IMG/VR virus record: IMGVR_UViG_3300015214_000029
Span: 1-64,000 of that record
Strand: one strand, 5' to 3'
DNA: 64,000 nt
DNA from: a virus
Lineage: Duplodnaviria; Caudoviricetes
Shown: piece after piece, positions 1-64,000 of the stretch
How positions within the stretch are numbered: the first letter of the stretch is position 1
Layout of the letters: the number at the start of each line of letters is the position of its first letter
Notes under the pieces: generated by a model
What the model was told of the DNA's origin: nothing
The model's input: only the letters and a program-made list of their open reading frames with translations
Database searches by the model: none
Position numbers and translations under genes: made by a program

Positions 1-60
1 CCCGAAGGAATGATTTTAACCTGACTCAAGCCCTGTGTATACTGTTAGCGAGGCTGTGAG

Positions 61-579
61 ATGCCGCCAGTTTACCTGCGCATAGAACCTATCCGGCTCA
101 AGCCTGCCCAGCGGTTGGATAACCGTTATAAGGTTTTTGAAAAGGAGATGATCCTGGTTCTGAAGGCAGTAGCTAGGGTGGTCCAGCGCGAGATGGAGCG
201 GGCGCAGGGTAAGTGGGACCACAAAGTTACTATCCGGGTTCGGGCCAAGCAGACCCCGCGCCAGTATCGGATTGATATTGGGCCGTTCGGTCACAACAAG
301 CGGTACTGGATCTTTGTCTCAGCGGGAATAGCGGGGCGATATATCGCTCCCAAGCGGTACGGGTACCTGAACATTAAGAAGGGGTATCTGGCCCACACCA
401 GCCCGATGGGTAACTGGCACGGATCGGGTACCTATCGAGGACCGTTTTACCGGGTACGAAGGCCCGTGTGGTGGCCCGGCATTGAGGCGCGTAATTTTGA
501 GCACCTGATCATTAAGTGGCATGAGAAGCACATCATTGCCGCAGTGATGGCTACGGTGTTCCGGCACTTTCGGAGTTGA
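61..579 (+). CDS. Putative virion neck/head-tail protein (HK97 gp10-like)
   Basis: 172-aa basic ORF at the head of the structural operon; C-terminal 'WWPGIEARNF' resembles the gp10-like 'PG..xPF' signature. Confidence 0.4.
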   Translation: MPPVYLRIEPIRLKPAQRLDNRYKVFEKEMILVLKAVARVVQREMERAQGKWDHKVTIRVRAKQTPRQYRIDIGPFGHNKRYWIFVSAGIAGRYIAPKRYGYLNIKKGYLAHTSPMGNWHGSGTYRGPFYRVRRPVWWPGIEARNFEHLIIKWHEKHIIAAVMATVFRHFRS

Positions 580-598
580 TAGAAAGGACCATGTTGAC

Positions 599-2071
599 AT
601 GGCTGGGAGTTTACTGAGCGCCGTGCGGCAGAAGATCGAACAGATCTTGGATCGTGTGGCACAGGATAAGGAGATGGGTCCTGAAGGCCCACGCATCCGC
701 ATGGGTGACTGGCTGACAGCACAGGCCAACATGGACCTGAACAACACGCTCGACTGGCTGCTGATGGACGGTTATCTGACAGCCGACGAGCGGACAGCAA
801 TGAGTCCCGGGGTGCAGGCCGCAGTCGAGGCGTTCATGAGCGCGATCCCGGATGAGGTCAAGTCTCGCCGCATGGACTACTGGAATGCCGATCCCGCCGA
901 CTTCCTCGACCTGGAGAAGAGCGATTACATGTTCCTGCGCACCAAGAGCGGGGATATGTGGTTCTTCGGCATGTACTCCAACAAGTATGTGGACGAGGTG
1001 GGCGACATCATCTCCGAGGCGGCGCACGAAGAATATGCACAGTGGGTCAAGGACAGTGGGTTCAAGCCCGCCATCATCTTGAACCACGTTCCGCGTATGG
1101 AAGGCCCGTTCTGGGTCAAGGCGATGGCCCGCTACGAGAACCAGCCTGACCTGCTCAATGTCCTGGTCGAGACCGTCTTTGCAGAGACGATGATTGCTCG
1201 GGCAGAGCGGGTGGTGGTGTGGCATGGGTTCACCTTCGTCATCGGCAAGGTCTTGCCGGGGCGTGAGGAACTGGCTGAGAAGGCAGCAGCAGCCGGGGAA
1301 GGGCGTATGAGTCACGGATTCATCGCCTTTTACGAGGACGATTTTAGCGAGTCTGAATCGTCTGTTAATATTATCGGTAAGTATCGTAGCTTTGAGATGT
1401 CCCTGCTCGTGGGCAAGCAGCCCGCTAACAGGGTGACACAGGCAATTCTATTAGGAGAGAAGGCGATGCCAGCAAAGCTGTCTGACGATGATCGCGATTT
1501 TCTCAGCCAGTTCTTCTCCGACACGGAGATCGCTTCGATGGAAGAGCGGCTGGGCGGTGGCGAACAGATCCTTGATGCGGTTCTGGATCATAAGGATCTG
1601 GAAGATGGCGGCGAAGAGCAGCTTGCGGAAGAGCCGGAAGTAGAACCGGCTGAGGAACCGGTGACAGAACCGGTGGTTGAGGAACCGGTTGCAGAACCGG
1701 AGCCTGAAGCCGAGGTCACCCCGCTGGCTGCACCTGACATGTTCAGGGAGATCGTCGCGGCACTCAATCTCGACCAGTTGCAGGGGATCATCAAGGGGCT
1801 GACCGAGCAGGTAGCGGCGCTCAATGAGAAGGTCGCCCGGCTGGATGAGCTTGAGGCAGAGGTGAAGGAACTGCGCAAGGACGAGGATACTCGGATTGCC
1901 GAGATGTTCTTGCCGCAGTTCAACTGGGGCGGCGGCTATGAGGCGTCCCGGGCAACGGAGACGGTGATGGACAAGACAGAGGCGGAAGAGATCCCGGGTC
2001 CCGAGGGCGTCGAAGAGGCGTCCGACAAGGAGAACCCGCTGGCCTTCGCCTTCTACAACTGGCTTGGCTAA
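599..2071 (+). CDS. Prohead protease fused to a C-terminal scaffolding domain
   Basis: Immediately upstream of the capsid gene; 'SNKYVDEVGDII', 'MSHGF' and 'FEMSLL' match HK97-type protease blocks; acidic Glu/Pro-rich linker and coiled-coil C-terminus. Confidence 0.65.
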   Translation: MAGSLLSAVRQKIEQILDRVAQDKEMGPEGPRIRMGDWLTAQANMDLNNTLDWLLMDGYLTADERTAMSPGVQAAVEAFMSAIPDEVKSRRMDYWNADPADFLDLEKSDYMFLRTKSGDMWFFGMYSNKYVDEVGDIISEAAHEEYAQWVKDSGFKPAIILNHVPRMEGPFWVKAMARYENQPDLLNVLVETVFAETMIARAERVVVWHGFTFVIGKVLPGREELAEKAAAAGEGRMSHGFIAFYEDDFSESESSVNIIGKYRSFEMSLLVGKQPANRVTQAILLGEKAMPAKLSDDDRDFLSQFFSDTEIASMEERLGGGEQILDAVLDHKDLEDGGEEQLAEEPEVEPAEEPVTEPVVEEPVAEPEPEAEVTPLAAPDMFREIVAALNLDQLQGIIKGLTEQVAALNEKVARLDELEAEVKELRKDEDTRIAEMFLPQFNWGGGYEASRATETVMDKTEAEEIPGPEGVEEASDKENPLAFAFYNWLG

Positions 2072-2093
2072 ATATCTTAACGGGGGTTGAGAC

Positions 2094-3551
2094 ATGAACG
2101 ACTTTCTTGATCTTCTGGCGGCTGAAGTCCAGAAGAAAATGAGGCAAGGCCAGGTCAATTTTCGACATGACCTTTCCACCATCGACCTGAGCACCAACTT
2201 CATGCACGGACCAACCGGCATCTTTGGTGCGCCGGGCATCGAGCGGGACATTTTCGCCACTCGCGTGAAACCACGCGGCCTGATGAATGTGCTCCCGGCA
2301 AGGCCGACCGTCACCATGAACCCGGTGGTGGGCTACCTCACCGGCTTCACCGATGGTGAGACCGGCGAGGAGAAGGATGGGGTCTGCGAGACTCCACTGG
2401 CGGCTGGACAGATCAAGTCCTGCTTGCAGGGTGCGATCTTCGGTCGCATCGAGCGCAAGACCGAGCAGATTGAACTGAACAGCATCGGGCGCATCAACAA
2501 CCGCAGCGAGATGTTTGACCTGCAAGTGGTCAACGACCCGCTGCTGGAAGACAGCTTTGGAATGCCGTCCAGCATCCCGAAGGCTGCGCGGGATGTGCTG
2601 AACCGGGAAGTGCTTGCCAAGTGGATGGCCCTGGGCGTCGCCTTCGAGCGCAAGCTGGGTCCCCTGGTCTACACGGCTAACCCGGCGAACAACACGGGCG
2701 GCGGCGGCTACCAGGAGTTCTGGGGACTTGAGAACCTGGTCGGCACCGGCAAGGTTGATGTCATCACGGGCAACGTCTGTACGGCTCTGGACTCGCTGGT
2801 TCGAGACGCGAACTACCAGAACGTGGCGGGCGACATCAACTACTACGTGATCCTGCTCACTGCCATCTACCGCTATATGCAGGACGTGGCCTCGCGCACG
2901 GGCCTGGACCCGGTACAGTGGGTCTTCGTCATGCGGCGCGGCCTGTTCGATGAACTGGCGGATAGCTGGCCCTACAGCTATGCGACCCATCGTGCCGAGT
3001 CCTCGGCTGTCCACGACGCGGACATTACCCGTGTCCTGGTGGATGCCCGGGCGGAGCGTGAACTGGCGAACGCAATGCGCCAGGGCAAGTACCTGCTCAT
3101 CGACGGTCAGCAGATCCCGGTGATCATTGACGACTTCATTCCCGAGGACACTAGCACCAACAATGCTTCGGTGCCCGAGGGTGCGATGGCGTCGGACATC
3201 TACCTGCTCCCGCTCACGGTTCGCGGCAGCATCGTCAGCACCTACTTCGAGTATTTCGACTTCTCGCAGGGTGTGATGCAGGGCATCAATGATGGTAAGC
3301 TGAACAGCGAGTTCTGGTCGGACGGTGGTCGCTGGCTCTGGACCTTCCACCGCACCGGCTGGTGCGTCGAGTGGTGGGCCAAGATCGAGCCGCGTCTGCG
3401 CCTGCTCACGCCGCACCTCGCGGCCCGCATCCAGAACGTGCTCTACTCGCCGCTGATCCACTCGCGCGAGGACGACCCGCTCAGCGCCTACTTCTTTGAT
3501 GGTGGCGTGACGACTCGCAGCAACGCGCCCTATGACGCAAGCGACTTCTAA
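2094..3551 (+). CDS. Major capsid protein
   Basis: 485 aa, follows protease/scaffold, strongly biased codon usage, followed by a terminator hairpin. Confidence 0.7.
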   Translation: MNDFLDLLAAEVQKKMRQGQVNFRHDLSTIDLSTNFMHGPTGIFGAPGIERDIFATRVKPRGLMNVLPARPTVTMNPVVGYLTGFTDGETGEEKDGVCETPLAAGQIKSCLQGAIFGRIERKTEQIELNSIGRINNRSEMFDLQVVNDPLLEDSFGMPSSIPKAARDVLNREVLAKWMALGVAFERKLGPLVYTANPANNTGGGGYQEFWGLENLVGTGKVDVITGNVCTALDSLVRDANYQNVAGDINYYVILLTAIYRYMQDVASRTGLDPVQWVFVMRRGLFDELADSWPYSYATHRAESSAVHDADITRVLVDARAERELANAMRQGKYLLIDGQQIPVIIDDFIPEDTSTNNASVPEGAMASDIYLLPLTVRGSIVSTYFEYFDFSQGVMQGINDGKLNSEFWSDGGRWLWTFHRTGWCVEWWAKIEPRLRLLTPHLAARIQNVLYSPLIHSREDDPLSAYFFDGGVTTRSNAPYDASDF

Positions 3552-3577
3552 GTCTGAAGTCGGCATGACGAGCCCGA

Positions 3578-3612
3578 GGGGGTGGGTGGAGAAGACCGCC
3601 CACCCCCCTTTA
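3578..3612 (+). terminator. Rho-independent terminator after the capsid gene
   Basis: GGGGGTGGGTGG-agaaga-CCGCCCACCCCC hairpin followed by TTT. Confidence 0.7.
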
Positions 3613-3634
3613 TATGTAACCGGGAGCGATCCTC

Positions 3635-6600
3635 GTGGCTGTCCTCTACAAGCTGAACTGTGGTAATACTTACCCAGCTACCGGCTGGTCTTCGGATCTG
3701 CCCTATCTGATTAAGGGCGACGACATCTACTCCACTGTTACGGTCCAGGACAACTCGGCGGTTCCCGAGTGTCCGACCGAGGTGTTGCAGGATCATCGCT
3801 GGGCGGCATCAGAGGACGACCCGCTCACCTACCAGTTTGATGTGTCGGGCTACGTGACCGTTGACCTGACTCTCTATTTTTCTGAGATCTACCATACAGC
3901 TACCGGGGCGGGTTGGCGTTACTTCGACATCTACATCAACAGCGCCCTGGTCACCAGTAATTATGACGTGGCGGATGAGGCTGGGGGGCTGCATACCGGG
4001 GTCAAGCTGACCTTTACCGACATTGATGCATCCTCGGGCACCCTTACCTTAGAGCTTGCTCGCCAACTGCGGGCTCCGATGGTGAGCGGCATCGTCATCG
4101 AGGGGGATACTAGCACGGCGACCCCTAAGTCGGTCAGCGGTACTCTCACCACCAGCGGAACAGTGGCCCGCAGCTTTATTGACGGCGAGCCCCCGCCTGA
4201 CCCTTCGGGCGGCATCCACTGGCGCTCGTCGGCGGCAGGCTTACGCAGCTACCTGGAATCCATTCCCCCCAACAAGTGGCTGGTGGGCCAGTTCCCGCTG
4301 TACGGTACCGGTAACACCGTAACGTCATCCAACAATATGCTGGAGGAGATTTACTCAAATACCGGTTACCATGTCGCAATGACTGGTGCGGACCTGGGGG
4401 CTTACTCTGCATCCAAGCAGCAAGTCATTGACTGGCTGATCGACAAGTGGGGTGAGGGGTATATCGTCACCCTCTCTTACCACATGAAGAACCCGTACAC
4501 GGGCGGCAGTTCTTCTAGCATGGACCTGGGCGGCATGACTCTGGCCCAGTTGCGGACCTACCAGCCCTACCTGAATATCATTGACGAGGCGGCGGGCTAC
4601 CTTCAGCAACTCCACAACGCCGGGGTGAAGGTCATCTGGCGACCCTTCCACGAGATGAACGGTGGCTGGTTCTGGTGGTTTGGGAGCGGGCGTACCAGCG
4701 CTAACTACAACAACTTCCGGCTGCTGTGGCAGCACATGTACGACCGCTTTACCAATACCTTCGGACTGACGGAGATGTTGTGGGCCTTCTCCCCCAACCG
4801 GCCCTACGACCAGTATCGTGCCGACATCCCGAATTGGTACCCGGGGCATGATTATGTAGACATTGTCTCGACTGACTACTATGGGGCGTACTACAACAAC
4901 CCGCTGGATATTGAGGGGTATGCAACAGGCTACCAGTGGTTGGTGGATACCGGCAAGCCGTACTTGATGTTGGAGTTTGGTCCACGCAACACCGGACCGT
5001 CCGAGATCTACCCCAACACCTATGACACGATGCGGCTGGTCAATGACTTGGAAGACTACTACCCGCTGGTCAAGGGTGTCATGTTCTGGGAGTGGGTGTG
5101 GTCGCTGACCCATCCCTCACAGTCCAATGTCCCGGCGATGATGGCGCATCCCAACACCATCACGCGCGAGGATCTGCCGACTGAACTGGGTGTCGCCTAC
5201 AGCAAGAGCGTCAGCGACGCGTTGACTTTGAATGGGGCGGTGACCCGGAGCCACATCGAGCCGGTAGTTACCCCCAAGTCTGTCTCGGGCGGGCTTGACC
5301 TGAGCGGCGCGGTGAGCACCTTCGCCATATCCGCCCCAACGCCACAGGCTGCTGCCGGGGCGCTCAGCTTCAGCGGGGCTTTGAGCACCTTGCTGGTCCT
5401 GGCTCCCCTGCCTCAGCCCGCTGCGGGCGAGCTTGACCTGTCGGGTACGGTAGCAACCGAGGTTACCTACGCGCCGAAGGTAGATTTCGCCTTCCACGAG
5501 GACTTCGAGCCCGTAGGCTACCGGCAGTCCGGCTGGTCGAAGTCTGTAACGGGCGCGGCTATCTTGAACGAGGATTACGACACGACTCCCCTGGGAGAGA
5601 TCACCTCTCACTTCGGAAACCAGTGTCTCTACATCTACCGGCCCGCAACAGGTGGCGGGGCGATTACCCGCAACACGCTCAGCAGTGGGGCAGCAGTAAG
5701 CTACTGGCGGTTCGAGGTGATTGTTGGCAGCATTGCAGGGTTGCCAACTAATAACCCAATGATGATTGCCCAGGTAGACTCCAGCAGCCTAACCCCGGCC
5801 TTTGACCTGTTAGTCTATCATGGGGGTAATGGCAACCCCATCTTCCAGTTGACGGCGTTCGGGGTGGATGGGGTCACTAAGTATTACAATGCCCCGGTGG
5901 GCTCGCTCAACCGGCGGTATACCATCGAGGTCAAGTGGGACCGGGCCGCCAACGAGTTCGAGTGGCGTATTGATGGGAATACCCGCAATACGGGCACCAT
6001 TACCGGAGCAGCCCTCAATACCGCACGGGTGTCTCTGGGTGTTGAGTCGTGGCTGACAGCCCCCAGCCAGCCGGTCTACTACTACGTAGACAACGTCACG
6101 CTTCACGAGGCGGGCTGGCCCAGCGAGGTAACTGCCCCGAGCGGGGTTGCCCAATCAACGGGAGGTGTACTTAACCTCTCAGGTGCGCTGACGGCTGAAC
6201 TCACCGATACCCTGACTTATAACCAGGCGCTCGGGGGCTCGACCGGCTTTGCCGGTATCCTGCGCCGCACCTACCTGCCGGGCGGGGCTACTCCCCCGGA
6301 TAAGGGGGATGAAGAGCCTGATCCCGTACAGGGCGCAACTGCCTACTATGAGGTCTTCCTGTACCCGGCACAGGGTCCGACTGAGCCCTTCATCCTGGGC
6401 TCGGCTACCCTGGGGACTGCCGTGCTGGATGGGGAATACTATACCAACCATGATCTGACCCGGCTGGAAGACTGGACGTACCTGTCGTTCACCCAGAAGT
6501 TGAACGACTCGAACTTCCACCAGATCCGCTTCGACCTGTCGCCGCTCGACCCGAAGACTGAGTTCCTGCGGGAGATGGTTGGGACGGACAACATCATCGA

Positions 6601-7561
6601 GATCTGGCGCTATGATCTGATCACCGGGGTCCGGAAGAAGGTCTACGAGGGCTTCAACCGCACCATCGTAGACCAGGCGCGGGTGACCGGCACTCTCATC
6701 TTCAACCTGTACGGTTCGGGTTATACTGAACTGCTCAAGCGTCGCCAGGTGGTGCCCCCCATCGGGCTGGAAGCAGAAGAGCACGAGGGACCGGCTGAGA
6801 CGGTCGCCAAGCAGTTCGTGTGGAACAACATGTTCTCGCCCCAGTATGTGCGGCGGGCGGTGAAGGGTCTGGAGATCGAGCCCGATCTCGCGCGGGGGAA
6901 CACGGTCAGTTTCCGCTACCGCTATGTCAACCTGTTTACCGTGATCACCAACTGCGCGGAGCAGGGAGATATCGACTTCGGGATCGTAGCCGGACCGGAG
7001 AAGGGCCAGTACGTTTTTGAGGCCCGCCCGCTGTGGGGCTCCGACCGTCGCCAGTTCAACCCCGAGGGCAACCCGCCCACCATCTTCTCGCTGGACCTGG
7101 GCAACATGTCCATCCCCATCAACTCGGAGAACACCTCGGAAGAGGTCAACGCCCTCTTCGTGGGCGGGGTTGGGGATGGGGTGGCCCGGCTCATCCGTGA
7201 AGTGGCTTACACTGAGCGGGTCGAAGCATCGCCCTGGAACCGGCGTGAGGGGTTCTATGACGTGCAGGATGGGGACACGGTTGAGATCCTGCGGTCTGAG
7301 GGAGCGAAGGAACTGATGGCGCGGCGGGCGGAAGATACACTCACCTTCAACGTCCTGGAGACTGCCAGTTGTCGTTGGCTGGTTCACTGGGAGTTGGGCG
7401 ACCTGGTCACCGCTTTCTACGCGGGCAAGCGGTTTGACAAGCAGATCAAGGAAGTGTCGGTGACGGTTACCGGGGCCGGTGAATCCCAGCGCGAGGTCAT
7501 CAACGCCGAACTGGACGACTACACACCCCCCTGGGTTGAGTTGGATGTAGAGGTGCTTTAG
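3635..7561 (+). CDS. Multidomain tail protein: malectin + GH26 glycoside hydrolase + LamG-like beta-sandwich + ReqiPepy6 Gp37-like (Tal-like) C-terminus
   Basis: Malectin blocks 'LYKLNCG', 'LYFSEIY', 'RYFDIYIN'; GH26 'VIWRPFHEMNGGWFWW' (acid/base Glu) and 'KPYLMLEFGP' (nucleophile Glu); Gp37-like 'NALFVGGVGDGVAR..RREGFYD..WELGDLVT'. Confidence 0.8.
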   Translation: MAVLYKLNCGNTYPATGWSSDLPYLIKGDDIYSTVTVQDNSAVPECPTEVLQDHRWAASEDDPLTYQFDVSGYVTVDLTLYFSEIYHTATGAGWRYFDIYINSALVTSNYDVADEAGGLHTGVKLTFTDIDASSGTLTLELARQLRAPMVSGIVIEGDTSTATPKSVSGTLTTSGTVARSFIDGEPPPDPSGGIHWRSSAAGLRSYLESIPPNKWLVGQFPLYGTGNTVTSSNNMLEEIYSNTGYHVAMTGADLGAYSASKQQVIDWLIDKWGEGYIVTLSYHMKNPYTGGSSSSMDLGGMTLAQLRTYQPYLNIIDEAAGYLQQLHNAGVKVIWRPFHEMNGGWFWWFGSGRTSANYNNFRLLWQHMYDRFTNTFGLTEMLWAFSPNRPYDQYRADIPNWYPGHDYVDIVSTDYYGAYYNNPLDIEGYATGYQWLVDTGKPYLMLEFGPRNTGPSEIYPNTYDTMRLVNDLEDYYPLVKGVMFWEWVWSLTHPSQSNVPAMMAHPNTITREDLPTELGVAYSKSVSDALTLNGAVTRSHIEPVVTPKSVSGGLDLSGAVSTFAISAPTPQAAAGALSFSGALSTLLVLAPLPQPAAGELDLSGTVATEVTYAPKVDFAFHEDFEPVGYRQSGWSKSVTGAAILNEDYDTTPLGEITSHFGNQCLYIYRPATGGGAITRNTLSSGAAVSYWRFEVIVGSIAGLPTNNPMMIAQVDSSSLTPAFDLLVYHGGNGNPIFQLTAFGVDGVTKYYNAPVGSLNRRYTIEVKWDRAANEFEWRIDGNTRNTGTITGAALNTARVSLGVESWLTAPSQPVYYYVDNVTLHEAGWPSEVTAPSGVAQSTGGVLNLSGALTAELTDTLTYNQALGGSTGFAGILRRTYLPGGATPPDKGDEEPDPVQGATAYYEVFLYPAQGPTEPFILGSATLGTAVLDGEYYTNHDLTRLEDWTYLSFTQKLNDSNFHQIRFDLSPLDPKTEFLREMVGTDNIIEIWRYDLITGVRKKVYEGFNRTIVDQARVTGTLIFNLYGSGYTELLKRRQVVPPIGLEAEEHEGPAETVAKQFVWNNMFSPQYVRRAVKGLEIEPDLARGNTVSFRYRYVNLFTVITNCAEQGDIDFGIVAGPEKGQYVFEARPLWGSDRRQFNPEGNPPTIFSLDLGNMSIPINSENTSEEVNALFVGGVGDGVARLIREVAYTERVEASPWNRREGFYDVQDGDTVEILRSEGAKELMARRAEDTLTFNVLETASCRWLVHWELGDLVTAFYAGKRFDKQIKEVSVTVTGAGESQREVINAELDDYTPPWVELDVEVL

Positions 7562-7611
7562 TCCGGGGCGGGTTTCATGGTATAGTGAGTGAGACACAGG
7601 AGGTATGATAC

Positions 7612-8529
7612 ATGGTTTGGGTTACACCTTCACTGCGGGGTGTGGAAGAGATTACGCCCGCCATCTGGAATCAGGATGTGGTGGAGAACTCTATCTACCT
7701 GCACAATCTCCTGGGCGGGCACAATGCGGTCGGGGGGCGGCTGACGGCTGTCAGCGGCACACCTCTTGGGGACGTTGAGGGAGCGAGCACTCTCTTTTTC
7801 ACCCCGTACATTCACGACCGGGTCCCAACCTGGGATGGGAATCGCTGGATCGTGCGGCAGTTCACCCAGGTGTCGATGTCCCTGCATGGACACGATGCCA
7901 ACAGGAACTATGACGTGTTCCTGGTCTGGGATGGTGTGAACTACTCCATGACCGATGTCGTCTGGACCAACGATACGACACGCGCGGTTTCTTTCGCCCG
8001 TTCGGGCGGGATGTTGGTAGACTCTTTACATCCCGACCGGCTCTTCCTGGGTACCTTCCGCACGCGCGGTGATGTAGCAACCCAGACCAATGACTCTCCC
8101 GGCTTCCGTATGATTTCCAACTACTTTAACCGGAGGCCCCGCCCCCTGTCAGCTGTCCTGGCGAACTCGGCGGGGACGGTCTCACAGACGACTGCGGAGA
8201 TTGCGACTGGCTTCCGGGTTCACTACGTGTCCTGCCGCACCGATAACTTTCTGGACATCTCCTGGATGGGCAGCTTCTATGACAGCACCAGCCGGGCCAA
8301 TAACTATCAGATGCGGAACAACAACGAGAATATTAAGGCAGTGATTTATCTGGGGGATCAGTCTGGGGCAAGCTCCAATCATGGGGCTCCGGTCCACCTG
8401 CGCTATGCTGGAATGGCCCCCCTGGGCTGGGAGTACATTAAGATCTACGGCTCGGCCTCTGCCAGCAACAGCTTCAAGTGGCAGATTTACGGCACGCCCA
8501 CCGGCACTGTCGGGTATATCTGGGGGTGA
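7612..8529 (+). CDS. Minor tail / receptor-binding-type protein
   Basis: Follows the Tal-like gene; 'GRLTAVSGTP...TLFFTPY' tail-protein-like block; its stop codon lies inside the adjacent IS end. Confidence 0.5.
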   Translation: MVWVTPSLRGVEEITPAIWNQDVVENSIYLHNLLGGHNAVGGRLTAVSGTPLGDVEGASTLFFTPYIHDRVPTWDGNRWIVRQFTQVSMSLHGHDANRNYDVFLVWDGVNYSMTDVVWTNDTTRAVSFARSGGMLVDSLHPDRLFLGTFRTRGDVATQTNDSPGFRMISNYFNRRPRPLSAVLANSAGTVSQTTAEIATGFRVHYVSCRTDNFLDISWMGSFYDSTSRANNYQMRNNNENIKAVIYLGDQSGASSNHGAPVHLRYAGMAPLGWEYIKIYGSASASNSFKWQIYGTPTGTVGYIWG

Positions 8530-9777
8530 CTACTCTCCCCCCTGAAGAGGGGAGCTTTTAGGGGTCTAGCCCCACAGCCGATAGCCCTCGGCTGAGAATG
8601 TTCAAAGCGGCGTTTTGGTCGCGGTCCATGACGATGCCGCAGTGAGGACAATTATGCGTGCGAACCGACAGGTCTTTGCGGACAATCTCACCACAACCGG
8701 AACACAACTGCGTCGTGTTTCTGGGGTCAACCTGTGCAAAACCGCGCCCGGCTCCCTCCGCCTTGTACGCGGTGAACTGCACAAACTGCGCCCATGCCAC
8801 GTCCGCAATGCCCCGGTTGATGCTCTTGAAGTTGTCCTGCTGCATGTCGGCGATGTCCAGCTTCTCGAACGCGAGGAACTGGTATTCGTTCACGAGCCGT
8901 CTGCTCCACTGGTGAGCGAAGTCTCGGCGGCGGTTGGCGATGCGCTTATGCGCGTGCCGCAAAGCCCTGACCGCCTTACGTCGCTCCGGTGTCCCCTTTT
9001 CGAGGCGCGACACCCGGCGTTGCAGGCGTTTGAGGTCTTTCTCATCGCGCTGCACCCATCGCTGGCGGGGGATGCGCTCGCCGTTGCTCAGCACAGCGAA
9101 GGTCGTCAGGCCGAGGTCAACGCCCGCCACCCTGTCCGTTGGCGGCAGCAGGTCAGGTTCTACGATGCAGGAGAAGCAGGCGTACCAATTGCCGAGCGCG
9201 TCCCGCCGGATGGTCAGCGTTTTGCACTCACCCCGGAGCGGGCGATGCAGCCTGATCCGCACGTCACCGACCTTCGACAGGCGCACCCGCCCGTTGTCAA
9301 GGAAGCGCCAGTTGCCCTTCTCCTGCGGGTACGTAAAGCTGTCGTATCGGCGGTGCGACTTGAAGCGCGGGTATCCCGCCTTGCCGTTCTGTTCCTTCAC
9401 CCGCTGGAAGAAGGCGCGGAGTGCGAGGTCAGCCCGCTTCTGCGCTTCCTGCATGGCCTGTGCGTGGCCCTGCTGGAGCCACTCGGTTTCCGGCTCCCGC
9501 TTCCACTGGGTCAACAGCTTGTTCGTGTCATAGCGGGAAAGCGACCGCTGTTCGTCCTGCCACGCATCACGCCGGACTTCCAGCGTTTTGTTGTATACCC
9601 AGCGGCAAGCGTCAAGCTGGGCTTGCAGGGCGGTCCGCTGCGCGGCTGTCGGAAACAGGCGGTGCTTAAAGGTCATTCGCATATCCTAATTATACCCGAA
9701 TATCTACACAGCGCAACATGCTGTGTAGCCGCTATTCACCTCCCCACTAAAGTGGGGAGCACTCTAGCGGAGGTTCT
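8526..9777 (-). mobile_element. IS200/IS605-family element (IS1341-type, tnpB only), element A
   Basis: On the - strand: left end AGAACC..AGTG-CTCCCC-actttagt-GGGGAG, right end AAAG-CTCCCC..GGGGAG-AGTAGTCAC; target motif CTAC precedes the left end; no tnpA. Confidence 0.88.
8558..9682 (-). CDS. tnpB: TnpB RNA-guided endonuclease
   Basis: HTH_OrfB N-terminus 'FKHRLFPT', RuvC 'GVDLG', 'AFEKL' and 'DRDQNAALNI', Zn ribbon CSGC..CPHC; catalytic D/E/D intact. Confidence 0.95.
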   Translation of the reverse strand: MRMTFKHRLFPTAAQRTALQAQLDACRWVYNKTLEVRRDAWQDEQRSLSRYDTNKLLTQWKREPETEWLQQGHAQAMQEAQKRADLALRAFFQRVKEQNGKAGYPRFKSHRRYDSFTYPQEKGNWRFLDNGRVRLSKVGDVRIRLHRPLRGECKTLTIRRDALGNWYACFSCIVEPDLLPPTDRVAGVDLGLTTFAVLSNGERIPRQRWVQRDEKDLKRLQRRVSRLEKGTPERRKAVRALRHAHKRIANRRRDFAHQWSRRLVNEYQFLAFEKLDIADMQQDNFKSINRGIADVAWAQFVQFTAYKAEGAGRGFAQVDPRNTTQLCSGCGEIVRKDLSVRTHNCPHCGIVMDRDQNAALNILSRGLSAVGLDP

Positions 9778-9783
9778 GTAGAG

Positions 9784-10065
9784 ATGGAAGACACACGCGA
9801 ACTAGATCAGTTCGTCAAGCGGCTGGTAGGGGAACTTCAGAACCTACAGGAACGGCTGGCGAAGCTGGAAGCGGCAGGGGCGGGGCTGTCCTACCTGGGG
9901 GTGCTCACCGAGCGCGAGGGGGTGCTAACCTACGGGACGAACCCCAAGCGGATCTCCCTGCAACTGCGGGCGGCTCCGCCACTCGCTGCGGGGTATATTG
10001 AGTTTACGGCTCCGGGGCATGGGGCAGGGCCCCAATTTTACCTGGTACTGGAAGACGTGAGCTAG
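9784..10065 (+). CDS. Small hypothetical protein with N-terminal coiled coil (tail region)
   Basis: 93-aa ORF; in the reconstructed empty site it starts 2 nt after the stop of the 7612 gene. Confidence 0.5.
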   Translation: MEDTRELDQFVKRLVGELQNLQERLAKLEAAGAGLSYLGVLTEREGVLTYGTNPKRISLQLRAAPPLAAGYIEFTAPGHGAGPQFYLVLEDVS

Positions 10066-10116
10066 AGACGTGAAGAAAGCGCAGGCAGGGCTGCGCAGGT
10101 CGCGCCTGGCCCGAGT

Positions 10117-10353
10117 CTACTGAAGGCAGGTGGTGAGCAGGATGTAGACCACCAGGAGTGCCTGCATTCCCAGGGATGTGGTCTCCAAGATCAATGCCTG
10201 CTCCGGCCCTACCAAGTAGGTACTACCGTCCGGGTTAAGCACGACAAACGTGTCCCGGTCAGAGAGGGCTCCGAGTACGTGGTGTGGAAACTTCTGGTCC
10301 GAGATCACGTCAAGAGTTGACGAAGATGGGAAATCCCACCACGAGCCGGACAT
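10117..10353 (-). CDS. Small hypothetical protein with hydrophobic C-terminus, probably leaderless
   Basis: ATG at 10353 lies 7 nt downstream of a consensus -10 box; 78 aa ending LGMQALLVVYILLTTCLQ. Confidence 0.4.
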   Translation of the reverse strand: MSGSWWDFPSSSTLDVISDQKFPHHVLGALSDRDTFVVLNPDGSTYLVGPEQALILETTSLGMQALLVVYILLTTCLQ

Positions 10354-10359
10354 GCTGTT

Positions 10360-10388
10360 ATTGTAGATTTTAACACTCTCCCTGTCAA
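10360..10388 (-). promoter_or_regulatory. Sigma70-type promoter, leftward
   Basis: TTGACA (10388-10383), 17 bp, TACAAT (10365-10360). Confidence 0.75.
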
Positions 10389-10585
10389 GTATATACTGGG
10401 GTGGGTGGGGTGGGGCGGCCTCTCCCACGCCTCATCTCGCCCATGCCAACATGGTGGTTTCAAGGACGCTCGCTACCTTTGGACCGGGGCAGGGCTCGGG
10501 CAGAGTCCTGCCCTTAGTTTTAGCCGGAGAACGAGTGCTCGTATAATAGTCTCAGACTACTGATCAGGAGTGTAGAGGACATAAC

Positions 10586-11191
10586 ATGAACCGAGAAATT
10601 TCCTTCAGTGGTGCGCTGGCGGCGAAGGTGCAGAAGGCACCTAAAGCCCCTCTCACCTGGCGGGTGCGCAATACCCTGCGCCCGAGCTTCATCCTGGGCT
10701 GGCTGGCAAACCTGTTGGCGAGGTCCTTTACCCTGCTGACCGGCATCCCCACCCTCACTGCCACCCTCTCGGCGCGGCTGATCAAAGCGTCGGGCGAGGT
10801 GGTGGATTACGGAGTGGTCTGTCACCGGGTGGTGACCACTGCCTTTGCCATTGATCTGGTTGACGAACTTCAGGCTTCTCAGGCGACCTTCTCGACGTAC
10901 AGGTATCACGGGTCGGGCACCGATAACACGGCTGAGGATGCGTCGGATACTGAACTGGGCGTTGAGGTGGAGAGTCGGGCATCGGGTACGCAGACCGAAG
11001 CCAGTACAACCGTTTATCGCTCGGTGGGCACTGTGGCTTACACGGCTACGCGCACCATCGTAGAGCACGGGCTGTTCGACTCATCGTCATCGGGTACCCT
11101 GATGGACCGCTCGGTCTTTACCGGCATCGGTGTGAACTCAGGTGACAGCATCCAGTTCACCTACGATCTGACTGTTAACGCCGGGGGCTAA
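10586..11191 (+). CDS. Tail/baseplate structural protein (tail-collar-like)
   Basis: Ser/Thr/Gly-rich beta protein with 'GSGTDNTAEDASDTELG' and 'EHGLF..SSGTLMDR..F' blocks seen in tail-collar proteins. Confidence 0.55.
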   Translation: MNREISFSGALAAKVQKAPKAPLTWRVRNTLRPSFILGWLANLLARSFTLLTGIPTLTATLSARLIKASGEVVDYGVVCHRVVTTAFAIDLVDELQASQATFSTYRYHGSGTDNTAEDASDTELGVEVESRASGTQTEASTTVYRSVGTVAYTATRTIVEHGLFDSSSSGTLMDRSVFTGIGVNSGDSIQFTYDLTVNAGG

Positions 11192-11225
11192 TTCCGTACC
11201 TCTCGGCTAGTCCATAGGGTGCGGC

Positions 11226-14200
11226 ATGTCCCTGGTAGAGAGTCTTGCAGCCAGGCAGGAACGCTCCCGCCTGTATACATACAGCGACGACCCGACCCGG
11301 TTCCGTTGGGTCGGGTCGAATGCTCCCCTGCACTATCATGACGGTAGTGCCTGGCAGACCATCGATCTCACCCCTGAGCGCATCCAGACCTCTGCTTTTG
11401 ACGGCTGGCAGACGACGCAAGCAGGTTGGCACTACCGGCTGGGCCAGCCACAGGGTGGGGCAGATGGTTGGATTGGGTTCGGGGCGCGGCGGGGGGCATC
11501 CTGGCTCGGCTTTCGCCTGGCCCGGGTGGGTTACCTGCGCTGGAATACCCGGGCCTGGCAGGACATTGGCGGGGCCCCCACCTATGATCGGCGGAACCTC
11601 ACCAACACCCCCCGCTATACCTCAGCAGGCGGGGAACTGCTCGCGACGGCGAGCGAGGTCACCTGGGGCGGCATCTGGTCCACCCCCGGGGGCGGGGACC
11701 TATCCCTCAACTTCCTGCTCAACGGCGAGCGACTGAAAGAAGACATTGTCATCAACCAGGCGGGCCGGGAGTGGATCGCCGCCAACCGCCCGCCGACGAC
11801 GCCTGCCAGTCAGACCTGGTTCGGTTTCGTCTTTCAACTGGACTGGACTAACATCCCGCGCGTCGTGCTGAACGGGCTACTCCAGGACGTAGAGGGGGGC
11901 TGGGACGGCAGCGAGCCGGTTGAACTGCGCGACGCGGCAGATGCGCTGCTGGCGTTGCTGCCCCTTGCCAGTCTGACGGTACAGTCCGGGGGCGCGGTGC
12001 TGGCAGAGACTCCCCTGCGGCGGCGCTTCTGGCGCGACCCGGATGGGAACTATTATCTACTGATTGGGGTACGGGTAAATGTCCTAGCCGGGTTGCCTGC
12101 GGGGGATCTGCATTTCGACCCTACCATTCAAGCCGGTCCGGGAGCCGGGGCAGATGATGGTCACTACCGAACAGATGGAAGCTATAATAATAATTTCTCC
12201 AATGCATCGATAGGGGCGTTTTCTTCCACCGTTGATTCTGGTGCCTTTATTCGGGTACCGGGGCTGACCCTAGATCCGGGCGTGACCATCAACCAGGCGT
12301 ACTTTACGTTTGAAGCCCACTCCACCATGTCGGGGTCGCCCTGTAATGTACTCATCACCTTAAATGATGTAGATGACGCAACGGCTCCAGCAGATAACTC
12401 TGCCTGTATCAACGCCGTTCGTACAACGGCGTCTGGGGCTTGGAATGATATCGAGGCGTGGACAGACAACAGCAACTACGATTCGGCAGACTTCTCTGCG
12501 GCTCTACAAGAGGTCATTGACCGGGCAGGCTGGTCGAGCGGTAACGCAATCTGTGTCTACTTTGACAATAACGGCTCCGCCAGCGGCGCTCAGCGACAGT
12601 TCCGCACCTATAATGGGTCTCCCGCCCCGGTACTCACGGTTGAGTATACCGCAGGGGGGTCCACCACCAACCAGTCGGTGGGTGGCACTCTCAGCCTCAG
12701 CGGTGTGGTGGCGGCACTCAAGACGGTCGTCTCTTCTCTGTCCGGAGCGTTGAGCTTCCTGGGACTGGGGGACCCGGAACCCAGCCCGGCCCGCACCCTG
12801 TACCGGATTAACTGCGGGGGTCCGGCCCTGGCGGGCTGGGATGATGATGCCGGGTATTACACGACTGCGGGTAGCGTGGAATCCACGACAACTGCCCAGG
12901 ACACCTCACTGGTACCTGGCGTGCTGCCCGAGGTCTTGCAGACCCACCGCTGGACGCTGCCTGAAGAGGGAGATGTTATCTACACCTTCGACGTGACCGG
13001 GGAGTCGCTGGTCACCGTCAAGCTGTACTTCTCCGAGATTTTCGCTACCTTTACCAAACCGGGCGACCGGGTTATGGACATCTATGTGGATGGGGTGTTG
13101 AAGGCCAACAACTTCGACCCCTACGTGGCGGCGGGCAACGCCCAGCACAAGGGCTCCAAGCTGGAGTACACTGTCACCCCTGCCGGTACCACCCTGGAAG
13201 TTCGAGCCGTGCGTGTCGTCCATGCGCCCATGTTCTCCGCTATCCTGGTGCAGCGTCCCCCGGTAACCGAGAAGATCCTTGCCGGGGCGCTGTCCTTCGG
13301 CGGAGTAGTGGGGCGGGCTGCGCTTTTTGTGAAGTCTCTGGGGGGCGGGATAGCTTTCAGTGGAGTCCCGGCTCTCATTAAGTCTTTTCTACGCTCCTTT
13401 GGCGGGGAGCTTATACCTGGGGGTAGTCTTAGCCGGGTTGTTTCGTCTCTGCGGGCCGGGGCACTAGCCCTCAGCGGGGCAATTAGCGGATTTTTGCAGG
13501 GTAGCCAGCAGTTTGAGATCAACCACGAAGATGGGACTCTGGGAGAGTACGCCTCTCTCGTAGACTCCGCCGACCTTTCTGTAACGGCGGAGGCAGCATT
13601 AGGGGGAACGGATTACGGGCTGGCGGTTGACATTGATGAGACAGCCAGTTATGGGGTTTATGAACTGGCGTCTCCGGTTGCGGCGACTACGGTACGGGCT
13701 CGCTTTTATGTAGACCCAAACAGCGCCACCTTTAGTACGGGCGGACTCGTTTTCCTGCTGTCTGTTTATCCAAATACCGGTATGTATGCCCTGGGGTACG
13801 TGTGGCTGCGGCACGATGGCACGAGTTTTGAACTCTGTCCTGTAGCCGTAACAGACGCCCCCAGTAATCTGGTTGGGGGGTACTACGACATTACGGACGC
13901 CCCACACTATTGTGAGATCCAGTGGACTCGCGCCAGCAGCGATGTTGCCGCAGACGGCACGATGGACTTCTGGGTAGATGGTGTACACCAGGGCACAACC
14001 ACCGACATCGACAACTGGGACATCTGGGGCGGGTCCAGCAGTGAACTCTCTTTTCTGCGCTTTGGGCAGGCATTCCAGAGCGGAACCCTCTCCGGGACCT
14101 TTTATGTTGACGAGCTAGTCATCAACAATACCGGTAATGAGATCGGCCCTCTGGAACAATTATACCAGCAGGTGGTGGGGGGTGTGCTGGCCCTTGCGGG

Positions 14201-15821
14201 AGCGATCAGCAGGCTGTCCGTCCGGGCCTTCAGCGGAGTCCTCGGACTGGCGGGCGGGCTGTCAGCCCTGCCCAACAAGGTACTGGGCGGCTCGCTGGGC
14301 TTGGCGGGGCAGGCATCGCGCCTGATTGCGGTGACCCGGGCGGGCGTGCTGTCGGCAGCGGGTAGTCTCTCTGCCTCGGTGACCCGGGTGCTTCAGCTTG
14401 GCGGGTCGCTGAACTTCAGCAGCCTGCTCAGTCGGGTAATAGCGTCTACTCAGGATGGGTCTCTCAGCTTTGTGGGGGATGTTTACAAGGCATCTACCCG
14501 GCTGCTCTCGGGAGAGGTCTCGTTCGGCGGGGCGGTTGATGTCATCCTGGGCAAGCTGATGCAGGTGGGCGGGGCGCTCAACCTGAGCGGCACCGTCAGC
14601 CGCCTGAACAGCCTTTCCCGGACACTGGGCGGAGCCCTGGACTTCGCCGGGGGTTTGACCCGGCAGGCGGCGGTCAGTCTGGCAGGTAGTCTGGGGTTGG
14701 GCGGGACCCTCGACCGGGTCACAGCCTTCCTGCGCTCGCTGGGCGGCGAGGTCTCGTTCAGCAGCGTGCTCGACCGGCTGTACCAGTCCGGGGCGCAGAC
14801 CTACTACCAGGTGGTCGGGGGTGCGCTCAACCTTGCCAGCCAGCTTCAGCGGGACATCAACCTGGCCCTCGCCGGAGCCCTCGGCCTGGGGGGGCAGGTC
14901 TACAAGGCCAGCAGCCAGGTGCTTGCCGGAGCCCTCGACTTTGCGGGCAGCGTCGTTCAGGTCAGCGGGCTGGGGCAGGTACTCGGGGGTGTCGTGTCCT
15001 TCGCCGGGGACCTGGAGAGGGAGACGCGCAAGACTCTGGTGGGTGTGATAGGCCCAGGCGGGACACTCGGCAGGCAGGTTTCGGTTATTCGAACTGGCGT
15101 GCTAAACTTGGAAGCGAGCCTGGTCCGGCAGACTAACCGCTTCCTGAGCGGGGCGCTCGACCTGGCGGGCGCGGTGGAGCGGACCCTGGGCGGGGTCATC
15201 GAGGCCCTGGTCACCGAGTTGCAGGGCAGCTTCATCGTCAGCAGTGCGCTGGCAGGGCTGTACCGGCTGCGCACCGCACTGCTCGGGCACTTTGCCATCC
15301 TAGACAACCTGCTGGGAGTCTTCTGGCCTGCGACGGATCTGGTGGGCACCGACGAGACGGCGTCTGACCTGGCAGGGCAGTTGATCCTGGGCAGCGAGTT
15401 GACCGGCGCGTTCATTGTCCAGCATTCTTTAGTGGGGGTATACGCGATTGCGACATCACTTGGGGGCAGTCTAATGACCAGTGAGAACCAGAACTTTGAG
15501 ATGTACTCCGGGGACACGCACCACCTGGACATCACGGTACGGGATGCTGACGGTGCGCTCATGGACCTAACAGGGGCGACAATCGAATGGGGTCTGTACG
15601 ACCAGGACGGCACGGTACTCGTTTCCAAGTCAACCGGCTCTGGGATCACGCTTACCGATCCGGTCAACGGCGTCTTCCGCGTGACCATCTCACCGGCTGA
15701 TACAGAGAGTCTGGGCGGAATCTACCGTCATGAGGCACAGGTGACGGACCTGGCTGACCAGGTAGCAACCGTCACGCGCGGTAGGGCCACCATCAAGCCC
15801 GACATAGTTCCCGCCAGCTAG
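11226..15821 (+). CDS. Large tail fibre/adhesin: malectin, LamG-like domains, long G-x-L-x-x-x-G repeat shaft, BppU-like C-terminus
   Basis: 1531 aa; second malectin 'LYRINCGG..LYFSEIF..RVMDIYVDG'; more than 20 repeats such as GGALNLSG; C-terminal 'GDTHHLDITVRDADG..DLTGATIEW..GVFRVTISPADT'. Confidence 0.75.
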   Translation: MSLVESLAARQERSRLYTYSDDPTRFRWVGSNAPLHYHDGSAWQTIDLTPERIQTSAFDGWQTTQAGWHYRLGQPQGGADGWIGFGARRGASWLGFRLARVGYLRWNTRAWQDIGGAPTYDRRNLTNTPRYTSAGGELLATASEVTWGGIWSTPGGGDLSLNFLLNGERLKEDIVINQAGREWIAANRPPTTPASQTWFGFVFQLDWTNIPRVVLNGLLQDVEGGWDGSEPVELRDAADALLALLPLASLTVQSGGAVLAETPLRRRFWRDPDGNYYLLIGVRVNVLAGLPAGDLHFDPTIQAGPGAGADDGHYRTDGSYNNNFSNASIGAFSSTVDSGAFIRVPGLTLDPGVTINQAYFTFEAHSTMSGSPCNVLITLNDVDDATAPADNSACINAVRTTASGAWNDIEAWTDNSNYDSADFSAALQEVIDRAGWSSGNAICVYFDNNGSASGAQRQFRTYNGSPAPVLTVEYTAGGSTTNQSVGGTLSLSGVVAALKTVVSSLSGALSFLGLGDPEPSPARTLYRINCGGPALAGWDDDAGYYTTAGSVESTTTAQDTSLVPGVLPEVLQTHRWTLPEEGDVIYTFDVTGESLVTVKLYFSEIFATFTKPGDRVMDIYVDGVLKANNFDPYVAAGNAQHKGSKLEYTVTPAGTTLEVRAVRVVHAPMFSAILVQRPPVTEKILAGALSFGGVVGRAALFVKSLGGGIAFSGVPALIKSFLRSFGGELIPGGSLSRVVSSLRAGALALSGAISGFLQGSQQFEINHEDGTLGEYASLVDSADLSVTAEAALGGTDYGLAVDIDETASYGVYELASPVAATTVRARFYVDPNSATFSTGGLVFLLSVYPNTGMYALGYVWLRHDGTSFELCPVAVTDAPSNLVGGYYDITDAPHYCEIQWTRASSDVAADGTMDFWVDGVHQGTTTDIDNWDIWGGSSSELSFLRFGQAFQSGTLSGTFYVDELVINNTGNEIGPLEQLYQQVVGGVLALAGAISRLSVRAFSGVLGLAGGLSALPNKVLGGSLGLAGQASRLIAVTRAGVLSAAGSLSASVTRVLQLGGSLNFSSLLSRVIASTQDGSLSFVGDVYKASTRLLSGEVSFGGAVDVILGKLMQVGGALNLSGTVSRLNSLSRTLGGALDFAGGLTRQAAVSLAGSLGLGGTLDRVTAFLRSLGGEVSFSSVLDRLYQSGAQTYYQVVGGALNLASQLQRDINLALAGALGLGGQVYKASSQVLAGALDFAGSVVQVSGLGQVLGGVVSFAGDLERETRKTLVGVIGPGGTLGRQVSVIRTGVLNLEASLVRQTNRFLSGALDLAGAVERTLGGVIEALVTELQGSFIVSSALAGLYRLRTALLGHFAILDNLLGVFWPATDLVGTDETASDLAGQLILGSELTGAFIVQHSLVGVYAIATSLGGSLMTSENQNFEMYSGDTHHLDITVRDADGALMDLTGATIEWGLYDQDGTVLVSKSTGSGITLTDPVNGVFRVTISPADTESLGGIYRHEAQVTDLADQVATVTRGRATIKPDIVPAS

Positions 15822-15828
15822 TCTCGGG

Positions 15829-15853
15829 TCCCCGGGTTTTAGCTCGGGGACCA
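15829..15853 (+). terminator. Stem-loop after the tail fibre gene
   Basis: GGTCCCCGGG-ttttag-CTCGGGGACC; no clear U-tract. Confidence 0.4.
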
Positions 15854-15904
15854 ACCCCCCTATAATACTCACAGGCACAACCGCATACTCTGGGAGAGAA
15901 CTTT

Positions 15905-16864
15905 ATGCGTCTACAAGGTACCGTGCTGATCACGGGCGGCACCGGTAGCCTGGGTCAGGCTATCATCGCCCGGGCGCACAAAGAGAACTGGAATACCACC
16001 TTCGTCGTTTACTCCCGAGATGAGAGCAAGCAGGCCCACCTGACTGCTCGCTTCCCGAATGTGCGCTGCGTGCTGGGGGACATCCGGGATGAGCCCTGGC
16101 TGCGCACCAACCTGCGCGGGGTCGATATCGTCATTCACGCGGGAGCCTACAAGCGGGTCCCCTCGGCCCAGAACAACGCCACTGAGACTGTCAAGACTAA
16201 CGTTATCGGCTCGCTCAACGTCGCTCAGGCTGCGGTCGAGGCGGGGGTGAGGCGGGTGATCGGCATCTCCACCGACAAGGCGGCACAGCCGGTGAATGCT
16301 TACGGGGCGTCCAAGTTCCTGATGGAGTCCCTGTTCCAGAACGCCTGCACCTGGGGGGAGACGATCTTCACCCTGGCTCGCTACGGGAATGTCATCGGCT
16401 CCAGCGGCTCGGTCATCCCCTTCTTTATTCAACAAGCCCTCAGGGGAGACAGCCTGACGGTTACCAATGTTAAGATGACCCGCTTCTGGATCACAATGGA
16501 CGAAGCCATTGACCTGATCCTGCTGGCGTCCAACGAGGACCCGGGGATGGTACTGGTGCCCAAAGCCCCGGCGATGAAGGTCTTTGAACTGGCCCAGGTC
16601 GTGCGCGATATGTACGCGCCCGGCCTGCCCATCGTCGGCACCCGCATCCGGGCGGGGGAGAAGATCCACGAGTGCATGGTCACGGCTGCGGAATCCTATC
16701 ACACCCTGGAGTTGCCCAACCACTTTGCCATCCTGCCCTCAACATCCGGGCGTGACGGCACGATGCCGCCCGGCAGCGAGTATGTCAGCAGTTACCCGAG
16801 CCGTTGGTTGAGCCATGCTGACATGGAAAGCCTGATCGACCAGTGGGAGTTTCGCCGTGTTTGA
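15905..16864 (+). CDS. UDP-sugar 4,6-dehydratase (PseB/CapD-like extended SDR)
   Basis: 'ITGGTGSLG' NAD(P) motif, 'ISTDKA', 'YGASK' (YxxxK), 'RYGNVIGSSGSVIPFF'. Confidence 0.9.
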   Translation: MRLQGTVLITGGTGSLGQAIIARAHKENWNTTFVVYSRDESKQAHLTARFPNVRCVLGDIRDEPWLRTNLRGVDIVIHAGAYKRVPSAQNNATETVKTNVIGSLNVAQAAVEAGVRRVIGISTDKAAQPVNAYGASKFLMESLFQNACTWGETIFTLARYGNVIGSSGSVIPFFIQQALRGDSLTVTNVKMTRFWITMDEAIDLILLASNEDPGMVLVPKAPAMKVFELAQVVRDMYAPGLPIVGTRIRAGEKIHECMVTAAESYHTLELPNHFAILPSTSGRDGTMPPGSEYVSSYPSRWLSHADMESLIDQWEFRRV

Positions 16865-17558
16865 GCCGCTGTATGTCATCCTGACCACCTACCTGCGCCA
16901 GCAGGAAGCCCTGCGCACAGTAGACAAGGTCCTGGCTAACTTTGAGTATGAGGGTGATCTGCGCTGGATCATCGTGGACGATGGCAGTCCCGAGGTTGAG
17001 GACCGGCCCTACGTCTACCCGCTGATCGAGGCTATTGAGACGGCGGGGCACGAGGTCATCAAGGTCTACAACAGCGAGCGGCGCGGGGTGGGGCACGGGA
17101 TGAACGTGGGTATTCGCACCGTGCTGGGACACGAGGGGCAGGTCTTCCTGATGCTGGAAGATGACTGGGAACTGCTGGACTTGGGTTACGACTTCACCCC
17201 GGATGTGGACCTGCTGCTGGGGCACGAGGACATCGGCATGATCCGCTACGGCTACCTGGCAGCGGGTATGAGCTTCCACCTCTTCGGGCGGGATAACCGG
17301 CTGTGGTTCCGCATCGAGCCCCACCAGTATAAGTTCTCGGGCCATCCCAGTCTGCGCCATGTGCGCTTTCACCGGGCTTACGGGATGTACCGGGAAGGAC
17401 TGCCGCCCGGGGAGACAGAACTGAGCATGTGTGCCCAGGTCAACCAACACCCGCAGGGACCCATGATCATCACCCCCTGCTACTACACGCAAGCCTATGG
17501 GCTGTTCGGTCACATCGGCACGAACTCGCTGAAGAATGAGCAGCCCCGCAAGGAGTAG
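16857..17558 (+). CDS. Glycosyltransferase, GT-A fold (GT2-like)
   Basis: 'ILTTYLR', 'IIVDDGS', 'LMLEDDW' (DxD-type); overlaps the dehydratase stop. Confidence 0.75.
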   Translation: MFEPLYVILTTYLRQQEALRTVDKVLANFEYEGDLRWIIVDDGSPEVEDRPYVYPLIEAIETAGHEVIKVYNSERRGVGHGMNVGIRTVLGHEGQVFLMLEDDWELLDLGYDFTPDVDLLLGHEDIGMIRYGYLAAGMSFHLFGRDNRLWFRIEPHQYKFSGHPSLRHVRFHRAYGMYREGLPPGETELSMCAQVNQHPQGPMIITPCYYTQAYGLFGHIGTNSLKNEQPRKE

Positions 17559-17562
17559 GGCA

Positions 17563-18018
17563 ATGGGAGCCCGGGCCTACGACAACCAGGAGCGCCACCA
17601 GGTCTTCTGCTCGCGCTGCCGCCGCTGGTTCGACACCAGCGTGCCATATCGTAAGGACCGCTCGCAGATCTTTTTCTGCCCGGTATGCGGGCATGGTGAG
17701 GTCGCCAACTACCTGGTCAAGCGCAACGTGCGCCGCCAACGGTGGGACCGGGACATGGATCGCTGGGTCACAGTAGATATTGAGTATGGCGAGTTCTGCC
17801 CCAAGTGCGGGCAGGAGATGTCCTGGACCAACGATGGGGAGTGGTACTGCCGCTGCGGGCACTGGATCAAACCGGTGGTGGCAAAGAACCCGGGGGATAA
17901 AAATGTTGTCGGGGTGGCCTGCCCCCAGTGCAACTACACCGTTTATGTAGACCGCAACAGCGGCTTCTACTACTGCTCGTGTGGGACCACTCTAGCCCGC
18001 TTTGAGGTGGATAAATGA
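17563..18018 (+). CDS. Multi zinc-ribbon protein
   Basis: Several CxxC/CxC pairs in 151 aa; AGGAG RBS upstream of ATG 17563. Confidence 0.6.
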   Translation: MGARAYDNQERHQVFCSRCRRWFDTSVPYRKDRSQIFFCPVCGHGEVANYLVKRNVRRQRWDRDMDRWVTVDIEYGEFCPKCGQEMSWTNDGEWYCRCGHWIKPVVAKNPGDKNVVGVACPQCNYTVYVDRNSGFYYCSCGTTLARFEVDK

Positions 18019-20357
18019 AGGTATGTATCCTGCCCCGGTTCTCAGGCGAGGACCAGGGGGACGGCGGAATCCGCCGCGTGGTGGAACAGCAGGTTCGCTG
18101 GCTCCCGGAATACGGTATTGAGGTGGTCGAGCACCAGGACGAGGCGGATGTCGTCGCCTCTCACGCCATGTATATCAGCCACCACCCGCGCGTCGTCCAC
18201 CACAATCACGGGCTGTACTGGGTGGACGACCCGGTAGACAAGCAGACGATCAACTGGCCCCTGTGGGCGATCAAGGCCAACAAGATTATCACCCGGGCCA
18301 TGATCACCGCTCAGGCAGTAACGGCTCCCAGCGAGTGGGTAGCGAACGCCATCCGGCGCGGCACCCTCATCGACCCGGTCGTGGTGCATCATGGGGTCAA
18401 CCTGGACGAGTGGGAGCCCGGCGTGAGCGGGGGCTACGTGTTGTGGAACAAGAACCGGACGGACCCCATCTGCACCCCCGCCCCGCTCAATCGGCTGGCG
18501 GCACTCGTGCCCAAGCAGCAGTTCGTCTCCACCTTTGGCGACCCGGCCCCCAACGTGCGGCTGGTCGGCAAGCAGCCCTATGAGCGCATGAAGGAACTGG
18601 TGCGGCGGGCCGGGGTTTACCTGGCGACCACGCGCGAGACCGGGGGCGTGGGAACGCTGGAAGCGATGGCGGCGGGGGTGCCGGTGCTGGGCTACGACTT
18701 TGGCGGCACCTCGGACTTCGTCACCCACCTGGAGACCGGTTACCTGGTTGAGCCCGGCGACGAAGCCGGGCTGGTCGAGGGGCTGGCCTACTGCCTGGCG
18801 CACCGGGAGCGGCTGGGAGCGGCAGGCCGGGAGCGGGTGCGCAGCGACTTTCAGTGGCAGGACCGGGTAGGGGACTATGCCCGGATCTACCGGCAGGTGG
18901 CACAGCCGTTTGAGGGGCCGAAGGTCTCGGTCATTATCACGGCGTACAATTTAGAATCATTCTTAGAGGCAGCTATCCGCAGTGTGGTAGACCAGACCTT
19001 CCAGGACTGGGAACTGATCATAGTAGACGACCACTCACCGGACCGCTGTGGAGAGATTGCTGATGACTGGGCGGAACGGGACTCTCGAATTACAGTTATC
19101 CATAACCCGACCAATCTCTATGTTAGCGAGGCTCGGAATCGCGGCATACAGGCTGCGCGTGGGCAGTACATTCTCTGTCTGGACGCTGATGACCGGCTGG
19201 ACCGGCGTGCTCTGGGAGCGTTGGCGGGGGCGTTGGATCAAGACCAGCGGGTGGATATTGTTACCGGGCAAATGGCAGTTGTGGAGCCGGACGGTAAGGC
19301 TTGGGTTTCCCCCTGGCCTCCGACGAAGCCGAGCTATGAAGAGCAGATCAAACGCCACAATCAGCTTCCATACGCAGCCATGTACCGTCGCTGGGTGTGG
19401 GAGCGTACTGGTGGTTACCGTCGCCGCTGGCGAACTGCCGAGGATGCCGAGTTCTGGACCAGGGCAATGAGCTACGGGGCGCAGGCGGCGCATGTCGTCT
19501 CGCACCCGACCCTCATCTACTCCAACCGCCCCGGCTCGATGTCTCATTCAGAATCCGAGAAAGACTGGACCCGCTGGTTCACCTGGGCGCGTCACCCGCA
19601 TCTGACCCCCTTCGGGGCAGCAACCCGCGAGATGACCCCGGTCTTCAGCTACGACCCCCCGCGTCTGAGCGTCGTTATTCCGGTCGGCCCGGGACACGAG
19701 TGGTACCTGCCCGATGCCCTGGACAGCCTGGTCGCCCAGACCTTCCGCAAGTGGGAAGTGATCGTGGTCAACGATACCGGGGTACCCTGGGGGCACATCC
19801 CCGGCTTCCCCTTCGCCCGGCTGCTGGACAGCGAGGGTCTGCCCCAGGGGGCGGCAGCAGCCCGCAACCGGGGCATCGCCGCTGCCCGCTGCCCGCTCTT
19901 CGTGCTGCTGGATGCGGACGACATCGCCCAACCCCTGCTGCTGGAGCGCCTGCTGCAAGCCCAGCGGGAGATGGGCGGCTGGGTTTATACCGACTGGTAC
20001 GACCAGGAAGGCAAACACAAGCAGGCCCAGTTCTTCGATCCCAAGCGGGTGCTCAAGAAGATGCCCGGCCCGATTACCGGCCTCTATCCCAAAGCCGCCT
20101 GGGAGCGGGTGGGCGGCTTCGATGAAACCTTTACAAGCTGGGAAGACTGGGACTTCCAGATCTCGCTGACCGGGGCAGGGTTCCTGGGTCACCGTCTGCC
20201 CGAGCCCCTGTTCATTTACCGGTATCAGACCGGCACTCTACGCGAGCGGGGCTGGGACGGCAGGCGGGATCTGGTTGAGCGCATCTACCACAAGCACCGG
20301 GAAACCTATGACCGGGCCAAACTGGTTTTAGCTTTAGGCACTCAACCATTAAAATAG
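18015..20357 (+). CDS. Tri-domain glycosyltransferase (GT4 + GT2 + GT2)
   Basis: GT-B 'ETGGVGTLEAMAAGVPV' motif; two GT2 starts 'KVSVIITAYN..IIVDDHS..LDADD' and 'RLSVVIPVG..VVND..LDADD'. Confidence 0.9.
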   Translation: MKVCILPRFSGEDQGDGGIRRVVEQQVRWLPEYGIEVVEHQDEADVVASHAMYISHHPRVVHHNHGLYWVDDPVDKQTINWPLWAIKANKIITRAMITAQAVTAPSEWVANAIRRGTLIDPVVVHHGVNLDEWEPGVSGGYVLWNKNRTDPICTPAPLNRLAALVPKQQFVSTFGDPAPNVRLVGKQPYERMKELVRRAGVYLATTRETGGVGTLEAMAAGVPVLGYDFGGTSDFVTHLETGYLVEPGDEAGLVEGLAYCLAHRERLGAAGRERVRSDFQWQDRVGDYARIYRQVAQPFEGPKVSVIITAYNLESFLEAAIRSVVDQTFQDWELIIVDDHSPDRCGEIADDWAERDSRITVIHNPTNLYVSEARNRGIQAARGQYILCLDADDRLDRRALGALAGALDQDQRVDIVTGQMAVVEPDGKAWVSPWPPTKPSYEEQIKRHNQLPYAAMYRRWVWERTGGYRRRWRTAEDAEFWTRAMSYGAQAAHVVSHPTLIYSNRPGSMSHSESEKDWTRWFTWARHPHLTPFGAATREMTPVFSYDPPRLSVVIPVGPGHEWYLPDALDSLVAQTFRKWEVIVVNDTGVPWGHIPGFPFARLLDSEGLPQGAAAARNRGIAAARCPLFVLLDADDIAQPLLLERLLQAQREMGGWVYTDWYDQEGKHKQAQFFDPKRVLKKMPGPITGLYPKAAWERVGGFDETFTSWEDWDFQISLTGAGFLGHRLPEPLFIYRYQTGTLRERGWDGRRDLVERIYHKHRETYDRAKLVLALGTQPLK

Positions 20358-20378
20358 TGGCAGAAAGGATTTAAGCGT

Positions 20379-20843
20379 ATGGCAGCAGGATGTTGCGGTC
20401 GCCCCAGTAAGGCGACCACACTGGGAGAGGGGACCATGTATCTGGTCGAGTATACCGGAGAGGCAACGCAGTTCCAGCGGATCAGCGCATCCCCAGGCGG
20501 CTACTACCGCTTCGGTGGGCCGAAGGACAGCGCCTCGCGCCGCTTCTACGTCCACGAAGTGGACCTTGCCAAGTTCGAGCGCAACTCCAAGTTCAAGGTG
20601 GTGACCGAGGGGCAGGCCAGTGCCGCAGTCCAGGCGGATGTTGAGCCGCTACCTGCGGATACGCAGGAAGGTCCGGGTGCCCAGTTGATCCGGGCGGGCC
20701 TGTCGGTACCGGTCGCTGCCCTGCTGGTCGAGGCGGGCTATACGGACCCGGCTGCGGTCGCTGCGCTGAGTGACGAAGAGTTGCTGGCAATCAAGGACAT
20801 TGGCAAGGGCAGGCTGGCAAGTATCCGGAAGGCCCTGGGGTAA
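20379..20843 (+). CDS. Hypothetical protein with C-terminal helix-hairpin-helix
   Basis: 'LSDEELLAIKDIGKGRLASIRKAL' HhH motif; alternative start at 20436. Confidence 0.6.
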   Translation: MAAGCCGRPSKATTLGEGTMYLVEYTGEATQFQRISASPGGYYRFGGPKDSASRRFYVHEVDLAKFERNSKFKVVTEGQASAAVQADVEPLPADTQEGPGAQLIRAGLSVPVAALLVEAGYTDPAAVAALSDEELLAIKDIGKGRLASIRKALG

Positions 20844-21142
20844 TGACCCTTTTCTGGTTTATCGTGGGGGTGTTGGCGACCTGGCGCATCACCTCAATCC
20901 TACATCATGAGGAAATCGCCGCCCCGTTCCGCGCCCTGCTGGGGGTGCAGGAAGACGAAGGGTTAACAATCTACCCAGACACCTTCCTCGGGCACCTGAT
21001 TGAATGCTTCTGGTGCGTGAGTGTCTGGGTAGCCATAGGGTGTACTCTGATCCTGGTCTGGTTCCCGTATCTACTTCTGCCCTTTGCGCTGAGCGCAGGC
21101 GCAATAGCAATAGAACGGGTATATGAACATGGAGCAGTATGA
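20843..21142 (+). CDS. Small membrane protein (DUF1360-like)
   Basis: Hydrophobic; 'LATWRIT..APFR' and 'CFWCVSVW' pattern. Confidence 0.55.
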   Translation: MTLFWFIVGVLATWRITSILHHEEIAAPFRALLGVQEDEGLTIYPDTFLGHLIECFWCVSVWVAIGCTLILVWFPYLLLPFALSAGAIAIERVYEHGAV

Positions 21143-21851
21143 GCACTTGCTGGAGCAGGTCCGTGAACTGAAGCGAGACATCAGTAATTATGCCACCGGC
21201 AATGACAGCTTTCGCGATGGAGTCCGCCGCGATCTGCGGGAGCTTGAGCGCCGCCTGGATGAACAACTGGATACTATGGGTAAAGAAATTCTGGAAAAGA
21301 TCGCGGCGGCACTGGATGAGCAGCGCACTGAGATCGGCAAGATCAACACACGTCTAACCGTTGACGAGCAGGAGTTGGCGGTTGTCAAAGAGACCGTCGC
21401 CAGTATGCTCGTCTCGGTAGAGAGGCACCGGAAGGTGCTATACGGAGACGAAGAGCCTGGACTGGTCGAGTACGCACGGGTCGCCATGCGAACCGCTGCC
21501 GAAGCTGCCCGCACCGCACAGGAGAGTCTGACTATTGCCAAGCAGACGGCTGATGCCTCGGAGCAGGTAGGTCGGCACGTCTCGCGGATGCTGGACGTAC
21601 AGGAGAAGGCACGTATCGACGCCCAGGAGCGGCGCAGCCGGACACGGGATCTGCTTGCCAAAGCTCCGGCCCTGGTCACCGTCCTGGTCACCATCGTCAC
21701 CTTTTTCTGGGGGCTGTGGCTGCGCATGGTGCTGGGTACCGATATTACCGGGCTGGTAATCGCCAGCGGTTTCGGGGTAACCATTGCCATCTTCCTGCTG
21801 ATTACACTCCGGGCAGTGCGGGGTTCTGTCAACCCAGAGGATAATACCTAA
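21123..21851 (+). CDS. Coiled-coil protein with two C-terminal TM helices (possible holin/anti-holin)
   Basis: Long heptad region then two hydrophobic segments. Confidence 0.4.
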   Translation: MNMEQYEHLLEQVRELKRDISNYATGNDSFRDGVRRDLRELERRLDEQLDTMGKEILEKIAAALDEQRTEIGKINTRLTVDEQELAVVKETVASMLVSVERHRKVLYGDEEPGLVEYARVAMRTAAEAARTAQESLTIAKQTADASEQVGRHVSRMLDVQEKARIDAQERRSRTRDLLAKAPALVTVLVTIVTFFWGLWLRMVLGTDITGLVIASGFGVTIAIFLLITLRAVRGSVNPEDNT

Positions 21852-23078
21852 ATGGCACGGTCGAGTATTCCAACCTTAATCCCGCTCGACCGGGCGGCGG
21901 AACTGCTCGGGATGAACCCGCTGCATTTTAACAGCATTCAGTCCGAGAACTACCCCTTCCGCTACCCGTGCGACGATACCTGGTTTCAGTACGACTGGCA
22001 GGATGCCGGGCGCATCTCCCGAGAGTCGCTGGCCTTTGCGCTGCGCCAGGCTGAGGACATGACCTGGCGGCACCTGGGCTATTCCATGCTCCCCATCTGG
22101 CACGAGAATGAAGAGCATGTGCCGCTCCAGCACTACCGGCCCGAGATCTCCTCGCTGCTCAACTCGCGCGGCCTGCCCAAGAGCATCACCACCAACAACG
22201 CCTATGTCATCGAGGTGGGCAAGCGGACTAAGACTCTGGTGCAGCGCAACGCTTTCCTGGAGTACGAGGACACGACCGGCGATGGCTGGAAGGATACCGT
22301 TACCCTCACCTGCGACACGACTGTCACCGATCCCGAGGAACTACATGTCTACTTCCCCGGGGAAGATGGGGCAGATGAGTGGGAGATCCGCCCGGTCAAG
22401 GTCAGCATCTCGGATGGGCTGGCAACCATCACCCTTCAGCGCCACCAGGTCCCCCTGCCGGAGTTGTGGGAGCGGCAGCGCAGCCCGGAGAGCCTGGGCC
22501 TGACCATCGACGGTGATAACGATGCTAATTTCCTGCAAACGGTGGATGTCTACCGGGTCTACACAGATACTACCGACCAGGGACATCTCATCAACCCGGC
22601 CTACTGCCTGACCTGCTCGGGTGCGGGCTGCGTAGCCTGTGGCTACGAGACACAGAGTGTATGCGTCACCATCCGGGACCCCCGGCTGGGCATCCTGGCC
22701 TACCAGCGGGCAACTTGGGATGCCGCCAACGCCCGGTGGGTGCCTGCTGCCACCACCAACTACCGGGAAGAGCGGATCAAGGTCCACTACCGGGCCGGGC
22801 ATGTAGACTACCGGCTGACTCGCCCGTTCACCCAGATGGAGCCCCGCTTCGAGCGGGCAATTCTGTACTACGCCCTGACCCTGCTGGATAATGAGCCGAT
22901 GGGCTGCGAGAACTTCAAGCAGATGTACAATGCCTGGTCGCTGGACCTGGCTAAAGCAGAAGCCGGTACATCCTGGCAGATCGCCTTCCAGGATCTCCGC
23001 TCGCCCTTCGGCACCACAAAGGCAGCGATTACCCTGTGGCGGCTGGTCAAGGCTGAGCAGATGGTCAACGCCAAATAG
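21852..23078 (+). CDS. Putative head-tail connector/adaptor
   Basis: Position upstream of the tail tube gene; 'IKVHYRAG' typical of connectors; internal CxxC-x4-CxxC. Confidence 0.4.
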   Translation: MARSSIPTLIPLDRAAELLGMNPLHFNSIQSENYPFRYPCDDTWFQYDWQDAGRISRESLAFALRQAEDMTWRHLGYSMLPIWHENEEHVPLQHYRPEISSLLNSRGLPKSITTNNAYVIEVGKRTKTLVQRNAFLEYEDTTGDGWKDTVTLTCDTTVTDPEELHVYFPGEDGADEWEIRPVKVSISDGLATITLQRHQVPLPELWERQRSPESLGLTIDGDNDANFLQTVDVYRVYTDTTDQGHLINPAYCLTCSGAGCVACGYETQSVCVTIRDPRLGILAYQRATWDAANARWVPAATTNYREERIKVHYRAGHVDYRLTRPFTQMEPRFERAILYYALTLLDNEPMGCENFKQMYNAWSLDLAKAEAGTSWQIAFQDLRSPFGTTKAAITLWRLVKAEQMVNAK

Positions 23079-23094
23079 GGGGACATTTTAGCGT

Positions 23095-23418
23095 ATGCCT
23101 CAAGTAATATATACTAACGACGAGGGTTACAAAGAGGTCAGGTGGGTGCCCGAGCACGCGACCCCCGCGCAGTACCAGTGGGGTGTGGTGCTGGGTCCGC
23201 CCGATCTGTCGAGCCTGGATCTGCCCGAGACGAAACGCCGTGAGGTTTCCAACCGACTGGCTGAGGCGGGGATTTTCGACCTGGTTACTCTGGTCGGCAG
23301 GCGCGGAGAGCTTGTAAGGATTTTAGAAGTCGTCGGGGTAGGGGACGTTTCGGGGGTGCGCAACGCCATCATCGGACTCTACCAAGCAGACGCCTATCCA
23401 GAAAAATTCGGAGGGTAA
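23095..23418 (+). CDS. Hypothetical protein
   Basis: 107-aa ORF tightly packed in the operon. Confidence 0.55.
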   Translation: MPQVIYTNDEGYKEVRWVPEHATPAQYQWGVVLGPPDLSSLDLPETKRREVSNRLAEAGIFDLVTLVGRRGELVRILEVVGVGDVSGVRNAIIGLYQADAYPEKFGG

Positions 23419-23424
23419 GACAAA

Positions 23425-24933
23425 ATGGCTGGGAATGCAGTCGAGCGTAGGCGTTCGCGGGTGTTCATCATCCCCCAGCAGGCAGGTCCGGCAAACGCGC
23501 CCGAGTACCTGATGTTCTCGGCAGCGGGAGCCCTGGCCTGGCCCCAGGGTGATGTTACGTTGCATAAAGCACCGAGCCCCACGCGGCGCGACAAGTTTGA
23601 GGTCATTGCCCGCACGCAGGATGCGCGAGAGAATGCCACCCTCTCGCTCAGCGTGGTTGACCAACTGGCAAAGTCCCGCATGTTTGAACTGGTGCGCCAG
23701 CGGTGCGCCTTCGACGTGCTGGTGGTTCACGGTCTATGCCAGGACCCCCAGGATCTCAACGGTGGCTGGTCGAGCGGCAAGGTGCGCGTGCTGGCAAATG
23801 CCCGCTTCACCGACTACAGCACTGATGAACTGGGCACGATGGACGAGTCCTCGGACGCACCGATCATGGAAGAGCTTTCCATCTCCGCAGAGGAGTTGCT
23901 GGAAATCCTGCCCATGACCTATCTGGAGAAAGCCAAGAACCAGATCGTGGCTGAGGTCGTCAAGGTCGTCTTTGTAGACTCGGTGCAGTGTGGCGACTGC
24001 GGTGGGGCCCCCAGCGACGGCATCAGCAAGGTGGCGGCTCTGGTCTCCCCGGCTGGTTCTTCGCCGGGCACCCTGCCGGAAGTTGTAGCCACGATGGACG
24101 GCTACTCCACGACCATCGAGTCGTCCATCACCACGATGGCTCCTACCGATGTGGCTGCGGACATGGCGCACATCGGGGATTACCTGGTGGTGCTCCAGAG
24201 CGGGGCAACCGGCGCGATCCAGTACATCAACCTGGATGAGATGCTGCGCGGGGTGGGCACCTGGACTGAGGTCACAACCGGGCTCGATGTCTCGGGCGCT
24301 CCCCAAGCTATCTCGTCGGTGGGTCCGCGCGACACCTGGATCGTGGGCGCGGGCGGCTACGTCTACAAGATGGCGGACGTGATCTCGGGAGTGACGGTGC
24401 AGGATGCCGGGGTTGCTACCCAGGAAGACCTGCTGGATGTTCACGCCCTGGATCTGGACAACGTGGTGGCGGTGGGCAAGAACAACGCCGTCATCTACAC
24501 CACCAACGGGCAGGACTGGGGCGTGGTCACCGGTCCCGAGCCGGGCGCAGACCTGAAGGCAGTCTGGGTGCGCAGCGAGATCGAGTGGCTGGTGGGCACC
24601 GATACCGGCAAGCTGTGGTACACGCGCAACGCGGGCGTCTCCTGGACGCAGAAGCGGTTTGTCGGGGACGAGAGCGGGTCCATCGAAGACATCCAGTTCG
24701 CCAATGCCAACGTGGGCTACATGTCCCATACTCTGGCGACGACTGCCGGGCGCATCCTGCGCACGATTGACGGTGGCTACTCGTGGTTTGTAGTCCCCGA
24801 GGGGCAGGGCAGCCTCCCGGCGAGCGACATCATCAACAGCATCGCGGTGCCCGAGGATGATGCCAATATCATCTACGCGGGCGGTCTCGCGGACAACGCG
24901 GCTGACGGTATTCTGATCAAGGGCAGCGCCTAA
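23425..24933 (+). CDS. Probable major tail tube protein with C-terminal BNR/Ycf48-like beta-propeller
   Basis: Directly upstream of the chaperone and TMP; Asp-box-like repeats 'TTNGQDW', 'TRNAGVSW', 'TIDGGYSW'. Confidence 0.6.
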   Translation: MAGNAVERRRSRVFIIPQQAGPANAPEYLMFSAAGALAWPQGDVTLHKAPSPTRRDKFEVIARTQDARENATLSLSVVDQLAKSRMFELVRQRCAFDVLVVHGLCQDPQDLNGGWSSGKVRVLANARFTDYSTDELGTMDESSDAPIMEELSISAEELLEILPMTYLEKAKNQIVAEVVKVVFVDSVQCGDCGGAPSDGISKVAALVSPAGSSPGTLPEVVATMDGYSTTIESSITTMAPTDVAADMAHIGDYLVVLQSGATGAIQYINLDEMLRGVGTWTEVTTGLDVSGAPQAISSVGPRDTWIVGAGGYVYKMADVISGVTVQDAGVATQEDLLDVHALDLDNVVAVGKNNAVIYTTNGQDWGVVTGPEPGADLKAVWVRSEIEWLVGTDTGKLWYTRNAGVSWTQKRFVGDESGSIEDIQFANANVGYMSHTLATTAGRILRTIDGGYSWFVVPEGQGSLPASDIINSIAVPEDDANIIYAGGLADNAADGILIKGSA

Positions 24934-24962
24934 CCATAGCTGAGCTAGGGAGAGAGCACAAC

Positions 24963-25553
24963 ATGGTCGATCTGGGTGCAATACAGAATGAAGCTAACCA
25001 GGCTGTCGCGGACATCCTGGCGGATGAATCAGTGCAGGCGGATGATCCCCGGTTGCTCCGGCTGTCAACCGGGGTCATCCTGCGCATGAAGCCGGTCTCG
25101 CCCTTCATGCTGAACCTGCTGGCCCACAAGTACCCGGAGCCCGAGGTACCCTCGGTCTTCATCGAGTCAAAGGGGCGGTACGAACTCAATCCCCTGGACC
25201 CGGACTACGTGCGGCTCAAGGAAGAGCGGGACCAGGCCCGGCAGCAGGCAGCGATTGACCTGTATGTTGGCAAGGGCACCGAGTTGGTGAGGGGTCCCGA
25301 CGATCTGCCAGGGCTGGATGACGAGTCCTGGGTCCAGGACCTTGTGGACCTGGCGGACCCGGGGGACCTGGTCGAAGAGGAAGTCAAGCGCATCGAGCAG
25401 AACCCCCGCTACCGCTATGTAGCCTGGGTGAAGTATGTTGCCATCGGCAACCGGCAGGATCTTGAGGATCTATCCCGCCGCGTCATGCGGGTGATGGGCG
25501 TCGCTGCCGAGGACGTGGCAGACGAGGTGCGTAAATTTCCAGATAACCCGTAA
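24963..25553 (+). CDS. Tail assembly chaperone (gpG-like)
   Basis: Canonical position between tail tube and tape measure genes. Confidence 0.65.
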   Translation: MVDLGAIQNEANQAVADILADESVQADDPRLLRLSTGVILRMKPVSPFMLNLLAHKYPEPEVPSVFIESKGRYELNPLDPDYVRLKEERDQARQQAAIDLYVGKGTELVRGPDDLPGLDDESWVQDLVDLADPGDLVEEEVKRIEQNPRYRYVAWVKYVAIGNRQDLEDLSRRVMRVMGVAAEDVADEVRKFPDNP

Positions 25554-25815
25554 CGGGGAGCCGATTGAAGACATCCGCCCGCGTCACACGGTGCGGACAG
25601 GTATCGCCTTTACGACTATGCCAGGGCTGGTGCCCCTGTATGACGAGATGGCAGCGTGCCGTTTCGCGGGGTACCGCTTCTGGCATGAGTGGCAGGATCT
25701 ATCCCCGCAGGAACGCGCCCGCCTCGTCGCCTACTACTACCTGGATGCCCTCGTAGAAGGGCACAAGGAAGATGCCGCCATAGAATACAGCAGGCGGCAG
25801 AGTAAGAGGAAGTAA
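25537..25815 (+). CDS. gpT-like frameshift extension of the tail chaperone
   Basis: The +1 frame is open from TTC at 25537 to TAA at 25815 (FQITRNGEPIED..WQDLSPQERARLVAY..), directly abutting the TMP start. Confidence 0.55.
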   Translation, partial: FQITRNGEPIEDIRPRHTVRTGIAFTTMPGLVPLYDEMAACRFAGYRFWHEWQDLSPQERARLVAYYYLDALVEGHKEDAAIEYSRRQSKRK

Positions 25816-28800
25816 TGGCCTCAGCGGAAATCGGAATTGCCATTGTCCTGCGCGGTCTGGGCACCTTCCGCCAGAACATGGGCGCAGCCCAGTCAGACAT
25901 CAACCGCTTCGAGCGTTCGATTGCGGGCATGGCGGGATCGGCGGGTAAGTTCGGTCAGACCCTTACCTCGCTCGGTACCGCCATCATGGGCATGGGACGT
26001 ACCCTGACGCTGGGCATCACCGCTCCTCTCGTCGCGGTCAATACTGCCCTGGTCAACGCGGGCATCCAGTTTGAGGATGCCTTTGCCGGGGTGTCCAAAA
26101 CAGTTGATGGTATCGCGGATGATTTCGGGAACCTGACAGAGCTTGGTCTTGGGGTCCGCCAGGAGTTCCGGGACATGGCTCTTGAGATCCCGGTGGCGGC
26201 GACTGAACTGGCCCGCATCGGTCAGATCGCCGGTCAGCTTGGCGTCGAGGCGGCACCCCTTATCGGGGAGTTGGGCACCGAACTGGGCTACTTCACCGAG
26301 ATCGTCGCCAAGATGGGCGCGACCACCGACCTGTCCACTGAAGAGGCAGCGTTCGCCTTCGCTCGTTTGGCGAACATCATGGGCCAGCAGGACAACATTA
26401 TTGAGTTTGTCAATGGGCTGTCCAATGCCATCGTAGACCTGGGCAACAACGCCGCAGCCACCGAGCCGGAGATTGTGGCAGCCGCCCTGCGTATTGCGGG
26501 TGCCGGGCGTGTGGTGGGCATGTCCACCCAGGAAGTGCTGGGCTTCGCTACTGCACTGGGCGAACTGGGTGTGCGGGCAGAGATGGGCGGCACGGCTGTC
26601 TCGCGTGTCATGCAGGAGATGTTCTTAGCCATCTCGGAAGGTGTACAGACGACCGAGGTGGTATTGGAACAGGTAGACTCGGCTGAGCGGGCTCACCTGG
26701 AGAGTCTGACGCGGCGCTCCCTGAACGCTCAGCAGCGCCAGTTTGAGTTGGATGCGGCCCTGGACCGGGGTGTCATCTCAATGGAAGAGTACGACAAGCG
26801 GGCGCAGAAGAACAACCAGACGCTCGCTGAGCTGGATGCCGCTATCGCAGCCCTGCCCGAAGGCTTGGACGAGGTGGCAACGGCAATGGTCCAGGCGGGG
26901 GGCCCGCTGGTCACCTTCGCCACCATCTCGGGCCAGTCGGTGGAAGAGTTCGAGCGGGCCTTCAAGGAAGATGCGGCGGGCGCGGTCGTCCACTTCATCG
27001 AGCGACTTGCCATCATGCAGGACGAGGGCAAGATTACAAAGGACATGCTCAACGAACTGGGGCTCGGTGGCGTGCGCGTGCGTGACGTACTCAACCGCAT
27101 GGGCGGTGACATGAGCGTAGTCACCGAAAACATCGAGCGGGCAAACCGGGCGTGGGAAGAGCAGACGGCACTCCAGATTGAGTACCAGAAGCGGATTAAT
27201 ACGGTCAAGTCCCAGCTACAACTACTGGGCAACCAGTTCAAGGACCTGGGCATCACCATCTTTGACCTGGTGAAAGAGGACCTGGCCCGGCTGATCGCCG
27301 GGATCAGCGCCATCATCCGGCATTTTCGAGAGATGGATCCGCGCACCCAGCGACTCATCCTGCTGGTGGGGGGCTTGGCAGCAGCAGTAGGTCCGCTGCT
27401 GATCGCCTTTGGTGGCATCGTCGCCATCGTGGGGCAGGTAGCTACCGGCATTGGGGTGATTGCCACCGCGATGACCGGGGCACTGGGGCCTGTGCTGCTG
27501 CTGGTAGGCGCGATTGGGGCGCTCATTGCCGGGCTGGTAGCCCTCACGCCCCTGGGAGACCCGGTACGCGATTTCATTGACAAGATTCGGCAGGACATTG
27601 AAGCCTACCTGAGCGGCGAGGGTCTGCCGCCTATTAGTATTCCTATTACCCCGGTAGTGGAAGAACCGGAAGACACGGGTCCCCGGGCTCCCAACGTGCC
27701 GGTGGTCAACGTAGTCCCGCGCACGCTCGCCCCGGGACCTACAAATGTGCGCAACCTGCCTGAAGGGATCGACTTTGGTGCGGGATATGACTGGTCTGAG
27801 CCGCCTGATTTAAGCGCAATGCGGGCGGCAGTTACAGAAGCAGCCATTCCCGAGCCGGAAGCGGTGCAGGCAGGCTGGCAGGTAACCCTCGATACCATCA
27901 AAGAGAAAGTCAGCGGGTTCCTCTCAGAAATTAGCGGATTCTTTACCGACCAGACAGCCCGCGTTGGTCTCTTGGAGCAGTTGGGCTTTACTCCTGAGCA
28001 GGTTGCCGAACTCGACAACTTTGTGCTGATGATCGAGTCCATCTTCAAGGTCATCCCGGAGACCGTCAAAGAGGTCTTCGCGGATGTGAGTGAAGTCTGG
28101 GAAAACGACTTCATCCAAAACCTGCGCGACGTGGGGGTGCTCGAAGATATTGAGGTCAACTGGACAGATGTGTGGGATGCCATCCGGCAGGCAGTGGTCG
28201 GGGCTGTTCAAGGTATTGCCTTTATCGTTGCCCTTTTGTTGAGTATCGTCACCGGGATCATCTCCGGACTGGCGGGCATGGCAGCAGTCATCATTGGGCA
28301 GTTCCAGGTACTCGCCGTCACCGTGCCTAACATCATTAGGGGCCTGATCAACGCCGTCTCAAATTTCTTTCTGATGCTGCGCAAGTTCTTTACAGGCGAC
28401 TTTGACGCGGCTAAAGAGCACTTCATTCGCGCCTGGCAGGGGCTACGGGATGCCGTAACGAACCTCTTTGCCAGTATTGCTGCCCTGTTCTTTGGGGCGT
28501 TTGGTGGCATCTTGGCCTTTTTGGGGGGCTTCATTCAGGGGGTCATCAATTTCTTCAAGAATTTATATGAAACCCTGGTCGGGCACTCCATCATCCCCGA
28601 CATGTTGAACGCCATCAAGCGAGTCTTTACCGACAGGCTGAACGATGTCAAGGAGTTTGTGCAGGGGATCATTGACGATCTCAAGTCCATCTGGACCGGG
28701 CTCAAGAACAGCCTGGAACGCATCATTGACGGTATTGGCGATTTTATTGACAGCATCGGAACCACCACCGAAGAGATGCTGGACGTGGCGGGGGGAGCCC

Positions 28801-29189
28801 TTGAGGGGGTCAAAGGCGCGTTCATCAGTCTCAAGGAATGGCTGCTCGGCAATGTCGAAGACATCCTACGGCCCATCCGCAGGATTGGAGAGGCGGTGGG
28901 CTTGATCCATTCAGAAAACACGAACTCGCCCGAACTCAAGTTGCAGCACTCTTTCGAGTTGTTTGAGGACTATCTGAAAACAGCAAAGTTCGATTACACG
29001 GTCGGCGCTCGCCTGGCTCCCGAGACGGTAGACAGCCTCTCGGCAATGGTCTCGCCAGGGCGCAACGTCAGCTATGTGAGCAACGACAACCGCATCCAGG
29101 TGGGCGATGTGAATACTTACGGGGCGCGGGCCAATCCCGGGGCCTCGCTCATGGACACCCTGCGCCGGGTACAGTCCCAGAGGGTATAA
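25815..29189 (+). CDS. Tape measure protein (TP901-type N-terminus)
   Basis: 1124 aa, Ala/Gly-rich helical; 'FEDAFAGVSKT', 'LGNNAAATEPEI', 'GVRAEMGGTAVSR'; hydrophobic mid-section. Confidence 0.93.
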   Translation: MASAEIGIAIVLRGLGTFRQNMGAAQSDINRFERSIAGMAGSAGKFGQTLTSLGTAIMGMGRTLTLGITAPLVAVNTALVNAGIQFEDAFAGVSKTVDGIADDFGNLTELGLGVRQEFRDMALEIPVAATELARIGQIAGQLGVEAAPLIGELGTELGYFTEIVAKMGATTDLSTEEAAFAFARLANIMGQQDNIIEFVNGLSNAIVDLGNNAAATEPEIVAAALRIAGAGRVVGMSTQEVLGFATALGELGVRAEMGGTAVSRVMQEMFLAISEGVQTTEVVLEQVDSAERAHLESLTRRSLNAQQRQFELDAALDRGVISMEEYDKRAQKNNQTLAELDAAIAALPEGLDEVATAMVQAGGPLVTFATISGQSVEEFERAFKEDAAGAVVHFIERLAIMQDEGKITKDMLNELGLGGVRVRDVLNRMGGDMSVVTENIERANRAWEEQTALQIEYQKRINTVKSQLQLLGNQFKDLGITIFDLVKEDLARLIAGISAIIRHFREMDPRTQRLILLVGGLAAAVGPLLIAFGGIVAIVGQVATGIGVIATAMTGALGPVLLLVGAIGALIAGLVALTPLGDPVRDFIDKIRQDIEAYLSGEGLPPISIPITPVVEEPEDTGPRAPNVPVVNVVPRTLAPGPTNVRNLPEGIDFGAGYDWSEPPDLSAMRAAVTEAAIPEPEAVQAGWQVTLDTIKEKVSGFLSEISGFFTDQTARVGLLEQLGFTPEQVAELDNFVLMIESIFKVIPETVKEVFADVSEVWENDFIQNLRDVGVLEDIEVNWTDVWDAIRQAVVGAVQGIAFIVALLLSIVTGIISGLAGMAAVIIGQFQVLAVTVPNIIRGLINAVSNFFLMLRKFFTGDFDAAKEHFIRAWQGLRDAVTNLFASIAALFFGAFGGILAFLGGFIQGVINFFKNLYETLVGHSIIPDMLNAIKRVFTDRLNDVKEFVQGIIDDLKSIWTGLKNSLERIIDGIGDFIDSIGTTTEEMLDVAGGALEGVKGAFISLKEWLLGNVEDILRPIRRIGEAVGLIHSENTNSPELKLQHSFELFEDYLKTAKFDYTVGARLAPETVDSLSAMVSPGRNVSYVSNDNRIQVGDVNTYGARANPGASLMDTLRRVQSQRV

Positions 29190-29191
29190 CT

Positions 29192-30070
29192 GTGACAATC
29201 ATCGAGAAGCTGGACTACATCACCCCTGACGGACAGGTACTCCCCCTGCACAACCCGCCCAGCCGGGTGGTAACCGAGATCACGGGGTGGGGGGAGCCGT
29301 CCAAGCAGGTAGATACCCGGCGCGGGGCCTACCAGCACGGGGAAACCATCATTGCCACCTGGCTGGAGCCGCGTGAGGTGTCCTGTACCCTGCGCCTGCA
29401 AACCCGAGACCGGGACGCCTACTGGAGTATGCGCCAGCGGCTCAACAACGCCCTGCGCCACAGCCGCACCGAGCCCCTGTACCCGAGGCCCGGCGTGTTG
29501 CGCCGCACCCTCTCCAACGGGCAGGTGCGCTGCCTGGATGTCGTGCTGATGGAAGGGCTGGCCTATACCAATCCAGGCGCGAATACCTGGGACGAGTGGG
29601 GGATCTTCGAACAGCTAAAGTTCATGGCTCACAACCCGGTCATCTATGACCCGCAGCAGTATCTCATCACGCCCCTGACCGGCTTTAACAGCACGCCTAC
29701 TCAGACGCGCACGGTCGTCTATACCGGGACCTGGGCAGAGTACCCTATCATGACGGTCACCGGGCCTACTGATGGGTTTGCTATCAGAAACCTGACTACC
29801 GGGCATGAACTCTACTATATCCGGACGGTTAAGGCAGGCGAGGTCATTACCATCGACCTGCGCTACGGGGAGAAGTCGCTGACCAGCAACCTGGACGGTC
29901 CGGTTACCGGCTACCTGGATATGGGGTTCTCAGACATGGGGGTATGGTCGCTCCAACCCGACCCGGTCGCTCCACAGGGCATCAACCAGATCGAGGTGCA
30001 GACCTACTTCACACAGACAACGGCGACCAAGTTTGAAATGAGTTACTACCTGCGCTACGAGTCCATCTAG
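29192..30070 (+). CDS. Distal tail protein (Dit, siphovirus tail component)
   Basis: Follows TMP; 'REVSCTLRL', 'FMAHNPVIY', 'YTGTWAEYPIMTVTGP'. Confidence 0.8.
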   Translation: MTIIEKLDYITPDGQVLPLHNPPSRVVTEITGWGEPSKQVDTRRGAYQHGETIIATWLEPREVSCTLRLQTRDRDAYWSMRQRLNNALRHSRTEPLYPRPGVLRRTLSNGQVRCLDVVLMEGLAYTNPGANTWDEWGIFEQLKFMAHNPVIYDPQQYLITPLTGFNSTPTQTRTVVYTGTWAEYPIMTVTGPTDGFAIRNLTTGHELYYIRTVKAGEVITIDLRYGEKSLTSNLDGPVTGYLDMGFSDMGVWSLQPDPVAPQGINQIEVQTYFTQTTATKFEMSYYLRYESI

Positions 30071-30177
30071 GGGCGGCTTGCTGCCAGGTGGGGAAGGTCC
30101 CGTACTGCTGCCCTCACCGCCCCCAGGATCATTCCCCACCTGTTCGAGAGGCGGCTGGTGAGCCGCCTCTCTCGATT

Positions 30178-30849
30178 CTACCGCTGGGGCCGGTGCTGCT
30201 GGATGAAAGTCTTGGGGTCGATATAGTGGGCCAGCACCCCATCGTAAGAAGCCCCGGGCCAGTGGTTGGGATTGCGTTCCATGATGTCAGTCCGTGCCAT
30301 GTCGAAATGGAGATGGTAGGCAAACCGACCGTCCGAGTTGCCGACCTGCCCGATCTGCTGCCCGCGTGCGACAACGTCCCCGGTCTTAACCAGCACATTG
30401 TTCATATGGGCGCTGCGCGACCAGATGACCAGTCCATCCGGCAGCGGGTCGTGTCGGATGACGACCAGGTTGCCCCAGGTGCCGTTTCCCCTGCCGGAGA
30501 AGGTGACCAGCCCCGAGCCCGAGGCGTAGACCGGAGCGTGCCGGTCGGCGTCCCAGTGAGGGCTGTTACTGTTGAGGTCGGCTCCGGTGTGGAACTGGGG
30601 GATACCATTGAGCAGGTAGCGGCTGGCAAAGCCAGTCGCGTCGAACCAGGTGCCGGGCCACACCTGTGCGCTGGCCCGCTCTTCCTCGGTACCGATGGGC
30701 GGGTCAAAGCCGTCGCCTGGCAGGTCAAAGACCAGGCCCAGGTTGAAGGTGTCGTTGAGCAGGGCCTTCAGCCCGCGTGCGTCGCTGCGGGCGTAGGTGT
30801 CCAGGATCTCGCGCAGGTAGCCCCGCTTGATGATTAAGTCGCTGTCCAT
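30178..30849 (-). CDS. M23 family peptidase (endolysin candidate)
   Basis: 'HTGADLN' (HxxxD), 'GNLVVIRH', 'AHM', 'YHLHF' (HxH); start taken at MDSDL. Confidence 0.88.
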   Translation of the reverse strand: MDSDLIIKRGYLREILDTYARSDARGLKALLNDTFNLGLVFDLPGDGFDPPIGTEEERASAQVWPGTWFDATGFASRYLLNGIPQFHTGADLNSNSPHWDADRHAPVYASGSGLVTFSGRGNGTWGNLVVIRHDPLPDGLVIWSRSAHMNNVLVKTGDVVARGQQIGQVGNSDGRFAYHLHFDMARTDIMERNPNHWPGASYDGVLAHYIDPKTFIQQHRPQR

Positions 30850-30913
30850 TTTTTGTCTCTCCAGGAGTGGTAGGTAAGCGGATGAGGCTGTTGTACCACT
30901 CTTCGGGGCACTT

Positions 30914-31189
30914 TCAAAACGGGGAGCGGTCCTCAATTCCCCGTGCGGGACGCCTGCCCGACAGCGCCCACTGCTCAAATTCCTCTCTGAAGTGAATGAT
31001 CAACTCCCGCGCCTGGTCCTGGGGTAGCTCGTAGATGGGCTGGGGGTTAACTGCCAGTTTGATCATGAGGTCAAAGAGGTAGACCAGTTTACCCCCGGTG
31101 TTGTCCGAGTCGTTGGCCCAGGACTGGATCACCTGGATGTTCTCAGCCGTCAGGCGATTGAAGTTGAACTTGATGTCTGCGATGCTCAT
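30914..31189 (-). CDS. Hypothetical protein
   Basis: 91-aa ORF with TATAAT box and AGGA RBS just upstream. Confidence 0.5.
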   Translation of the reverse strand: MSIADIKFNFNRLTAENIQVIQSWANDSDNTGGKLVYLFDLMIKLAVNPQPIYELPQDQARELIIHFREEFEQWALSGRRPARGIEDRSPF

Positions 31190-31209
31190 GGTCGTCCTAT
31201 TATAATGTA

Positions 31210-31235
31210 GGGACCCGAATTTCTACTCGGGTCCC
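31210..31235 (-). terminator. Stem-loop after the 31258 gene
   Basis: GGGACCCGA-8 nt-TCGGGTCCC inverted repeat. Confidence 0.45.
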
Positions 31236-31257
31236 TTCTATTTCTCGCACGTCCGGG

Positions 31258-31662
31258 CTACTCCACAAACCCCAGCAGGATCTCCGTCGCCAGCTTGCGT
31301 ATCTTGGGATCGGGGTTTTCGATGCCTGCCTTGAGAGTCTTGGCAACCAGCGTGCTGAACTCCATCTCCGACTGCACCTGACGCATGATCACCATCACAC
31401 TGCCCATCAGCAGCCCGCGTGAAGTAAAGATGCGCAGCGTGCCCGCCCCGTTAACCATCTCTTCCCAGGCTTCCACAATATCCTCGGATGCAGGCTGCTG
31501 CATCTCAGGCGGGAGTGCTTGCAGTGCGCTGTGCGTCTTGCGCTGGTAGTCTGCAATGAACTCCCGGCACTCTTTGACAGCCTCTTCCTCGTTGTCAAAC
31601 ATGCGCAGCGTGGTCACCTTATCCTGATACCGGGCTTCCATCAACCACACTTCAGGCTTCAT
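31258..31662 (-). CDS. Hypothetical protein
   Basis: 134-aa ORF in a tightly packed leftward operon. Confidence 0.55.
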   Translation of the reverse strand: MKPEVWLMEARYQDKVTTLRMFDNEEEAVKECREFIADYQRKTHSALQALPPEMQQPASEDIVEAWEEMVNGAGTLRIFTSRGLLMGSVMVIMRQVQSEMEFSTLVAKTLKAGIENPDPKIRKLATEILLGFVE

Positions 31663-32077
31663 CGTCCACCTCTTGGTCCATGTAGGGAGCCACGTTCACC
31701 AGGAACTCCAGCCTGTCCAGGCTGGGATCACTGCCGAAATCTCCGATGCGGCATACCATCTCGTCCTCGGTGACCGGGCGCACGATCATGTAGTTGAAGC
31801 CGCGCATGAAGTCACGCGAGATGAAGAACGTTATGTCCTCGCCCTCGCTGACCACCTCTTCCCAGGGCTCCCAGGTCGAGTCACCCAGCATCTTGCGCAG
31901 TTCCTCTTCACTGGTGTCCGGGTCCCCTTCCTGAAGATGCTCCACGATACCGGACTGGAAGCTGGACAGGGACTTGCGGGCCGCTGCCAGCCCCTCTTCC
32001 CGGGTGCTGAAGAACCCTACTGCCGTGCAATGACCGGTCGAAACAGCCTCAGCCACCCAGCACAAACGTTCACTCAT
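31652..32077 (-). CDS. Hypothetical acidic protein
   Basis: 141-aa ORF with GGAG RBS. Confidence 0.55.
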   Translation of the reverse strand: MSERLCWVAEAVSTGHCTAVGFFSTREEGLAAARKSLSSFQSGIVEHLQEGDPDTSEEELRKMLGDSTWEPWEEVVSEGEDITFFISRDFMRGFNYMIVRPVTEDEMVCRIGDFGSDPSLDRLEFLVNVAPYMDQEVDDEA

Positions 32078-32114
32078 CAGTTTCTCCTTTTAGCTAATTT
32101 AGCTAGACTAGGTC

Positions 32115-32429
32115 TTACCCGACTACATCAAACAGCACAACCGTTACCAGGTCTGTTTCCTCGAACCCGGGATAGATGTCCTGCATCACTGCCAGCAGCC
32201 CCTCGCGGGTGCGGCAGGCAGGGTCGTGCTCCACCGCCAGCCATGCGGCGGGGATCTCCTCGAAGGGCAGAGTGTGGGTGCGGGTGATGATTCCCCGTGC
32301 AACCTGGTTCTCTTCCAGATCACAGAGGGAAACCAGCGTACCCTCTTCCTCTGCCCACTTGTCTCCCCGGCGCACCGTGACATTGGTCCCTTCCTCGAAG
32401 GTCGGGTTCTCGAACAGTAACTTCTTCAT
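32115..32429 (-). CDS. ASCH/PUA-like domain protein
   Basis: 'GTNVTVRRG', 'LPFEEI...AVEHD', 'IYP....VTVVLF' follow the ASCH pattern. Confidence 0.65.
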   Translation of the reverse strand: MKKLLFENPTFEEGTNVTVRRGDKWAEEEGTLVSLCDLEENQVARGIITRTHTLPFEEIPAAWLAVEHDPACRTREGLLAVMQDIYPGFEETDLVTVVLFDVVG

Positions 32430-32626
32430 GGTTCCCCCTTAAAGGATTGGTCGAATAGGTCCCGGAACTGAAATGCTCAGGACAGTAATCCCCCAACAAT
32501 CCCCGCTACCCGCAGCAGAACCAGCAGGATAGCGGCAAAGACCAAGACCCAGACTAAAAAGTTGACGTACCCGTCTTCGTGCCACATACTCGACACCTCA
32601 GCTTCAGGCTCAATAGAATGCCTGTA

Positions 32627-32866
32627 CTATTTAGTTTCGTAGAAATCAAATCCCAGCGACTTGGTCCAGGCTTGTATGGTGGCCTCGTTCGCATCCAGCA
32701 GGTTGGCATCGTTGTAGTAGGTCGTCTCGTCGCCGGGGGTCAACGGACCATCCAGCAAGTCAAGGGCCTGCTCCCGGGTAATCTGTCCCTGCTGGCGATA
32801 CTTCTTGATGGTGCGCAGGCGCAGCAGCCTGGCTACTCCGGTAACGATGGAGTCACTCATGTTCAT
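32627..32866 (-). CDS. Hypothetical protein
   Basis: Start at MNMSD with AAGGA RBS. Confidence 0.5.
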   Translation of the reverse strand: MNMSDSIVTGVARLLRLRTIKKYRQQGQITREQALDLLDGPLTPGDETTYYNDANLLDANEATIQAWTKSLGFDFYETK

Positions 32867-33096
32867 TCCTTCCCCCGATATTCCAATGTCCTTCGCTCCC
32901 CGGTATAGAGGACATAGCCACAGTCGGCGCAATAGACGAGCGCCTGGTCCCAGACCGTCCCCATGAGCTTCACCTCGCGGCTGCGGTAGTCGGCTTTGGT
33001 CAGGTTATGCCAGGTCCGCATTGGCGCGTCGATGAACACTTTAGCCGAATAGCGGACGTTTTCGCTTCCGCAGCGTGGACAGGTGAGTGTACTCAT
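32863..33096 (-). CDS. Small zinc-ribbon protein
   Basis: CPRC...CADC. Confidence 0.55.
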   Translation of the reverse strand: MSTLTCPRCGSENVRYSAKVFIDAPMRTWHNLTKADYRSREVKLMGTVWDQALVYCADCGYVLYTGERRTLEYRGKE

Positions 33097-33101
33097 CCCC
33101 G

Positions 33102-33326
33102 TTATCCCTCTGTTGAGATGTTGGCAAGCCGGGCCTTCACCCACTTGGGAGCCCGTTTAGCCTTGTAGTGCCGACGCAGCCCGCAGTCATCGCACTTCAC
33201 CAGAAGATCTCCGGTCAGCCAGGCATCATTGCTGGTACCCGCGTAGCCCCCGTTCTCCCAGGTGTGCTCGTAGAGCAGGTCATAGAACTCAATGATGGTG
33301 CAATTGCTGTGTCGGCACTTAGCCAT
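33102..33326 (-). CDS. Small Cys/His-rich hypothetical protein
   Basis: CRH...CDDC; GGAGTAGG RBS. Confidence 0.5.
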   Translation of the reverse strand: MAKCRHSNCTIIEFYDLLYEHTWENGGYAGTSNDAWLTGDLLVKCDDCGLRRHYKAKRAPKWVKARLANISTEG

Positions 33327-33331
33327 TGTCC

Positions 33332-33805
33332 CTACTCCCTGAGATCGTCTGCCGTGCCGCCTGCCAGTAGTTCCGGGCCTATCTTGACCAGAGCCGCCTT
33401 TGCCTTGTGGAGCATCTGGTCATAGACTGACAACGGCTTGCCCTCGATCTTGTACTGCCAGGTCTGCTTGGGCTCCAGGTACGGGATGAACCAGGCCAAA
33501 CAAGCGACCGCATCCCGCAGGGTCTCAATGTCCCCCTCTGGTCCGTAGCAGTACGGACACGGACCCTCGATGTTCTCATAAGTTGCCGGGTCCCAGCCCA
33601 CTACTGTGATGCCGCTGCCCTCACACTCAACACAGGCTATTTGGTCGCCGCGTACTCGCAGAGAGGTGTAGTTGTCGGTAAACTGGACGATATACCCACC
33701 GTCTACCAGCCCGATAACCCGCCCGACATCTCCCTCGACAATCCCGTTCCGGATCTTGTCTGAGGTGTAGATGACTGGCGCTCCAACACGGTACTTTCTA
33801 GTCAT
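33332..33805 (-). CDS. Hypothetical protein with SH3-like start and CxxC-CxxC insert
   Basis: 'YRVGAPV..GDVGRVI' then CVEC/CPYC; GAGGT RBS. Confidence 0.5.
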   Translation of the reverse strand: MTRKYRVGAPVIYTSDKIRNGIVEGDVGRVIGLVDGGYIVQFTDNYTSLRVRGDQIACVECEGSGITVVGWDPATYENIEGPCPYCYGPEGDIETLRDAVACLAWFIPYLEPKQTWQYKIEGKPLSVYDQMLHKAKAALVKIGPELLAGGTADDLRE

Positions 33806-33992
33806 GTCTACCTCGCTGTATGTATTCAAACCGGATCAGCAGCGCCAGCACAATGACAAGATAGGCGAGCCCTGCCGGGGGATACCGCTGGTACAGATGT
33901 ACAAACATTACCCCTACCAGTATCAACCCCAGAATAGCCCCCAGCAGGACACTTGCCAGCACCCAGCCGCGCATCAGCCTGCCGCTCCCCAA
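33798..33992 (-). CDS. Small membrane protein (2 TM)
   Basis: Two hydrophobic segments. Confidence 0.45.
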   Translation of the reverse strand: MGSGRLMRGWVLASVLLGAILGLILVGVMFVHLYQRYPPAGLAYLVIVLALLIRFEYIQRGRHD

Positions 33993-34186
33993 TCATCATC
34001 CGGGGGCTCTGTCTTTGTCGGCTCTATGAGCAGCATAAGCCCCTGGCTGAAGCGGATTGTGACCATTGCCCCGATAAACCCGACCGCCAGGCAGATAGAC
34101 AGGCCCAGACTGGTGTGCTGGTACAAGAGCCCGGTAAGGACTGCGGTCAGAGTAAATAGGGCCAGCAGCACAAATAGTATATACAT
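33974..34186 (-). CDS. Small membrane protein (2 TM)
   Basis: Two hydrophobic segments; AGGAG RBS. Confidence 0.5.
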   Translation of the reverse strand: MYILFVLLALFTLTAVLTGLLYQHTSLGLSICLAVGFIGAMVTIRFSQGLMLLIEPTKTEPPDDDWGAAG

Positions 34187-34195
34187 GTACTACTC

Positions 34196-34417
34196 CTACT
34201 CTGCGCCGGGAAAATCCTCTTCGAGCGCCACCACCTTATCGTACAGGCGCTCCAGGCTGTCCAGTACCTCAAAGATGTCATCCACCACATCCTTGAAGCG
34301 GTTACGCTCTGCATACTCATCGGTGTGATCCGGGACTTCGGACAGTACCTCAGCCCCCAGGTCGATGATGTTTCCCAGAGCCTTGTCTACTAGATTACTC
34401 GCTATGTTGGTACGCAT
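34196..34417 (-). CDS. Hypothetical coiled-coil protein
   Basis: Start at MRTN overlapping the upstream stop. Confidence 0.5.
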   Translation of the reverse strand: MRTNIASNLVDKALGNIIDLGAEVLSEVPDHTDEYAERNRFKDVVDDIFEVLDSLERLYDKVVALEEDFPGAE

Positions 34418-34629
34418 CACTCTACTCCCAGCCAATAGTGGTCGGGTAAAACGTTCTTGACCTGGCGGATCTCCAGCCCCTCTATCTCGCCCGCCAGCTT
34501 CGCTGCTGTCGAGGGGTGAACCTGGCAGATGGTGGGCGACTCGCCATACTTCTGTGCGTAATAATCCACCGCCCGCTGAAGTCCCACCAGTGAGGGTGAG
34601 GCGTCGTACCAGAGCATCCCTATCTTCAC
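34417..34629 (-). CDS. Hypothetical protein, paralog of 48667-48957
   Basis: 'RAVDYYAQKYGESPTICQVHP' versus 'RAIRQFEKRYYRKPTHLLVNP'. Confidence 0.55.
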   Translation of the reverse strand: MKIGMLWYDASPSLVGLQRAVDYYAQKYGESPTICQVHPSTAAKLAGEIEGLEIRQVKNVLPDHYWLGVE

Positions 34630-34991
34630 ACCAGACTCCTTTCCCAGGGATCGTACAGATCTGCTATTGCGTCGTCTATCGCAGCCACCTGCTCCGGGTC
34701 CTGGGGCACAATAAAGAACCCCTGCTCACTCAAGAATAATTCCAGCACTGCCTTGATCCGGTTGCGCTGCTCGGCTCGCTGCCGGGCCTGGGCAACCTCG
34801 TCCTTCTGCTGCTGAGCAGCCGCATACTTGGACACCGTCGCCTTGTGACAGCCCTCAGAGCAGAAGTGGTGCTGTATCTCCCCGTGAAACTTGCCGTCCG
34901 GCTTGTGCAGGGCATCTGTAATCACCCACTCGGGCTTGGCGATCTCTTCCCCACAGTTGTCACAGAAGTAGGTATACTTAGCCTTGATCAT
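34626..34991 (-). CDS. Zinc-finger hypothetical protein
   Basis: CDNC...HFCSEGC (TRASH/MYM-like). Confidence 0.5.
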   Translation of the reverse strand: MIKAKYTYFCDNCGEEIAKPEWVITDALHKPDGKFHGEIQHHFCSEGCHKATVSKYAAAQQQKDEVAQARQRAEQRNRIKAVLELFLSEQGFFIVPQDPEQVAAIDDAIADLYDPWERSLV

Positions 34992-35169
34992 CGTACATCT
35001 CCTTAATCCGGGCCTCAATCTCCCGGGCTTTACGCTCGTTGTCCGGCACCTCATAGGTACCGTCTACCTGCAAGAACATGTCCAGCACCCGCTGAAGGCG
35101 CTGAACCCGCTCCCGGTGCAGTGCCTCGCGCTGGGTGCGCCGGATCTCACTGGATGTGTAGCGTTTCAT
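34978..35169 (-). CDS. Hypothetical basic helical protein
   Basis: Start at MKRY overlapping the upstream stop. Confidence 0.4.
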   Translation of the reverse strand: MKRYTSSEIRRTQREALHRERVQRLQRVLDMFLQVDGTYEVPDNERKAREIEARIKEMYDDQG

Positions 35170-35393
35170 AGTCGCTCGTCCCAGAAAGTCAGCGCCACCC
35201 GTAAGGCGTAGGCTAGGGCGAAGAAAGGCGTGACCCCCAGAATAACCAGCAGGACAAGGGGCCACCAAAGGGCGACAGCGACTACCTGCCAGAGGTTCAG
35301 GTCAGACTCTTCTATCATCGCCATGAATAAAACGAAACACACAAAGAGCCAAAAGACAACCCCACTGGCTATCATTATGTCCTGTGAGTCCAT
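35166..35393 (-). CDS. Small membrane protein
   Basis: Two to three hydrophobic segments. Confidence 0.5.
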   Translation of the reverse strand: MDSQDIMIASGVVFWLFVCFVLFMAMIEESDLNLWQVVAVALWWPLVLLVILGVTPFFALAYALRVALTFWDERL

Positions 35394-35394
35394 G

Positions 35395-35745
35395 TCAGGC
35401 CCCCCGGTAGCGGTCCTCGCCGTGCCCCTCGCCGTCGATCAGCCCGGCGCTCGCCCGCTGGTTCAGCCGGTACAGCAGATGGGCAGCGGCATCCTCTAAA
35501 GTAACCCCGAGATCCGTGATGCCCTGGACCACCGCCCAGAGCACATCTTCTAACTCTTCCAGCAGCCGCTCCCGATTCTCGGGCGAGACCACAAAGGGCA
35601 CCGGTTCGCGCCGCATCTGTTTATTGAGGATGCGCTGGGTCTCGCCCGCTTCCTCGACCAGCAGGGCAACCGGGTAGATGACCTGGTTCTCGTCCGGGTA
35701 GATGGCTGTCTCTGCCACCCGCCGCTGTAAGTCGTTGAGTTCCAT
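35395..35745 (-). CDS. mazG: MazG-like nucleotide pyrophosphohydrolase
   Basis: 'LVEEAGE..K' and 'LLEELEDVLWAV' (EExxE...ExxD). Confidence 0.8.
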   Translation of the reverse strand: MELNDLQRRVAETAIYPDENQVIYPVALLVEEAGETQRILNKQMRREPVPFVVSPENRERLLEELEDVLWAVVQGITDLGVTLEDAAAHLLYRLNQRASAGLIDGEGHGEDRYRGA

Positions 35746-35772
35746 AGAATTTGCGGCAGGGTACTCCCCGTT

Positions 35773-36441
35773 TTAACGGGGAGGGGAATGCCGCCTTCCT
35801 CCTTTTGCGCTTCTCACGATGTGGTGCATCACCTGCCGCCCGAGAAATTCGCTGTACGCGGGCGGGATGGCTTGCGCGGTCTCGCGCTGCGTCATGTACC
35901 AGTCGATGCCCATTGCCGCCCGCCCCTCCGCTACCCCGCTGAAATGGCCGAAGATGCTCCACACCTCGCCCTCGTCCTGCGGCTGGCGTCCGGTGCGCGG
36001 TGCCCGCAACCCCAGCGCCTTGTGCGAAACGTGCTCGGGTGCTACCAGCGGCAGGTTGCTCTCGAAGTAGCGATGCCGGAACATCCGCAGTCCGAACATC
36101 GTGCCGCACAGCATCACAGGGTTGTGCAGCGGTGCGCCTGCTACGTTCTCAATAATGTACGGCTTGCCGCTATCCACGAGCAGCGCCCGCGCTGCCGCTA
36201 CCAGGTCGGGGTACTCGTTGCCGAGTACGTTATTCAGCGACGTATACGCCTGGCACGGCGGGCTTGCCCAGATGAGGTCAAATGTGCCGAGGTCGAGCGG
36301 CGGGCGTAGCGCGTCGCCCCGCACGAAGGCGAACGGGTAGTTCGGCTGGTTGCCAATATCGACACCCACGACCTCGAAGCCCGCCATGTGCAGGCCCATC
36401 GCCGCGCCGCCCGCGCCGCAGAACAAGTCCAGCGCCTTCAT
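35773..36441 (-). CDS. DNA cytosine-5 methyltransferase (short phage type), cargo of element B
   Basis: Motif I 'LDLFCGAGG', IV 'ASPPCQ', VI 'IIENV', VIII 'RHRYFE', X 'QAIPPAYSEFLG'; stop codon lies within the IS left-end hairpin. Confidence 0.9.
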   Translation of the reverse strand: MKALDLFCGAGGAAMGLHMAGFEVVGVDIGNQPNYPFAFVRGDALRPPLDLGTFDLIWASPPCQAYTSLNNVLGNEYPDLVAAARALLVDSGKPYIIENVAGAPLHNPVMLCGTMFGLRMFRHRYFESNLPLVAPEHVSHKALGLRAPRTGRQPQDEGEVWSIFGHFSGVAEGRAAMGIDWYMTQRETAQAIPPAYSEFLGRQVMHHIVRSAKGGRRHSPPR

Positions 36442-36504
36442 CTCACGCCACCGCCAGCTGCGTGTACGTAGAACAAAAGTGCGCGTTGACCATGTTATCC
36501 CTCT

Positions 36505-36606
36505 CTGAATATTCTCTCCGCCGGGACGCGGCCCCCAGACGCTAACGTGGGCCACGATGCCGTGCGTAGTCTGGGAAGCTCCCCCTTTAAGGGGGAGAGC
36601 CGTCAC
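36505..36606 (+). ncRNA. Retained 3' tnpB/omega-RNA scaffold segment
   Basis: Translates as LNILSAGTRPPDANVGHDAVRSLGSSPF, nearly identical to the TnpB C-terminus at 50218-50303; guide would be the flank CAGAGCTCCATG. Confidence 0.6.
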
Positions 36607-36803
36607 CAGAGCTCCATGTCTTCGGGGTCTGCCTTGACCCCTGCCGGACAGCAGCAGCGTCGCCAGTAAGCCCGGCCCCAGTAACAAGTTGTTAGTTCTT
36701 CAGTTGCCGGGTAGAGTTCGACCAGATAGGTGCCCCGCCCGCCACACTCGCACGAACAGGGGTCCTCTTCCTCTACCGGCCGCCCATCTACCCAAACAGT
36801 CAT
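36603..36803 (-). CDS. Small Cys-rich hypothetical protein
   Basis: CSCEC..C..CCC; last codons W-stop completed by the IS right end. Confidence 0.5.
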   Translation of the reverse strand: MTVWVDGRPVEEEDPCSCECGGRGTYLVELYPATEELTTCYWGRAYWRRCCCPAGVKADPEDMELW

Positions 36804-37156
36804 GACTTCAGGTGCGACAATAAAAAGTCGATGATACCGGGACACTGGCTGCGGACCGCAGCCCTGACCCCCGCCTCAGTGAGTTCGATTAAGAAATCCC
36901 GCGTGCGCCACGTACCGCTAACCTTAACAAATCCACGAGCTTCCAAAGATTTAACACTGATCTCGTGTAAAGTACGACCGTCTTCCAGTACATAACCATA
37001 CAGCCCGTCCTTGAAAGGACGAAACGGCTCCGGGTAGCACCGGGTAATCTCATTCAGCAGGCTGTACCAACTCCGTGCCTTAACGATCTCCACCTTCAAA
37101 CTCCGGATAAACCTCGGTCGTCTTATTATAGAAGCAGATCCAACCACTCCCTTCAA
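36800..37156 (-). CDS. Hypothetical protein (start uncertain, possibly GTG 37093)
   Basis: Fills the gap between neighbours; ATGA overlap at the 3' end. Confidence 0.4.
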   Translation of the reverse strand: MKGVVGSASIIRRPRFIRSLKVEIVKARSWYSLLNEITRCYPEPFRPFKDGLYGYVLEDGRTLHEISVKSLEARGFVKVSGTWRTRDFLIELTEAGVRAAVRSQCPGIIDFLLSHLKS

Positions 37157-37742
37157 TCAGGCAGTCACAGACCCGACCTTCCTGGCTGTGGTAGTTCAGG
37201 TAGCCCGGGCACTGACCGTCCTCACCCTGCTGGTAGGCTTCCACCAAATCCTTATAGGGCTCCAGGCTGATGGCCCGCCCGCAGGTGTCCACCCTGCCAG
37301 TCTCACTGTAAACACAGGGCGGGAACTGCCCGGGCCGGGTCACTACCGCTTCAACCGTTGTATCGCCCCCGTACTCAACTGCCAGCCGCTCGAAGACGGT
37401 GTCCAACACACTGAGCCCAGCACTGTACTCCGCCTCACCGCCCATGCCGAAGATCTCAGCTTCCAGCAAACGGGCCAGCAGGTCCACTTCAGCATCACTC
37501 AGGTACACCCGCAACTCCGGCGTCGCCGTTGGCGTCGGGGGTGTAGTTGGCGTCGCCGTTGGCGTCGGGGGTGTAGTTGGCGTCGCTGTCGGGACCGGTG
37601 CTGCCTCTGTTGGTAGCTGCGTGGGTCGCCGGTCCAGCGGCAAGGGTGTCTCCGCCGAGTCTACCGGGACAAAGACCAGCAGGTTTACTGACAGGATCAG
37701 AATTAGAGCAAAGATGGTATAAATAATTGGACTAGAGCGCAC
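37080..37742 (-). CDS. Secreted or membrane-anchored SleB-like (Hydrolase_2) cell wall hydrolase
   Basis: N-terminal hydrophobic segment, Pro/Thr linker, 'DLLARLLEAE..G..V..R....TVEAVVTRPGQF'. Confidence 0.65.
   Translation of the reverse strand: MRSSPIIYTIFALILILSVNLLVFVPVDSAETPLPLDRRPTQLPTEAAPVPTATPTTPPTPTATPTTPPTPTATPELRVYLSDAEVDLLARLLEAEIFGMGGEAEYSAGLSVLDTVFERLAVEYGGDTTVEAVVTRPGQFPPCVYSETGRVDTCGRAISLEPYKDLVEAYQQGEDGQCPGYLNYHSQEGRVCDCLIEGSGWICFYNKTTEVYPEFEGGDR
37519..37586. repeat. 30-bp tandem repeat encoding a PTATPTTPPT linker
   Basis: GGCGTCGCCGTTGGCGTCGGGGGTGTAGTT x2 plus a partial copy. Confidence 0.9.
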
Positions 37743-37744
37743 GA

Positions 37745-37981
37745 TTACCCCCAGTGAGCTTGATGTTTGTGCCGGTAACAGTAGGCATACCCGCCGACCA
37801 CTGCTCCGGTCTTAATATCTACTACCTCTGGACAGAACGCTGTTTGTCCCCAGGGTTGATAACTACAGGTCACCTCTCCCCGGCGAATGTGACTCTTCAA
37901 ATGACTGGCCCAGCCCAGTCCGTTTGATGTGACTAGCTTCCCACAATAATGACACCTGCGTTTACCATAAGTTCTGCCCAT
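37745..37981 (-). CDS. Small zinc-finger protein
   Basis: CHYC...H..H. Confidence 0.5.
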   Translation of the reverse strand: MGRTYGKRRCHYCGKLVTSNGLGWASHLKSHIRRGEVTCSYQPWGQTAFCPEVVDIKTGAVVGGYAYCYRHKHQAHWG

Positions 37982-38331
37982 CAGCCCACCACCATAAACC
38001 TCAGTAACTCAACCCCGAACCGGTACAGGAACTCCGGGATCGGGCGGGGGACGGCTCCCCTCAGCAGCAGCCAGAACACGATGTCTGGGTGTGGCCTATA
38101 GAGTTCATTCCCCCGCCCGCTAGTGCGGAGCCTGTGGCGCTCGAAGCGGTACTTGGCTTCCTCTTCAAGCTCCCTGCCCCTGTCCGGGAAGACCCTGAGC
38201 AGGTACGTGTGCGGGTTGCTGGTCATATATGTATTCAGTCGGTTTTCTACATCGACAGCAAGCCCGAACTTGAAATACCCGCCCACCTGGATCACATACC
38301 CATCTGGGTTCTTACGCCTGCCCCGCCTCAT
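37981..38331 (-). CDS. T5orf172/GIY-YIG-like protein
   Basis: 'GYVIQ..YFKFGLAVDVENRL..Y.TSNP..E...HRL..ELY'. Confidence 0.7.
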   Translation of the reverse strand: MRRGRRKNPDGYVIQVGGYFKFGLAVDVENRLNTYMTSNPHTYLLRVFPDRGRELEEEAKYRFERHRLRTSGRGNELYRPHPDIVFWLLLRGAVPRPIPEFLYRFGVELLRFMVVG

Positions 38332-38447
38332 GACACGTAAACGACGCTCGGCTTTGGACTCGCCAAAACCAGGCGTCGCTTTTTCTCTCCCAGGAAGTCG
38401 ATGTTCACGGTTACTTGTAGTGGTAATGGCTATTCGGTTGTCACGAG

Positions 38448-38520
38448 CACGTCCGGTAGGAGTCGAACCTACAGTCCCCGCTTTTGGAGAGCGGTGCGTT
38501 GCCTGTTACGCTACGGACGT
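38448..38520 (-). tRNA. trnW: tRNA-Trp (CCA)
   Basis: ACGTCCG/CGGACGT acceptor stem, CCGCT-CTCCAAA-AGCGG anticodon arm, GTAGG-TTCGACT-CCTAC T arm; CCA end not encoded. Confidence 0.92.
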
Positions 38521-38643
38521 ATAAGCCCGAGAGCGGGCTGATGGCACGGGCTGACTCTCAGGTATTCCCGCTTTAGGTCTTTCCCCGCCAGAGGAGCCGT
38601 CACCCTGCACCCCTGACTTCGCAGTTATCTCTTCTCAATTATC

Positions 38644-38672
38644 AGTATAAGGCATTTTTCGCAGGGTGTCAA
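38644..38672 (-). promoter_or_regulatory. Sigma70-type promoter upstream of the tRNA
   Basis: TTGACA-17 bp-TATACT. Confidence 0.8.
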
Positions 38673-38702
38673 GCAAGTCATTAAGACTGCTCAGTTGGAA
38701 TC

Positions 38703-39230
38703 CTAGTGACTCGTCTGCTGCAACCGCTGGCGTATGACCGGCTCCTGGTAGAACTGCCAGAACTCGGGGGCCACTTCATACCGGCGCGGGATCTCATAGA
38801 TGATGTCTGTGCCCCGGGTGCCCGCCCAGGTCCGGTCCAACTGGGAGCGCATTGGCAGGGTATCCAGCCAGCCCTCGACGCGCCGCATCCCGTAACGGGC
38901 AACTGCTATCCAGTAGCAGGTGGTGGTGTCGGGGGGCTGGGGCTGGTGTTCCTCGGGCAGCAGCAGGAAACAATTTACCCCACAGAAAATACGCCAGTGC
39001 CACTCTACGCTTGCTGGGACCCTTGCCCTGGATAAAATGCCCTCGTGCATCTCTACGGCCTGTAGTGGGCGAAAGCTGAGGTCAGACAAGCCCCGGCGCT
39101 CTTCGTACAGCTTACCCTTCAGCCAGGCCCGCCACGAGGGGACCTCGGCGTTGGTTAAGGTTTCCTGCCCCTGACTCTCAAAGAGAGCCGGGTCATACAT
39201 GATGAGCAAGTCTAGCTCGGTAACCATCAT
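38703..39230 (-). CDS. Hypothetical protein, possibly degenerate HNH-like nuclease
   Basis: 'EMHE...R...NCFLL..EEH' H-N-H spacing. Confidence 0.4.
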   Translation of the reverse strand: MMVTELDLLIMYDPALFESQGQETLTNAEVPSWRAWLKGKLYEERRGLSDLSFRPLQAVEMHEGILSRARVPASVEWHWRIFCGVNCFLLLPEEHQPQPPDTTTCYWIAVARYGMRRVEGWLDTLPMRSQLDRTWAGTRGTDIIYEIPRRYEVAPEFWQFYQEPVIRQRLQQTSH

Positions 39231-39546
39231 CCAGACTCTTTCCGTCCCCGGGCTCCCAGCCAAACGCCTGGACTACCAACTGCCCGGGCGTCGTAACACA
39301 GTAAACCGGGAAGCCCGCCCACTGCTCAAAGAACTGCTGCTCGTCTTCAGTCAGTTTCCCGCCCTCATCCTTGATCTCCACTAGGACGATAAAAGGTTCC
39401 CAGAGGTCGCGGCGCATTCCACCAACCACGACATCCGGGAACCCCTGGCCTAGCGTGTGTGTGAGGGCGACCAGAAAGCCTACCTCACGCAGCGTTTCAA
39501 CCAGTGCCTTCTGATTGCGGTCCGTCTTCCTGCGGTATTTCGTCAT
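39193..39546 (-). CDS. VRR-NUC / PD-(D/E)xK nuclease
   Basis: 'RKTDRNQ', 'GFPDVVVG', 'VEIKD..GKLTEDE'. Confidence 0.8.
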   Translation of the reverse strand: MTKYRRKTDRNQKALVETLREVGFLVALTHTLGQGFPDVVVGGMRRDLWEPFIVLVEIKDEGGKLTEDEQQFFEQWAGFPVYCVTTPGQLVVQAFGWEPGDGKSLDDGYRARLAHHV

Positions 39547-39748
39547 CGGGTCCCAGCCTGGAGTGAAGTCGCAGGGCTGCGGCGTTGTCACCATCCCACC
39601 AGATACTATCCTCGCGCCGCAACGCGCCGGATTCGATCTGCTCGGACTGGAGCACTGCCGCCTGCCCTGTCAAGTTGTAGTAGCCGGTTAGGTCCCGGCG
39701 CTGATGCGCCGCTAGAGCCGCCTCGTTCAGTTCGTTCAGCGTCTTCAT
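39497..39748 (-). CDS. Hypothetical protein
   Basis: Start at MKTL with GGAG RBS. Confidence 0.4.
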   Translation of the reverse strand: MKTLNELNEAALAAHQRRDLTGYYNLTGQAAVLQSEQIESGALRREDSIWWDGDNAAALRLHSRLGPDDEIPQEDGPQSEGTG

Positions 39749-39776
39749 GGTATATCGACTCTCCCTGTTCCTAAAA

Positions 39777-40703
39777 TCAAAGTTCCATCGCATCCGCCAC
39801 CAGGGGCGCATCCAGGCTGGTGTCCAGGTACCGCTCCGTCACCGCCATCGAGGTGTGCCCCAGCATGAACTGGGCCTGCTTCATGTCGTCGGTGCGGTTG
39901 TAGAGCAGTGTTGCTGCCGAGCGGCGCAGGTCGTGAACCGAAATCTGGGGCAGACCTGCCGCCCCCGCCCGCTTCTTGACCACCCGCCACAGCCCATTAG
40001 TCGTGATCTGCCCGTTCCACTCATCCGAGGGGGTCAGTGAGACGAAGATGCGCTCACTGTCCCCTGCCGGGCGCAGGGCGTGCCATGTCTCAAGCAGTGC
40101 AACAGCATAGCTGGCAACCGGTACTGTGCGTACCCGGTGGTGCTTACCCTGGATGTCCTCAAACTGGGCGACGATCTTGCCCCCCATCTCCCGTTTGCGG
40201 AACTGGCCCCAGACCAGTTCCGCAACCTCAAAGACGCGCAACCCACAAGCCAGGAAGACTGCCAGGATCGCCCGGTCGCGCACCACCAGCCGCTCATCCT
40301 CGCCCTCTTCAACCGGGAAGTTAAGCAACTGCCGCATCCCTGCGGCATCCAGCCAGTTGCCCCGCTTCTGCCCGCGCACCGGAATGCTCTCGACACTCTC
40401 TGCTTTACTCGCCAGGTCTGCCGGGATCAGGCCCTCTCGCGCAGCTACCCGGAAGAACTTGCGGATAGCCGACAGCTTCTTGTTGATGGTAGCAGGCTTG
40501 TAGCCCCGCTCGCGCAGCGACCGCTTGTACGCGCCCACTGCCTGTGCCGGGGACTGAACCCCCTGCCCCGCCGAGTGTGCCAGGAACTTACGGATCTCAT
40601 CCTCGTACACCTGAGCCGTCTTCTCAGAGTTGGTCTCAGCGACCACCATCTGGATGACTGACTCAACCTGGTCATTGAACTGGGTCTTAACTATCAGGGA
40701 CAT
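39777..40703 (-). CDS. Tyrosine recombinase, Xer/Cre-type (no arm-binding domain)
   Basis: 308 aa; 'RDRAILAV..GLR..E', 'GK', 'HDLRRS', 'LGH', 'TERY' give the full R-K-H-R-H-Y set. Confidence 0.92.
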   Translation of the reverse strand: MSLIVKTQFNDQVESVIQMVVAETNSEKTAQVYEDEIRKFLAHSAGQGVQSPAQAVGAYKRSLRERGYKPATINKKLSAIRKFFRVAAREGLIPADLASKAESVESIPVRGQKRGNWLDAAGMRQLLNFPVEEGEDERLVVRDRAILAVFLACGLRVFEVAELVWGQFRKREMGGKIVAQFEDIQGKHHRVRTVPVASYAVALLETWHALRPAGDSERIFVSLTPSDEWNGQITTNGLWRVVKKRAGAAGLPQISVHDLRRSAATLLYNRTDDMKQAQFMLGHTSMAVTERYLDTSLDAPLVADAMEL

Positions 40704-40727
40704 CCTAGACTCCTTTGTCTATGCCTC

Positions 40728-40846
40728 TCTACTTCTCAGTATATTCTATTGCCTTTTCCTTGTCAAGAGGTTTCGACAAGAATCGTCAAGACCCGGGCCA
40801 CACACCCCGGGTCCCGACTTCAAGGAGTCTAGTATGAGTGTGTTGG
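40728..40846. repeat. 119-bp direct repeat, copy 1 (promoter + palindrome + AGGAGTCTAGTATG)
   Basis: Aligns end to end with 42466-42584; leftward TTGACA-17-TATACT at 40766-40738; 13-8-13 palindrome at 40785-40818. Confidence 0.92.
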
Positions 40847-40911
40847 ATAGTGTGGTGGTCTCTCTACATAGCTTGGCGTTCCAAACGTACCGGCAGAGTA
40901 AAGCATAATGT

Positions 40912-42444
40912 TCAGTCTGGCTTTTTCCATATCGTAATGCTTTTTCGCAAAGCTTCTCTCCCAAACCTCTTCATTTGCTGGCTGCTGTTGCCCTTACGAT
41001 TAGGAAGCACATACACTATTTGCGGTTCATAGCCGAGTTGTTCCGCCAAGTGGGTAGTCAACAAGTCAACGGGTATCACTTCGCCTCCGTATCGCACATT
41101 GTCATTTACGAAGGCAACATGGGCTCCGGGTTGACACGTGCGCAATACTTCCGCGAATACAAACGCCAGTTCAATGAAGTACCCCTCTACCATTGACAGA
41201 ATCCCCCGATTGTTGATCTCGCCCCTCTCCCAGCGAATCCTAAGTGCTTCGTTTACCTCTTGAAACACTGGGTTTGATAGTACTATGTCAAGGGTACGCT
41301 CGAAACGATCAGAGGCATCGATTGACGCATAGTAATCTCTCAGCTGTTCTACTTTCGAACGGTGTTCGACCGTGCATGACAGCTGACTCTGACGTAGTTC
41401 ACGAATCTCCTCTTCATCCACCTTCAGATAGGCAAGTTCAAGTGCATATGTCCGTGTGTAATCATACCTGTTACAGTAAGGTGGAGATGTAATTACTCCT
41501 GCGAACTGATTGGATTCTAGCGTAGGCAAGATTTGCAGAGCGCTTCCTTTGAAAAGGGTCGCTTGACCCTTCGTCCTTGACGCAAGCTGGAGTTCCTTCA
41601 CGTCATCAACAATGGTACTTAACGCGCGAATTAAGGCATCTTTGACAGTAGGCAGATCGCCCTTGTCCATTCCTTTGATGAGACGTTTTCCTTGCCAAGC
41701 ACGCTCTCGATTCCTCTGTCTCACCTTGTCCGATCTGCTGTCCCAACGCAGGTATTGACCATCTTTACGTGTAAAACTGACTTCTTCGAGAATACTGGTC
41801 AGGACAAGTCGTAATAGCACTTTCGCTTCTACGGAAACGTCAAGTAGATCGAACCACTCAGTATAGAACATCAAATCGTTTTCAGTCGTATCGGGAAACG
41901 CACTGTCAGTGATTGCAAGATGCGGAAACCTGTGACGAGCAGGTCCCGGTTCAGTTTCTTCGATGAGCTCTAAGATCCTTTCCAGTTCGTCCGTATCATA
42001 TTCGAACGCATGTGACTTGGCCTCCCATGCTAGATGACAGACAGGGAGAATTTCGATGCCGACTGCATTGATCCCATTTGCTATTGCGACCAGTAAAGTA
42101 GTTGCGGATCCACTAAATGGCTCAAGTAGTGTTTGACCTGGCTGAATGCCGAATTTATTAATCAATGACTGGACAAGTTCTGCGGAAAAGCCCTCACGGT
42201 ACTTGATCCAGCTATGAACCATTTCTCCTTTGTTGCCTTGATAGCTGACAAGCTGTCGATTGAACTCGTCAGTCTCTTCAAGTAACATCATATACTGTCG
42301 CTCTAGTTGACGACGGGCATTCTGAGGGCAGACATCCTCGTGAGAAAAGGTTGTGCGCACCAAGTCTTTTCGATTGGTATTCAAATCGTTTGAATTCAGC
42401 GGTAAAGGCAGTTGCTTCACTCTAATTCCCCTAAATTGTGTCAT
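40912..42444 (-). CDS. N4-cytosine DNA methyltransferase, M.AvaI/M.BsoBI-like
   Basis: 'LEPFSGS', 'RKDGQYLRWD', 'ITSPPYCNRYDYTRTYALELA', 'VNDNVRY', 'KGNSSQQM' match my recollection of M.AvaI; visibly AT-richer than its neighbours. Confidence 0.85.
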   Translation of the reverse strand: MTQFRGIRVKQLPLPLNSNDLNTNRKDLVRTTFSHEDVCPQNARRQLERQYMMLLEETDEFNRQLVSYQGNKGEMVHSWIKYREGFSAELVQSLINKFGIQPGQTLLEPFSGSATTLLVAIANGINAVGIEILPVCHLAWEAKSHAFEYDTDELERILELIEETEPGPARHRFPHLAITDSAFPDTTENDLMFYTEWFDLLDVSVEAKVLLRLVLTSILEEVSFTRKDGQYLRWDSRSDKVRQRNRERAWQGKRLIKGMDKGDLPTVKDALIRALSTIVDDVKELQLASRTKGQATLFKGSALQILPTLESNQFAGVITSPPYCNRYDYTRTYALELAYLKVDEEEIRELRQSQLSCTVEHRSKVEQLRDYYASIDASDRFERTLDIVLSNPVFQEVNEALRIRWERGEINNRGILSMVEGYFIELAFVFAEVLRTCQPGAHVAFVNDNVRYGGEVIPVDLLTTHLAEQLGYEPQIVYVLPNRKGNSSQQMKRFGREALRKSITIWKKPD

Positions 42445-42465
42445 TCTGGTCTAATCAGGTTCCGT

Positions 42466-42584
42466 TCTACTTCTCAGTGTATTCTTTTGCCTTTTCCTTG
42501 TCAAGAGGTTTCGACAAGAATCGTCAGGACCCGGGGTGTGCGGTCCGGGTCCTGACTTCAAGGAGTCTAGTATGAGTGTGTTGG
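42466..42584. repeat. 119-bp direct repeat, copy 2
   Basis: Leftward TTGACA-17-TACACT at 42504-42476; palindrome at 42523-42556. Confidence 0.92.
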
Positions 42585-42628
42585 GCGGGGCTGTGTCATT
42601 TCCCCTCACTCAATACCATGATACTCTG

Positions 42629-42937
42629 CTATCTCCCCGATGTCAAGTTTCTCAGCATCCTCTCCATGTCATCATGGCCCAGTACCCGCTCCAGGATCAG
42701 GGTTCCGCTGCTCAAGTATTGGTACAGAATGCGATACCCGTTAGGTCCCCGGTTTACATAGCCTATCCACAGGGACGAGTTCTTGACCCGGTGAGCCTTG
42801 AACGAGGGCAGCGCCGTGTTCGTCTGTGCCAGCAGCTTCACCTTACGATCTACCTGTTTTTGGACCTGCCGGGGCAGGTCCTTGTAGTCCTCAACGAACT
42901 GCCGCTTCTTGCGGACGGCGTTGACCGGTGTACTCAT
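42629..42937 (-). CDS. RelE/ParE-fold protein
   Basis: 'YKDLPRQVQKQV..KVKLL', 'GYRILY', 'LILERVLGHD'. Confidence 0.65.
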   Translation of the reverse strand: MSTPVNAVRKKRQFVEDYKDLPRQVQKQVDRKVKLLAQTNTALPSFKAHRVKNSSLWIGYVNRGPNGYRILYQYLSSGTLILERVLGHDDMERMLRNLTSGR

Positions 42938-43628
42938 AGGCCTGCTCCCATATGTATGTGCGCAATTCGTCAAGGTCCGCTACCCGGTCCTCGTCATGCG
43001 AGACGTGGGGAGCCCACAGATCCATCGGGTCATAGTAGTCCCAGTCCAGCCAGTCGAACGGGTAACGCTGTGGGTCGAGCTTGTCCCACAGGTACATGGC
43101 ATAAGCCGTCGCATCTGTCTTCTTGTTCCCGGTAAAGCTCGGGCGCTTACCCAGTACCCAGACCCGTGTCGGGGGGTGGTTGTGCCACAGACCCCTCATC
43201 CGGTCCTGTCCTTCCAGGAACCCGAGGCGCAGCAGGTACAAGACATGGCGACGACTCTGGCGCAACGCCTGGCGCAAAAACGCCTCAGCGAACTTGTAAG
43301 GTGGGTTACCCATAACAATGTCAAAGGACTGGTCCGGCAGCGTACTCTTGGTGTAGTCCTGGATCAGCCAGTCCCCGTAGAACGGGGGGCGCTCGGTAAG
43401 GTAGTATTCCAGCCCCGTAACCTGGGACTGGGGCCATCGCTTCCGGGCTGCAAAGCCCCAGACCCCCAGCCCCGCGCCGGGGTCCAGGATCTTCAGCACC
43501 CGGCTGTGCCCATCCAGGGCCCGGGTATCCACCTGCTCCAGCACAGCCTCAATCAGCCCGATTGGAGTCGGGTAGAAGTCCCGGGCATCCCGGGGGCGCA
43601 TCTTCTTCTCAGTCATGATGATCGGCAT
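42891..43628 (-). CDS. N6-adenine DNA methyltransferase (phage type)
   Basis: 'DFYPTP', 'ILDPGAGLG', 'MGNPPY'. Confidence 0.85.
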   Translation of the reverse strand: MPIIMTEKKMRPRDARDFYPTPIGLIEAVLEQVDTRALDGHSRVLKILDPGAGLGVWGFAARKRWPQSQVTGLEYYLTERPPFYGDWLIQDYTKSTLPDQSFDIVMGNPPYKFAEAFLRQALRQSRRHVLYLLRLGFLEGQDRMRGLWHNHPPTRVWVLGKRPSFTGNKKTDATAYAMYLWDKLDPQRYPFDWLDWDYYDPMDLWAPHVSHDEDRVADLDELRTYIWEQAYEYTGQRRPQEAAVR

Positions 43629-43629
43629 A

Positions 43630-44499
43630 CTAGACTCCTTCCTCTTCGTCGTCTACAAAGTAAACCAGGTTGAGATCCGACCGCTGCTTCATTGCCAGCA
43701 GGATCTTCTCATCCGTGCTCACGTTCAACATCCTCAGTATCCGGTTGATGCCCTGCTTAGCGAGGTCATCGTTGTCACTGAAGTAGAGTTCCCCGATGGG
43801 AGCAGACCTGCCGTTCTGCAAAACCACCAGCAGGGGTCCTTCCAGCCGGAAGCGCAGGTTATAGTCCGGCCCATCCCCTTCCGGGCTGTAGAGCGCCATG
43901 CGTAGCTGGCTGACCGTCGCCCCGGGGTCCATTGCCAGGGCCAACAGCTTGGGCTGGTTGTCCAGGTCCCTGCTGCGAGCCAGCGGGGTGAGTAGGACCA
44001 ACTTCGAGATGTCGGTCCGGGTCGGGTCCCAGCTTACCTCTCGCATGATCGGCCTGTTATCCTCACCCATGACTGGCTCTCCCCGCTCATCCCGCTCGGG
44101 AATCTTGATGGGGACGCCTGGCGTATAGTTGTCCTCGATGAAGACCTTAGCCGCCCGCATGTAGTTCTCGATGGTGTCGATAGACAACTCCCCGCCCGTT
44201 TCCTTGAGAGCAAACGTTTCAAACTGGAGCCCGTACTGCTTCCTGAAGTCCAGGTCCAGTTCGTTCCAGTTCTTCTTGAACAGCCAGAGCGTGTGCGCCT
44301 CGATAATCGAGACCCCCCGCTTGACCCCCACCGCCATACGCAGCAGACTCAGCATGTGCTGAGTCCACTGGGTACGGTTCTCTTCGGTTAGCTCGGGCAG
44401 CGATTTCAGGGTGCTGATAATGCGCTGCACCATTGCCGTCGCGCCCTCTGCCGAGAGGTTAGCAATGTTCAACCCACGAAACAGGTCCAAATCTGACAT
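43630..44499 (-). CDS. Hypothetical protein
   Basis: 289-aa ORF with AGGA RBS. Confidence 0.6.
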   Translation of the reverse strand: MSDLDLFRGLNIANLSAEGATAMVQRIISTLKSLPELTEENRTQWTQHMLSLLRMAVGVKRGVSIIEAHTLWLFKKNWNELDLDFRKQYGLQFETFALKETGGELSIDTIENYMRAAKVFIEDNYTPGVPIKIPERDERGEPVMGEDNRPIMREVSWDPTRTDISKLVLLTPLARSRDLDNQPKLLALAMDPGATVSQLRMALYSPEGDGPDYNLRFRLEGPLLVVLQNGRSAPIGELYFSDNDDLAKQGINRILRMLNVSTDEKILLAMKQRSDLNLVYFVDDEEEGV

Positions 44500-44530
44500 T
44501 TAGAAGTCCTCATGAGTAGTAGATGTTGGG

Positions 44531-45274
44531 TTAGTGTTGGATGATCTTGGCAATCATGACCAACCAATCCGGGGAATCCGGATCGCTCAGCATGATAATA
44601 TTGGGCCTTGTCTCGGGTACCGTGATACGAGTCCTCTCTCCCATCAACATCGCCAAGCGGCTGACGTAGTCTGAGTTCAAGGTCAGCGGCTCGGTGTGCG
44701 CCTGCTCGATGTCCCCCGCCAGGGGCACATACTCCACCTCACCCACTTCCGTCGCCTGAACCGTGCCCCACACATCCGACTCGGTAATGTGAACGCTGAT
44801 GAACCGCAGGTTGTTGGGCGGCATCCCCGGCATAACCCGGCTGATTTTGATCAGGGAGCGCAGCGCCTCACTCTCCACCGTCAACCCGACCATAATCGGG
44901 TCTCGGGCAGCGGTCTCTGCACTCTCTACCGGCAAGGGTGCCCGGGCCTGAACTGCCAGGCTCGCCTTGAACCCGTTGTCCCCCCGCAGGGACACACGCT
45001 TATTATACGACAAAGTCAGGGTTTCTGCCCTAGATGCTTTCACGAGTTGTGACAGCGGCTCTGACAGGTAGAACTCCCCATCCTCGTCACACTCCACCAC
45101 CTGGGGATAAGCCAGGACGAGTCCAATCGCCCCGGCTGGCCCCTCGATGCTGGCAGCGAGGCGCAGAAAACCATCCTTCACCACAAACCCAATGGCTGGA
45201 GCCGCCTCGGGCATCAGCCCGTTGATCTTATCCAGCCAGGGCCGCAGCGACCCGGTCTCGACGGTAATTTTCAT
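44531..45274 (-). CDS. Putative sliding clamp (beta-clamp-like)
   Basis: 'MKITV..L' start, beta/alpha repeat pattern, directly downstream of the polymerase. Confidence 0.4.
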   Translation of the reverse strand: MKITVETGSLRPWLDKINGLMPEAAPAIGFVVKDGFLRLAASIEGPAGAIGLVLAYPQVVECDEDGEFYLSEPLSQLVKASRAETLTLSYNKRVSLRGDNGFKASLAVQARAPLPVESAETAARDPIMVGLTVESEALRSLIKISRVMPGMPPNNLRFISVHITESDVWGTVQATEVGEVEYVPLAGDIEQAHTEPLTLNSDYVSRLAMLMGERTRITVPETRPNIIMLSDPDSPDWLVMIAKIIQH

Positions 45275-47063
45275 CCTTTGACCACCTATGCATTAAGTCG
45301 GTTTCAGCTATCGTCTTGACATCCGGGCAGATTTCTTGTCCGGCCTGCTCCATTGCTGCCGTTACCTGGTAAGCGGCAAAGTCCTCGATCTCCCGGTTGG
45401 TGCGCACCACTAGCTCGTCGTGGATCTGGAGCGCGATTGCCGCGTCTGGCTGGTCGGGCTCGATCCACTGCTCGTAGAGCAGCACCATTGCATACTTCAT
45501 CATGTCCGCTGCCGTGCCCTGGATGGGCATGTTGCGGGCTTCCCTGCCGATCTTCCAGTCTTCCATCTGGGTCCGGTTGGGCCACCAGCGACGCCTGCCC
45601 CAGCGAGTGCTGGCGTATCCGTAGCGCATGACCTTCGGCCCCTGCTGGTCGCCCCAGGCGAACATGCCGGGGAAGGTCTGGCGCAGGTTATTGTAGAACT
45701 CCCGGGCCTGCGCCTCGGATACATTCAACACCTGCCGCAGTTTGTTGACCCCACCCCCGTAACCCGCCGCCAGAACCCCTTGCTTGAACATCTGTCGCTC
45801 GGCTTTGGTAATCTTCCGCCCCAGAGTCAACTCCCCGAAAGCGATATACACATCCTCTTCATTACAGGCACGGATCAGGTTCGGGTCCCCGCAGATCTGT
45901 GCCATGACGCGCGGTTCCTGCTGCGCGTAGTCAGAGACCGTGAAGATGTACTGTTCCTCAGCCAGTGTTGGCCCGGGCTTTGACTGGGGCAGGAACAAAC
46001 GCCGGATGTCGGGCTCACCCTCGACCGGGCGGGCTCTCACATTCTGTAGGTTTGGGTCCTTGCAGCTATAGCGTCCAGTACCCGGCCCGTTCTGGTTCCA
46101 GTCCGGGTGTATCCGGCCTGTGACCGGGTTGATGTGGCTGGGGTAGTCCAGTTTCCACATCGTATTCCAGTTCGCCCAGTCCAGGTAGTCCCGCAGGAAG
46201 ATCACACGCGGGTCTTCGTCCGGGCTGCGCAGCGTGCTTTCCAGATGATCCAGGACAGCCTCAAGCTCGGGAGCCTGGGTCGTCTCTACCTGGATGCCAA
46301 ACGTCTCCAGCAACCACTGGCGCTGTGCCGTGCTGTTCAGGTTGACGATGGGCGTTGCCTCGTCCCCGAAGAGCGTGGTTTGCAGGGGCACGTTCAGGTA
46401 CTTTGCCATGTGTGCCACTCGCTGGCGCAGGGTTCGCTCGATGACCTGGGTGTACTCGTCCCACAGGTTCAGGTCAAAGCCCACCCCCTCTAAATACATG
46501 TGGGTCGTGACTCGCACCAGCCGGTTCTCGATGCCAACGATGCGCCCGATGCCCTGGTTGCTGATGTCTTCCATCTGCTGGCGGCGGATCTCAGGCAGGT
46601 AGAGTACGTCCTTCTCCATGTACTCAAGCTGCCGGGCGGTGAAGTCGCCGCTGTGCTCGAAGAACGACAGCCGCACTGCCTCATCCTTGTTGACTCCCAG
46701 CCGCCGCAGCAAGACGTTTGCCAGGGCATTGCTGCGCGTCCGGTCTCCGGCGTACAGCAGTCGCTCCACGACCAGGGTATCCCACACATTAGTGGTGATT
46801 ATCCCCAACTTGTGGTTGAGGAAAGCCAGGTCAAAGCGGGCGTTGTGCGCGATCTTCGTCTGCTTCGGGTTGGTCAGGATGGGGACCAGTTGTTCGAAGT
46901 GATCCCGCAGCACGAACGCCTGCTCCCCATCCGACACCTGTACCGACAGCATCCGGTCCTGCCAGGGGTTGGCGGTTTTCTTTTTGTTTGTGACGGTGGT
47001 CTCGATGTCGATCCCGAGCACCGGAACCCCGTATATGTATTCAGGTAGCCTATCGACCAGCAT
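45228..47063 (-). CDS. polA: DNA polymerase family A with 3'-5' exonuclease
   Basis: Exo 'GIDIET', 'HNARFD', 'YMEKDV'; motif A 'SDYAQQEPR', B 'RQMFK...YG', C 'IHDEL'. Confidence 0.95.
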   Translation of the reverse strand: MLVDRLPEYIYGVPVLGIDIETTVTNKKKTANPWQDRMLSVQVSDGEQAFVLRDHFEQLVPILTNPKQTKIAHNARFDLAFLNHKLGIITTNVWDTLVVERLLYAGDRTRSNALANVLLRRLGVNKDEAVRLSFFEHSGDFTARQLEYMEKDVLYLPEIRRQQMEDISNQGIGRIVGIENRLVRVTTHMYLEGVGFDLNLWDEYTQVIERTLRQRVAHMAKYLNVPLQTTLFGDEATPIVNLNSTAQRQWLLETFGIQVETTQAPELEAVLDHLESTLRSPDEDPRVIFLRDYLDWANWNTMWKLDYPSHINPVTGRIHPDWNQNGPGTGRYSCKDPNLQNVRARPVEGEPDIRRLFLPQSKPGPTLAEEQYIFTVSDYAQQEPRVMAQICGDPNLIRACNEEDVYIAFGELTLGRKITKAERQMFKQGVLAAGYGGGVNKLRQVLNVSEAQAREFYNNLRQTFPGMFAWGDQQGPKVMRYGYASTRWGRRRWWPNRTQMEDWKIGREARNMPIQGTAADMMKYAMVLLYEQWIEPDQPDAAIALQIHDELVVRTNREIEDFAAYQVTAAMEQAGQEICPDVKTIAETDLMHRWSKDENYRRDRVAAALAG

Positions 47064-47075
47064 GTTACCGCTCCC

Positions 47076-48665
47076 CTAGAACAGTGTGGACTGCGTCTGC
47101 TCTTCTGGACTGGGCTTGCTCAGAACTCGCTCGGCCCGCCGCTCCAGCACCGGGTCCAGCTTCCCACCTACCTTTGAGACGAACTGCTCCAAGTGTGAAA
47201 ATACCTGCCGCCTGCCGGTGTACATGTCCTCACCCAGCAGCGGAGTATAGATCCGGTTGTACTGGGGCTCCCAGCCAATGCGCACATTGACCCCCGGGAC
47301 TCCGCCCCGGTACTTCTGCACCAGCAACCAGACGTGCCCGGCGTCCATGCCCTCGGGTACCTCGAAGTCGATGCCCACCTGCGCCATGTAGATGGGATTC
47401 CAGACTTCAGCCATGATGTCCGAGGCGTGCCGTAGCGATTGGCTGTAGCGGGTGCCCCCTACCCCGGCGATCTTGAACCGGTTGCTGCCGGTCTCCCCGC
47501 CGAAGGATGACTGGCTGATGACGATGATCGACGCCCCGAGCATACGGCTGAGCGCCTGGTAGTTGTGGATCAGCCGGTCCAGCCACTCTTCTTTGGACAT
47601 GCCGGGCAGTCGCTTGTCCCCGTGCAGTTCCATGTAGTCGGCGGACATCTGCCATACCGGGCCTTTGTCCCCGGTATGCATGGAGTCCAGCCGGTACTCA
47701 ATGGCACTGGTCTCCGCCAGGTTGGTGTCATCTACGTACAGGGGCAGCACCCCCAGCCGCTCCACCCAATCCTTGAACCGGATGTACTCGGGTGAATTTT
47801 TGAACGTGTCCGGCTTGCGGCGCAGCCGGGTGGTGTCGAACCCCGAGAGCATTGCCGCTGAGCGGAACAGCAGGTCTACGTCCTGCATCTCCATCGAGTT
47901 GATGGCTACGCAGCCCTGTATCCCATTGACATACAGCCCCATTGCCGTGCCCAGGTTGACGGCATGAACCAGGCCCGACTTGAAGGACCCCGCCATGCCG
48001 TGAATGGTGGTCAGCGTGCGAACCGGGAACAACCCCGCTTCCAGGAAAGGCTCAAACCCACAGGGCAGCAGAGAGAGTTGCTTACCACTCTCAATGTCTC
48101 CCAGCCGGGCCAGGGCATCCTCAGCCACGAAGCTGAGGTGTTTGTAGCCCGCCTCGTCTGTGCGTAAAAACTCCCGTAGATCCCGCACATACCCGTTCAT
48201 CCACTCGACCGGGTCCCCGATCTCCCCAATTGCCTTCTCGAAGGAGTCGGGATCGTCCAACACCCGGCCCATCACCCGGCTGCGCAGTGCCGTCCGGTAG
48301 AGGATGCCAACCCGGTCTACCTGCTGGACGTGGTAGCGGTAGCCCTGGTAGTCGAACTCGGTGATGCCCCAATACTGGGGCATCTTGTCCACCAGAGTCT
48401 TAACGTACCGGCGCAGTTCGGTCTTGACGGTGGGCGGCAGGGAGTCCACCACGTTCGCCACCGTGATGCCCTTGCGGTCCATGAAGCAGATCTGGATCGC
48501 CTGCCAGATAGCGGCGTGGTCCTGGTGCCCGGTGTCATAACGCCCCTCGGCATCATAGATGAATTTGTCATGGGTCAGTTCACCCAGTGCCTCACGAGTT
48601 TGATCGGGAAACAACAGGGTATAGCCCAGGACGATCTGCTCGCGCTCGTAAGGTGAGATCTGCAT
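47076..48665 (-). CDS. dnaB: DnaB-like replicative helicase
   Basis: Walker A 'GMAGSFKS', 'SMEM', Walker B 'ADYMEL', 'IVISQ', 'KYRGG'. Confidence 0.8.
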   Translation of the reverse strand: MQISPYEREQIVLGYTLLFPDQTREALGELTHDKFIYDAEGRYDTGHQDHAAIWQAIQICFMDRKGITVANVVDSLPPTVKTELRRYVKTLVDKMPQYWGITEFDYQGYRYHVQQVDRVGILYRTALRSRVMGRVLDDPDSFEKAIGEIGDPVEWMNGYVRDLREFLRTDEAGYKHLSFVAEDALARLGDIESGKQLSLLPCGFEPFLEAGLFPVRTLTTIHGMAGSFKSGLVHAVNLGTAMGLYVNGIQGCVAINSMEMQDVDLLFRSAAMLSGFDTTRLRRKPDTFKNSPEYIRFKDWVERLGVLPLYVDDTNLAETSAIEYRLDSMHTGDKGPVWQMSADYMELHGDKRLPGMSKEEWLDRLIHNYQALSRMLGASIIVISQSSFGGETGSNRFKIAGVGGTRYSQSLRHASDIMAEVWNPIYMAQVGIDFEVPEGMDAGHVWLLVQKYRGGVPGVNVRIGWEPQYNRIYTPLLGEDMYTGRRQVFSHLEQFVSKVGGKLDPVLERRAERVLSKPSPEEQTQSTLF

Positions 48666-48666
48666 G

Positions 48667-48957
48667 TTACTTAAACCAATCCATGTCAACATGGTTGACG
48701 TACAGCTTGCCGCTGGGCATCCGCTCGTTGCGGATCACCTCCAAACCCAGCAGGGTATCCGGCAGGTCCTCGATCCCGTGCGGGTTGACCAACAGGTGAG
48801 TCGGCTTGCGGTAGTACCGCTTCTCAAACTGGCGGATGGCTCGCCGGGTCTCATCGGTGATGATCTCCAGGCTCGACCCCCGCTGACTGAAGCTGCGAAC
48901 GATCCCGCTGAACTTGAGATCCTGGGTGCCCACTGCCGGGCGTCGCTTTAGGTCCAT
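48667..48957 (-). CDS. Hypothetical protein, paralog of 34417-34629
   Basis: Shared RA..F/Y..KY..P...VHP/VNP..GLE pattern; start codon abuts the IS left end. Confidence 0.55.
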   Translation of the reverse strand: MDLKRRPAVGTQDLKFSGIVRSFSQRGSSLEIITDETRRAIRQFEKRYYRKPTHLLVNPHGIEDLPDTLLGLEVIRNERMPSGKLYVNHVDMDWFK

Positions 48958-50319
48958 AGAATTTGCGGCAGGGTACTCCCCGTTTTAACGGGGAGGGGAA
49001 TGCCGCCTTCCTCCTTTTGCGCTCCTCAGAAATGTGGTATAATTCGTTTGTCTAGGAACGGTACCCGTGAGCGGATTTTTGCTTTATGGCCCCCAAAGGC
49101 ACGGGTGTTCCTAGACACAACACCGCAGGCCTGCGGGGGTCGCCGCTTTTTGAGGGTACGATGATCCGCACCTACAAGCACCGGCTGTACCCGACGCCCG
49201 ATCAGGAAGTCGTGATGCACGACATCCTGTGGGCGGGCTGTTGGCTGTACAACCGGGCGCTCGACTACCGCCGCCGTCGCTGGTACGAGAGCCGCCACAG
49301 CGTCAGCTACTACGAGCAGGCGGGCATGTGGCGCGACTGGCGCAACGAGCAGCCAGACGATAACCCGCTGCGCGTCCTCAACATGAGCGCCGGTCAGCAA
49401 GTTCTGCGCCGCCTCGACAACACCTACCGCGAGTTCTTCAAGGGCAAGCGGGGCAGGCCCCGCTTCAAGCGCCACGACCGCTTCAACAGCGTCAACTTCA
49501 AGCCGGGCGACGGGGCCGCCCTCAAGGGCCGCAAGCTGTACCTGCAAAACGTTGGCCTCGTCACTGTGCGCTGGCACCGCAGCCTGCCCGACGAAGCGAA
49601 GCTCAAGAACATCATCCTGCTGCGCAAGCCGTCCGGCTGGTACGTGCTGCTGCAAGTTGATCTGCCTGATGTCGAGCCGGAGCCAAGCGACAAGCCCGCC
49701 ATTGGGATCGATGTGGGTATTCACCACGCTCTCGCTCTTTCCGATGGCACGATCATCGACAGCCCCAAGTACCTTGAGCAGTCGCTCAAGAAGCTCCGCC
49801 GTCTCCAGCGCCGGGTCGCCCGTCGCAAGAAGGGCAGCAAGGGCTGGTGGCGGGCTGTGCATCAAGTCGCCAAACAGCATGAGCACATCGCCAACCAGCG
49901 CCGGGATTGGTGGCACAAAGTCACGACGTGGCTTGTGCAGAATTACGGCACTATCGCGCTTGAGGACTTGAACCTCAGCTTCCTGCTTCGCAACGGCAGT
50001 CTCGCACGCCACGCCCATGACGTGGGGTTGGGCATCTTCTACAAGCTTCTCGACTACAAGGCTATGGAGGCCGGAGTCGAGATCGTGAAGGTGAACCCCG
50101 CTTACACGTCGCAGGTGTGCAGCGAGTGCGGCTGTATTGTCGAGAAGAAGCTGAGTGAGCGCGAACACTGTTGTCCTCACTGCGGGTTTACAGCCGACAG
50201 GGATGTAAACGCCGCTCTGAACATTTTGTGGGCCGGGACGCGGCCCCCAGACGCTAACGTGAGCCACGAGGCTGTGCGTAGTCTGGGAAGCTCCCCCTTT
50301 TAAGGGGGAGAGCCGTCAC
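48958..50319 (+). mobile_element. IS200/IS605-family element (IS1341-type, tnpB only), element C
   Basis: Target CCAT; left end AGAATT..GGTA-CTCCCCG-tttt-aaCGGGGAG; right end GAAG-CTCCCCC-ttttaa-GGGGGAG-AGCCGTCAC; TGTGGTATAAT promoter box. Confidence 0.9.
49161..50303 (+). CDS. tnpB: TnpB RNA-guided endonuclease
   Basis: 'YKHRLYPT', RuvC 'GIDVG', 'ALEDL', 'DRDVNAALNI', CSEC..CPHC; alternative start at 49086. Confidence 0.95.
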   Translation: MIRTYKHRLYPTPDQEVVMHDILWAGCWLYNRALDYRRRRWYESRHSVSYYEQAGMWRDWRNEQPDDNPLRVLNMSAGQQVLRRLDNTYREFFKGKRGRPRFKRHDRFNSVNFKPGDGAALKGRKLYLQNVGLVTVRWHRSLPDEAKLKNIILLRKPSGWYVLLQVDLPDVEPEPSDKPAIGIDVGIHHALALSDGTIIDSPKYLEQSLKKLRRLQRRVARRKKGSKGWWRAVHQVAKQHEHIANQRRDWWHKVTTWLVQNYGTIALEDLNLSFLLRNGSLARHAHDVGLGIFYKLLDYKAMEAGVEIVKVNPAYTSQVCSECGCIVEKKLSEREHCCPHCGFTADRDVNAALNILWAGTRPPDANVSHEAVRSLGSSPF

Positions 50320-51686
50320 CAGAAACCCCCGAGTTTGGCTGAGGCTTTATCCCCCCAGCGTTTGAGGACCCCCGCCAACTGGCGGAAGTCGGTGACCTGG
50401 TACAGGTCATCACCCATCAGCAGCCACTCCTTCGGCGTGAAGGTCGGGTGTGGGGCCTGCAAGCAGAGCATCTGAAGGGTGTGGGATACCCGGGCGCGGA
50501 TTGCACTCGGGTCGTCATCCTGGAAGGTGGCCCGGGCTGCTTCCGCCACTATCTGCATAATTTTGTATGCACTTTCCGGGTCCCCCTGCGCCACCGACTC
50601 CAGCATCAGCCGACAGTTCGTCACCTGACCGGCGTCCAGCAGGTACAGGAACCCCTTATCATCTCTCAGCACCATCTTGACGAACTCCCTCGGGGTACCC
50701 CCCGCTCGTCTAAAGTCCGTATAATCCTTCCCCGCCATCTCCCGGGGGAAGTAGCGCACCTCACCGCCCAGTAGTTCCGCCAACGCTTGCGCGTGGACGT
50801 GCTCGCTCGGGGTACTGTCCGGCACGATCACAACGCGCCGGGTCCCGGCCAGCCGCCTGCGCAGGTCCATTGACTCCACCCGGTCCGGGTTGCCGAAAAC
50901 CGAAGCCCCGTTGGGCGAGAATGCAGGCAGTCCATCCTGCTCCGCCAGTAATTGATCGAATGTCCCAATCAACCCGATCATGTAATCCGGATTGACCAGG
51001 TGTGAGCCGACGATGAACGGACGGTTGTGCCCAGCGTGCCCCACGTAGTGCCAGTTGGGTCCCGCTATAGGCGGGGACTCTGGCGTGCTCCGGTATTGTA
51101 GGGTCACCACCTCACTGTGGCGGGGAACCCCATCCCAGAAAGGTACAACATAGGCTTTATAGTCCGGTCGCCAGCCCAGCAGGTTCCGATCAATCGTCTC
51201 ATCCGTCAGCAGGCGGGCCTCATACAGCCAGGTTCGGCGGTCCGGGGTCAATTCCCGGTGCCAGTAGTCGATCCACTTGCGGGGCACCGGCCCCTTGTAG
51301 TCCGCTGACGTGCGGCGACTGGCGTAAGCGACGGTCTCCAGAGCCGGAAAGCTGCCGAGGTGATCGGTGATGAACTGGACGGCATCAGGAAACGTGCAGC
51401 CTTCCATCTTCATCACATAATCAAACATATCAAACGCCTTGCGACAGGTAAAACAATACGCCCCATCCGCATAGATGTGCAGATTGGGCGTTCGTTTATC
51501 GTTGTGCCACAGGCAGTGAACCTTGCCCCCCTTCTCGATGGAAGTGTAGAGGCTGACCACCTGGGGCATCGACACCGTCTCACGCAGATAATCTAACTGC
51601 GAGCGTTCGATGTGTTGAAACTCACCCTCGGTCGGCGGCTGGTAGTTCTGGAGTTCTGGGTCATGGATGTCGAAGACATTGGACAT
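50316..51686 (-). CDS. DNA primase (CHC2 zinc finger + TOPRIM-like)
   Basis: 'CLWHND', 'YCFTC', 'VVIVPD', 'GKDYTD'; last W-stop completed by the IS end. Confidence 0.75.
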   Translation of the reverse strand: MSNVFDIHDPELQNYQPPTEGEFQHIERSQLDYLRETVSMPQVVSLYTSIEKGGKVHCLWHNDKRTPNLHIYADGAYCFTCRKAFDMFDYVMKMEGCTFPDAVQFITDHLGSFPALETVAYASRRTSADYKGPVPRKWIDYWHRELTPDRRTWLYEARLLTDETIDRNLLGWRPDYKAYVVPFWDGVPRHSEVVTLQYRSTPESPPIAGPNWHYVGHAGHNRPFIVGSHLVNPDYMIGLIGTFDQLLAEQDGLPAFSPNGASVFGNPDRVESMDLRRRLAGTRRVVIVPDSTPSEHVHAQALAELLGGEVRYFPREMAGKDYTDFRRAGGTPREFVKMVLRDDKGFLYLLDAGQVTNCRLMLESVAQGDPESAYKIMQIVAEAARATFQDDDPSAIRARVSHTLQMLCLQAPHPTFTPKEWLLMGDDLYQVTDFRQLAGVLKRWGDKASAKLGGFW

Positions 51687-51700
51687 GGTCTCTCCCTATC

Positions 51701-52054
51701 TCATGAACGCCTCTCTTCCAAGAGCTTGCCGACGAGCTTGAACGAGAACGGGTACTCGGACACCTGGAGCGCCATGCGAATCCCACGCTCTACCTCACCC
51801 GCCCCGTACTTCTGCTTGAGCAGATTACAGTGACGCAGCAGGATAGGCCGGGACAACTGCTCTTCTATGGTCTCCCCGTACCGCTGCCTCTGTTGGCCCA
51901 GCATAAAGTCCACCAGCGTCGTCGTCTTCTCCCCCAGCTTGGGCTCGAAGTGTGACCCGAACGGGTCACCCCTCAGGATAGGATGTATGGCATCCACCTC
52001 GGGGTGACCCGCCCACTGGTTGCCTAGATGCGGGCGCTGCTTACGCCTCAGCAT
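51701..52054 (-). CDS. Hypothetical protein
   Basis: 117-aa ORF within the replication operon. Confidence 0.5.
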   Translation of the reverse strand: MLRRKQRPHLGNQWAGHPEVDAIHPILRGDPFGSHFEPKLGEKTTTLVDFMLGQQRQRYGETIEEQLSRPILLRHCNLLKQKYGAGEVERGIRMALQVSEYPFSFKLVGKLLEERRS

Positions 52055-52057
52055 AGA

Positions 52058-53335
52058 CTAGAACCCCAGGTTCGCTTCCTCGTGCCCATCCTTCAGCACC
52101 GTGTAGAGACGGTGTGCATCGGCTGGAGACAGCGAGCCAATCTGCCGCTTGCCGCCGACCTTCGGCAGTTCCAGCAGGTCCCAGGTCTCGACCAGGTTTT
52201 CCTTCGCCCACTTAACCCCCTCGGGGGTGAGTTCCAGATTCAGGTCCGCCTGCCCTTCCGGGGTCGGCTCGAAGACTGCCACGTCCGGGGTCAGCGTGTC
52301 CTCGATGAAGATCACGAGGCGCTGAAGTTCCTCGGACTGGGTGCCCTTGTCGCCCTGCACGTCCACCTCATCGTCATCGTCCTCGCCTGCCAGCACGAAC
52401 TTGAGCAGGTCAACCTTCAGACGACCTTCCTTCGTGCGCTCCAGCACGCCCCGGGCCGAGCGGTTCTCGTCCGCGATCCGATGGCGGATCACCTCAAAGG
52501 GGTTCTCTGCCTCGTTGACCCCGAACTTACTCTCGGTCGGATCAGTCTGCCAGATGTAGTCCCCCCACTCCACATCGCCCGGTGCGTGCTTGGCAAAGTG
52601 GAACAGAAGTCGCTGAAGACGAACGGCATGAACCGGAGTCCCGGGCCGGTCATCCGGGAAGCTGATGGGCTTGGGGCGCACAATCCCATCGTCGTCCACC
52701 GTCGTCCCATCGAAGGGCTGGTACAGGGTCTCGTAGATCTGGAACCCATCGAAGGGCGTCGGCTTGCCCCAGGCATCCCCGGTAATCTCATACACGATGC
52801 GAGCCGTCTCCGTATCTCCCCAGCGATTGCTGAACTTGATGGGGTCCTGCCCATCGTGCCCGAAGATCTTGACCACCCGCAGATGGTACTCACCCAGCGG
52901 GGGACCAAATTCCTTTGACCAGTATTTGACGTAAGGCGTGCTCTTCTCGGTGACCACCACCTTGAGTGGGCGGGGCTGGGTGATCTTCTCCAGCACCTTC
53001 TGGACCCGCAGCAGGAACCCGGTGGTCTCTTCTGCCGGAAGCACCTTCGCCGGGTTCGCCCCGAGCGTCGTCACCAACACCACCAGTTCCGGCACCGTCA
53101 GCGTCGCCAGGATCGAGGGCGTCTCTTCCGCCACCTTCAGGCGCAGAAGGGCCTGCATCCGCCCATCCAGCACGGACGGCTTGAAGATCGGGTCACCATT
53201 CTCTTCATCCGTCCACACGAACCCGGCGATCCCGAGTACCGTGTAGTTCCCGGCCTTTGGCTTCTCGAACTCCCCGCCCGAGGTAGGCTGGAGTTCGGTC
53301 AGGCCCTTCTCAGTCGTATCCCAAATGCTTACCAT
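52058..53335 (-). CDS. Hypothetical acidic protein (possible ssDNA-binding/recombination)
   Basis: 'FEKPKAGNY' start resembles gp2.5/DUF669-type SSBs; replication-module context. Confidence 0.45.
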   Translation of the reverse strand: MVSIWDTTEKGLTELQPTSGGEFEKPKAGNYTVLGIAGFVWTDEENGDPIFKPSVLDGRMQALLRLKVAEETPSILATLTVPELVVLVTTLGANPAKVLPAEETTGFLLRVQKVLEKITQPRPLKVVVTEKSTPYVKYWSKEFGPPLGEYHLRVVKIFGHDGQDPIKFSNRWGDTETARIVYEITGDAWGKPTPFDGFQIYETLYQPFDGTTVDDDGIVRPKPISFPDDRPGTPVHAVRLQRLLFHFAKHAPGDVEWGDYIWQTDPTESKFGVNEAENPFEVIRHRIADENRSARGVLERTKEGRLKVDLLKFVLAGEDDDDEVDVQGDKGTQSEELQRLVIFIEDTLTPDVAVFEPTPEGQADLNLELTPEGVKWAKENLVETWDLLELPKVGGKRQIGSLSPADAHRLYTVLKDGHEEANLGF

Positions 53336-53381
53336 GTTTTTTCTCCCTCGCTGCCTCGCGCAGCTATACTAGACTCCGTGC

Positions 53382-53804
53382 TTAAAAGCCCTTGCTCGAC
53401 TGGCGGGTAATACTCTCAATCGCCAGGTTTGCCTCGATCACCCGCTGCTGCAACCTCAGGAACTCTTCAATGTGAATCGTCCCTTCCAGCAGCGGCTCAG
53501 CACTGGCCTCGTGCCCCGGGCGAGGAATGGCAATGACCAGTTCCCGCCCCACCGGGGGCTCCAGGTTAAAGCCTGCCCGGATCTCATCTCGCTTGTCCGG
53601 GCCAGTGCGCAGGTTGACCCCGGTCCAATACTTGGTCAGCGAGATGTAGATGTAACTATCCGTCACCGCTGGCTGCGCGGTCGGCATCTCCATCTCGAAC
53701 CCGAGCGTACCGGGGCTCTCGTCCAGCAGGTTCTCTGACAGGGCTTCCGCTGCCAGAGCTTCCAGGTTGAGTGTGGGGGGCTTCTTAGCCACGTACCACC
53801 TCAC
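53382..53804 (-). CDS. Hypothetical protein
   Basis: 140-aa ORF. Confidence 0.45.
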   Translation of the reverse strand: MRWYVAKKPPTLNLEALAAEALSENLLDESPGTLGFEMEMPTAQPAVTDSYIYISLTKYWTGVNLRTGPDKRDEIRAGFNLEPPVGRELVIAIPRPGHEASAEPLLEGTIHIEEFLRLQQRVIEANLAIESITRQSSKGF

Positions 53805-54084
53805 GACGAAAGACTCGGGTCACCAGGTCCAGCATCCTCGGGTTCTGGAGCGCCCCCACCATCATGGCAACCGCCCGCCTACCCTGCATGGTGCGCTGGT
53901 AGTAGTAGCTGCCCTGGTACCCGGGTTTCGGGTCCCGGTAGTAGGTGCGCATTGCTTCCTTGAGTTCCGGGTCGGGGATGGCATCGAGCACCCCGTTTAG
54001 GAACTCTTGGAACTCTGCATCGGTGCCCGGGAAGCCGGACTCTTCCTGCAACTTCTTATTCCTCTGTGCTAGGCTCCAAGCCAT
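53785..54084 (-). CDS. Hypothetical protein
   Basis: 99-aa ORF with GAGGTGGAG RBS. Confidence 0.55.
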   Translation of the reverse strand: MAWSLAQRNKKLQEESGFPGTDAEFQEFLNGVLDAIPDPELKEAMRTYYRDPKPGYQGSYYYQRTMQGRRAVAMMVGALQNPRMLDLVTRVFRREVVRG

Positions 54085-56131
54085 GCTCCACCTCTCGACT
54101 CATCAAGTCCATCTCATATACAAACCGGCTGGGCGGCAGCGGCTCTTTCTGCCCGGGCCACTGGGCCACCCCCGATACTCGACAGCGCCGCTTGGCGCGG
54201 GTCACCGCCACGTACATGACGTTGCGCTCGTCCCAGACCGTTGACTTCGACGGTCGGGGAATGCCATCTGTAGGTGGCGTCCAGCCCAGCGAGAACCGGT
54301 GAGGCAGGACCCCATCGCTCGCCCCGATGATGTAAGTGTTCGGGCGCTCCAGCCCCTTGAACCGGTAGATGGTGCCGATCAGTACATAGTCCACCAGATC
54401 CTCGGGCTTGACGTTCTTCCCGGCCTGAAGCTGGGCCATGTAGGTGAAGAAGTCCTCGACCGACAGCCGACTGCCGATCTCTTCCAGCACCGCCAGGTCA
54501 TCCCAGACCGACTCGATCTCGCCGCTGCCTGCCTCGTCATCCTCGGCTCGGTACTCGGCTTCAATCCAGGCATCCAGCACGAACTTGCGGAGTTCCTGGA
54601 TGAAGACCAGTGCACTGTTGCCGGGGCTGAATTGCAGGTGCTCCAGCGTCTCGATCAGATCCGTCGCGCCGTTCTTCCACTGCGCCCAGCCCTTGCGGTT
54701 CTCATCAAACCGGTGTGCCCGCAGTTGGGCTACCACTGGCTGGGTCCGGTCCAGGCGAGAGTTGAACTCTGCGCCCAGGTAGCGGGTCGGGCAGTAGCTA
54801 CCGTCTCGCTTGGTCATATTCAGCGAGGCGATGTTGTATACGTAGTCATACGCATCCCAGTCTACCGGGTTCACCGCCAGCCGCATGTAGGACGTGACGA
54901 TCTTTGGGATGCGACGGTTGAAGAACGACATGTTCCCCAGGTTGACAAACGGGATGCCCCGGCGCAGGAACTCAAGCTCGATGTAAGCCATCTGCGCGTT
55001 GACCCGCCCCATGACAAAGTAATCACCGGGCTTGCCATCCTCGCTGAGCAGTTCCGCCTCGATCTCCCGGGCGATCTCCCATGCCTCTTCCTCGGGGTCC
55101 TCAAACCAGGCCCAAGTCAGGTCGGGCCCGGGCATCGCCTCTTCCCACGCCTCGATGGTCTTCCCATACTTACGGGTTTCCTCATCGTAGTTGTGAATGA
55201 TGAGGCTCGCCGCCCGCTTGAGCAGGCCCGGGTGCGAGCGGAAGTTCACCGTCATGTTGAACCGCTGCCCGCCAAAGATCCGGTCAAACCCATCCCGCAG
55301 GTTGAACTCTGGCGCGGCTCCATTGAACTGGTACAAGGTCTGGTCCGCATCCCCGACGATAAACGCGGCCTTTGGGTGCAGCTTCTCCACAATGCGCATC
55401 GCCTGGGCGCTCGTATCCTGCGCCTCGTCAATGAGCAGGTGCGTGAACCGCTGCTGCCAGTAGGTACGGAACCCCTCATCGTAGGTGAAGGCGTACTCTG
55501 CCTCGTACATCATGTCCGCGAAGTCTACCAGATTATCCCGCTGCATCTCGTGCCGGTAGTGCAGAGCGGCGCGGGTCAGGTTGGGTGCCCAGTAGTCGCC
55601 CACCTGCTCATCGAAGTAGTGGTACAGGGCATCATGCTCCCAGCGGATGAAGTCGCGTTTGGCCTCATCGATCCAGTAGAGGATCGAGTTGAACCCGACC
55701 GGCTCCAGCTTCCGGGTCCGGGGGTTCTCGACCAGCCAGCCGATCTTCTCCACCCACTTCTCGATGATCGAGCGCGACTGCCAGGACTTGGCAACCCGAC
55801 GCGCGGCGAACTCAGGGTAGTATTCTTTGAGCATCCGCCAGCAGGCTGCATGGATCGTCGTCACCTGTCCGTTGCCCCCGAGCCCGGTCCTCAGACTGGT
55901 CTCTGCTAGGTACGGAAAGGTACTGAAGATGCGCAGTCCCATGTCCTCGGCCTGCGAGCGGGAGAAGGTGACCACCAGGATATTGTCGGGGTTGACCCCG
56001 TTCTGCACCAGGTGATCCAGCCGCCGCTCGATGACAAACGTTTTGCCACTGCCGGGCACGGCTTCCAGTACGACATGTGCGTCAATGGGAGCCTCGATTG
56101 CTTTTCTCTGCTGAGGGGTTGCCTTAGCCAT
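54056..56131 (-). CDS. uvrD: UvrD/PcrA-like SF1 helicase
   Basis: 'AVPGSGKT', 'IDEAQD', 'VGDADQTLYQFNGA', 'NFRS', 'KGLE', 'ERNVMYVAVTRAK'. Confidence 0.93.
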   Translation of the reverse strand: MAKATPQQRKAIEAPIDAHVVLEAVPGSGKTFVIERRLDHLVQNGVNPDNILVVTFSRSQAEDMGLRIFSTFPYLAETSLRTGLGGNGQVTTIHAACWRMLKEYYPEFAARRVAKSWQSRSIIEKWVEKIGWLVENPRTRKLEPVGFNSILYWIDEAKRDFIRWEHDALYHYFDEQVGDYWAPNLTRAALHYRHEMQRDNLVDFADMMYEAEYAFTYDEGFRTYWQQRFTHLLIDEAQDTSAQAMRIVEKLHPKAAFIVGDADQTLYQFNGAAPEFNLRDGFDRIFGGQRFNMTVNFRSHPGLLKRAASLIIHNYDEETRKYGKTIEAWEEAMPGPDLTWAWFEDPEEEAWEIAREIEAELLSEDGKPGDYFVMGRVNAQMAYIELEFLRRGIPFVNLGNMSFFNRRIPKIVTSYMRLAVNPVDWDAYDYVYNIASLNMTKRDGSYCPTRYLGAEFNSRLDRTQPVVAQLRAHRFDENRKGWAQWKNGATDLIETLEHLQFSPGNSALVFIQELRKFVLDAWIEAEYRAEDDEAGSGEIESVWDDLAVLEEIGSRLSVEDFFTYMAQLQAGKNVKPEDLVDYVLIGTIYRFKGLERPNTYIIGASDGVLPHRFSLGWTPPTDGIPRPSKSTVWDERNVMYVAVTRAKRRCRVSGVAQWPGQKEPLPPSRFVYEMDLMSREVEHGLEPSTEE

Positions 56132-56134
56132 TAC

Positions 56135-56599
56135 CTACTCCCAGTGCGCCATGCGCACGGTACCATCCGGCAGGAACTCGGCGTGAGCCGCGCACAGTGC
56201 CGGGTCCTCGCTGACCAGATCCGGCTCGCCACAGTAGATGCAGCCCCGGGTCACCTCGGGGTGAACATCCAGTTGGGTGACCGCTTCCCGCACGCGCAGC
56301 TGGAGCCGATCCTGCCAGCCCTGCGTGCGCAGGATGCGGGGGGTGCTCGACGTGTAGCGATCCACCTGCCCATAGACCACGCGGATCGCATCCGCATCCT
56401 TCTCCCGAGAGGTCATCGAGCGACCGTCAATGGTCGAGAAGACGCGCACGAACTTGCGGGTCTGCGGGAAGAGGATCTGGTAGACCAGTTCGTTCCCCCG
56501 GAAAGACCACGAGAGTTGACCCCCGGCTGCGCGAGCCAGCGGGTCCATCACTGCCAGCATGTCGGCATGGGTGAAGCGGACGAACTTTTTTCTAGCCAT
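56135..56599 (-). CDS. Hypothetical protein with C-terminal CxxC-C-H
   Basis: Start at MARKKF with AGGAGTCT leader. Confidence 0.55.
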   Translation of the reverse strand: MARKKFVRFTHADMLAVMDPLARAAGGQLSWSFRGNELVYQILFPQTRKFVRVFSTIDGRSMTSREKDADAIRVVYGQVDRYTSSTPRILRTQGWQDRLQLRVREAVTQLDVHPEVTRGCIYCGEPDLVSEDPALCAAHAEFLPDGTVRMAHWE

Positions 56600-56645
56600 G
56601 TTCAGACTCCTTGACACGGGGTAGGTTTCGTCATCTCTATCTATC

Positions 56646-56674
56646 AGTATAGTTGAGGTTTTTAAGCCTGTCAA
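56646..56674 (-). promoter_or_regulatory. Sigma70-type promoter for the replication operon
   Basis: TTGACA-17 bp-TATACT. Confidence 0.8.
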
Positions 56675-56747
56675 GAGATTGGGGGCAGAGGTTTTTGGCC
56701 CCTGCCCCCTTTCCTGGCACCCTTACAGGTGACCGTCAGCAACTCTC

Positions 56748-56776
56748 AGTATAGTTGAGGTTTCTAACCCTGTCAA
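56748..56776 (-). promoter_or_regulatory. Second, tandem sigma70-type promoter
   Basis: TTGACA-17 bp-TATACT; shares AAACCTCAACTATACTGA with the downstream promoter. Confidence 0.8.
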
Positions 56777-56784
56777 CCCCCAAT

Positions 56785-58044
56785 TTAGTAAGGTCGTTGG
56801 GCGATGATACTGACCATCTCAGAGTGCAGCCAAGACTGGTTGAAGTAGTCCGTGCTGGCGTAGCCGGTATAGCCGTTCATGGTGTAGATGGGGTAAGGCA
56901 GCGCCCGGATAGCCGCCCCGAGTGCCACCAGGTCCCGGGCCTTGTCCGGCTTGGGGGTACTCTGCTGCCCGTTGGCAAACTCAGTGACGTGGAACTCAGT
57001 AAATCCGAGTGGGATGAAGTGATCGCACACCCACTTCACATGCTCCACTGCCTTCTGCACCGTTACCCCGTTGCCTGTGTAGGTGTGAATATCGATGGCA
57101 ACCGGGGCGTACTCAGTCAGGGCCTTCGCTGCCCAGCTTGAGCCCGCTACCCAGTCATTGTGAGCGTGATGCCGGACCCCCGGCGAGCTTCCGGTCACGG
57201 GTACCGGTGAAGCGGCAGGATAGTGCAGGGTCGCCCCCGGGTACCGGTGGGACAGGTAGATCCCGGCATCTAGGAAGGCATACCCAAAAGTCTGGGGGTC
57301 GGGCCACTGCACCTTGTAGCCCTCTCGGGCACCCTCGCCGTCCAGGTTGGTCTCGTTGTAGATGATGATGTGCATTCGCTCGCGCAGGTAAGGCCAGAGA
57401 GGGTCGAGTGCCCGGTTAAACTCCCCGTAAATCTGGTCACGACTCTTACCCCCCTCGAACTTGATCAGCGGGCGGATCAAGAACTGCATGGGGACGCCCC
57501 GCTGCTCAGTTGAGACTCGGTCCATCATCTCCAGGGTGCGCTGGGTTACACCCCCGTGTGTGACAACAACCCAGGACCCGGGGCGGATGGCCCGGATCAT
57601 GGCCTCGATGTCGCTGTTGTAGTCCCAGGGGTCCGAGACCGTGCCCCCAAAGATGGCTCGGGTTGCGGGGGACCAGACCCGCAGGTACTCCCGACTAGCC
57701 CAGCCAACCGTACCCTGTGTGTCGATGAGCTTGAACCAGGGACTACGGTCCTCTAACCGTCCCAGCTTTTCCTGGGGAGTCAGCGTCCGGATGATGGAAT
57801 AATGGGTGCCCGGCCCGGTACGAAAATTCAAGCCCACAGTGGGCGTCCAGTAACTATCCGGTTGAGGGGGTTCGGGTGTTGGAGGTGCCGGGGCCGGTGG
57901 CTCTGTCCGGATCTGGCGGATCAGGGCTTGGATCTGGGTAACAGATTGCTCGATCTGGCTGACCGCCGAGGTCAGGGCTTGGCGGGTCAACCCTTGCGAG
58001 GTCTCTAGCTGAGCGAGTTGGGAGAGTATCGAGTCGATGTTCAT
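56785..58044 (-). CDS. Coiled coil + SH3b + clan GH-A-like glycoside hydrolase
   Basis: 'LNFRTGPGTHYSIIRTL..W..GWASREY' SH3b; 'IIIYNETN' and 'FHVTEF' candidate catalytic Glu pair. Confidence 0.7.
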   Translation of the reverse strand: MNIDSILSQLAQLETSQGLTRQALTSAVSQIEQSVTQIQALIRQIRTEPPAPAPPTPEPPQPDSYWTPTVGLNFRTGPGTHYSIIRTLTPQEKLGRLEDRSPWFKLIDTQGTVGWASREYLRVWSPATRAIFGGTVSDPWDYNSDIEAMIRAIRPGSWVVVTHGGVTQRTLEMMDRVSTEQRGVPMQFLIRPLIKFEGGKSRDQIYGEFNRALDPLWPYLRERMHIIIYNETNLDGEGAREGYKVQWPDPQTFGYAFLDAGIYLSHRYPGATLHYPAASPVPVTGSSPGVRHHAHNDWVAGSSWAAKALTEYAPVAIDIHTYTGNGVTVQKAVEHVKWVCDHFIPLGFTEFHVTEFANGQQSTPKPDKARDLVALGAAIRALPYPIYTMNGYTGYASTDYFNQSWLHSEMVSIIAQRPY

Positions 58045-58089
58045 GTGTGCCACCAGTTTCGGGTCGGTGCTGTCGGTTTGTTTTCGAAG

Positions 58090-58270
58090 CCAGGTTCTCT
58101 ATATATGAGTATTAAATATATTAGATCGACTCTTAGAGTCCTTTCTTTTATGGATATAGGCCGACAGTGGAGTTGGATTAAGGTATATAGTTATTATTAT
58201 ATATTACTTTATATAATGAGTCCGTCTTATATGCATATAGACTCTATGAGTCTTTTTCCCTATGAGAAAG
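58090..58270. other. Strongly AT-rich intergenic tract (candidate unwinding element / divergent control region)
   Basis: Runs such as GTATATAGTTATTATTATATATTACTTTATATAAT in an otherwise GC-rich genome. Confidence 0.6.
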
Positions 58271-58503
58271 ACTCATAAGGGAGACCTGGGGCCTCACAAA
58301 AAAGCATACACCCTTTTGCCTCGCGAGTCAAACTTGACAGCCCGGAGCTTTGGGTGTATGCTTCTAGGTGGAGCGAGGTTCCGAATGGTCGGCAGTCATG
58401 GGCCGACCCTTTACGGTGCCTGTCGGGGAGACAATTCTGGGAGAGGAATTGTCTCCCCTTTTCGTTTAATCGGGCAGTTCTATATACATATAGGAGTCAA
58501 GAG

Positions 58504-59295
58504 ATGCGGGGATTTTTGAAAACCTCAGCCGTGCCGCTCGCCCTGCTCGCCATCAAACTGCTGACGACCTGGCGAACGGCAGTTGACACGTTCAGTGTCA
58601 CTCACGACTGGCTGGATGTGATCCTGATCGACGGTGTCATGCTCGCTTTCTGGTTGGTCACGGCTTACGCGGGTGAGAACCAGACGGCTATGTCCATTCG
58701 ACCCTTCACGGCTATCGGTGCCTGGGCGCTGTATCTCTCCCAGCTTTACATCGGCTGGGAAGCGACTCATACCGGGGTCGCCTTCATCGTGCGTGGTGCG
58801 GGCGGACTTGCCCTGCTCTACGATACCTGGGACTATGTTGCTGCCCTGACCCGCAAGCAGGCCCGGCGTCGGCGCAGCATCCGGGAGAAGCGGGCGTCGC
58901 AGCGGTTGTTCGTCATGAATATTGGGTACCTGTTCTTCGTGCTGGTGGGGACTCCGGTCTGGTGGCTGGTCAGTGGGGTGTCAGTGGTGGTGGACTTCGC
59001 CCGGGATGCCGGGCTGGTCATCCGGCCTGCCAAGCATGTCAGTGCTGTCAGTCGGCTTGACACGGTTGACATCATTGACGGTGAGGCTGTCAACCCTGAG
59101 CGTCAGCTAACGTCAGGTACCGTGTCAGGGGTAACGTCAGCCCTGTCAACGACTGACAGGCGTCGTCAGATTGAACGTCAGGTTGACACTGACCCTAATG
59201 TCACGGTGACACAGTTGGCTGTCAAGTATAACGTCAGTCGTGGCACCATTTACAACGATCTGAACAGTCTGGGTATTACCCTGACACAGAAGTAG
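58504..59295 (+). CDS. Membrane protein (about 4 TM) with C-terminal HTH
   Basis: Hydrophobic N-terminal half; 'PNVTVTQLAVKYNVSRGTIYNDL' HTH; only rightward gene in the right arm. Confidence 0.7.
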   Translation: MRGFLKTSAVPLALLAIKLLTTWRTAVDTFSVTHDWLDVILIDGVMLAFWLVTAYAGENQTAMSIRPFTAIGAWALYLSQLYIGWEATHTGVAFIVRGAGGLALLYDTWDYVAALTRKQARRRRSIREKRASQRLFVMNIGYLFFVLVGTPVWWLVSGVSVVVDFARDAGLVIRPAKHVSAVSRLDTVDIIDGEAVNPERQLTSGTVSGVTSALSTTDRRRQIERQVDTDPNVTVTQLAVKYNVSRGTIYNDLNSLGITLTQK

Positions 59296-59386
59296 TGTCA
59301 GGTTGACAGGGGTAACGTCAGGGGATTGTACAGTTGACGTTACCCCTGTCAGGTGGGGTGTCAGTCCTGTGCAGGCTGAGTGTCAG
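58978..59386. repeat. Dense array of YGTCA/TGACR motifs
   Basis: About 28 copies counted by eye in ~410 bp, both orientations, extending past the stop codon. Confidence 0.85.
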
Positions 59387-59861
59387 CCTGAAGAGTTATG
59401 AGCTTGGCCCTGACATCTTTCAGGGCGTCCACGATCTTCCAGCCTGTGAGATAGTACTCGCTGATGCGCTGCACTTTCGGCAGGGCAGCGTCAATGTTGT
59501 TGACAGCCGCCGCCAGGTTGTCGATCTCCACCGCTGCTGCTGCCCAGTCGAGGGCGTAATGGACATCCTGACGCAGCGTGTCAGCCCCATCCTGCTCGAA
59601 GGCAGAGTGCATGTCCAGCACGTCCTCAGCCAGATCGTACAGGGTGTCCGCCAATCCTTCCTTGTACTCTTCAAGGGCCTTTTCTCGGGCGAACTCGGCA
59701 TACTCTTGGGCCTCAACCTCATTGACGAAGAACGCCACCTCTCGGCTGGCCCCCTCGGGGTGCTGCTCCCGGACCGCATAGAACTTGATCTCCACCGTCT
59801 TGGCAGAGTGGAGGTTCACCTTGCGGCTCAGGGTCTCGGGATGCACTAGGTACTTGACCAT
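59361..59861 (-). CDS. Hypothetical protein
   Basis: Start at MVKY with AGGAGTC RBS. Confidence 0.55.
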   Translation of the reverse strand: MVKYLVHPETLSRKVNLHSAKTVEIKFYAVREQHPEGASREVAFFVNEVEAQEYAEFAREKALEEYKEGLADTLYDLAEDVLDMHSAFEQDGADTLRQDVHYALDWAAAAVEIDNLAAAVNNIDAALPKVQRISEYYLTGWKIVDALKDVRAKLITLQADTQPAQD

Positions 59862-60052
59862 TTGATTGACTCCTTTGTCTGCCGGGGGTACTGCTCGCGC
59901 ACGTACCGCTCGGCTTTGTCCAACGTGGTAAATTCTGTATCTATATACCAGCCAGCGGGCTCGGTGCCCCACTGGGGGAAGTAGATGAGGACCTGGTAGC
60001 CGTCCCCACCGGGGCGGATGAGAACATGGGATGGTTCGTTTTGACCGAGCAC
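59846..60052 (-). CDS. Small hypothetical protein
   Basis: GTG start with GAGGT RBS. Confidence 0.4.
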   Translation of the reverse strand: MLGQNEPSHVLIRPGGDGYQVLIYFPQWGTEPAGWYIDTEFTTLDKAERYVREQYPRQTKESIKWSST

Positions 60053-60115
60053 ATGACACCTCTTCAGCAGGGTTGGGGGTGCCTAGTGTAGCACACCCCC
60101 AGCCCCGCTAAAATG

Positions 60116-60565
60116 CTACAGCATGTGAACGACAACGCTGTAGGTTACGTCCTCGTAGTAGGCCAGCGGGAAGTGGGTCACCGCCAGGGCTGCAACGTCT
60201 TCCCTTACTTCAGCCAGGGGTGCCTCACTTCTGAAGATCCCGGTCCGGTAGTGGATCTTGTTATCGTGGCGGGACCGGGCGACGATAGTATAGCTAAGGT
60301 GCCGTCGCAGGTCCGAGTGGTTGTGTCGGTTTTGAGGGGTCGCTGTTTGCTGCTCCAGGGCCAGGCCCAGCGCAACTACCAGGATGATCAGCCAGCCCCC
60401 GACAACAACCCCCAGGGTGGTGAGCACTCTCAGGGGTACGGGCACAAGATCCTGTGCCTGGATCAGCATAAAGAGTGCCATCAGGGTGCCAACTAGCAGG
60501 ATGGCAAGGATCAGGACGCGCCCGGCGTGAATGCGACGGACCCGGGTCGTACTTGTGTGGGTCAT
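60116..60565 (-). CDS. Membrane protein (2 TM)
   Basis: AGGAGTCTAGTATG leader; two hydrophobic segments. Confidence 0.6.
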   Translation of the reverse strand: MTHTSTTRVRRIHAGRVLILAILLVGTLMALFMLIQAQDLVPVPLRVLTTLGVVVGGWLIILVVALGLALEQQTATPQNRHNHSDLRRHLSYTIVARSRHDNKIHYRTGIFRSEAPLAEVREDVAALAVTHFPLAYYEDVTYSVVVHML

Positions 60566-60579
60566 ACTAGACTCCTCTG

Positions 60580-60798
60580 CTATGGTAGAACAAGATAAAA
60601 GGTGGCAAGTTTCTTCAGGTCGAGGTGCAGCAGCCGCTTGCCGGTCCGCTTGTCATGCACCTCGACCTGTTTGGCCTGTCGGCGGAATGCCTGGTGCAGC
60701 TTGACCTTGAGTAGCTGCGCCTCAGTCCGGTTCAGCCGGACCCGACTGTGTTCCTTACCGCGCCGGGTGTAGAAGATGAAGGTGACGGTGCGTTCCAT
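60580..60798 (-). CDS. Small basic hypothetical protein
   Basis: AGGAGTC RBS. Confidence 0.55.
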   Translation of the reverse strand: MERTVTFIFYTRRGKEHSRVRLNRTEAQLLKVKLHQAFRRQAKQVEVHDKRTGKRLLHLDLKKLATFYLVLP

Positions 60799-60812
60799 GT
60801 CAGCATGGACTC

Positions 60813-61178
60813 CTAACCCAGCTTCTTGAGCAGCCGGTAGTAGTTCGGGTCCACGAACTTGAACCAGGCATGGCAGAACTGGTACAGGTCATCGATCTGC
60901 CGCCAGTCCCCGACAATGTCGCCCAGAGAGCGGATGCCGCTGTGCTGGTCATTGATCCGGGGGTAGGTCGCCGTGTCCCGCTGGCGGATACGGTACCGCT
61001 TGGACTGTTCCCAGCCATTGCTCACCTGAACGTCGATGAAGGTCTTACCCACCCGGCGCACCCAGCTCGGGTACTCTGACTGGGTCTCAGCGAACTCTTC
61101 AAAGAGCAGGGTGTAGTTCGGGCGCTCGGGCTGGGGCTCTTCCAGCGGTATCCCCGACTTCTTCAGGCTAAACGACAT
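60813..61178 (-). CDS. Hypothetical protein
   Basis: GAGAGGAGTCT leader. Confidence 0.6.
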   Translation of the reverse strand: MSFSLKKSGIPLEEPQPERPNYTLLFEEFAETQSEYPSWVRRVGKTFIDVQVSNGWEQSKRYRIRQRDTATYPRINDQHSGIRSLGDIVGDWRQIDDLYQFCHAWFKFVDPNYYRLLKKLG

Positions 61179-61258
61179 GACAGACTCCTCTCAGTCTATA
61201 TGGATATACGTTCACAACCGGGCACGAGTTACCCCGTGCCCGGATGGTGAGAGCACAT

Positions 61259-62326
61259 CTAGGCGCTGCCCAGCAGTTCGTACTGCTTGAACCGCTTGGC
61301 AGCAGAGCCCTCAAGCTGGGGACCGTAGTTGTCCGTATTGGAGTAGCCCACACCCTGTAGGATGTGAAGGACGCTCCAGAAGTGACCGCGCAGGGGGTAC
61401 CACTTGCCCCGGCCCAGGTCGATCTGGTTGGTCTTCAGGTCGATGATGACGGTGCGGGGGTTCTCCCGCGCCCGGCGACGCCACTCATCCATCTTCAGGA
61501 TGTATGCCTGGGCCACGTCCTCGGCGGCTGCACGGGGCAGGTAGTTGGTGTTGAAGTACCCGCTCAGGTCTACCTGCTCGATGTGCCGCTCCCAGTGGTT
61601 GCGGTCGATGTGGCGGTGATTAAACCAGGGATTTATCTTGCGCAGCTTCTCTCGCACTGCCCGCTCGTAGTGGGGTAGGTTGACGCTGGCGAACTGGTCA
61701 CGGTCCTGGTCTTTCGGCATAATCATGGCGGCATACCTGCCATCGAACAGCCAGAGCATGATACCCGCCCCGGTGTAGACCCCATCGTAAGGCTGGGCGA
61801 ACACCCGGACCTTGCCCATCGGTAGCAGACCGTCGATCCACTGCTGCCGAATGATGTGGAGTGACAGCCCGGGCCGCTGCACACTGAACTCGGCACCACC
61901 CAGGGTCTCGACCCTGGGTTCCTTCTTGGAGCCCGGCCCGTACTCGGGCGGGTCACAGGTCAGGGTCAGGGCGTGCTCGGGAGTGCAGCGCAGATTAACC
62001 GCGTCATTGAGTCCGGCCCCTACGGTGCGCAGGGCCTTGCGCAGCGCCAGTGCATCCGCCACAAACAGGGGGATGAGCGGGCACGTCTTGAACTGGGCCT
62101 CGACCCTCTGTTCGGCGTCCTTAGTCCAGTCCGACTCCGGCGAGGGCACGCCCAGTTCCTCGACCAGCGCCTCGACCTGGTCGTCGTCCAGTTCGTCCCC
62201 GACCACACCGTAAGCATGGGTATCTGTCATGACGAACACGGCAGGTTGCCCGCTGATCTTGAACTGGAGTAGCAGCCTGGGGTTCTTGATCTTACGCAGG
62301 TACTTGAGATCTTCCTCGTACAGCAT
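61259..62326 (-). CDS. Hypothetical protein
   Basis: 355 aa from MLYEED; GAGAGGAGTCT leader. Confidence 0.6.
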   Translation of the reverse strand: MLYEEDLKYLRKIKNPRLLLQFKISGQPAVFVMTDTHAYGVVGDELDDDQVEALVEELGVPSPESDWTKDAEQRVEAQFKTCPLIPLFVADALALRKALRTVGAGLNDAVNLRCTPEHALTLTCDPPEYGPGSKKEPRVETLGGAEFSVQRPGLSLHIIRQQWIDGLLPMGKVRVFAQPYDGVYTGAGIMLWLFDGRYAAMIMPKDQDRDQFASVNLPHYERAVREKLRKINPWFNHRHIDRNHWERHIEQVDLSGYFNTNYLPRAAAEDVAQAYILKMDEWRRRARENPRTVIIDLKTNQIDLGRGKWYPLRGHFWSVLHILQGVGYSNTDNYGPQLEGSAAKRFKQYELLGSA

Positions 62327-62412
62327 GTTAGACTCCTCTCTAGTCCTCTCTCCCGGGCCGGGCACCCCGCAGGGCACCCGACCGCTTGAGAGAGGAGTTC
62401 TACCCTACCTTT

Positions 62413-62441
62413 AGGGTATTCGAAAACTTACGAGTTGTCAA
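62413..62441 (-). promoter_or_regulatory. Sigma70-type promoter just downstream of the mini-tmRNA
   Basis: TTGACA-17 bp-TACCCT. Confidence 0.55.
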
Positions 62442-62451
62442 GCAACTCATA

Positions 62452-62536
62452 GGTGGAGATGCCGGGTGTCGAACCCGGGTCCGCAAGCTTGCCGGGTTGC
62501 CCCGGGTCATTGCCCACGTCGAAGCCAGTCATCCCC
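62452..62536 (-). ncRNA. Miniature tmRNA (tRNA-like domain only, no mRNA-like domain)
   Basis: GGGGATG ACTGGCTTCGAC GTGGGC AATGAC CCGGG-GCAA-CCCGG CAA GCTTGC GGAC CCGGG-TTCGACA-CCCGG CATCTCC A CC; G3.U70 pair, A73, tmRNA-type D-loop GG-x-TTCGAC and GGAC before the T arm. Confidence 0.85.
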
Positions 62537-62543
62537 AGATGGC

Positions 62544-62569
62544 TGGAGCCCACCTCAGCGGGCTCCAGG
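62544..62569 (-). terminator. Strong hairpin immediately 5' of the mini-tmRNA (processing or partial termination)
   Basis: CTGGAGCCC-gctgaggt-GGGCTCCAG, no U-tract. Confidence 0.45.
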
Positions 62570-62579
62570 GGTCTGTAGA

Positions 62580-63200
62580 TCACTTGCTGTACACCACCGT
62601 CACGCTCTGCCAGTTCCAGTAGGCTTCCTTGAGGTGCAGCCCTTTGATACGGGCGATCAGGGCCTCGACCTGCTGGGTATTGCGCAGCCGGTACCAGTTG
62701 CGGGTGCCGTCCTCACGTACCAGGGTGATGCGGGTCATCCGGTAGGACGTGTCCTCTGTCAGATCCAGCCGGACTTCCAGCCCGACCAGTGGGGACACCG
62801 TGAAGTTGTCCCGGTAGGTCTTGCACTGGGCATACACGAACCCGTTGTCATCTTCCCACAGGTCGATGTACTCCACGTTGTAAAGCTCGGGAAAGATGTG
62901 CCAGTCCGAGATATCCATGAACTCGGTACGCCCCGGCACCCAACGGAAGTTGAGGCACCGGCCTTCGTCATACAGGGCCCGCTCTTCATCCTCGTCTACC
63001 CAGTCGGGCAGGTTGTCCGGGTCCCAGCCGTTGAACTGGCAATACTCCCGCCAGTTCTGTTCCTCTACCTCGGGGTCGTCATATGGCTCGGGGTCGTTCA
63101 GCCAGGCATACACCTCGTAAGGCGTACACCCCTCGAACTTGCCCGGACCCCGGGCGATCCCCTCATAGTGGGCACGGACCGCAGCCTTGTGTGTACTCAT
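62580..63200 (-). CDS. Hypothetical acidic protein
   Basis: GAGAGGAGTCTAGTATG leader; 206 aa. Confidence 0.6.
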   Translation of the reverse strand: MSTHKAAVRAHYEGIARGPGKFEGCTPYEVYAWLNDPEPYDDPEVEEQNWREYCQFNGWDPDNLPDWVDEDEERALYDEGRCLNFRWVPGRTEFMDISDWHIFPELYNVEYIDLWEDDNGFVYAQCKTYRDNFTVSPLVGLEVRLDLTEDTSYRMTRITLVREDGTRNWYRLRNTQQVEALIARIKGLHLKEAYWNWQSVTVVYSK

Positions 63201-63275
63201 ACTAGACTCCTCTCAGTCATAGGTTAATGCGTCCAGTGGTGTGCCCTACCGGGGCAGGGCACACGGCTGGCAGCA

Positions 63276-63596
63276 CTAACGGGTCGGCGATAGCGACCGG
63301 TGTTGAGCGGTCACCCGCTCGACCAGTTCGAACGGTACGCCGTCCAGACGGAAGGCACCGTTCTCGGGGATGGGGTCGGTGACGAAGTTCCCGAGCTTGA
63401 CCAGGATCTCTACTGCCTTACGTCTATCTCCCCCAGCATACCGCTGGGCGAAGACTTTGAACCCCTTACGCGCACCCCGCAGCCGCTCTTCCGGGGTCAG
63501 GTGGTGCGCCCGGGGGCTATGCCGGGAGATATGCCCGGCGATCTGCCAGCGGTTCCACCCGGTGAAGGGTCTCCCGCACACTGCACATTCTCTCAT
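63276..63596 (-). CDS. C2H2-type zinc-finger hypothetical protein
   Basis: CAVC...H...H; GAGAGGAGTC leader. Confidence 0.55.
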   Translation of the reverse strand: MRECAVCGRPFTGWNRWQIAGHISRHSPRAHHLTPEERLRGARKGFKVFAQRYAGGDRRKAVEILVKLGNFVTDPIPENGAFRLDGVPFELVERVTAQHRSLSPTR

Positions 63597-63731
63597 GACT
63601 CGACTCCTCTCAGGACTGTTCACACTAGACTCCCTTCTATTCAGCAATGCACTGAGGGGTGTGCCCGGTCATACTACGTTGGTCGGGTACACTGCACCCT
63701 TCCTGTAGCCCGGGCACACAGTCTCAGGGCA

Positions 63732-63971
63732 CTACTGTTCGGGCTTGTCATCCGGCAGCGTCACGCTGATGGTGATGCTGTTCAGGATGCGCTCGAACTC
63801 TTCGCCGGTCACCCGGTCCGCCTTGTCACCCCCATCGATGATGTTGAGGTGTTGCCCGGTGGTCGGGCCCCAGTCGTTTTCCCGCACGATCAGCCCCTTA
63901 CCGGGGATGAACACGGCGACCGGGGTGGAGTAGGAAAACCATAGGGCAATTGGCCCCAGGTCTACCTTCAT
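63732..63971 (-). CDS. Hypothetical phage protein
   Basis: 'FSYSTPVA' and 'WGPTTGQHLNII' resemble a recurrent small phage protein family. Confidence 0.55.
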   Translation of the reverse strand: MKVDLGPIALWFSYSTPVAVFIPGKGLIVRENDWGPTTGQHLNIIDGGDKADRVTGEEFERILNSITISVTLPDDKPEQ

Positions 63972-64000
63972 GGCGTTGTGCCGGGGTTCCGGTCGGTAGG

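Follow-up and report, generated by a model that had tools for sequence, protein, structure and literature searches.

IS608 of Helicobacter pylori, the model element for IS200/IS605 single-strand 'peel and paste' transposition, carries subterminal hairpins at both ends, lacks inverted repeats and causes no target duplication; through the four bases 5' of its left-end hairpin it recognizes the tetranucleotide on whose 3' side it inserts. Target bases t1, t2 and t4 pair with guide bases g2, g1 and g4, respectively, leaving the A at t3 unpaired; the transpososome structure requires A at target position 3, often together with T at position 1 (PMC3201880). In ISDra2, TnpB contains HTH, RuvC and zinc-ribbon domains, the omega-RNA scaffold spans the tnpB 3' terminus and the right end, the guide comes from the flank beyond, and the target motif is that of the transposase (Karvelis 2021, PMC8612924; Meers 2023). 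Two further groups are relevant: IS1341-type tnpB-only elements and palindrome-associated transposable elements (PATEs), which lack tnpA and so depend on mobilisation in trans, and the free-standing homing endonuclease genes of T4-like phages (intronless homing), small selfish nuclease genes that sit between conserved genes, vary in presence between closely related phages and are believed to spread by cleaving genomes that lack them.

Here, we analyze an 86-kb (85.7-kb) phage from a landfill metagenome that harbors four small IS200/IS605 elements. Elements A, B and C lie within the window (the whole 64,000-nucleotide stretch analyzed, positions 1 to 64,000 of IMG/VR record IMGVR_UViG_3300015214_000029), and D lies outside it. 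Their placement at gene junctions is probably accounted for by the known base-pairing target rule together with loss of gene-breaking insertions, which is tidy, not new. What is new is that, in every element-free allele, at least one of bases 1-9 of the predicted TnpB guide target is changed relative to the element-bearing phage.

Anatomy and family membership

The features are as follows (window coordinates; genome coordinates for D).

Element A
8526-9777, minus strand: element A, tnpB-only IS200/IS605, with three TnpB Pfam domains
8558-9682, minus strand: TnpB, within element A
9778-9781, minus strand: target CTAC; on the gene strand GTAG, containing the original TAG stop of gene 7612-8529
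9760-9763, minus strand: left-end guide AGTG (reverse complement)
9740-9759, minus strand: left-end hairpin (fold z = -3.7)
8555-8558, minus strand: right-end guide AAAG (reverse complement)
8535-8554, minus strand: right-end hairpin
8526-8529, minus strand: TCAC end (reverse complement), supplying the last G and TGA of the 305-aa gene 7612-8529

Element B
35746-36606, plus strand: element B, with ends as in C and a C5 DNA methyltransferase ORF in place of tnpB
35773-36441, minus strand: C5 DNA methyltransferase ORF, a passenger gene
35742-35745, plus strand: target CCAT, complementary to the ATGG with which the MazG-like gene 35395-35745 begins
35760-35763, plus strand: left-end guide GGTA
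35764-35783, plus strand: left-end hairpin
36575-36578, plus strand: right-end guide GAAG
36579-36597, plus strand: right-end hairpin
36603-36606, plus strand: TCAC end
36607-36626, plus strand: predicted guide segment of the retained omega-RNA end

Element C
48958-50319, plus strand: element C, tnpB-only IS200/IS605, boundaries proven by natural empty sites
49161-50303, plus strand: TnpB, within element C
48954-48957, plus strand: target CCAT, complementary to the ATGG with which the 96-aa gene 48667-48957 begins
48972-48975, plus strand: left-end guide GGTA
48976-48995, plus strand: left-end hairpin
50287-50290, plus strand: right-end guide GAAG
50291-50310, plus strand: right-end hairpin
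50316-50319, plus strand: TCAC end
50320-50339, plus strand: predicted omega-RNA guide segment, equal to the protospacer in element-free phages

Element D
genome 72121-73348, minus strand: element D, antisense and adjoining an ATG, with target TCAT, guide GATA and right end TGAC

PF12323, PF01385 and PF07282 were matched in A, C and D. As in ISDra2, the protein combines HTH, RuvC-like and zinc-ribbon parts, and the RuvC D/E/D residues do not vary in an alignment of 15 sequences to which A and C belong. A Y1 (HUH) transposase TnpA was sought across the 85.7-kb genome without any PF01797 match, while a relative with the same ends (L008) encodes one (E = 2e-35); the phage copies are therefore non-autonomous, tnpB-only (IS1341-type) derivatives. 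They share with IS1341-type elements and PATEs the absence of tnpA, and in a related chromosome the same ends flank a gene-less derivative of 400 nt (~25 copies) and still shorter ones of 60-77 nt (~10 copies). Element B departs from both groups in that its passenger methyltransferase gene replaces tnpB. TnpB is absent from B, which shares repeats D1 and D2 with C and still carries 107 nt from the end of the tnpB/right-end region, 89% identical to the sequence in C. Among the top 80 viral loci with homologues of this methyltransferase, none had IS ends beside the gene.

The ends closely follow IS608. Subterminal hairpins are present on both sides (left-end folds of -15.9 and -13.4 kcal/mol, z = -3.7; right-end hairpins with weaker z-scores), no inverted repeat of 40 nt or more was found in the window, and both empty sites and relatives place insertion 3' of a fixed tetranucleotide with no target-site duplication. 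The spacing from target to hairpin foot is 17-19 nt, compared with 19 in IS608, and the right-end cut falls 8-10 nt after the hairpin foot, compared with 10. The words themselves differ, with targets CCAT, CTAC and TCAT in the phage versus TTAC in IS608 and right ends TCAC/TGAC versus TCAA. Unlike IS608, the phage copies lack tnpA and embed the left-end hairpin within an extra 6-bp outer stem. By analogy with ISDra2, the omega-RNA scaffold would be expected in the tnpB 3' end plus the right end, the guide would be the flank after the right end, and the target motif, predicted here from sequence, would equal the transposase target. In Rfam, the omega-RNA search returned one sub-threshold match, on the right end of C (HgcC, 23.4 bits, E = 0.045).

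Natural empty sites

The first-pass annotation had rebuilt the empty sites of B and C as TGATG stop/start overlaps, and these now appear in wild phages. Contigs from three other runs (X2, X3 and X5) join 48957 directly to 50320 with no base extra or missing. Element C is also absent from five further contigs (L327-L331), which read TTC TGA TGG ACC, and L333 provides a natural empty site of B (TGATGG). Flanks are ~98-99% identical between phages with and without B or C, and both elements are thus present or absent at a fixed site among near-identical genomes, a trait of homing elements. Insertion had been said to add one Trp and a new stop while sparing the downstream ATG, and this is borne out by a primase of 455 residues in C-free phages and 456 with C. 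The primase gene (50316-51686) ends TTC TGG TGA, with the start of the 96-aa gene being the reverse complement of 48955-48957; likewise, the gene upstream of B ends CTC TGG TGA and the MazG-like gene starts with the reverse complement of 35743-35745. These phages form a virulent-looking population that includes natural element-free alleles.

No empty site of A or D was found, exact-protein look-ups giving the occupied form only (source sample and one ENA assembly). The boundaries of these two elements were drawn by aligning them to B and C and by comparison with relatives; the rebuilt site of A reads GGG TAG AG ATG. Several wider searches returned nothing: none of 50,697 deposited phage records matched element C by BLAST, looking up the 66-aa protein beside B revealed no further haplotypes, and searching viral contigs for relatives of the flanking primase and of the 305-aa gene yielded nothing useful. 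Empty-site variants of C and B were likewise missing from JGI metagenome contigs in two pattern scans.

Guide and target bases covary

All left ends are fully complementary to their targets under the IS608 rule: CCAT with GGTA in B and C, CTAC with AGTG in A, and TCAT with GATA in D. For A, the guide predicts a CT.C target under the published rule (PMC3201880), in agreement with CTAC. Plain position-by-position pairing was also considered and rejected, since neither A nor D obeys it; the crossed scheme from the literature, with its unpaired A at t3, fits every element. Right ends are complementary as well (TCAC with GAAG in B and C; TGAC with CAAG in D), except that AAAG of A carries one mismatch, and A may no longer be excision-competent as a result. 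The covariation of the four bases 5' of the left-end hairpin with the target, and the fit of GAAG to TCAC with one mismatch in A, had both been proposed earlier; three perfect pairs and covarying relatives support the former, and the latter stands as described.

In one 6-Mb Chloroflexota chromosome (G001), searched with the first two target bases left free, 48 of 48 insertions of the CCAT family follow CCAT. GG.A pairs with CCAT at 17 further C-family loci, GA.A pairs with TCAT at ~40 D-family viral loci, and A-family relatives at four other sites all lie after CTAC, with AGGG pairing with it. Covarying variants were also recovered, namely GAAG/TCAC (L180), AAAA/TTAT (L058 and L059) and AAGG after TCAC (L340). 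Right ends of the D family follow suit, with CAAG-TGAC (n = 7), AAAG-TTAC (n = 12) and one exception (p = 2e-5). These data predict target motifs of CCAT, CTAC and TCAT for three compact TnpB lineages, and three guide/target pairs obeying the IS608 rule in one genome offer a clean natural illustration of transposon-directed target choice.

Survivorship as the probable cause of gene-junction placement

Upon re-examination, the coordinates and sequence statements of the first-pass annotation for A, B and C were all correct: the three elements lie antisense to the phage genes at stops, each TCAC end placing G and TGA on the stop of the upstream gene. Placement at a stop codon does not extend to D, which adjoins an ATG and has ~150 nt of intergenic sequence after the preceding stop. 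An unoccupied CCATCAG at 37978-37984, also pointed out earlier, is indeed the TGATG overlap of minus-strand ORFs 37981-38331 and 37745-37981. Under uniform target-site use, the chance that A, B and C all avoid gene interiors is p = 0.002.

We consider the following account likely as a whole. A, B, C and D would belong, as non-autonomous members, to three IS200/IS605 subfamilies; since the phage encodes no Y1 transposase, one acting in trans would have inserted them in single-stranded form. Each element's own left end would choose the target, the four bases 5' of its hairpin pairing by the IS608 rule, so that insertion would fall 3' of CCAT (B and C), CTAC (A) or TCAT (D). Because these words are the complements of ATGG, GTAG and ATGA and the phage is ~92% coding, mostly antisense insertions on start or stop codons would survive, purifying selection presumably acting as the filter. 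As the complement of the conserved TCAC right end is G-TGA, cutting behind the second position of a codon would re-create a stop and leave the downstream ATG intact. TnpB with its right-end RNA probably also cuts element-free alleles carrying the target motif and right flank, which would aid persistence.

The earlier annotation had left two options, targets evolved for safe-harbour insertion or survival of only such insertions in compact genomes. The chromosome, the A relatives and D favor the latter. In the Chloroflexota chromosome, 29% of 49 insertions lie within ORFs, compared with 83% of 3194 control CCAT sites (p = 2e-16). Among the harmless chromosomal sites, codon-coincident and intergenic insertions stand at 9:26 versus 144:404 in controls (p = 1.0): the family is depleted from gene interiors only, and otherwise shows no junction excess over random CCAT sites. 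ORFs were called greedily as the longest frames, a crude procedure that is noisy for short phage genes and leaves the viral-contig counts rough.

It is improbable, in our assessment, that subfamilies were instead selected for start/stop complements (xCAT and CTAC) and TCAC/TTAC ends suiting compact phage genomes, so that antisense insertion at a junction would be harmless by design; the adaptation might then lie in the target motif. All three subfamilies in this phage nonetheless have such targets, and TCAC and TTAC read G-TGA and G-TAA on the other strand. The TCAT family, whose target is complementary to the frequent ATGA overlap, has many members in viral contigs (98 matches), and antisense start codons account for 7 of 20 viral insertions versus 50 of 570 control sites (p = 0.0016). 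Against this, the excess among harmless sites in viral contigs is not significant (8:3 vs 58:53, p = 0.22), the CCAT family is chromosomal and accompanied by tnpA in Chloroflexota and Paracoccaceae, the chromosome shows no junction preference and has copies inside ORFs as given above, and A relatives lie in sense orientation. In addition, the structural need for A at position 3, often with T at 1, alone favors TNA-like words (PMC3201880).

Of the 610 CCAT sites in the element-free phage, 80 are harmless, and antisense start codons make up 44 of the 80. Conditional on survival, the four phage copies would all fall on a codon and not in intergenic sequence with a joint chance of only ~0.02, which counts toward evolved targets and may leave room for some extra junction preference. 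Special targeting is not required for gene-junction placement in compact genomes.

The uniform antisense orientation could alternatively reflect the known IS200/IS605 preference for one replication strand (lagging-strand template) rather than genes, a reading to which we give very little credence. In each arm the elements, four in all, occupy the strand richer in C, with GC skew switching between arms, and a strand bias of IS608 and ISDra2 is said to have been established by Ton-Hoang in 2010. GC skew here, however, tracks gene strand exactly, making replication and transcription inseparable, the bacterial convention would put these elements on the wrong strand, and survivorship alone gives ~0.23 for all four being antisense.

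Changes in the predicted guide target of element-free phages

The population data are the more useful lead, since near-identical phages with and without B and C in public runs make homing and escape between phages directly testable. Within 50320-50339, C-free wild alleles differ from the element-bearing phage either at both guide base 6 and guide base 9 or at guide base 8, and the B-free wild allele has an indel and a substitution within the first few bases of 36607-36626. All three element-free haplotypes differ within the first 9 nt after the target motif. On the same side, the next difference is 85 nt away for C and about 20 nt for B; on the other side, the nearest lie at 165-347 nt. The C locus has 11 private substitutions, three of them within guide positions 6-9 (p = 1e-4). 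These data cover two loci and three haplotypes, the unreadable haplotype of run X3 being left out.

Such seed differences suggest RNA-guided homing pressure. TnpB and the right-end RNA may cut element-free genomes during co-infection, with repair copying the element in, and positions would then reflect spread and retention at a few sites rather than repeated transposition. We regard this as possible but somewhat doubtful; it would complement the pairing-and-survival account without replacing its initial target choice. The clustered changes, the presence or absence of B and C between ~99% identical flanks, an intact-looking TnpB in C and the right-end region kept by B all point this way. The small number of loci and haplotypes weighs against it, as do the position of the varying bases in a G-run at C-terminal codons, which may simply be variable, and the JGI metagenome scans, which neither turned up nor excluded a perfect-match element-free allele. 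The elements resemble T4-like homing endonuclease genes in being small selfish nuclease genes between conserved genes; they differ in that recognition is predicted to involve an RNA guide plus a 4-nt motif and that transposon ends set the exact boundaries. Relative to ISDra2, the setting is distinct, being a phage population whose element-free alleles are changed in the TAM-proximal seed of the guide target.

A stricter form, which we think unlikely, would make TnpB a homing nuclease whose motif is locked as an ATGG start and the element-free alleles seed-mutated escape variants. Because the 4-nt motif is the start codon (ATGG) of the adjacent gene, element-free phages could then escape only via the guide-proximal seed; if so, start-codon insertion would serve the element by closing motif escape, besides sparing the host gene. 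At the C site, the three changes in guide positions 6-9, two of which are synonymous, would be independent escapes, as would the change at the B site, which includes an indel.

Elements and their natural empty sites

The phage genome, an IMG/VR virus record rated complete, spans 85,755 bp (59% G+C, direct terminal repeats), and its initial 64 kb form the window. Up to ~31 kb the plus strand carries the genes, which are structural; beyond, the minus strand encodes primase, DnaB-like helicase and DNA polymerase, with the gene strand tracked by GC skew. Three IS200/IS605 elements (A, B and C) lie in the window and a fourth (D) outside it:

8526-9777, minus strand: element A, preceded by CTAC, TCAC at its end; TnpB at 8558-9682
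35746-36606: element B, preceded by CCAT, TCAC at its end; TnpB replaced by a gene-strand C5 methyltransferase ORF
48958-50319: element C, preceded by CCAT, TCAC at its end
72121-73348 of the genome (locus L003), minus strand: element D, preceded by TCAT, TGAC at its end; third TnpB, recovered by genome-wide search

B and C share their left (71 nt) and right (107 nt) ends, and Pfam identifies three TnpB domains in A and in C. A, B and C are all antisense to the local genes, and in each case the upstream gene gains G+TGA from the reverse complement of TCAC. For the downstream genes, insertion takes away their native ribosome-binding context. Reconstructed empty sites read GGG TAG AG ATG (A), CTC TGA TGG AA (B) and TTC TGA TGG AC (C). 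Reading of the three regions and their ORFs agreed with every sequence statement of the first-pass annotation on these elements, including an unoccupied CCAT^CAG junction at 37978-37984, where CCATCAG forms a stop/start overlap like the B and C sites. The claim that all elements sit at stop codons holds within the window and fails for the genome, since D, also antisense, adjoins the ATG of an 85-aa gene and is separated from the preceding stop codon by ~150 nt containing a hairpin. D belongs to another TnpB subfamily, which is very frequent in viral contigs (98 hits). An A-like and D-like TnpB pair recurs in a second phage, IMGVR_UViG_3300036984_000039 (107.5 kb; L055, L167).

Natural empty sites provide the strongest new evidence. 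At the C site, contigs of compost, soil and invertebrate gut metagenomes (three other runs) pass straight from position 48957 to 50320, skipping 1362 nt with ends AG..AC and carrying no bases in between, at ~99% flank identity. Exact-protein look-ups yielded five C-less contigs, in which the primase is one residue shorter (455 versus 456) and shares a single base with the 96-aa gene (...TTC TGA TGG ACC). In the contig of a B-less relative, the 66-aa gene and a MazG-like gene overlap in TGATGG, with one codon extra. The limits of both elements, the extra Trp and insertion free of target duplication are therefore observed rather than inferred for B and C, and the TGATG stop/start overlaps that had been proposed for these sites are present in wild element-free contigs. 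For A and D, the exact-protein look-ups returned occupied sites and no element-free form.

Near-identical C ends beside different flanks (loose ends at 48954 and 50319) occur in the metagenome runs X2, X3 and X5, so C also resides at other sites in these communities; X2 and X3 additionally contain contigs with a B-type junction, left end to methyltransferase. On the gene strand, the right-end GTGA of B both terminates the upstream 66-aa gene and offers a possible GTG start (window 35773-36606). The ORF from this GTG crosses the right end over 55 codons and continues in the same frame into the methyltransferase, with a gene caller giving a 277-aa product, and the methyltransferase stop lies inside the left-end hairpin. 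Among the top 80 viral loci, none had IS ends adjoining methyltransferase homologues.

Guide and target pairing

The IS608 guide is reportedly GAAT and its cleavage site TCAA, as Barabas is said to have described in 2008. He et al. 2011 name TCAA as the cleavage site and describe right-end contacts C-3:G-35 and T-4:A-34, with A-2 lacking a pairing partner in the guide (PMC3201880). With GAAT and TCAA, the final base of the cleavage site would pair with that of the guide, and the rule is then t1:g2, t2:g1, t4:g4 (t, target or cleavage bases; g, guide bases 5' of the hairpin). This rule was applied once the boundaries of A and D had been fixed by aligning these elements with B and C.

Table. Target or cleavage site, guide, and fit under the rule
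B, C left end: CCAT, GGTA, full complementarity
A left end: CTAC, AGTG, full complementarity
D left end: TCAT, GATA, full complementarity
B, C right end: TCAC, GAAG, full complementarity
D right end: TGAC, CAAG, full complementarity
A right end: TCAC, AAAG, one mismatch

The IS608-style covariation of guide with target proposed for AGTG/CTAC (A) and GGTA/CCAT (B, C) is thus matched by full complementarity, and the right ends also behave as described, GAAG of B and C fitting TCAC and AAAG of A carrying one mismatch. The latter guide (8555-8558) is GAAG in all relatives of A and is therefore a derived change; the mismatch may leave A unable to excise.

Pairing extends to relatives. In G001, a 6 Mb Phototrophicaceae (Chloroflexota) MAG, CCAT precedes 48 of 48 insertions with the first two target bases left free. 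GG.A/CCAT pairing is found in 17 other loci of the C-family (CCAT target, TCAC end), including Paracoccaceae and viral contigs, GA.A/TCAT in ~40 viral loci of the D-family (TCAT target), and AGGG/CTAC at four further sites of A relatives; covarying variants comprise GAAG/TCAC (L180), AAAA/TTAT (L058, L059) and AAGG after TCAC (L340). D-family right ends segregate into AAAG/TTAC (n = 12) and CAAG/TGAC (n = 7) with one exception (p = 2e-5), phylogeny being ignored in this as in the other covariation counts. One end-detection scan presupposed complementarity and is circular for covariation; the G001 count, the D-family right-end counts and the CTAC sites of A relatives are free of this circularity. 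In a tandem array, an A-family element directly follows two solo A-family right ends (L340, L342-L346, L348, L349), with the AGGG of its left-end guide altered to AAGG, which fits the T of the preceding TCAC.

Compared with IS608 and ISDra2, the sequence features of A-D all fit non-autonomous IS200/IS605 elements that would work as these two do. Their targets and ends add new instances of a known mechanism. The literature searched yielded no account of phage IS200/IS605 elements whose insertion at a junction restores a stop codon.

Placement at gene junctions

In the element-free phage, which is 81,052 bp long and 92.5% coding according to a crude ORF call, CCAT occurs at 610 sites, 530 inside ORFs, 44 on antisense start codons and 29 intergenic, and CTAC and TCAT sites are similarly distributed. 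If sites were used uniformly, the probability that A, B and C all fall outside ORF interiors would be p = 0.002. Conditional on survival, p is 0.30 for B and C both on antisense starts and about 0.02 for all four elements on a codon.

The comparison of junctions with random target sites that the first-pass annotation had proposed was run in G001, under equally crude ORF calling, with 49 insertions having both ends defined and, as controls, 3194 CCAT sites taken from the same flanks. ORF interiors are avoided (29% of insertions versus 83% of controls, p = 2e-16) and 53% of insertions are intergenic versus 12.6% of controls. Outside ORF interiors, no excess of junctions remains, the ratio of codon-coincident to intergenic sites being 9:26 for insertions and 144:404 for controls (p = 1.0). 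In viral contigs, antisense starts account for 7/20 insertions versus 50/570 controls (p = 0.0016), an excess that is not significant among harmless sites only (p = 0.22). A relatives lie in sense orientation within phage-like operons.

A fixed 4-nt target combined with loss of disruptive insertions is the simplest account of junction placement. With CAT or CTA in their targets, survivors in a compact genome would mostly lie antisense on start or stop codons. That ends such as TCAC and TTAC are stop codons on the opposite strand would follow partly from structural features of the transpososome, namely the A in the third target position and the contact between T-4 and A-2 (PMC3201880).

Seed changes in element-free alleles

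The predicted TnpB protospacers are 50320-50339 (C) and 36607-36626 (B), guide base 1 being the first base after TCAC. Element-free alleles differ within the first 9 nt, with only 0.8-1.7% difference across ~900 nt around the sites (L327-L331 for C, L333 for B). At the C site, one haplotype carries two synonymous changes, in guide bases 6 and 9, and another a change in guide base 8. Beyond these, the first difference is at offset +85 (guide base 1 being offset +0), and the nearest on the opposite side is 165 nt away. Of 11 private substitutions, 3 fall inside the 16-nt guide (p = 1e-4). The B-site allele has an indel and a substitution in the first few guide bases. Such changes would look like the escape expected from TnpB cutting where CCAT is fixed by the start codon, on few data; a locally variable G-run is an alternative explanation.

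Mobility and origin

No tnpA was found in the phage genome. The same guide, target and right end occur in full elements that encode tnpA, which makes mobilisation of the phage elements in trans plausible. In G001 (L094-L164), the CCAT/TCAC family has 71 right ends. Among them are ~25 copies of a gene-less 400-nt derivative, devoid of TnpB and with an omega-RNA-like region retained, and ~10 miniature copies of 60-77 nt with the left end fused to the right end; these copies indicate that ends of this kind have moved in trans. The nearest TnpB relatives are from Chloroflexota, for the most part Anaerolineae, and the best run match to the phage is a landfill metagenome. Elsewhere in the window, ~119-bp direct repeats (40728-40846 and 42466-42584, 96-98% identical) flank a 510-aa minus-strand ORF at 40912-42444.

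Follow-up and report, generated by a model that had tools for sequence, protein, structure and literature searches.

An IS200/IS605-family element of a Chloroflexota phage with a predicted cytosine methyltransferase gene in place of tnpB and a retained omega-RNA scaffold

The analysed window (the whole stretch of 64,000 nucleotides, positions 1 to 64,000 of the IMG/VR record IMGVR_UViG_3300015214_000029) belongs to a phage of Chloroflexota bacteria and contains element B, in which a methyltransferase gene lies between insertion-sequence ends, together with element C, a tnpB-only copy whose intact, cognate TnpB is encoded 13.7 kb from B in the same phage genome. No TnpA was found in the phage. 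The features of both elements and of their surroundings are:

35395 to 35745, minus strand: MazG-like pyrophosphatase gene (Pfam and PHROG matches), directly downstream of element B
35742 to 35745, plus strand: target site CCAT (the predicted TnpB TAM), directly preceding element B
35746 to 36606, 861 bp: element B, a non-autonomous IS200/IS605-family derivative
35746 to 35825, plus strand: left end of B, with a subterminal hairpin (stem 35764-35770 / 35777-35783)
35773 to 36441, minus strand: cargo gene, a predicted short C5 DNA methyltransferase of 222 aa (ATG at 36441, TAA at 35773-35775)
35827 to 36499, 673 bp: replaced interior of B, i.e. methyltransferase codons 1 to ~205 and a 58-nt leader (36442-36499)
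36486 to 36513, plus strand: promoter-like match TTGACC-16-AATATT across the cargo/IS joint (candidate only)
36500 to 36606, plus strand: right end of B (107 nt), with a hairpin at 36579-36597 and the TCAC terminus at 36603-36606
36515 to 36606, plus strand: omega-RNA scaffold of B (P1, P2, P2a, P3, terminal hairpin P4 and a pseudoknot)
36607 to 36622, plus strand: predicted 16-nt guide CAGAGCTCCATGTCTT, placed by position only, in analogy with ISDra2 (PMC10097598)
36603 to 36803, minus strand: Cys-rich phage gene of 66 aa, its ATG overlapping the stop of the upstream gene as ATGA
48958 to 50319, plus strand: element C (CCAT at 48954-48957, TCAC at 50316-50319)
49161 to 50303, plus strand: TnpB of C, 380 aa (Pfam OrfB_IS605, Cas12f1-like TNB and HTH domains)
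50227 to 50319, plus strand: omega-RNA scaffold of C

Both ends of B align with those of C, the left one (~75 nt within the elements) with 96% identity over 82 nt (35735-35816 versus 48947-49028; 95% by blastn) and the right one with 89-97% identity (36500-36610 versus 50212-50323; 91% by blastn), which bears out the common left end, CCAT target and TCAC right end that the initial annotation had ascribed to the two elements. About 100 nt from the 3' end of tnpB had also been said to survive, and indeed tnpB is represented in the 107 nt of the right end by its 31 final codons, whose translation is 81% identical to the TnpB of C (residues 350-380); the same end is 95% identical to an orphan module (L113) from a Chloroflexota MAG. 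CCAT lies directly before B, C, the loci L094 and L096 and the gene-less relatives at their 23 distinct sites, giving the same boundaries throughout, and the right flanks are unrelated among B, C, L094, L096 and the gene-less relatives, with no target-site duplication. The hairpins at both ends of B are subterminal and common to C and the relatives, and terminal inverted repeats are absent. With neither TnpA-type end damaged, the unit could be mobilised by a TnpA of the host. The CAGA common to the right flanks of B and C was considered as a part of the element and excluded by relatives with other flanks; its CA is accounted for by the TGATG junction (see below), and the other two bases may be chance.

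On sequence grounds the family is a Chloroflexota IS200/IS605 lineage, whose full copies are either tnpA plus tnpB or tnpB-only. All the genome relatives of the TnpB of C (which conserves the RuvC D-E-D residues) come from Chloroflexota/Anaerolineae MAGs, and in several of them a Y1 transposase (PF01797, Y1 TnpA; E 4e-41 and 3e-34 in L109 and L106) stands directly upstream of the related tnpB, and the left-end design is the same. One related bacterial genome harbours at least 22 gene-less mini-elements (380-402 bp, inserted after CCAT, with the same scaffold). These gene-less relatives, abundant and mobile in that genome, keep the left-end promoter and the scaffold, and the fact that the scaffold is always retained suggests that it matters for elements devoid of tnpB.

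The interior of B, for which no homology to element C was found in alignments, stands in place of the promoter -10 box, the leader and tnpB codons 1-349 of C. The loss of the tnpB -10 box had been noted before, and we find that the TGTGGTATAAT of C is missing from B, where ATGTGGT is all that is left; these 7 nt (35819-35825) form a microhomology at the left joint with the cargo. The cargo gene is co-oriented with the phage operon (i.e., on the phage's own coding strand) and antisense to the omega-RNA. Its final 14 codons and stop are left-end DNA, the encoded tail matching the left end of C, and the TAA forms part of the left-end hairpin loop, in agreement with the stop position first described. 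The closest relative (P0002, 91% identity) has another, native tail after ..GRQVxxHI, where the cargo of B runs into left-end codons. Thus, of the proposal that an intact antisense C5-methyltransferase replaces tnpB, the replacement and the minus-strand orientation stand, while the word intact can be applied to the catalytic core alone.

The cargo is a predicted C5 DNA cytosine methyltransferase by family, motif and modelled fold. It matches phrog_363 and PF00145 (the Pfam match covering only the N-terminal half), and FCGAGG (motif I), SPPCQ (motif IV, with the catalytic Cys) and IIENV (motif VI) are invariant or nearly so among 54 homologues. The AlphaFold2 model (pLDDT 95.6) has a methyltransferase fold across the whole protein, its best structural matches being the catalytic domains of DNMT3A/3B and M.HaeIII (E ~1e-9, TM 0.65). 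Homologues were recovered from 80 IMG/VR loci at 43-52% identity, and a metagenome protein reaches up to 91%; no paralogue was found in the phage genome, and neither base composition nor GC3 departs from that of the other phage genes.

The CCAT in front of B is the reverse complement of ATGG, in which ATG is the MazG-like start codon and the final G the base after it. At the other boundary the final Trp codon of the 66-aa gene is split (TG from the flank, the third G from the transposon right end), and its stop codon comes from the right end of B. Removing B in silico yields a TGATG stop/start overlap of the 66-aa gene with the MazG-like gene; the overlap at element C has this form too. Natural variants agree with this arrangement: a variant of the 66-aa protein (P0123) has 65 aa and ends in ..MEL, without the terminal Trp, and a MazG variant (P0128) starts with MMELND, having an additional start codon directly before its own ATG (longest contig of each, 5,344 bp). 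Jointly they fit an empty site CTN TGA TGG at the protein level, and the flanks of B are 98-100% identical to this empty allele (again at the protein level). At the site of C, a 99% identical primase (P0130) ends in ..GGF and not in ..GGFW (protein level), so that a seamless empty site agrees with the protein variants for B as well as for C. Since near-identical phage variants have the predicted empty-site forms, B and C are probably recent and precise presence/absence polymorphisms. Close phage relatives were found neither via the MazG-like neighbour (best identity 38%) nor via the 118-aa gene.

The omega-RNA scaffold of the family (~90 nt) comprises four helices and a pseudoknot, all of them covarying; in B the pseudoknot pairs the GACG of the P1 loop with the CGTC of the 3' tail, adjoining the guide. 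Among 14 relatives, compensatory changes were registered for 21 of the 28 nested pairs, and with the pseudoknot included both-side changes occur in 23 of 32. The pseudoknot is 100% paired and two of its four pairs covary; when it is included, 96.4% of cells are paired, versus 77% in shuffles (none of 500 as high), and slid controls for scaffold pairing gave 36-46%. The module stops at TCAC in all 17 aligned copies. A covariance model built without B matched its scaffold over the full length (80.3 bits, E 7e-15), inside the range of tnpB-linked copies outside the training set (66-82 bits), the scaffold of C scoring 104.5 bits; a search of Rfam returned no family for the region. The earlier worry that a scaffold of ~100 nt might be too short to load TnpB is answered, because nothing of the scaffold, pseudoknot included, lies outside the 107 nt that were retained. 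By analogy, its length appears compatible with ISDra2, for which 116 nt of omega-RNA are sufficient and the pseudoknot abuts the guide (PMC10097598).

The scaffold of B breaks three of the 32 pairs (the outer two of P1 and the one that closes the P3 loop), so that P1 is down from six to four pairs; the pseudoknot, P2, P2a and P4 are intact. The changes that separate B from its nearest relatives (L113 and C) mostly break pairs rather than preserve them. For the scaffold alone, the consensus fold lies 6 kcal/mol above the minimum free energy in B versus 1.3 kcal/mol in C, and in the minimum free energy fold with flank B loses P1-P3 whereas C retains P2-P4. The promoter-like match across the joint fits 9 of 12 consensus positions and is weak (three sites in the scan versus 0.6 expected from shuffles); the start predicted from it, ~7 nt further on, coincides with the first paired bases of P1. 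The predicted guide falls inside the minus-strand 66-aa gene, at its 3' end, and no target of the form CCAT plus guide was found in the phage's own genome, which has 629 CCAT/ATGG sites. Judging from the protein N-termini, the empty alleles appear to differ from the guide at position 3, within the TAM-proximal seed.

B is known from one locus, with a second assembly in ENA (P0126, possibly from the same sample) in which the right-end terminus, the leader, the methyltransferase and the left-end-encoded tail follow one another in one protein. The search for other cargo-bearing copies that had been suggested for this element retrieved none: within IMG/VR the exact right-end hairpin pattern and both cargo/IS junction patterns had zero matches, a scan of JGI metagenomes for the right-end pattern returned two loci (both ordinary tnpB-bearing elements), and the omega-RNA model had no match beside the 80 IMG/VR methyltransferase loci or beside three methyltransferase homologues (from 401 same-class genomes). 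In one genome (G002), six tnpB-less modules without a left end within 3 kb (by pattern) and one 634-bp element held no clear cargo. The L113 module was considered as a second cargo shell and rejected, as its contig does not extend far enough for a left end to be seen; the weak resemblance of its upstream sequence to tnpB points to a decayed copy.

We consider that B is probably a Chloroflexota IS200/IS605 shell in which the methyltransferase was swapped in, and which was inserted precisely, as a unit with its scaffold retained, after CCAT. A fragment with a short phage-type C5 methyltransferase gene would have replaced the promoter and nearly all of tnpB, before or after arrival in this phage, by illegitimate recombination (using the 7-nt microhomology at the left joint), and the 861-bp unit would have entered the TGATG overlap of the 66-aa and MazG-like genes. 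The methyltransferase would most likely be expressed by read-through from the phage operon and provide the selected function, in the form of protective or epigenetic cytosine methylation. The same structure might have arisen as an inert relic, if a tnpB-bearing copy first occupied the site and its tnpB subsequently gave way, in situ, to the methyltransferase, in which case B never moved as cargo and its RNA is either not produced or unused; this we find unlikely. The ends and the RNA region would then survive as the parts outside the break-points of a recent recombination, and since the flanks are nearly identical to the empty allele the insertion is young, and its intactness needs no selection. 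The single locus, the three broken scaffold pairs, the lost promoter and the fact that the methyltransferase family is elsewhere an ordinary phage gene all fit such a history, which nevertheless needs two events and a donor since the split from the empty allele, where arrival as a unit needs one. Moreover, the ends of B are no recent copy of those of C (they are 4-9% different, with L113-like features), and on the right the break falls 20 nt before P1, a position similar in kind to those in L113 and the gene-less relatives.

A methyltransferase ancestral to the locus, with two IS copies landing on either side and each truncated to one end (the scenario which, according to the initial annotation, would overturn its reading), is highly improbable. 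Nothing specific favours it apart from CCAT being frequent; excision of the whole of B gives a TGATG overlap like that at element C, the natural variants have exactly that form, the gene's own C-terminal tail has been swapped for left-end DNA through the microhomology joint, and two insertions plus two deletions would be required. Although IS-end repeats can mis-join metagenome assemblies, we regard as extremely improbable that the IS ends were mis-joined to an unrelated methyltransferase contig, given that P0126 reads through both joints (with the reservation on its sample made above), that the common ends are short (~80-107 nt) and that continuous phage genes occupy both flanks.

The unit-insertion reading leaves room for a function of the retained RNA. 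If transcribed, the omega-RNA of B could be bound by the TnpB of C and guide this nuclease to the empty allele (CCAT plus CAGAGCTCCATGTCTT), and trans-homing of this kind would be plausible: the nuclease would cut the empty alleles of co-infecting phages, and repair from the B-bearing genome would copy the methyltransferase in, resulting in super-Mendelian spread of an anti-restriction gene. The idea that tnpB-less elements use omega-RNAs with TnpB in trans, homing into co-infecting phages, has been published (PMC10055086, PMC10691335, PMC13565253), stand-alone omega-RNAs function in trans (PMC10691335), and TnpB-dependent spread among plasmids without TnpA has been reported (PMC13565253). The complete scaffold (with pseudoknot, P2, P2a and P4 intact and, in the gene-less relatives, always retained), the cognate TnpB with a near-identical scaffold in the same genome, the promoter-like site positioned to start at P1 and the empty alleles in near-identical phages (protein level) point in this direction. 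Against it stand the weakened P1 and predicted misfolding, the predominance of pair-breaking changes specific to B, the loss of the native promoter with only a weak match at the junction, the apparent mismatch of the empty alleles in the TAM-proximal seed, and the lack of any sign of spread to other loci or phages in the collections searched. Thus, use of the RNA of B by TnpB may be possible though weakened, and active homing seems quite unlikely. Whether B amounts to a natural split gene drive, with the cargo linked only to the guide RNA and the nuclease (TnpB of C) encoded elsewhere, appears decidedly doubtful; if it did, sibling phages without the insert would be cut upon co-infection and have the cargo copied in, and the putative synonymous difference at guide position 3 would be a drive-resistant allele.

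Compared with known systems, B comes close to the PATEs, PATE-like derivatives and stand-alone omega-RNAs (Meers et al. 2023, PMC10055086; Altae-Tran et al. 2023, PMC10691335), being likewise devoid of tnpB and tnpA; PATEs and B both keep the IS ends, the scaffold up to the right boundary and a compatible TnpB elsewhere in the genome. PATEs are gene-less, and the gene-less elements in the lineage of B keep the left-end RNA promoter, whereas B has lost it and carries an antisense gene; because of this 222-codon methyltransferase ORF we call B PATE-like and not a strict PATE. With IS1341-type (tnpB-only) and IS605-type elements (ISDra2, IS608), of which element C is a standard member, B has in common the subterminal hairpins, insertion 3' of a fixed tetranucleotide target, the absence of duplication, and a right end fused to an omega-RNA whose pseudoknot adjoins the guide. 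Unlike them, it has no nuclease gene; its lineage has a scaffold of ~90 nt (versus 116 nt in ISDra2), and its target/TAM is CCAT. A passenger gene between IS200/IS605-type ends also occurs in the rare cargo-carrying IS200/IS605/IS607 elements (PMC10691335), in which the cargo lies beside tnpB, whereas in B it replaces tnpB, antisense to the omega-RNA. The logic proposed for B is that of the free-standing homing endonuclease genes of T-even phages (intronless homing, marker exclusion) and of 'transposon non-restorative homing' (review PMC13565253), in which a co-infecting genome has its insert-less allele cut by a nuclease and then receives the insert, with any linked gene, through repair; as opposed to these systems, the nuclease of B would sit 13.7 kb away, with the guide alone linked to the cargo. 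Lastly, the cargo resembles the short C5 methyltransferases of phages (phrog_363; e.g., the 'DNA methyltransferase' gp82 of mycobacteriophage Pukovnik) in length (~205-225 aa) and in motifs I, IV (PCQ) and VI (ENV), and differs from them in that the copy of B alone lies inside IS ends, with a left-end-encoded tail.

To our knowledge, IS200/IS605 elements have long been considered cargo-free, and we know of tnpB-less derivatives that keep the guide RNA solely as gene-less mini-elements. Judged by its sequence, B is a rare cargo-bearing variant, in which tnpB was exchanged for a phage gene and the ends and guide scaffold were kept. As such, it would show that the guide-plus-ends module is usable as a vehicle for other genes, and it would offer a small test system for a TnpB-in-trans cargo drive in phage populations (a 90-nt scaffold, a 380-aa TnpB, a CCAT TAM and an empty allele). 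For those who mine TnpB systems, so compact a covarying scaffold may be of interest, as may the CCAT TAM of this lineage, and even if its RNA were dead, B would still be a clean example of how a phage gene is picked up by microhomology recombination inside resident insertion sequences.

The source record, an 85,755-bp IMG/VR virus with direct terminal repeats (the window being its first 64 kb), carries three tnpB genes and one tnpB remnant, and no Y1 transposase was found in it:

8582-9676, minus strand, tnpB gene
49161-50300, plus strand, tnpB gene of element C
72213-73046, minus strand, tnpB gene
36496-36588, tnpB remnant of 31 codons in element B

Element B (35746-36606, 861 bp) was described in the initial annotation as sharing its left end, CCAT target and TCAC right end with the tnpB-bearing element C (48958-50319, 1,362 bp), with tnpB exchanged for a methyltransferase gene, the 3' part of tnpB retained and the -10 box of C lost, and all of this was borne out. 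The two elements have in common a left end of 82 nt (96% identity) and a right end of 107 nt (approximately 91%), both are preceded by CCAT and terminate in TCAC, and in B 673 bp (35827-36499) stand in for the -10 box, leader and tnpB codons 1-349 of C, leaving the 31-codon remnant. The TnpB of element C (380 aa) has HTH, OrfB_IS605 and TNB domains and conserved D-E-D RuvC residues. Two more tnpB elements belong to more distant lineages: one at 8526-9700 (minus strand; TnpB 39% identical to that of C), with its own omega-like module at 8526-8597 (41 bits with the model of this study), and one beyond the window at 72213-73338 (31%).

The boundaries of B and C are not guesses: at two other IMG/VR contig sites related elements start after CCAT and finish in TCAC within unrelated flanks, and in one bacterial genome gene-less relatives occupy 23 distinct sites, each of them preceded by CCAT (the search pattern did not demand CCAT). 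All 18 genome matches of the TnpB of C fall in Chloroflexota (mostly Anaerolineae MAGs, 49-76% identity), and the phage host is most likely a member of this phylum. In several of these relatives the gene for a Y1 IS200-type transposase lies immediately 5' of tnpB, and their left end is built alike (CCAT, AGAA.TT..GCGGCAGGG.AC, a hairpin, then GGGGAATGCCGC). The lineage is thus an ordinary IS200/IS605 family that comprises autonomous, tnpB-only and gene-less forms.

The cargo is a minus-strand ORF (36441-35773, 222 aa) that matches PF00145 over motifs I-VI, phrog_363 and thousands of 200-230-aa proteins from phages and metagenomes; its AlphaFold2 model (pLDDT 95.6) has its best structural matches in the DNMT3A/3B catalytic domains and M.HaeIII. 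Homologues stop shortly past ..AIPPAYSEFLGRQ and have variable tails; the closest one (P0002, 91% identity) goes on ..VERHIAGKPL.., and the phage cargo ..VMHHIVRSAKGGRRHSPPR. The last residues of the cargo are the left end in reverse-strand reading (the same 15 residues are readable from the left end of C), and the stop codon sits, as had been proposed, in the left-end hairpin, namely in its loop. At the DNA level the switch falls at ATGTGGT (35819-35825), a string that supplies the His-Ile codons in the methyltransferase and opens the TGTGGTATAAT box in C, and this left joint is a microhomology joint. On the right side, a 58-nt non-IS leader precedes the ATG, and homology to C restarts at 36500. 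No second gene of this methyltransferase family was found in the phage.

The genes around element B all lie on the minus strand and include a MazG-like pyrophosphatase, a DnaB-like helicase, a primase and an integrase. With B deleted, the gene strand reads ..GAG CTC TGA TGG AAC.., which gives a 66-aa gene the ending ..EL and a stop that shares TGATG with the MazG start; deletion of C leaves ..GGT TTC TGA TGG ACC.. as the junction of the primase with a 96-aa gene. When the elements are present, the TCAC end contributes one Trp and a new stop to the gene. Since the 66-aa gene is coupled to the upstream 118-aa gene by an ATGA overlap (36800-36803), the ancestral layout would have been a chain of translationally coupled small genes, interrupted by B. 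MazG now has no Shine-Dalgarno-like sequence near its ATG.

Natural variants, drawn from 90%-identity protein clusters (other public assemblies) and compared at the protein level, match these reconstructions. In one of them the 66-aa protein is 65 aa long and terminates in ..MEL (3 contigs, the longest 5,344 bp), and a 117-aa MazG form begins MMELND (4 contigs, the longest also 5,344 bp), its extra start codon directly before the MazG ATG being the product of CT[A/G/T] TGA TGG; derivation of this codon from the left end of B is impossible, as that end puts TCT there. At the locus of C, a 99% identical primase (P0130, 455 aa, 8,945-bp contig) terminates in ..GGF and lacks the Trp supplied by the TCAC end. 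These variants thus suggest that B and C are both recent, precise presence/absence polymorphisms among near-identical phages; if the inference holds, the empty allele would differ from the flank of B at guide position 3. For the 66-aa gene (36603-36803) there is also a third allele, P0122, whose protein ends ..MELF, neither the B-bearing (..MELW) nor the empty-site (..MEL) form.

The RNA module was modelled from the last 91-110 nt of 14 copies, B left out. RNAalifold returned four helices (P1, P2, P2a, P3) and a terminal hairpin (P4), with compensatory changes in 21 of 28 pairs. A pseudoknot was added that joins the P1 loop (GACG) to the four bases preceding the terminal AC (CGTC); it is paired in 14/14 sequences and shows covariation at two of its four pairs (GACG/CGTC to GATA/TATC, GACA/TGTC and GACT/AGTC). 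Over the whole structure 96.4% of pairing cells are paired, versus 77.4% in shuffles (0/500 as high), and pairing falls to 36-46% in the control with partners slid. The ISDra2 omega-RNA likewise has a guide-adjoining pseudoknot, stacked on stem 1, and there a 116-nt scaffold suffices (PMC10097598), whereas the scaffold of this lineage is only ~90 nt, which removes the worry that ~100 nt would be too short. Upstream of P1 the copies diverge or bear insertions; therefore the 107 nt kept in B span the whole scaffold, and the omega-RNA region is retained as first described.

Under a covariance model from which B had been left out, C reaches 104.5 bits and B, over its full length (36515-36606), 80.3 bits (E 7e-15); tnpB-linked copies outside the training set score 66-82 bits. 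In B the two outer P1 pairs and the loop-closing P3 pair are broken, and one P3 pair has both of its bases changed in comparison with C. The module of B resembles the orphan module of MAG contig L113 in its 5' half and C in the 3' strand of P1. For the scaffold alone, the consensus fold reaches -37.4 versus an MFE of -43.5 kcal/mol in B, and -45.9 versus -47.2 kcal/mol in C; with 16 nt of flank, the MFE of B loses P1-P3 and that of C keeps P2-P4. A sigma-70-like match (TTGACC-16-AATATT, plus strand, 36486-36513; a consensus match only) spans the right joint, and its predicted start (~36520) is the first paired base of the shortened P1. Rfam has no family matching the RNA region of B. The guide-RNA part of B is complete in extent and probably still recognisable by the TnpB of C, but it is weakened and without its native promoter. 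The right flanks of B (36607-36610) and C (50320-50323) both begin CAGA, of which CA follows from the TGATG junction and the remaining bases may be chance; the terminal C plus CAGA mimics the 5' strand of P2 (CCAGAC), and in the single-sequence fold of B the flank pairs with the 3' strand of P2.

Gene-less relatives abound in a Phototrophicaceae MAG (G002, 6.4 Mb), which has 54 RNA-model matches, about half of them without tnpB, and >150 tnpB matches, many of which are fragmentary. No fewer than 22 mobile gene-less elements (353-402 bp, also given as 380-402 bp) occupy different loci, always after CCAT (positions -5 and -6 T-rich), for example:

L125:1238-1594, gene-less element
L128:1238-1594, gene-less element

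Their layout (CCAT, left end, extended -10 promoter of TGTGCTAAAAT type, short leader, full scaffold, TCAC) indicates that gene-less derivatives of the lineage retain promoter and scaffold. In this they agree with PATEs, which often encode omega-RNAs used in trans (PMC10055086), and with stand-alone omega-RNAs, which work with compatible effectors (PMC10691335). None of the tnpB-less elements examined in this genome carried gene cargo; IS200/IS605 cargo is reported to be rare and located beside tnpB (PMC10691335). The orphan omega-RNA/right-end module L121/L113:590-694 (JAKOVD010000060.1; 105 bits) is 95% identical to that of B, with no tnpB upstream on a contig too short to reveal the left end; a 166-aa unknown ORF in which the motif DEWHL.CAHVNTAPPP recurs lies 5' of it, and a tRNA-like 3' half, an excisionase-like HTH ORF and another tnpB lie 3'. 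On a Chloroflexota MAG contig (JAKOVD010000036.1, L097:2179-2409), a TnpB 76% identical to that of C is followed by an omega-RNA-like scaffold (68.9 bits) and three 28-nt direct repeats (GTTAACCCCACGCGAGTGTGGGCGTCAC; 62-nt period, 34-nt unique spacers), each finishing in CGTCAC, the pseudoknot and terminus sequence. This looks like a tnpB-linked CRISPR-like mini-array; compare TranC systems and, in Thermus Lalka phages, the tnpB-CRISPR loci (PMC11437467).

The best-supported reading is that a tnpB-less IS shell with a methyltransferase passenger entered a CCAT/TGATG gene junction in one piece; the methyltransferase would be read together with the phage operon, and the ends would still suit a host TnpA. 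As the ends of B differ from those of C by 4-9% and have features like those of L113, B is not a recent copy of C. Given this divergence, and flanks that hardly differ from those of the empty allele, arrival of the complete unit is somewhat more parsimonious than an in-situ capture of the methyltransferase, and separate landings of the two IS ends are unlikely. An assembly artefact is also unlikely, because an ENA protein (P0126) reads through the whole unit, from the right-end terminus through leader and methyltransferase to the left-end tail.

Homing into co-infecting phages or plasmids has been proposed as 'non-restorative homing' (PMC13565253). We consider active trans-homing by the guide of B with the TnpB of C rather unlikely: the scaffold is complete and probably recognisable, but the RNA is weakened and its native promoter lost. 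With the empty alleles that occur naturally, the homing idea is open to direct testing. The architecture of B is real and uncommon. B is a single copy whose RNA is slightly degraded, and every component of it, as well as the trans principle, is already described in the literature.

What the first reader, a model, noticed from the sequence alone, without database searches (positions are those of the whole stretch)
62452..62536. Phage-encoded miniature tmRNA lacking the mRNA-like domain
The 85-nt gene has both tmRNA termini in normal order. It shows a 7-bp acceptor stem with the alanine identity pair G3.U70 and A73, an unpaired D-loop ACUGGCUUCGAC with no D stem, P2a (GUGGGC/GCUUGC), the conserved GGAC, and a canonical T arm. 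The ~250-nt pseudoknot and tag region is replaced by a 5-bp stem with a GCAA (GNRA) loop, leaving no resume codon or tag ORF. It sits intergenically in the early region between a strong 5' hairpin and a new promoter. Full tmRNAs are known in some phages and tag-less tmRNAs in jakobid mitochondria; I am not aware of a TLD-only form in phages but could not search. Inferred roles: SmpB sponge or dominant-negative inhibitor of trans-translation, rescue of stalled ribosomes without tagging phage proteins for proteolysis, or decoy for tmRNA/tRNA-cleaving defences.
Basis: partly seen in the sequence, partly recalled or inferred. Interest (0 to 1): 0.92.

Follow-up and report, generated by a model that had tools for sequence, protein, structure and literature searches.

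The report
Phage tag-less miniature tmRNA gene
This uncultured 86-kb temperate phage carries a real 86-base gene that copies only the alanine-accepting, tRNA-like end of the bacterial ribosome-rescue RNA (tmRNA); one such phage gene (mycobacteriophage DS6A) is already published, and the RNA most likely competes with the host's rescue-and-tagging system.

Summary
Rfam's tmRNA model matches window 62451-62536 (minus strand) end to end at 70 bits (cut-off 47), with 298 model positions replaced by 13 nt. The claim of no phage precedent is wrong: mycobacteriophage DS6A's 'TLD only' tmRNA is published, and a similar molecule inhibits tmRNA in E. coli. The gene is also not a one-off in kind. At least 109 viral contigs and several cultured Streptomyces phages carry the same architecture, with strong covariation and invariant alanine-identity elements. 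A model built without the window's gene scores it at 60 bits. Independent metagenome contigs span it with no indel, so it is not an assembly collapse. Its tRNA-like domain matches Chloroflexota tmRNAs at 43-46 of 48 positions, closer than any other phage mini, which suggests a host-derived mimic. The phage has no SmpB. The most likely role is competition with host tmRNA for SmpB and stalled ribosomes; this is inferred, not shown. The 'new promoter' is not supported, and at least the hairpin before the next gene's ribosome-binding site is generic to this phage. This scan had already noted such mini-tmRNAs on other phage DNA. Verdict: new member of a known kind.

The parts
62451..62536 (-). Mini-tmRNA (TLD-only) gene. 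G1 = 62536, discriminator A73 = 62454, encoded CC = 62453-62452, then U (62451).
   Evidence: RF00023 70 bits, E 3e-25. Family model R1, built without this gene, gives 60.4 bits, E 6e-14, over 62454-62536.
62530..62536 (-). Acceptor stem 5' strand GGGGAUG. It pairs with 62455-62461 (CAUCUCC) and includes G3.U70.
   Evidence: Sequence. G1-C72, G2-C71, G3.U70 and A73 are invariant in 80 of 80 family members and were not imposed by the search.
62518..62529 (-). D-loop analogue ACUGGCUUCGAC, with no D stem. It contains the equivalents of E. coli U17 and G19, which contact SmpB.
   Evidence: Sequence. SmpB contacts from PMC8363625.
62483..62517 (-). P2a helix (62512-62517 with 62483-62488), an internal loop, and a 5-bp hairpin 62501-62505/62492-62496 with GCAA loop 62497-62500. 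This replaces the pseudoknots and tag region.
   Evidence: Fold. In the family, P2a is paired in 441 of 480 cells against 209 +/- 10 when partners are shuffled. Pair counts.
62462..62482 (-). GGAC (62479-62482; its A is the equivalent of E. coli A334) and the T arm CCGGG-UUCGACA-CCCGG.
   Evidence: Sequence. The two free T-stem pairs are paired in 80 of 80 members with 4-5 pair types.
62537..62574 (-). Stable hairpin directly 5' of the gene (11-bp stem at 62543-62568), after the stop codon of the upstream ORF.
   Evidence: -22.9 kcal/mol, z -2.56.
62345..62450 (-). Structured 3' spacer with three hairpins. The last (62345-62395) belongs to this phage's generic intergenic hairpin family, which precedes the RBS GAGAGGAGUC (62331-62340).
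   Evidence: -63.3 kcal/mol, z -5.65. Comparable hairpins stand before three other exact copies of the RBS.
62580..63200 (-). Upstream same-strand ORF (206 aa) with no Pfam or PHROG match.
61259..62327 (-). Downstream same-strand ORF (about 355 aa from the ATG at 62327) with no Pfam or PHROG match.

Best explanation
The stretch is a functional gene for a miniature tmRNA that keeps only the tRNA-like domain: acceptor stem, D-loop analogue, T arm, and helix P2a closed by a short GNRA hairpin. It lies in the minus-strand early/replication arm of a temperate 85.8-kb phage, between two same-strand ORFs. It is probably co-transcribed with them, then cut out by host RNase P and 3' trimming and completed by the host CCA-adding enzyme (inferred). 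It keeps the full alanine identity set and the nucleotides that contact SmpB, and the phage has no smpB of its own. It therefore most likely binds host SmpB, is charged by host AlaRS, and competes with the host's full-length tmRNA for SmpB, EF-Tu and stalled ribosomes. It has no resume codon or tag frame, so the net effect would be to block or divert trans-translation and degradation tagging during infection or lysogeny. Shown here: the anatomy, membership of a conserved covarying phage family, absence of smpB, near-identity of the TLD to Chloroflexota tmRNAs, and presence of the unchanged gene in independent metagenomes. Inferred: expression, processing, charging, SmpB binding and the effect on the host.
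For: - Identity: RF00023 70 bits end to end. All listed motifs are present.
- Family: the architecture pattern hits at least 120 viral contigs, and 109 of them have a perfect 7-bp acceptor stem.
- Identity elements: G1-C72, G2-C71, G3.U70 and A73 are invariant in 80 of 80 unique sequences although not imposed, while acceptor pairs 4-6 covary.
- Covariation: P2a is paired in 441 of 480 cells against 209 +/- 10 when shuffled. In the formal count, 96.5% of cells are paired against 68.8%, 15 of 21 pairs change on both sides, and the covariation score is 0.66 against 0.14 (0 of 500 shuffles reach it; slid controls at most 0.13).
- Membership: a model built without the window's gene scores it at 60.4 bits and DS6A at 57.8 bits.
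- Phage association: the same pattern in bacterial genomes mostly hits ordinary tmRNA 3' parts, and only about 8 of 120 hits are minis.
- Phage gene content: no SmpB, ArfB/RF-1, CCA-adding enzyme or RtcB.
- No fixed neighbouring protein across the family.
- The TLD matches Chloroflexota tmRNAs at 43-46 of 48 positions.
- Independent contigs from four studies span the gene with no indel or substitution.
- Literature: the DS6A TLD-only tmRNA, and inhibition of tmRNA by a similar molecule (PMC4131195, PMC11915505). A TLD-only fragment accepts peptidyl transfer in vitro (PMC3895274). SmpB contacts U17, G19 and A334 (PMC8363625), and all three equivalents are present here.
Against: - There is no direct evidence that the RNA is made, processed, charged or bound by SmpB.
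- The host is not identified. Chloroflexota is an inference from TLD similarity alone.
- This TLD subtype has no diverged relatives, so selection on this particular gene cannot be shown by covariation. The lack of substitutions in strain variants is not significant (22 variable sites in 1201 nt; about 0.2 chance of none in 86 nt).
- The window's gene departs from the family's near-invariant positions at five sites and may be an independent, recent derivative of a host ssrA.
- Strict conservation of the alanine identity elements suggests that charging matters. According to PMC4131195, inhibition by a similar molecule did not depend on chargeability, so a pure SmpB sponge may be too simple.
Confidence: 0.6

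Rival explanations
1. Productive tag-free rescue. Ala-charged mini-tmRNA with host SmpB and EF-Tu enters stalled ribosomes and accepts the nascent chain. The peptidyl-Ala-RNA is then released and hydrolysed (for example by drop-off and Pth, or by ArfB). Ribosomes are freed and phage proteins escape the degradation tag.
For: The alanine identity elements are invariant in 80 of 80 family members while the neighbouring acceptor pairs covary, which suggests charging is under selection. A TLD-only tmRNA fragment undergoes peptidyl transfer in vitro (Shimizu and Ueda 2006, as cited in PMC3895274). CDS-less tmRNAs persist alongside SmpB in jakobid mitochondria (PMC11915505).
Against: No release mechanism is known for a peptidyl-TLD without a reading frame. 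The phage encodes no ArfB/RF-1-like factor. The published test of a similar molecule showed inhibition rather than rescue (PMC4131195).
Confidence: 0.2
2. A tRNA-like processing signal, or a young relic. The element mainly directs RNase P and RNase Z to cut the early polycistronic transcript between two genes. Alternatively it is a recently captured, internally deleted host ssrA with no role of its own in trans-translation.
For: It sits between two same-strand ORFs and is bracketed by stable hairpins that could protect new RNA ends. Its TLD is closer to Chloroflexota tmRNAs (up to 46 of 48) than to any other phage mini (41 of 48). No diverged relatives of this subtype were found. An earlier scan note proposed such punctuation for other tRNA-shaped phage modules.
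Against: Punctuation does not need G3.U70, A73, the UUCGAC loop or GGAC, yet the first two are invariant across the family without being imposed by the search. A random internal deletion would not be expected to leave P2a closed by a clean 5-bp GNRA hairpin that also fits the family model at 60 bits. The other intergenic junctions of this phage manage with a hairpin alone.
Confidence: 0.1
3. Attachment site. The phage is temperate, and the gene's 3' half serves as attP for integration into the host ssrA 3' end.
For: The phage has a tyrosine integrase. The 3' 31 nt are one mismatch from Chloroflexota tmRNA 3' ends. Contigs in the same samples match 62452-62483 with one mismatch. ssrA is a common integration target (PMC11915505).
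Against: The integrase (39777-40703) is 22 kb away and lies 1.3 kb from a tRNA-Trp gene, a likelier attP region. An attP needs only the 3' part of the gene, not the 5' TLD half, P2a and a capped hairpin. The short-match contigs diverge on both sides, so they are native bacterial tmRNAs and not junctions. DS6A's mini is also about 10 kb from its integrase.
Confidence: 0.05
4. Decoy. The RNA soaks up a host defence nuclease or other factor that targets tmRNA or tRNA acceptor and T arms.
For: Only the general fact that phages carry tRNA genes that counter tRNA-cleaving defences (own knowledge).
Against: No defence system is known to cleave the tmRNA TLD. The conserved features are those needed for AlaRS and SmpB recognition.
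Confidence: 0.05

Closest known systems
'TLD only' (CDS-less) tmRNA of Mycobacterium phage DS6A (JN698994 28478-28560; tmRNA Website tmID 11587; Mao et al. 2009 as cited in PMC4131195 and PMC11915505)
   Same: Encoded by a temperate phage and about 83 nt long. It has a 7-bp acceptor stem with G3.U70 and A73, a D-loop analogue without a stem, P2a closed by a short hairpin after an A-rich internal loop, a T arm, and no tag frame. Both fit the same family model (57.8 and 60.4 bits). Both are missed by routine annotation.
   Different: DS6A has GGUCGAC and GGCAC where this gene has the canonical UUCGAC and GGAC, and it has the CCGCACGCGG hairpin where this gene has a 5-bp GCAA-capped stem. DS6A scores below Rfam's cut-off (43 bits), and this gene scores above it (70 bits). 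The hosts differ: Mycobacterium for DS6A, a probable Chloroflexota host here.
Bacterial full-length tmRNA (Rfam RF00023), especially Chloroflexota ssrA
   Same: The tRNA-like domain is almost identical: 43-46 of 48 nt. It has the same alanine identity set and the same SmpB-contact nucleotides.
   Different: It lacks about 300 nt: pseudoknots PK1-PK4, the resume codon, the tag reading frame and helix 5. It cannot template a tag.
CDS-less tmRNAs of jakobid mitochondria and two Mallomonadaceae plastids (PMC11915505; Jacob et al. 2004)
   Same: tmRNA reduced to the tRNA-like domain, with no tag frame.
   Different: Those are organellar and mostly circularly permuted two-piece genes that work with a nucleus-encoded SmpB. 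This gene is a one-piece phage gene in standard order.
Engineered TLD fragments used in structural and kinetic work (the tmRNA fragment in the T. thermophilus ribosome-EF-Tu-SmpB crystal structure, cited in PMC8363625; the TLD of Shimizu and Ueda 2006, cited in PMC3895274)
   Same: The same design: acceptor and T arms plus a truncated helix 2 closed by a loop. Such fragments bind SmpB and EF-Tu, enter the A site and accept the peptide in vitro.
   Different: Those are laboratory constructs. This one is natural and belongs to a conserved phage family.

Membership tests
tmRNA (Rfam RF00023) | Score at or above the curated gathering threshold over both termini | tested here: met
   70.0 bits against 47, model positions 1-374, E 3e-25.
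tmRNA (Rfam RF00023) | Alanine identity: G3.U70 in a 7-bp acceptor stem, with discriminator A73 | tested here: met
   G3 (62534) pairs with U (62457), and A73 is at 62454. G1-C72, G2-C71 and G4-C69 are also present.
tmRNA (Rfam RF00023) | TLD core: D-loop analogue GG.UUCGAC without a D stem, GGAC, a T arm with a UUCRA loop, and helix P2a | tested here: met
   Sequence, the Rfam alignment and the fold.
tmRNA (Rfam RF00023) | mRNA-like domain with a resume codon and a tag reading frame ending in a stop | tested here: not met
   Only 23 nt lie between the P2a strands, and they are mostly paired. 298 model positions are replaced by 13 nt.
tmRNA (Rfam RF00023) | Pseudoknots PK1-PK4 and helix 5 | tested here: not met
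   Absent.
Phage TLD-only (CDS-less) tmRNA, DS6A type | An RNA of about 70-86 nt made of a complete TLD plus P2a closed by a short hairpin, encoded in a phage genome | tested here: met
   The window is part of an IMG/VR virus record with direct terminal repeats, estimated 100% complete. Architecture.
Phage TLD-only (CDS-less) tmRNA, DS6A type | Fits a covariance model of the family built without it | tested here: met
   Model R1 (38 sequences, window excluded) gives 60.4 bits, E 6e-14, full length. DS6A gives 57.8 bits. 3' parts of full-length tmRNAs give 21-32 bits.
Phage TLD-only (CDS-less) tmRNA, DS6A type | Inhibits endogenous tmRNA / binds SmpB | not testable with these tools
   Known only from the literature, for a similar molecule in E. 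coli (PMC4131195, PMC11915505).
Canonical tRNA-Ala | D stem and an anticodon arm with a 7-nt loop | tested here: not met
   There is no D stem, and the interior hairpin has a 4-nt loop. ARAGORN makes no call. Rfam assigns tmRNA rather than tRNA.
Mitochondrial tmRNA (RF02544) | Permuted or re-permuted organellar TLD | not tested
   Rfam keeps only the best match within a clan. The gene here is in standard order and lies in a phage.

The most novel reading that the evidence does not exclude
Phage mini-tmRNAs are charged with alanine and act on stalled ribosomes, not merely as SmpB sponges. They would form a widespread RNA device that has arisen repeatedly by miniaturising host ssrA, this Chloroflexota-like copy being one such event. 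The device would let phages free ribosomes, or shield their nascent proteins from the host's degradation tag, for example when host RNases cut phage messages.
Probability: 0.2. Interest if true: 0.7.

Novelty: new member of a known kind. Interest (0 to 1): 0.4.

Why it matters
Trans-translation is the main bacterial ribosome-rescue pathway and a proposed antibiotic target. A natural, compact RNA that blocks or diverts it would be a useful tool and a new kind of phage-host interaction. The published record holds a single phage example (DS6A) and nine 'standard, no CDS' sequences in the tmRNA database. This particular gene adds a copy whose tRNA-like domain is almost identical to Chloroflexota tmRNAs. 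That hints at host-specific mimicry or repeated capture. The function has not been tested for this gene.

Tried and rejected
- Cultured relatives: megablast and blastn of the locus against INPHARED phages found no match. Tblastn with PolA found only hits below 28% identity, so it gave no host.
- Close relatives: none found through the neighbouring 355-aa protein, the exact 3' half, or two subtype-specific patterns in viral and JGI metagenome contigs.
- Expression: no RNA holder is listed for the stretch. Two wastewater runs labelled RNA-Seq are flagged as probably DNA, so nothing can be said about expression.
- Assembly collapse: rejected. Contigs from four studies cross the gene without indels or joints.
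- Promoter: the sigma-70 scan found none.
- Rescue- or RNA-related phage proteins: SmpB, RF-1/ArfB, CCA-adding enzyme and RtcB were all absent.
- Dedicated partner protein: all-against-all clustering of ORFs within 3 kb of 109 family minis found only lineage-specific synteny.
- Rest of the genome: Rfam at gathering threshold on 64-85.7 kb found nothing.
- Literature: Mao et al. 2009 could not be read because it is not held, so its result is cited second-hand.
- Pattern bias: the genome-contig scan mostly returned ordinary tmRNA 3' parts. My search pattern imposed UUCGAC, GGAC and the GGGUUCRA..CCC core, so conservation of those motifs within the family is not independent evidence.
- Unpublished genome: one of the six Chloroflexota genomes with a one-mismatch 3' half (G632) is unpublished.

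Full report
**Observation.** The window is bases 1-64000 of an 85,755-bp IMG/VR virus record with direct terminal repeats, estimated 100% complete. Rfam's tmRNA model RF00023 matches 62536->62451 on the minus strand from its first to its last position. The score is 70.0 bits (gathering 47), E 3e-25, with 298 model positions replaced by 13 nt. ARAGORN finds only a tRNA-Trp at 38447-38520 and does not call this gene.

Reading the sequence, with RNA position i equal to window coordinate 62537-i:
- Acceptor stem GGGGAUG/CAUCUCC, with G1-C72, G2-C71, G3.U70 and G4-C69.
- Discriminator A73, then CC and U, so the terminal A of CCA is not encoded.
- 12 unpaired nucleotides, ACUGGCUUCGAC, with no D stem.
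- P2a GUGGGC/GCUUGC.
- An internal loop, then a 5-bp stem CCGGG/CCCGG closed by GCAA.
- GGAC.
- T arm CCGGG-UUCGACA-CCCGG.

The 23 nt between the P2a strands leave no room for a resume codon and tag frame.

**Flanks.** The gene lies between two minus-strand ORFs, 62580-63200 and 61259-62327. Neither has a Pfam or PHROG match.
- Directly 5' of the gene is an 11-bp hairpin at 62543-62568 (-22.9 kcal/mol, z -2.6).
- The 123-nt 3' spacer forms three hairpins (-63.3 kcal/mol, z -5.65).
The promoter is not supported.
- I followed a note of this scan and checked it myself. The exact ribosome-binding site GAGAGGAGTC occurs four times on the minus strand between 61 and 64 kb. Each copy is preceded by a long multi-tier hairpin (z -3.8 to -6).
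- The hairpin at 62345-62395 is one of these generic intergenic elements. The mini-tmRNA sits like a stand-alone cassette between two hairpins in the early gene array.

**The phage.** GC content is 59%. A minus-strand arm (about 30-73 kb) holds PolA, DnaB-like and UvrD-like genes. A tyrosine integrase at 39777-40703 lies 1.3 kb from the tRNA-Trp gene and 22 kb from the mini-tmRNA, so the phage is temperate. It encodes no SmpB, RF-1/ArfB, CCA-adding enzyme or RtcB. Any tmRNA-like activity must therefore use host factors. It does encode a Ro60/TROVE protein outside the window.

- 109 of the hits have a perfect 7-bp acceptor stem, giving 80 unique sequences.
- In an anchor-based register that involves no structure fitting, G1-C72, G2-C71, G3.U70 and A73 are present in 80 of 80. 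None of these was imposed by the pattern or by my filter.
- Acceptor pairs 4-6 show 4-5 pair types. The two free T-stem pairs are paired in 80 of 80 with 4-5 pair types.
- P2a is paired in 441 of 480 cells, against 209 +/- 10 (maximum 239) when partners are shuffled, and about 25-35 of 80 per pair when slid.
- The formal count used 39 sequences with the same D-loop length as the window's gene. It gives 96.5% of cells paired against 68.8%, 15 of 21 pairs with changes on both sides, and a covariation score of 0.662 against 0.136 (0 of 500 shuffles reach it; slid controls at most 0.132).
- A covariance model built from 38 members without the window's gene scores the window at 60.4 bits (E 6e-14, full length, the only hit in 64 kb). 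It scores DS6A at 57.8 bits and the 3' parts of full-length tmRNAs at 21-32 bits.
- In bacterial genomes the same pattern mostly finds the 3' part of ordinary tmRNAs. Only about 8 of 120 hits are minis. The miniature form is therefore largely a phage trait.
- ARAGORN of the 109, which explains why these genes go unannotated.
- 20 of 109 lie within 500 nt of tRNA genes. About 24 lie between the prohead protease and major capsid genes, and about 11 lie upstream of a DnaB-like gene. No neighbouring protein is shared by all.
- Cultured Streptomyces phages carry it too. LuckySocke and GiJojo hold a copy identical to an IMG/VR member, and pSt2308, Alone3 and BRock hold copies 78-81% identical to it. 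In LuckySocke it lies unannotated between tRNA-Val and tRNA-Ser.

**Precedent.** One is published. Mycobacteriophage DS6A is listed as 'TLD only' (PMC4131195). [quoted passage not shown] 2009 (PMC11915505). I located the DS6A gene at JN698994 28478-28560 (43.2 bits, below Rfam's cut-off, unannotated) and confirmed that it has the same architecture. The database lists only 79 phage tmRNA sequences and nine 'standard, no CDS' entries. A full-text search found no paper describing a widespread family. This scan's own notes hold many earlier mini-tmRNA findings on other phage DNA. I treated them as leads only.

**This gene's own features.** Its 48-nt TLD (acceptor 5' strand, D-loop analogue, and GGAC to A73) matches Chloroflexota full-length tmRNAs at 43-46 of 48 positions. 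That includes genomes retrieved by the generic pattern and so not selected for similarity to it. The best of 79 other phage minis reaches 41 of 48. It also departs from the family's near-invariant residues at five positions. No other mini of this TLD type exists in the viral or JGI metagenome collections. The likely host is therefore a Chloroflexota-type bacterium. That would be plausible for landfill, compost, soil and wastewater, where the phage DNA is found. The gene is either a fairly recent miniaturisation of a host ssrA or has tracked its host closely. Both readings are inference.

**Not an artefact.** Contigs from four independent studies cross the gene with no indel, joint or substitution, while the flanks carry 16-17 substitutions per 1.2 kb. 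The clean 86 nt is not statistically significant (about 0.2 by chance). Other contigs in those samples match only 62452-62487 and then run into typical full-length tmRNA sequence on one side and unrelated sequence on the other. They are bacterial ssrA genes, not prophage junctions.

**Mechanism.**
- Established from papers read here: the G3.U70 pair makes tmRNA an AlaRS substrate. SmpB Trp122 sits in a pocket formed by A15, U17 and A334, and G19C abolishes SmpB binding (PMC8363625). A TLD-only fragment accepts peptidyl transfer in vitro (PMC3895274).
- Present in this gene: U15, G17 and A57, the equivalents of U17, G19 and A334, plus the full alanine identity set.
- Best-supported reading (confidence about 0.6): a host-TLD mimic that binds host SmpB, is probably alanylated, and competes with host tmRNA. 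This would block or divert tagging.
- The invariance of the identity elements across the family suggests that charging matters. That keeps a ribosome-engaging role, whether as blocker or as tag-free rescue, open beside simple SmpB titration.
- Rivals: a processing signal or young relic (about 0.1), an attP (about 0.05) and a decoy (about 0.05).

**Verdict.** This is a real gene and a new member of a known but thinly documented kind. Interest is moderate.

Noticed in passing
window 38447-38520 (-) and 39777-40703 (-): A complete tRNA-Trp gene (Rfam 65.8 bits) lies 1.3 kb from the phage's tyrosine integrase. This is the likelier attP region of this temperate phage.
   Followed up: no
L269 (genome 75472-77454, +; outside the window): The phage encodes a 660-aa Ro60/TROVE-domain protein (PF05731, 121.6 bits). 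An earlier scan note claims Y-RNA-like genes upstream of it, but Rfam at gathering threshold found no RNA family in 64-85.7 kb. The phage therefore carries two RNA quality-control-related elements: Ro60 and the mini-tmRNA.
   Followed up: partly
window 61183-61262, 62331-62396, 63205-63284, 63602-63735 (all -): Early genes are separated by long multi-tier GC-rich hairpins (z -3.8 to -6), each followed by the exact ribosome-binding site GAGAGGAGUC. This is a repeated intergenic module of unknown role (terminator, processing site or stabiliser).
   Followed up: partly
OR725497.1 17977-18054 (L272:1501-1578); also PP725410, PV588686, OR725492, KX925554: Cultured Streptomyces phages (LuckySocke, GiJojo, pSt2308, Alone3, BRock) carry unannotated mini-tmRNA genes. 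In LuckySocke the gene lies between tRNA-Val and tRNA-Ser. In GiJojo a 'hypothetical protein' call overlaps it.
   Followed up: partly
L004:7634-7712 and about 23 similar viral loci: In one phage lineage the mini-tmRNA sits inside the structural operon, in the order portal, prohead protease, mini-tmRNA, major capsid protein.
   Followed up: partly
L189:3324-3393: A Saccharibacteria (CPR) MAG contig holds a 70-nt mini-tmRNA-like gene (family model 59.8 bits), with weaker tRNA-like hits nearby. I did not determine whether it is phage-borne or the organism's own.
   Followed up: no
L248/L250 (G003) and L249/L251 (G004): Two MAGs (one an Acidimicrobiaceae) hold both a full-length tmRNA and a mini (70 and 67 bits in Rfam). 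In G003 the two share the acceptor stem but differ in the T stem and D-loop. In G004 the acceptor stems also differ. Mimicry of the host TLD is therefore not universal.
   Followed up: partly
window 41200-42450 and 42523-42556: An ORF-poor stretch with a 21-nt imperfect inverted repeat (41099/42231) and a perfect 12-nt palindrome (42523-42556) lies next to the integrase.
   Followed up: no
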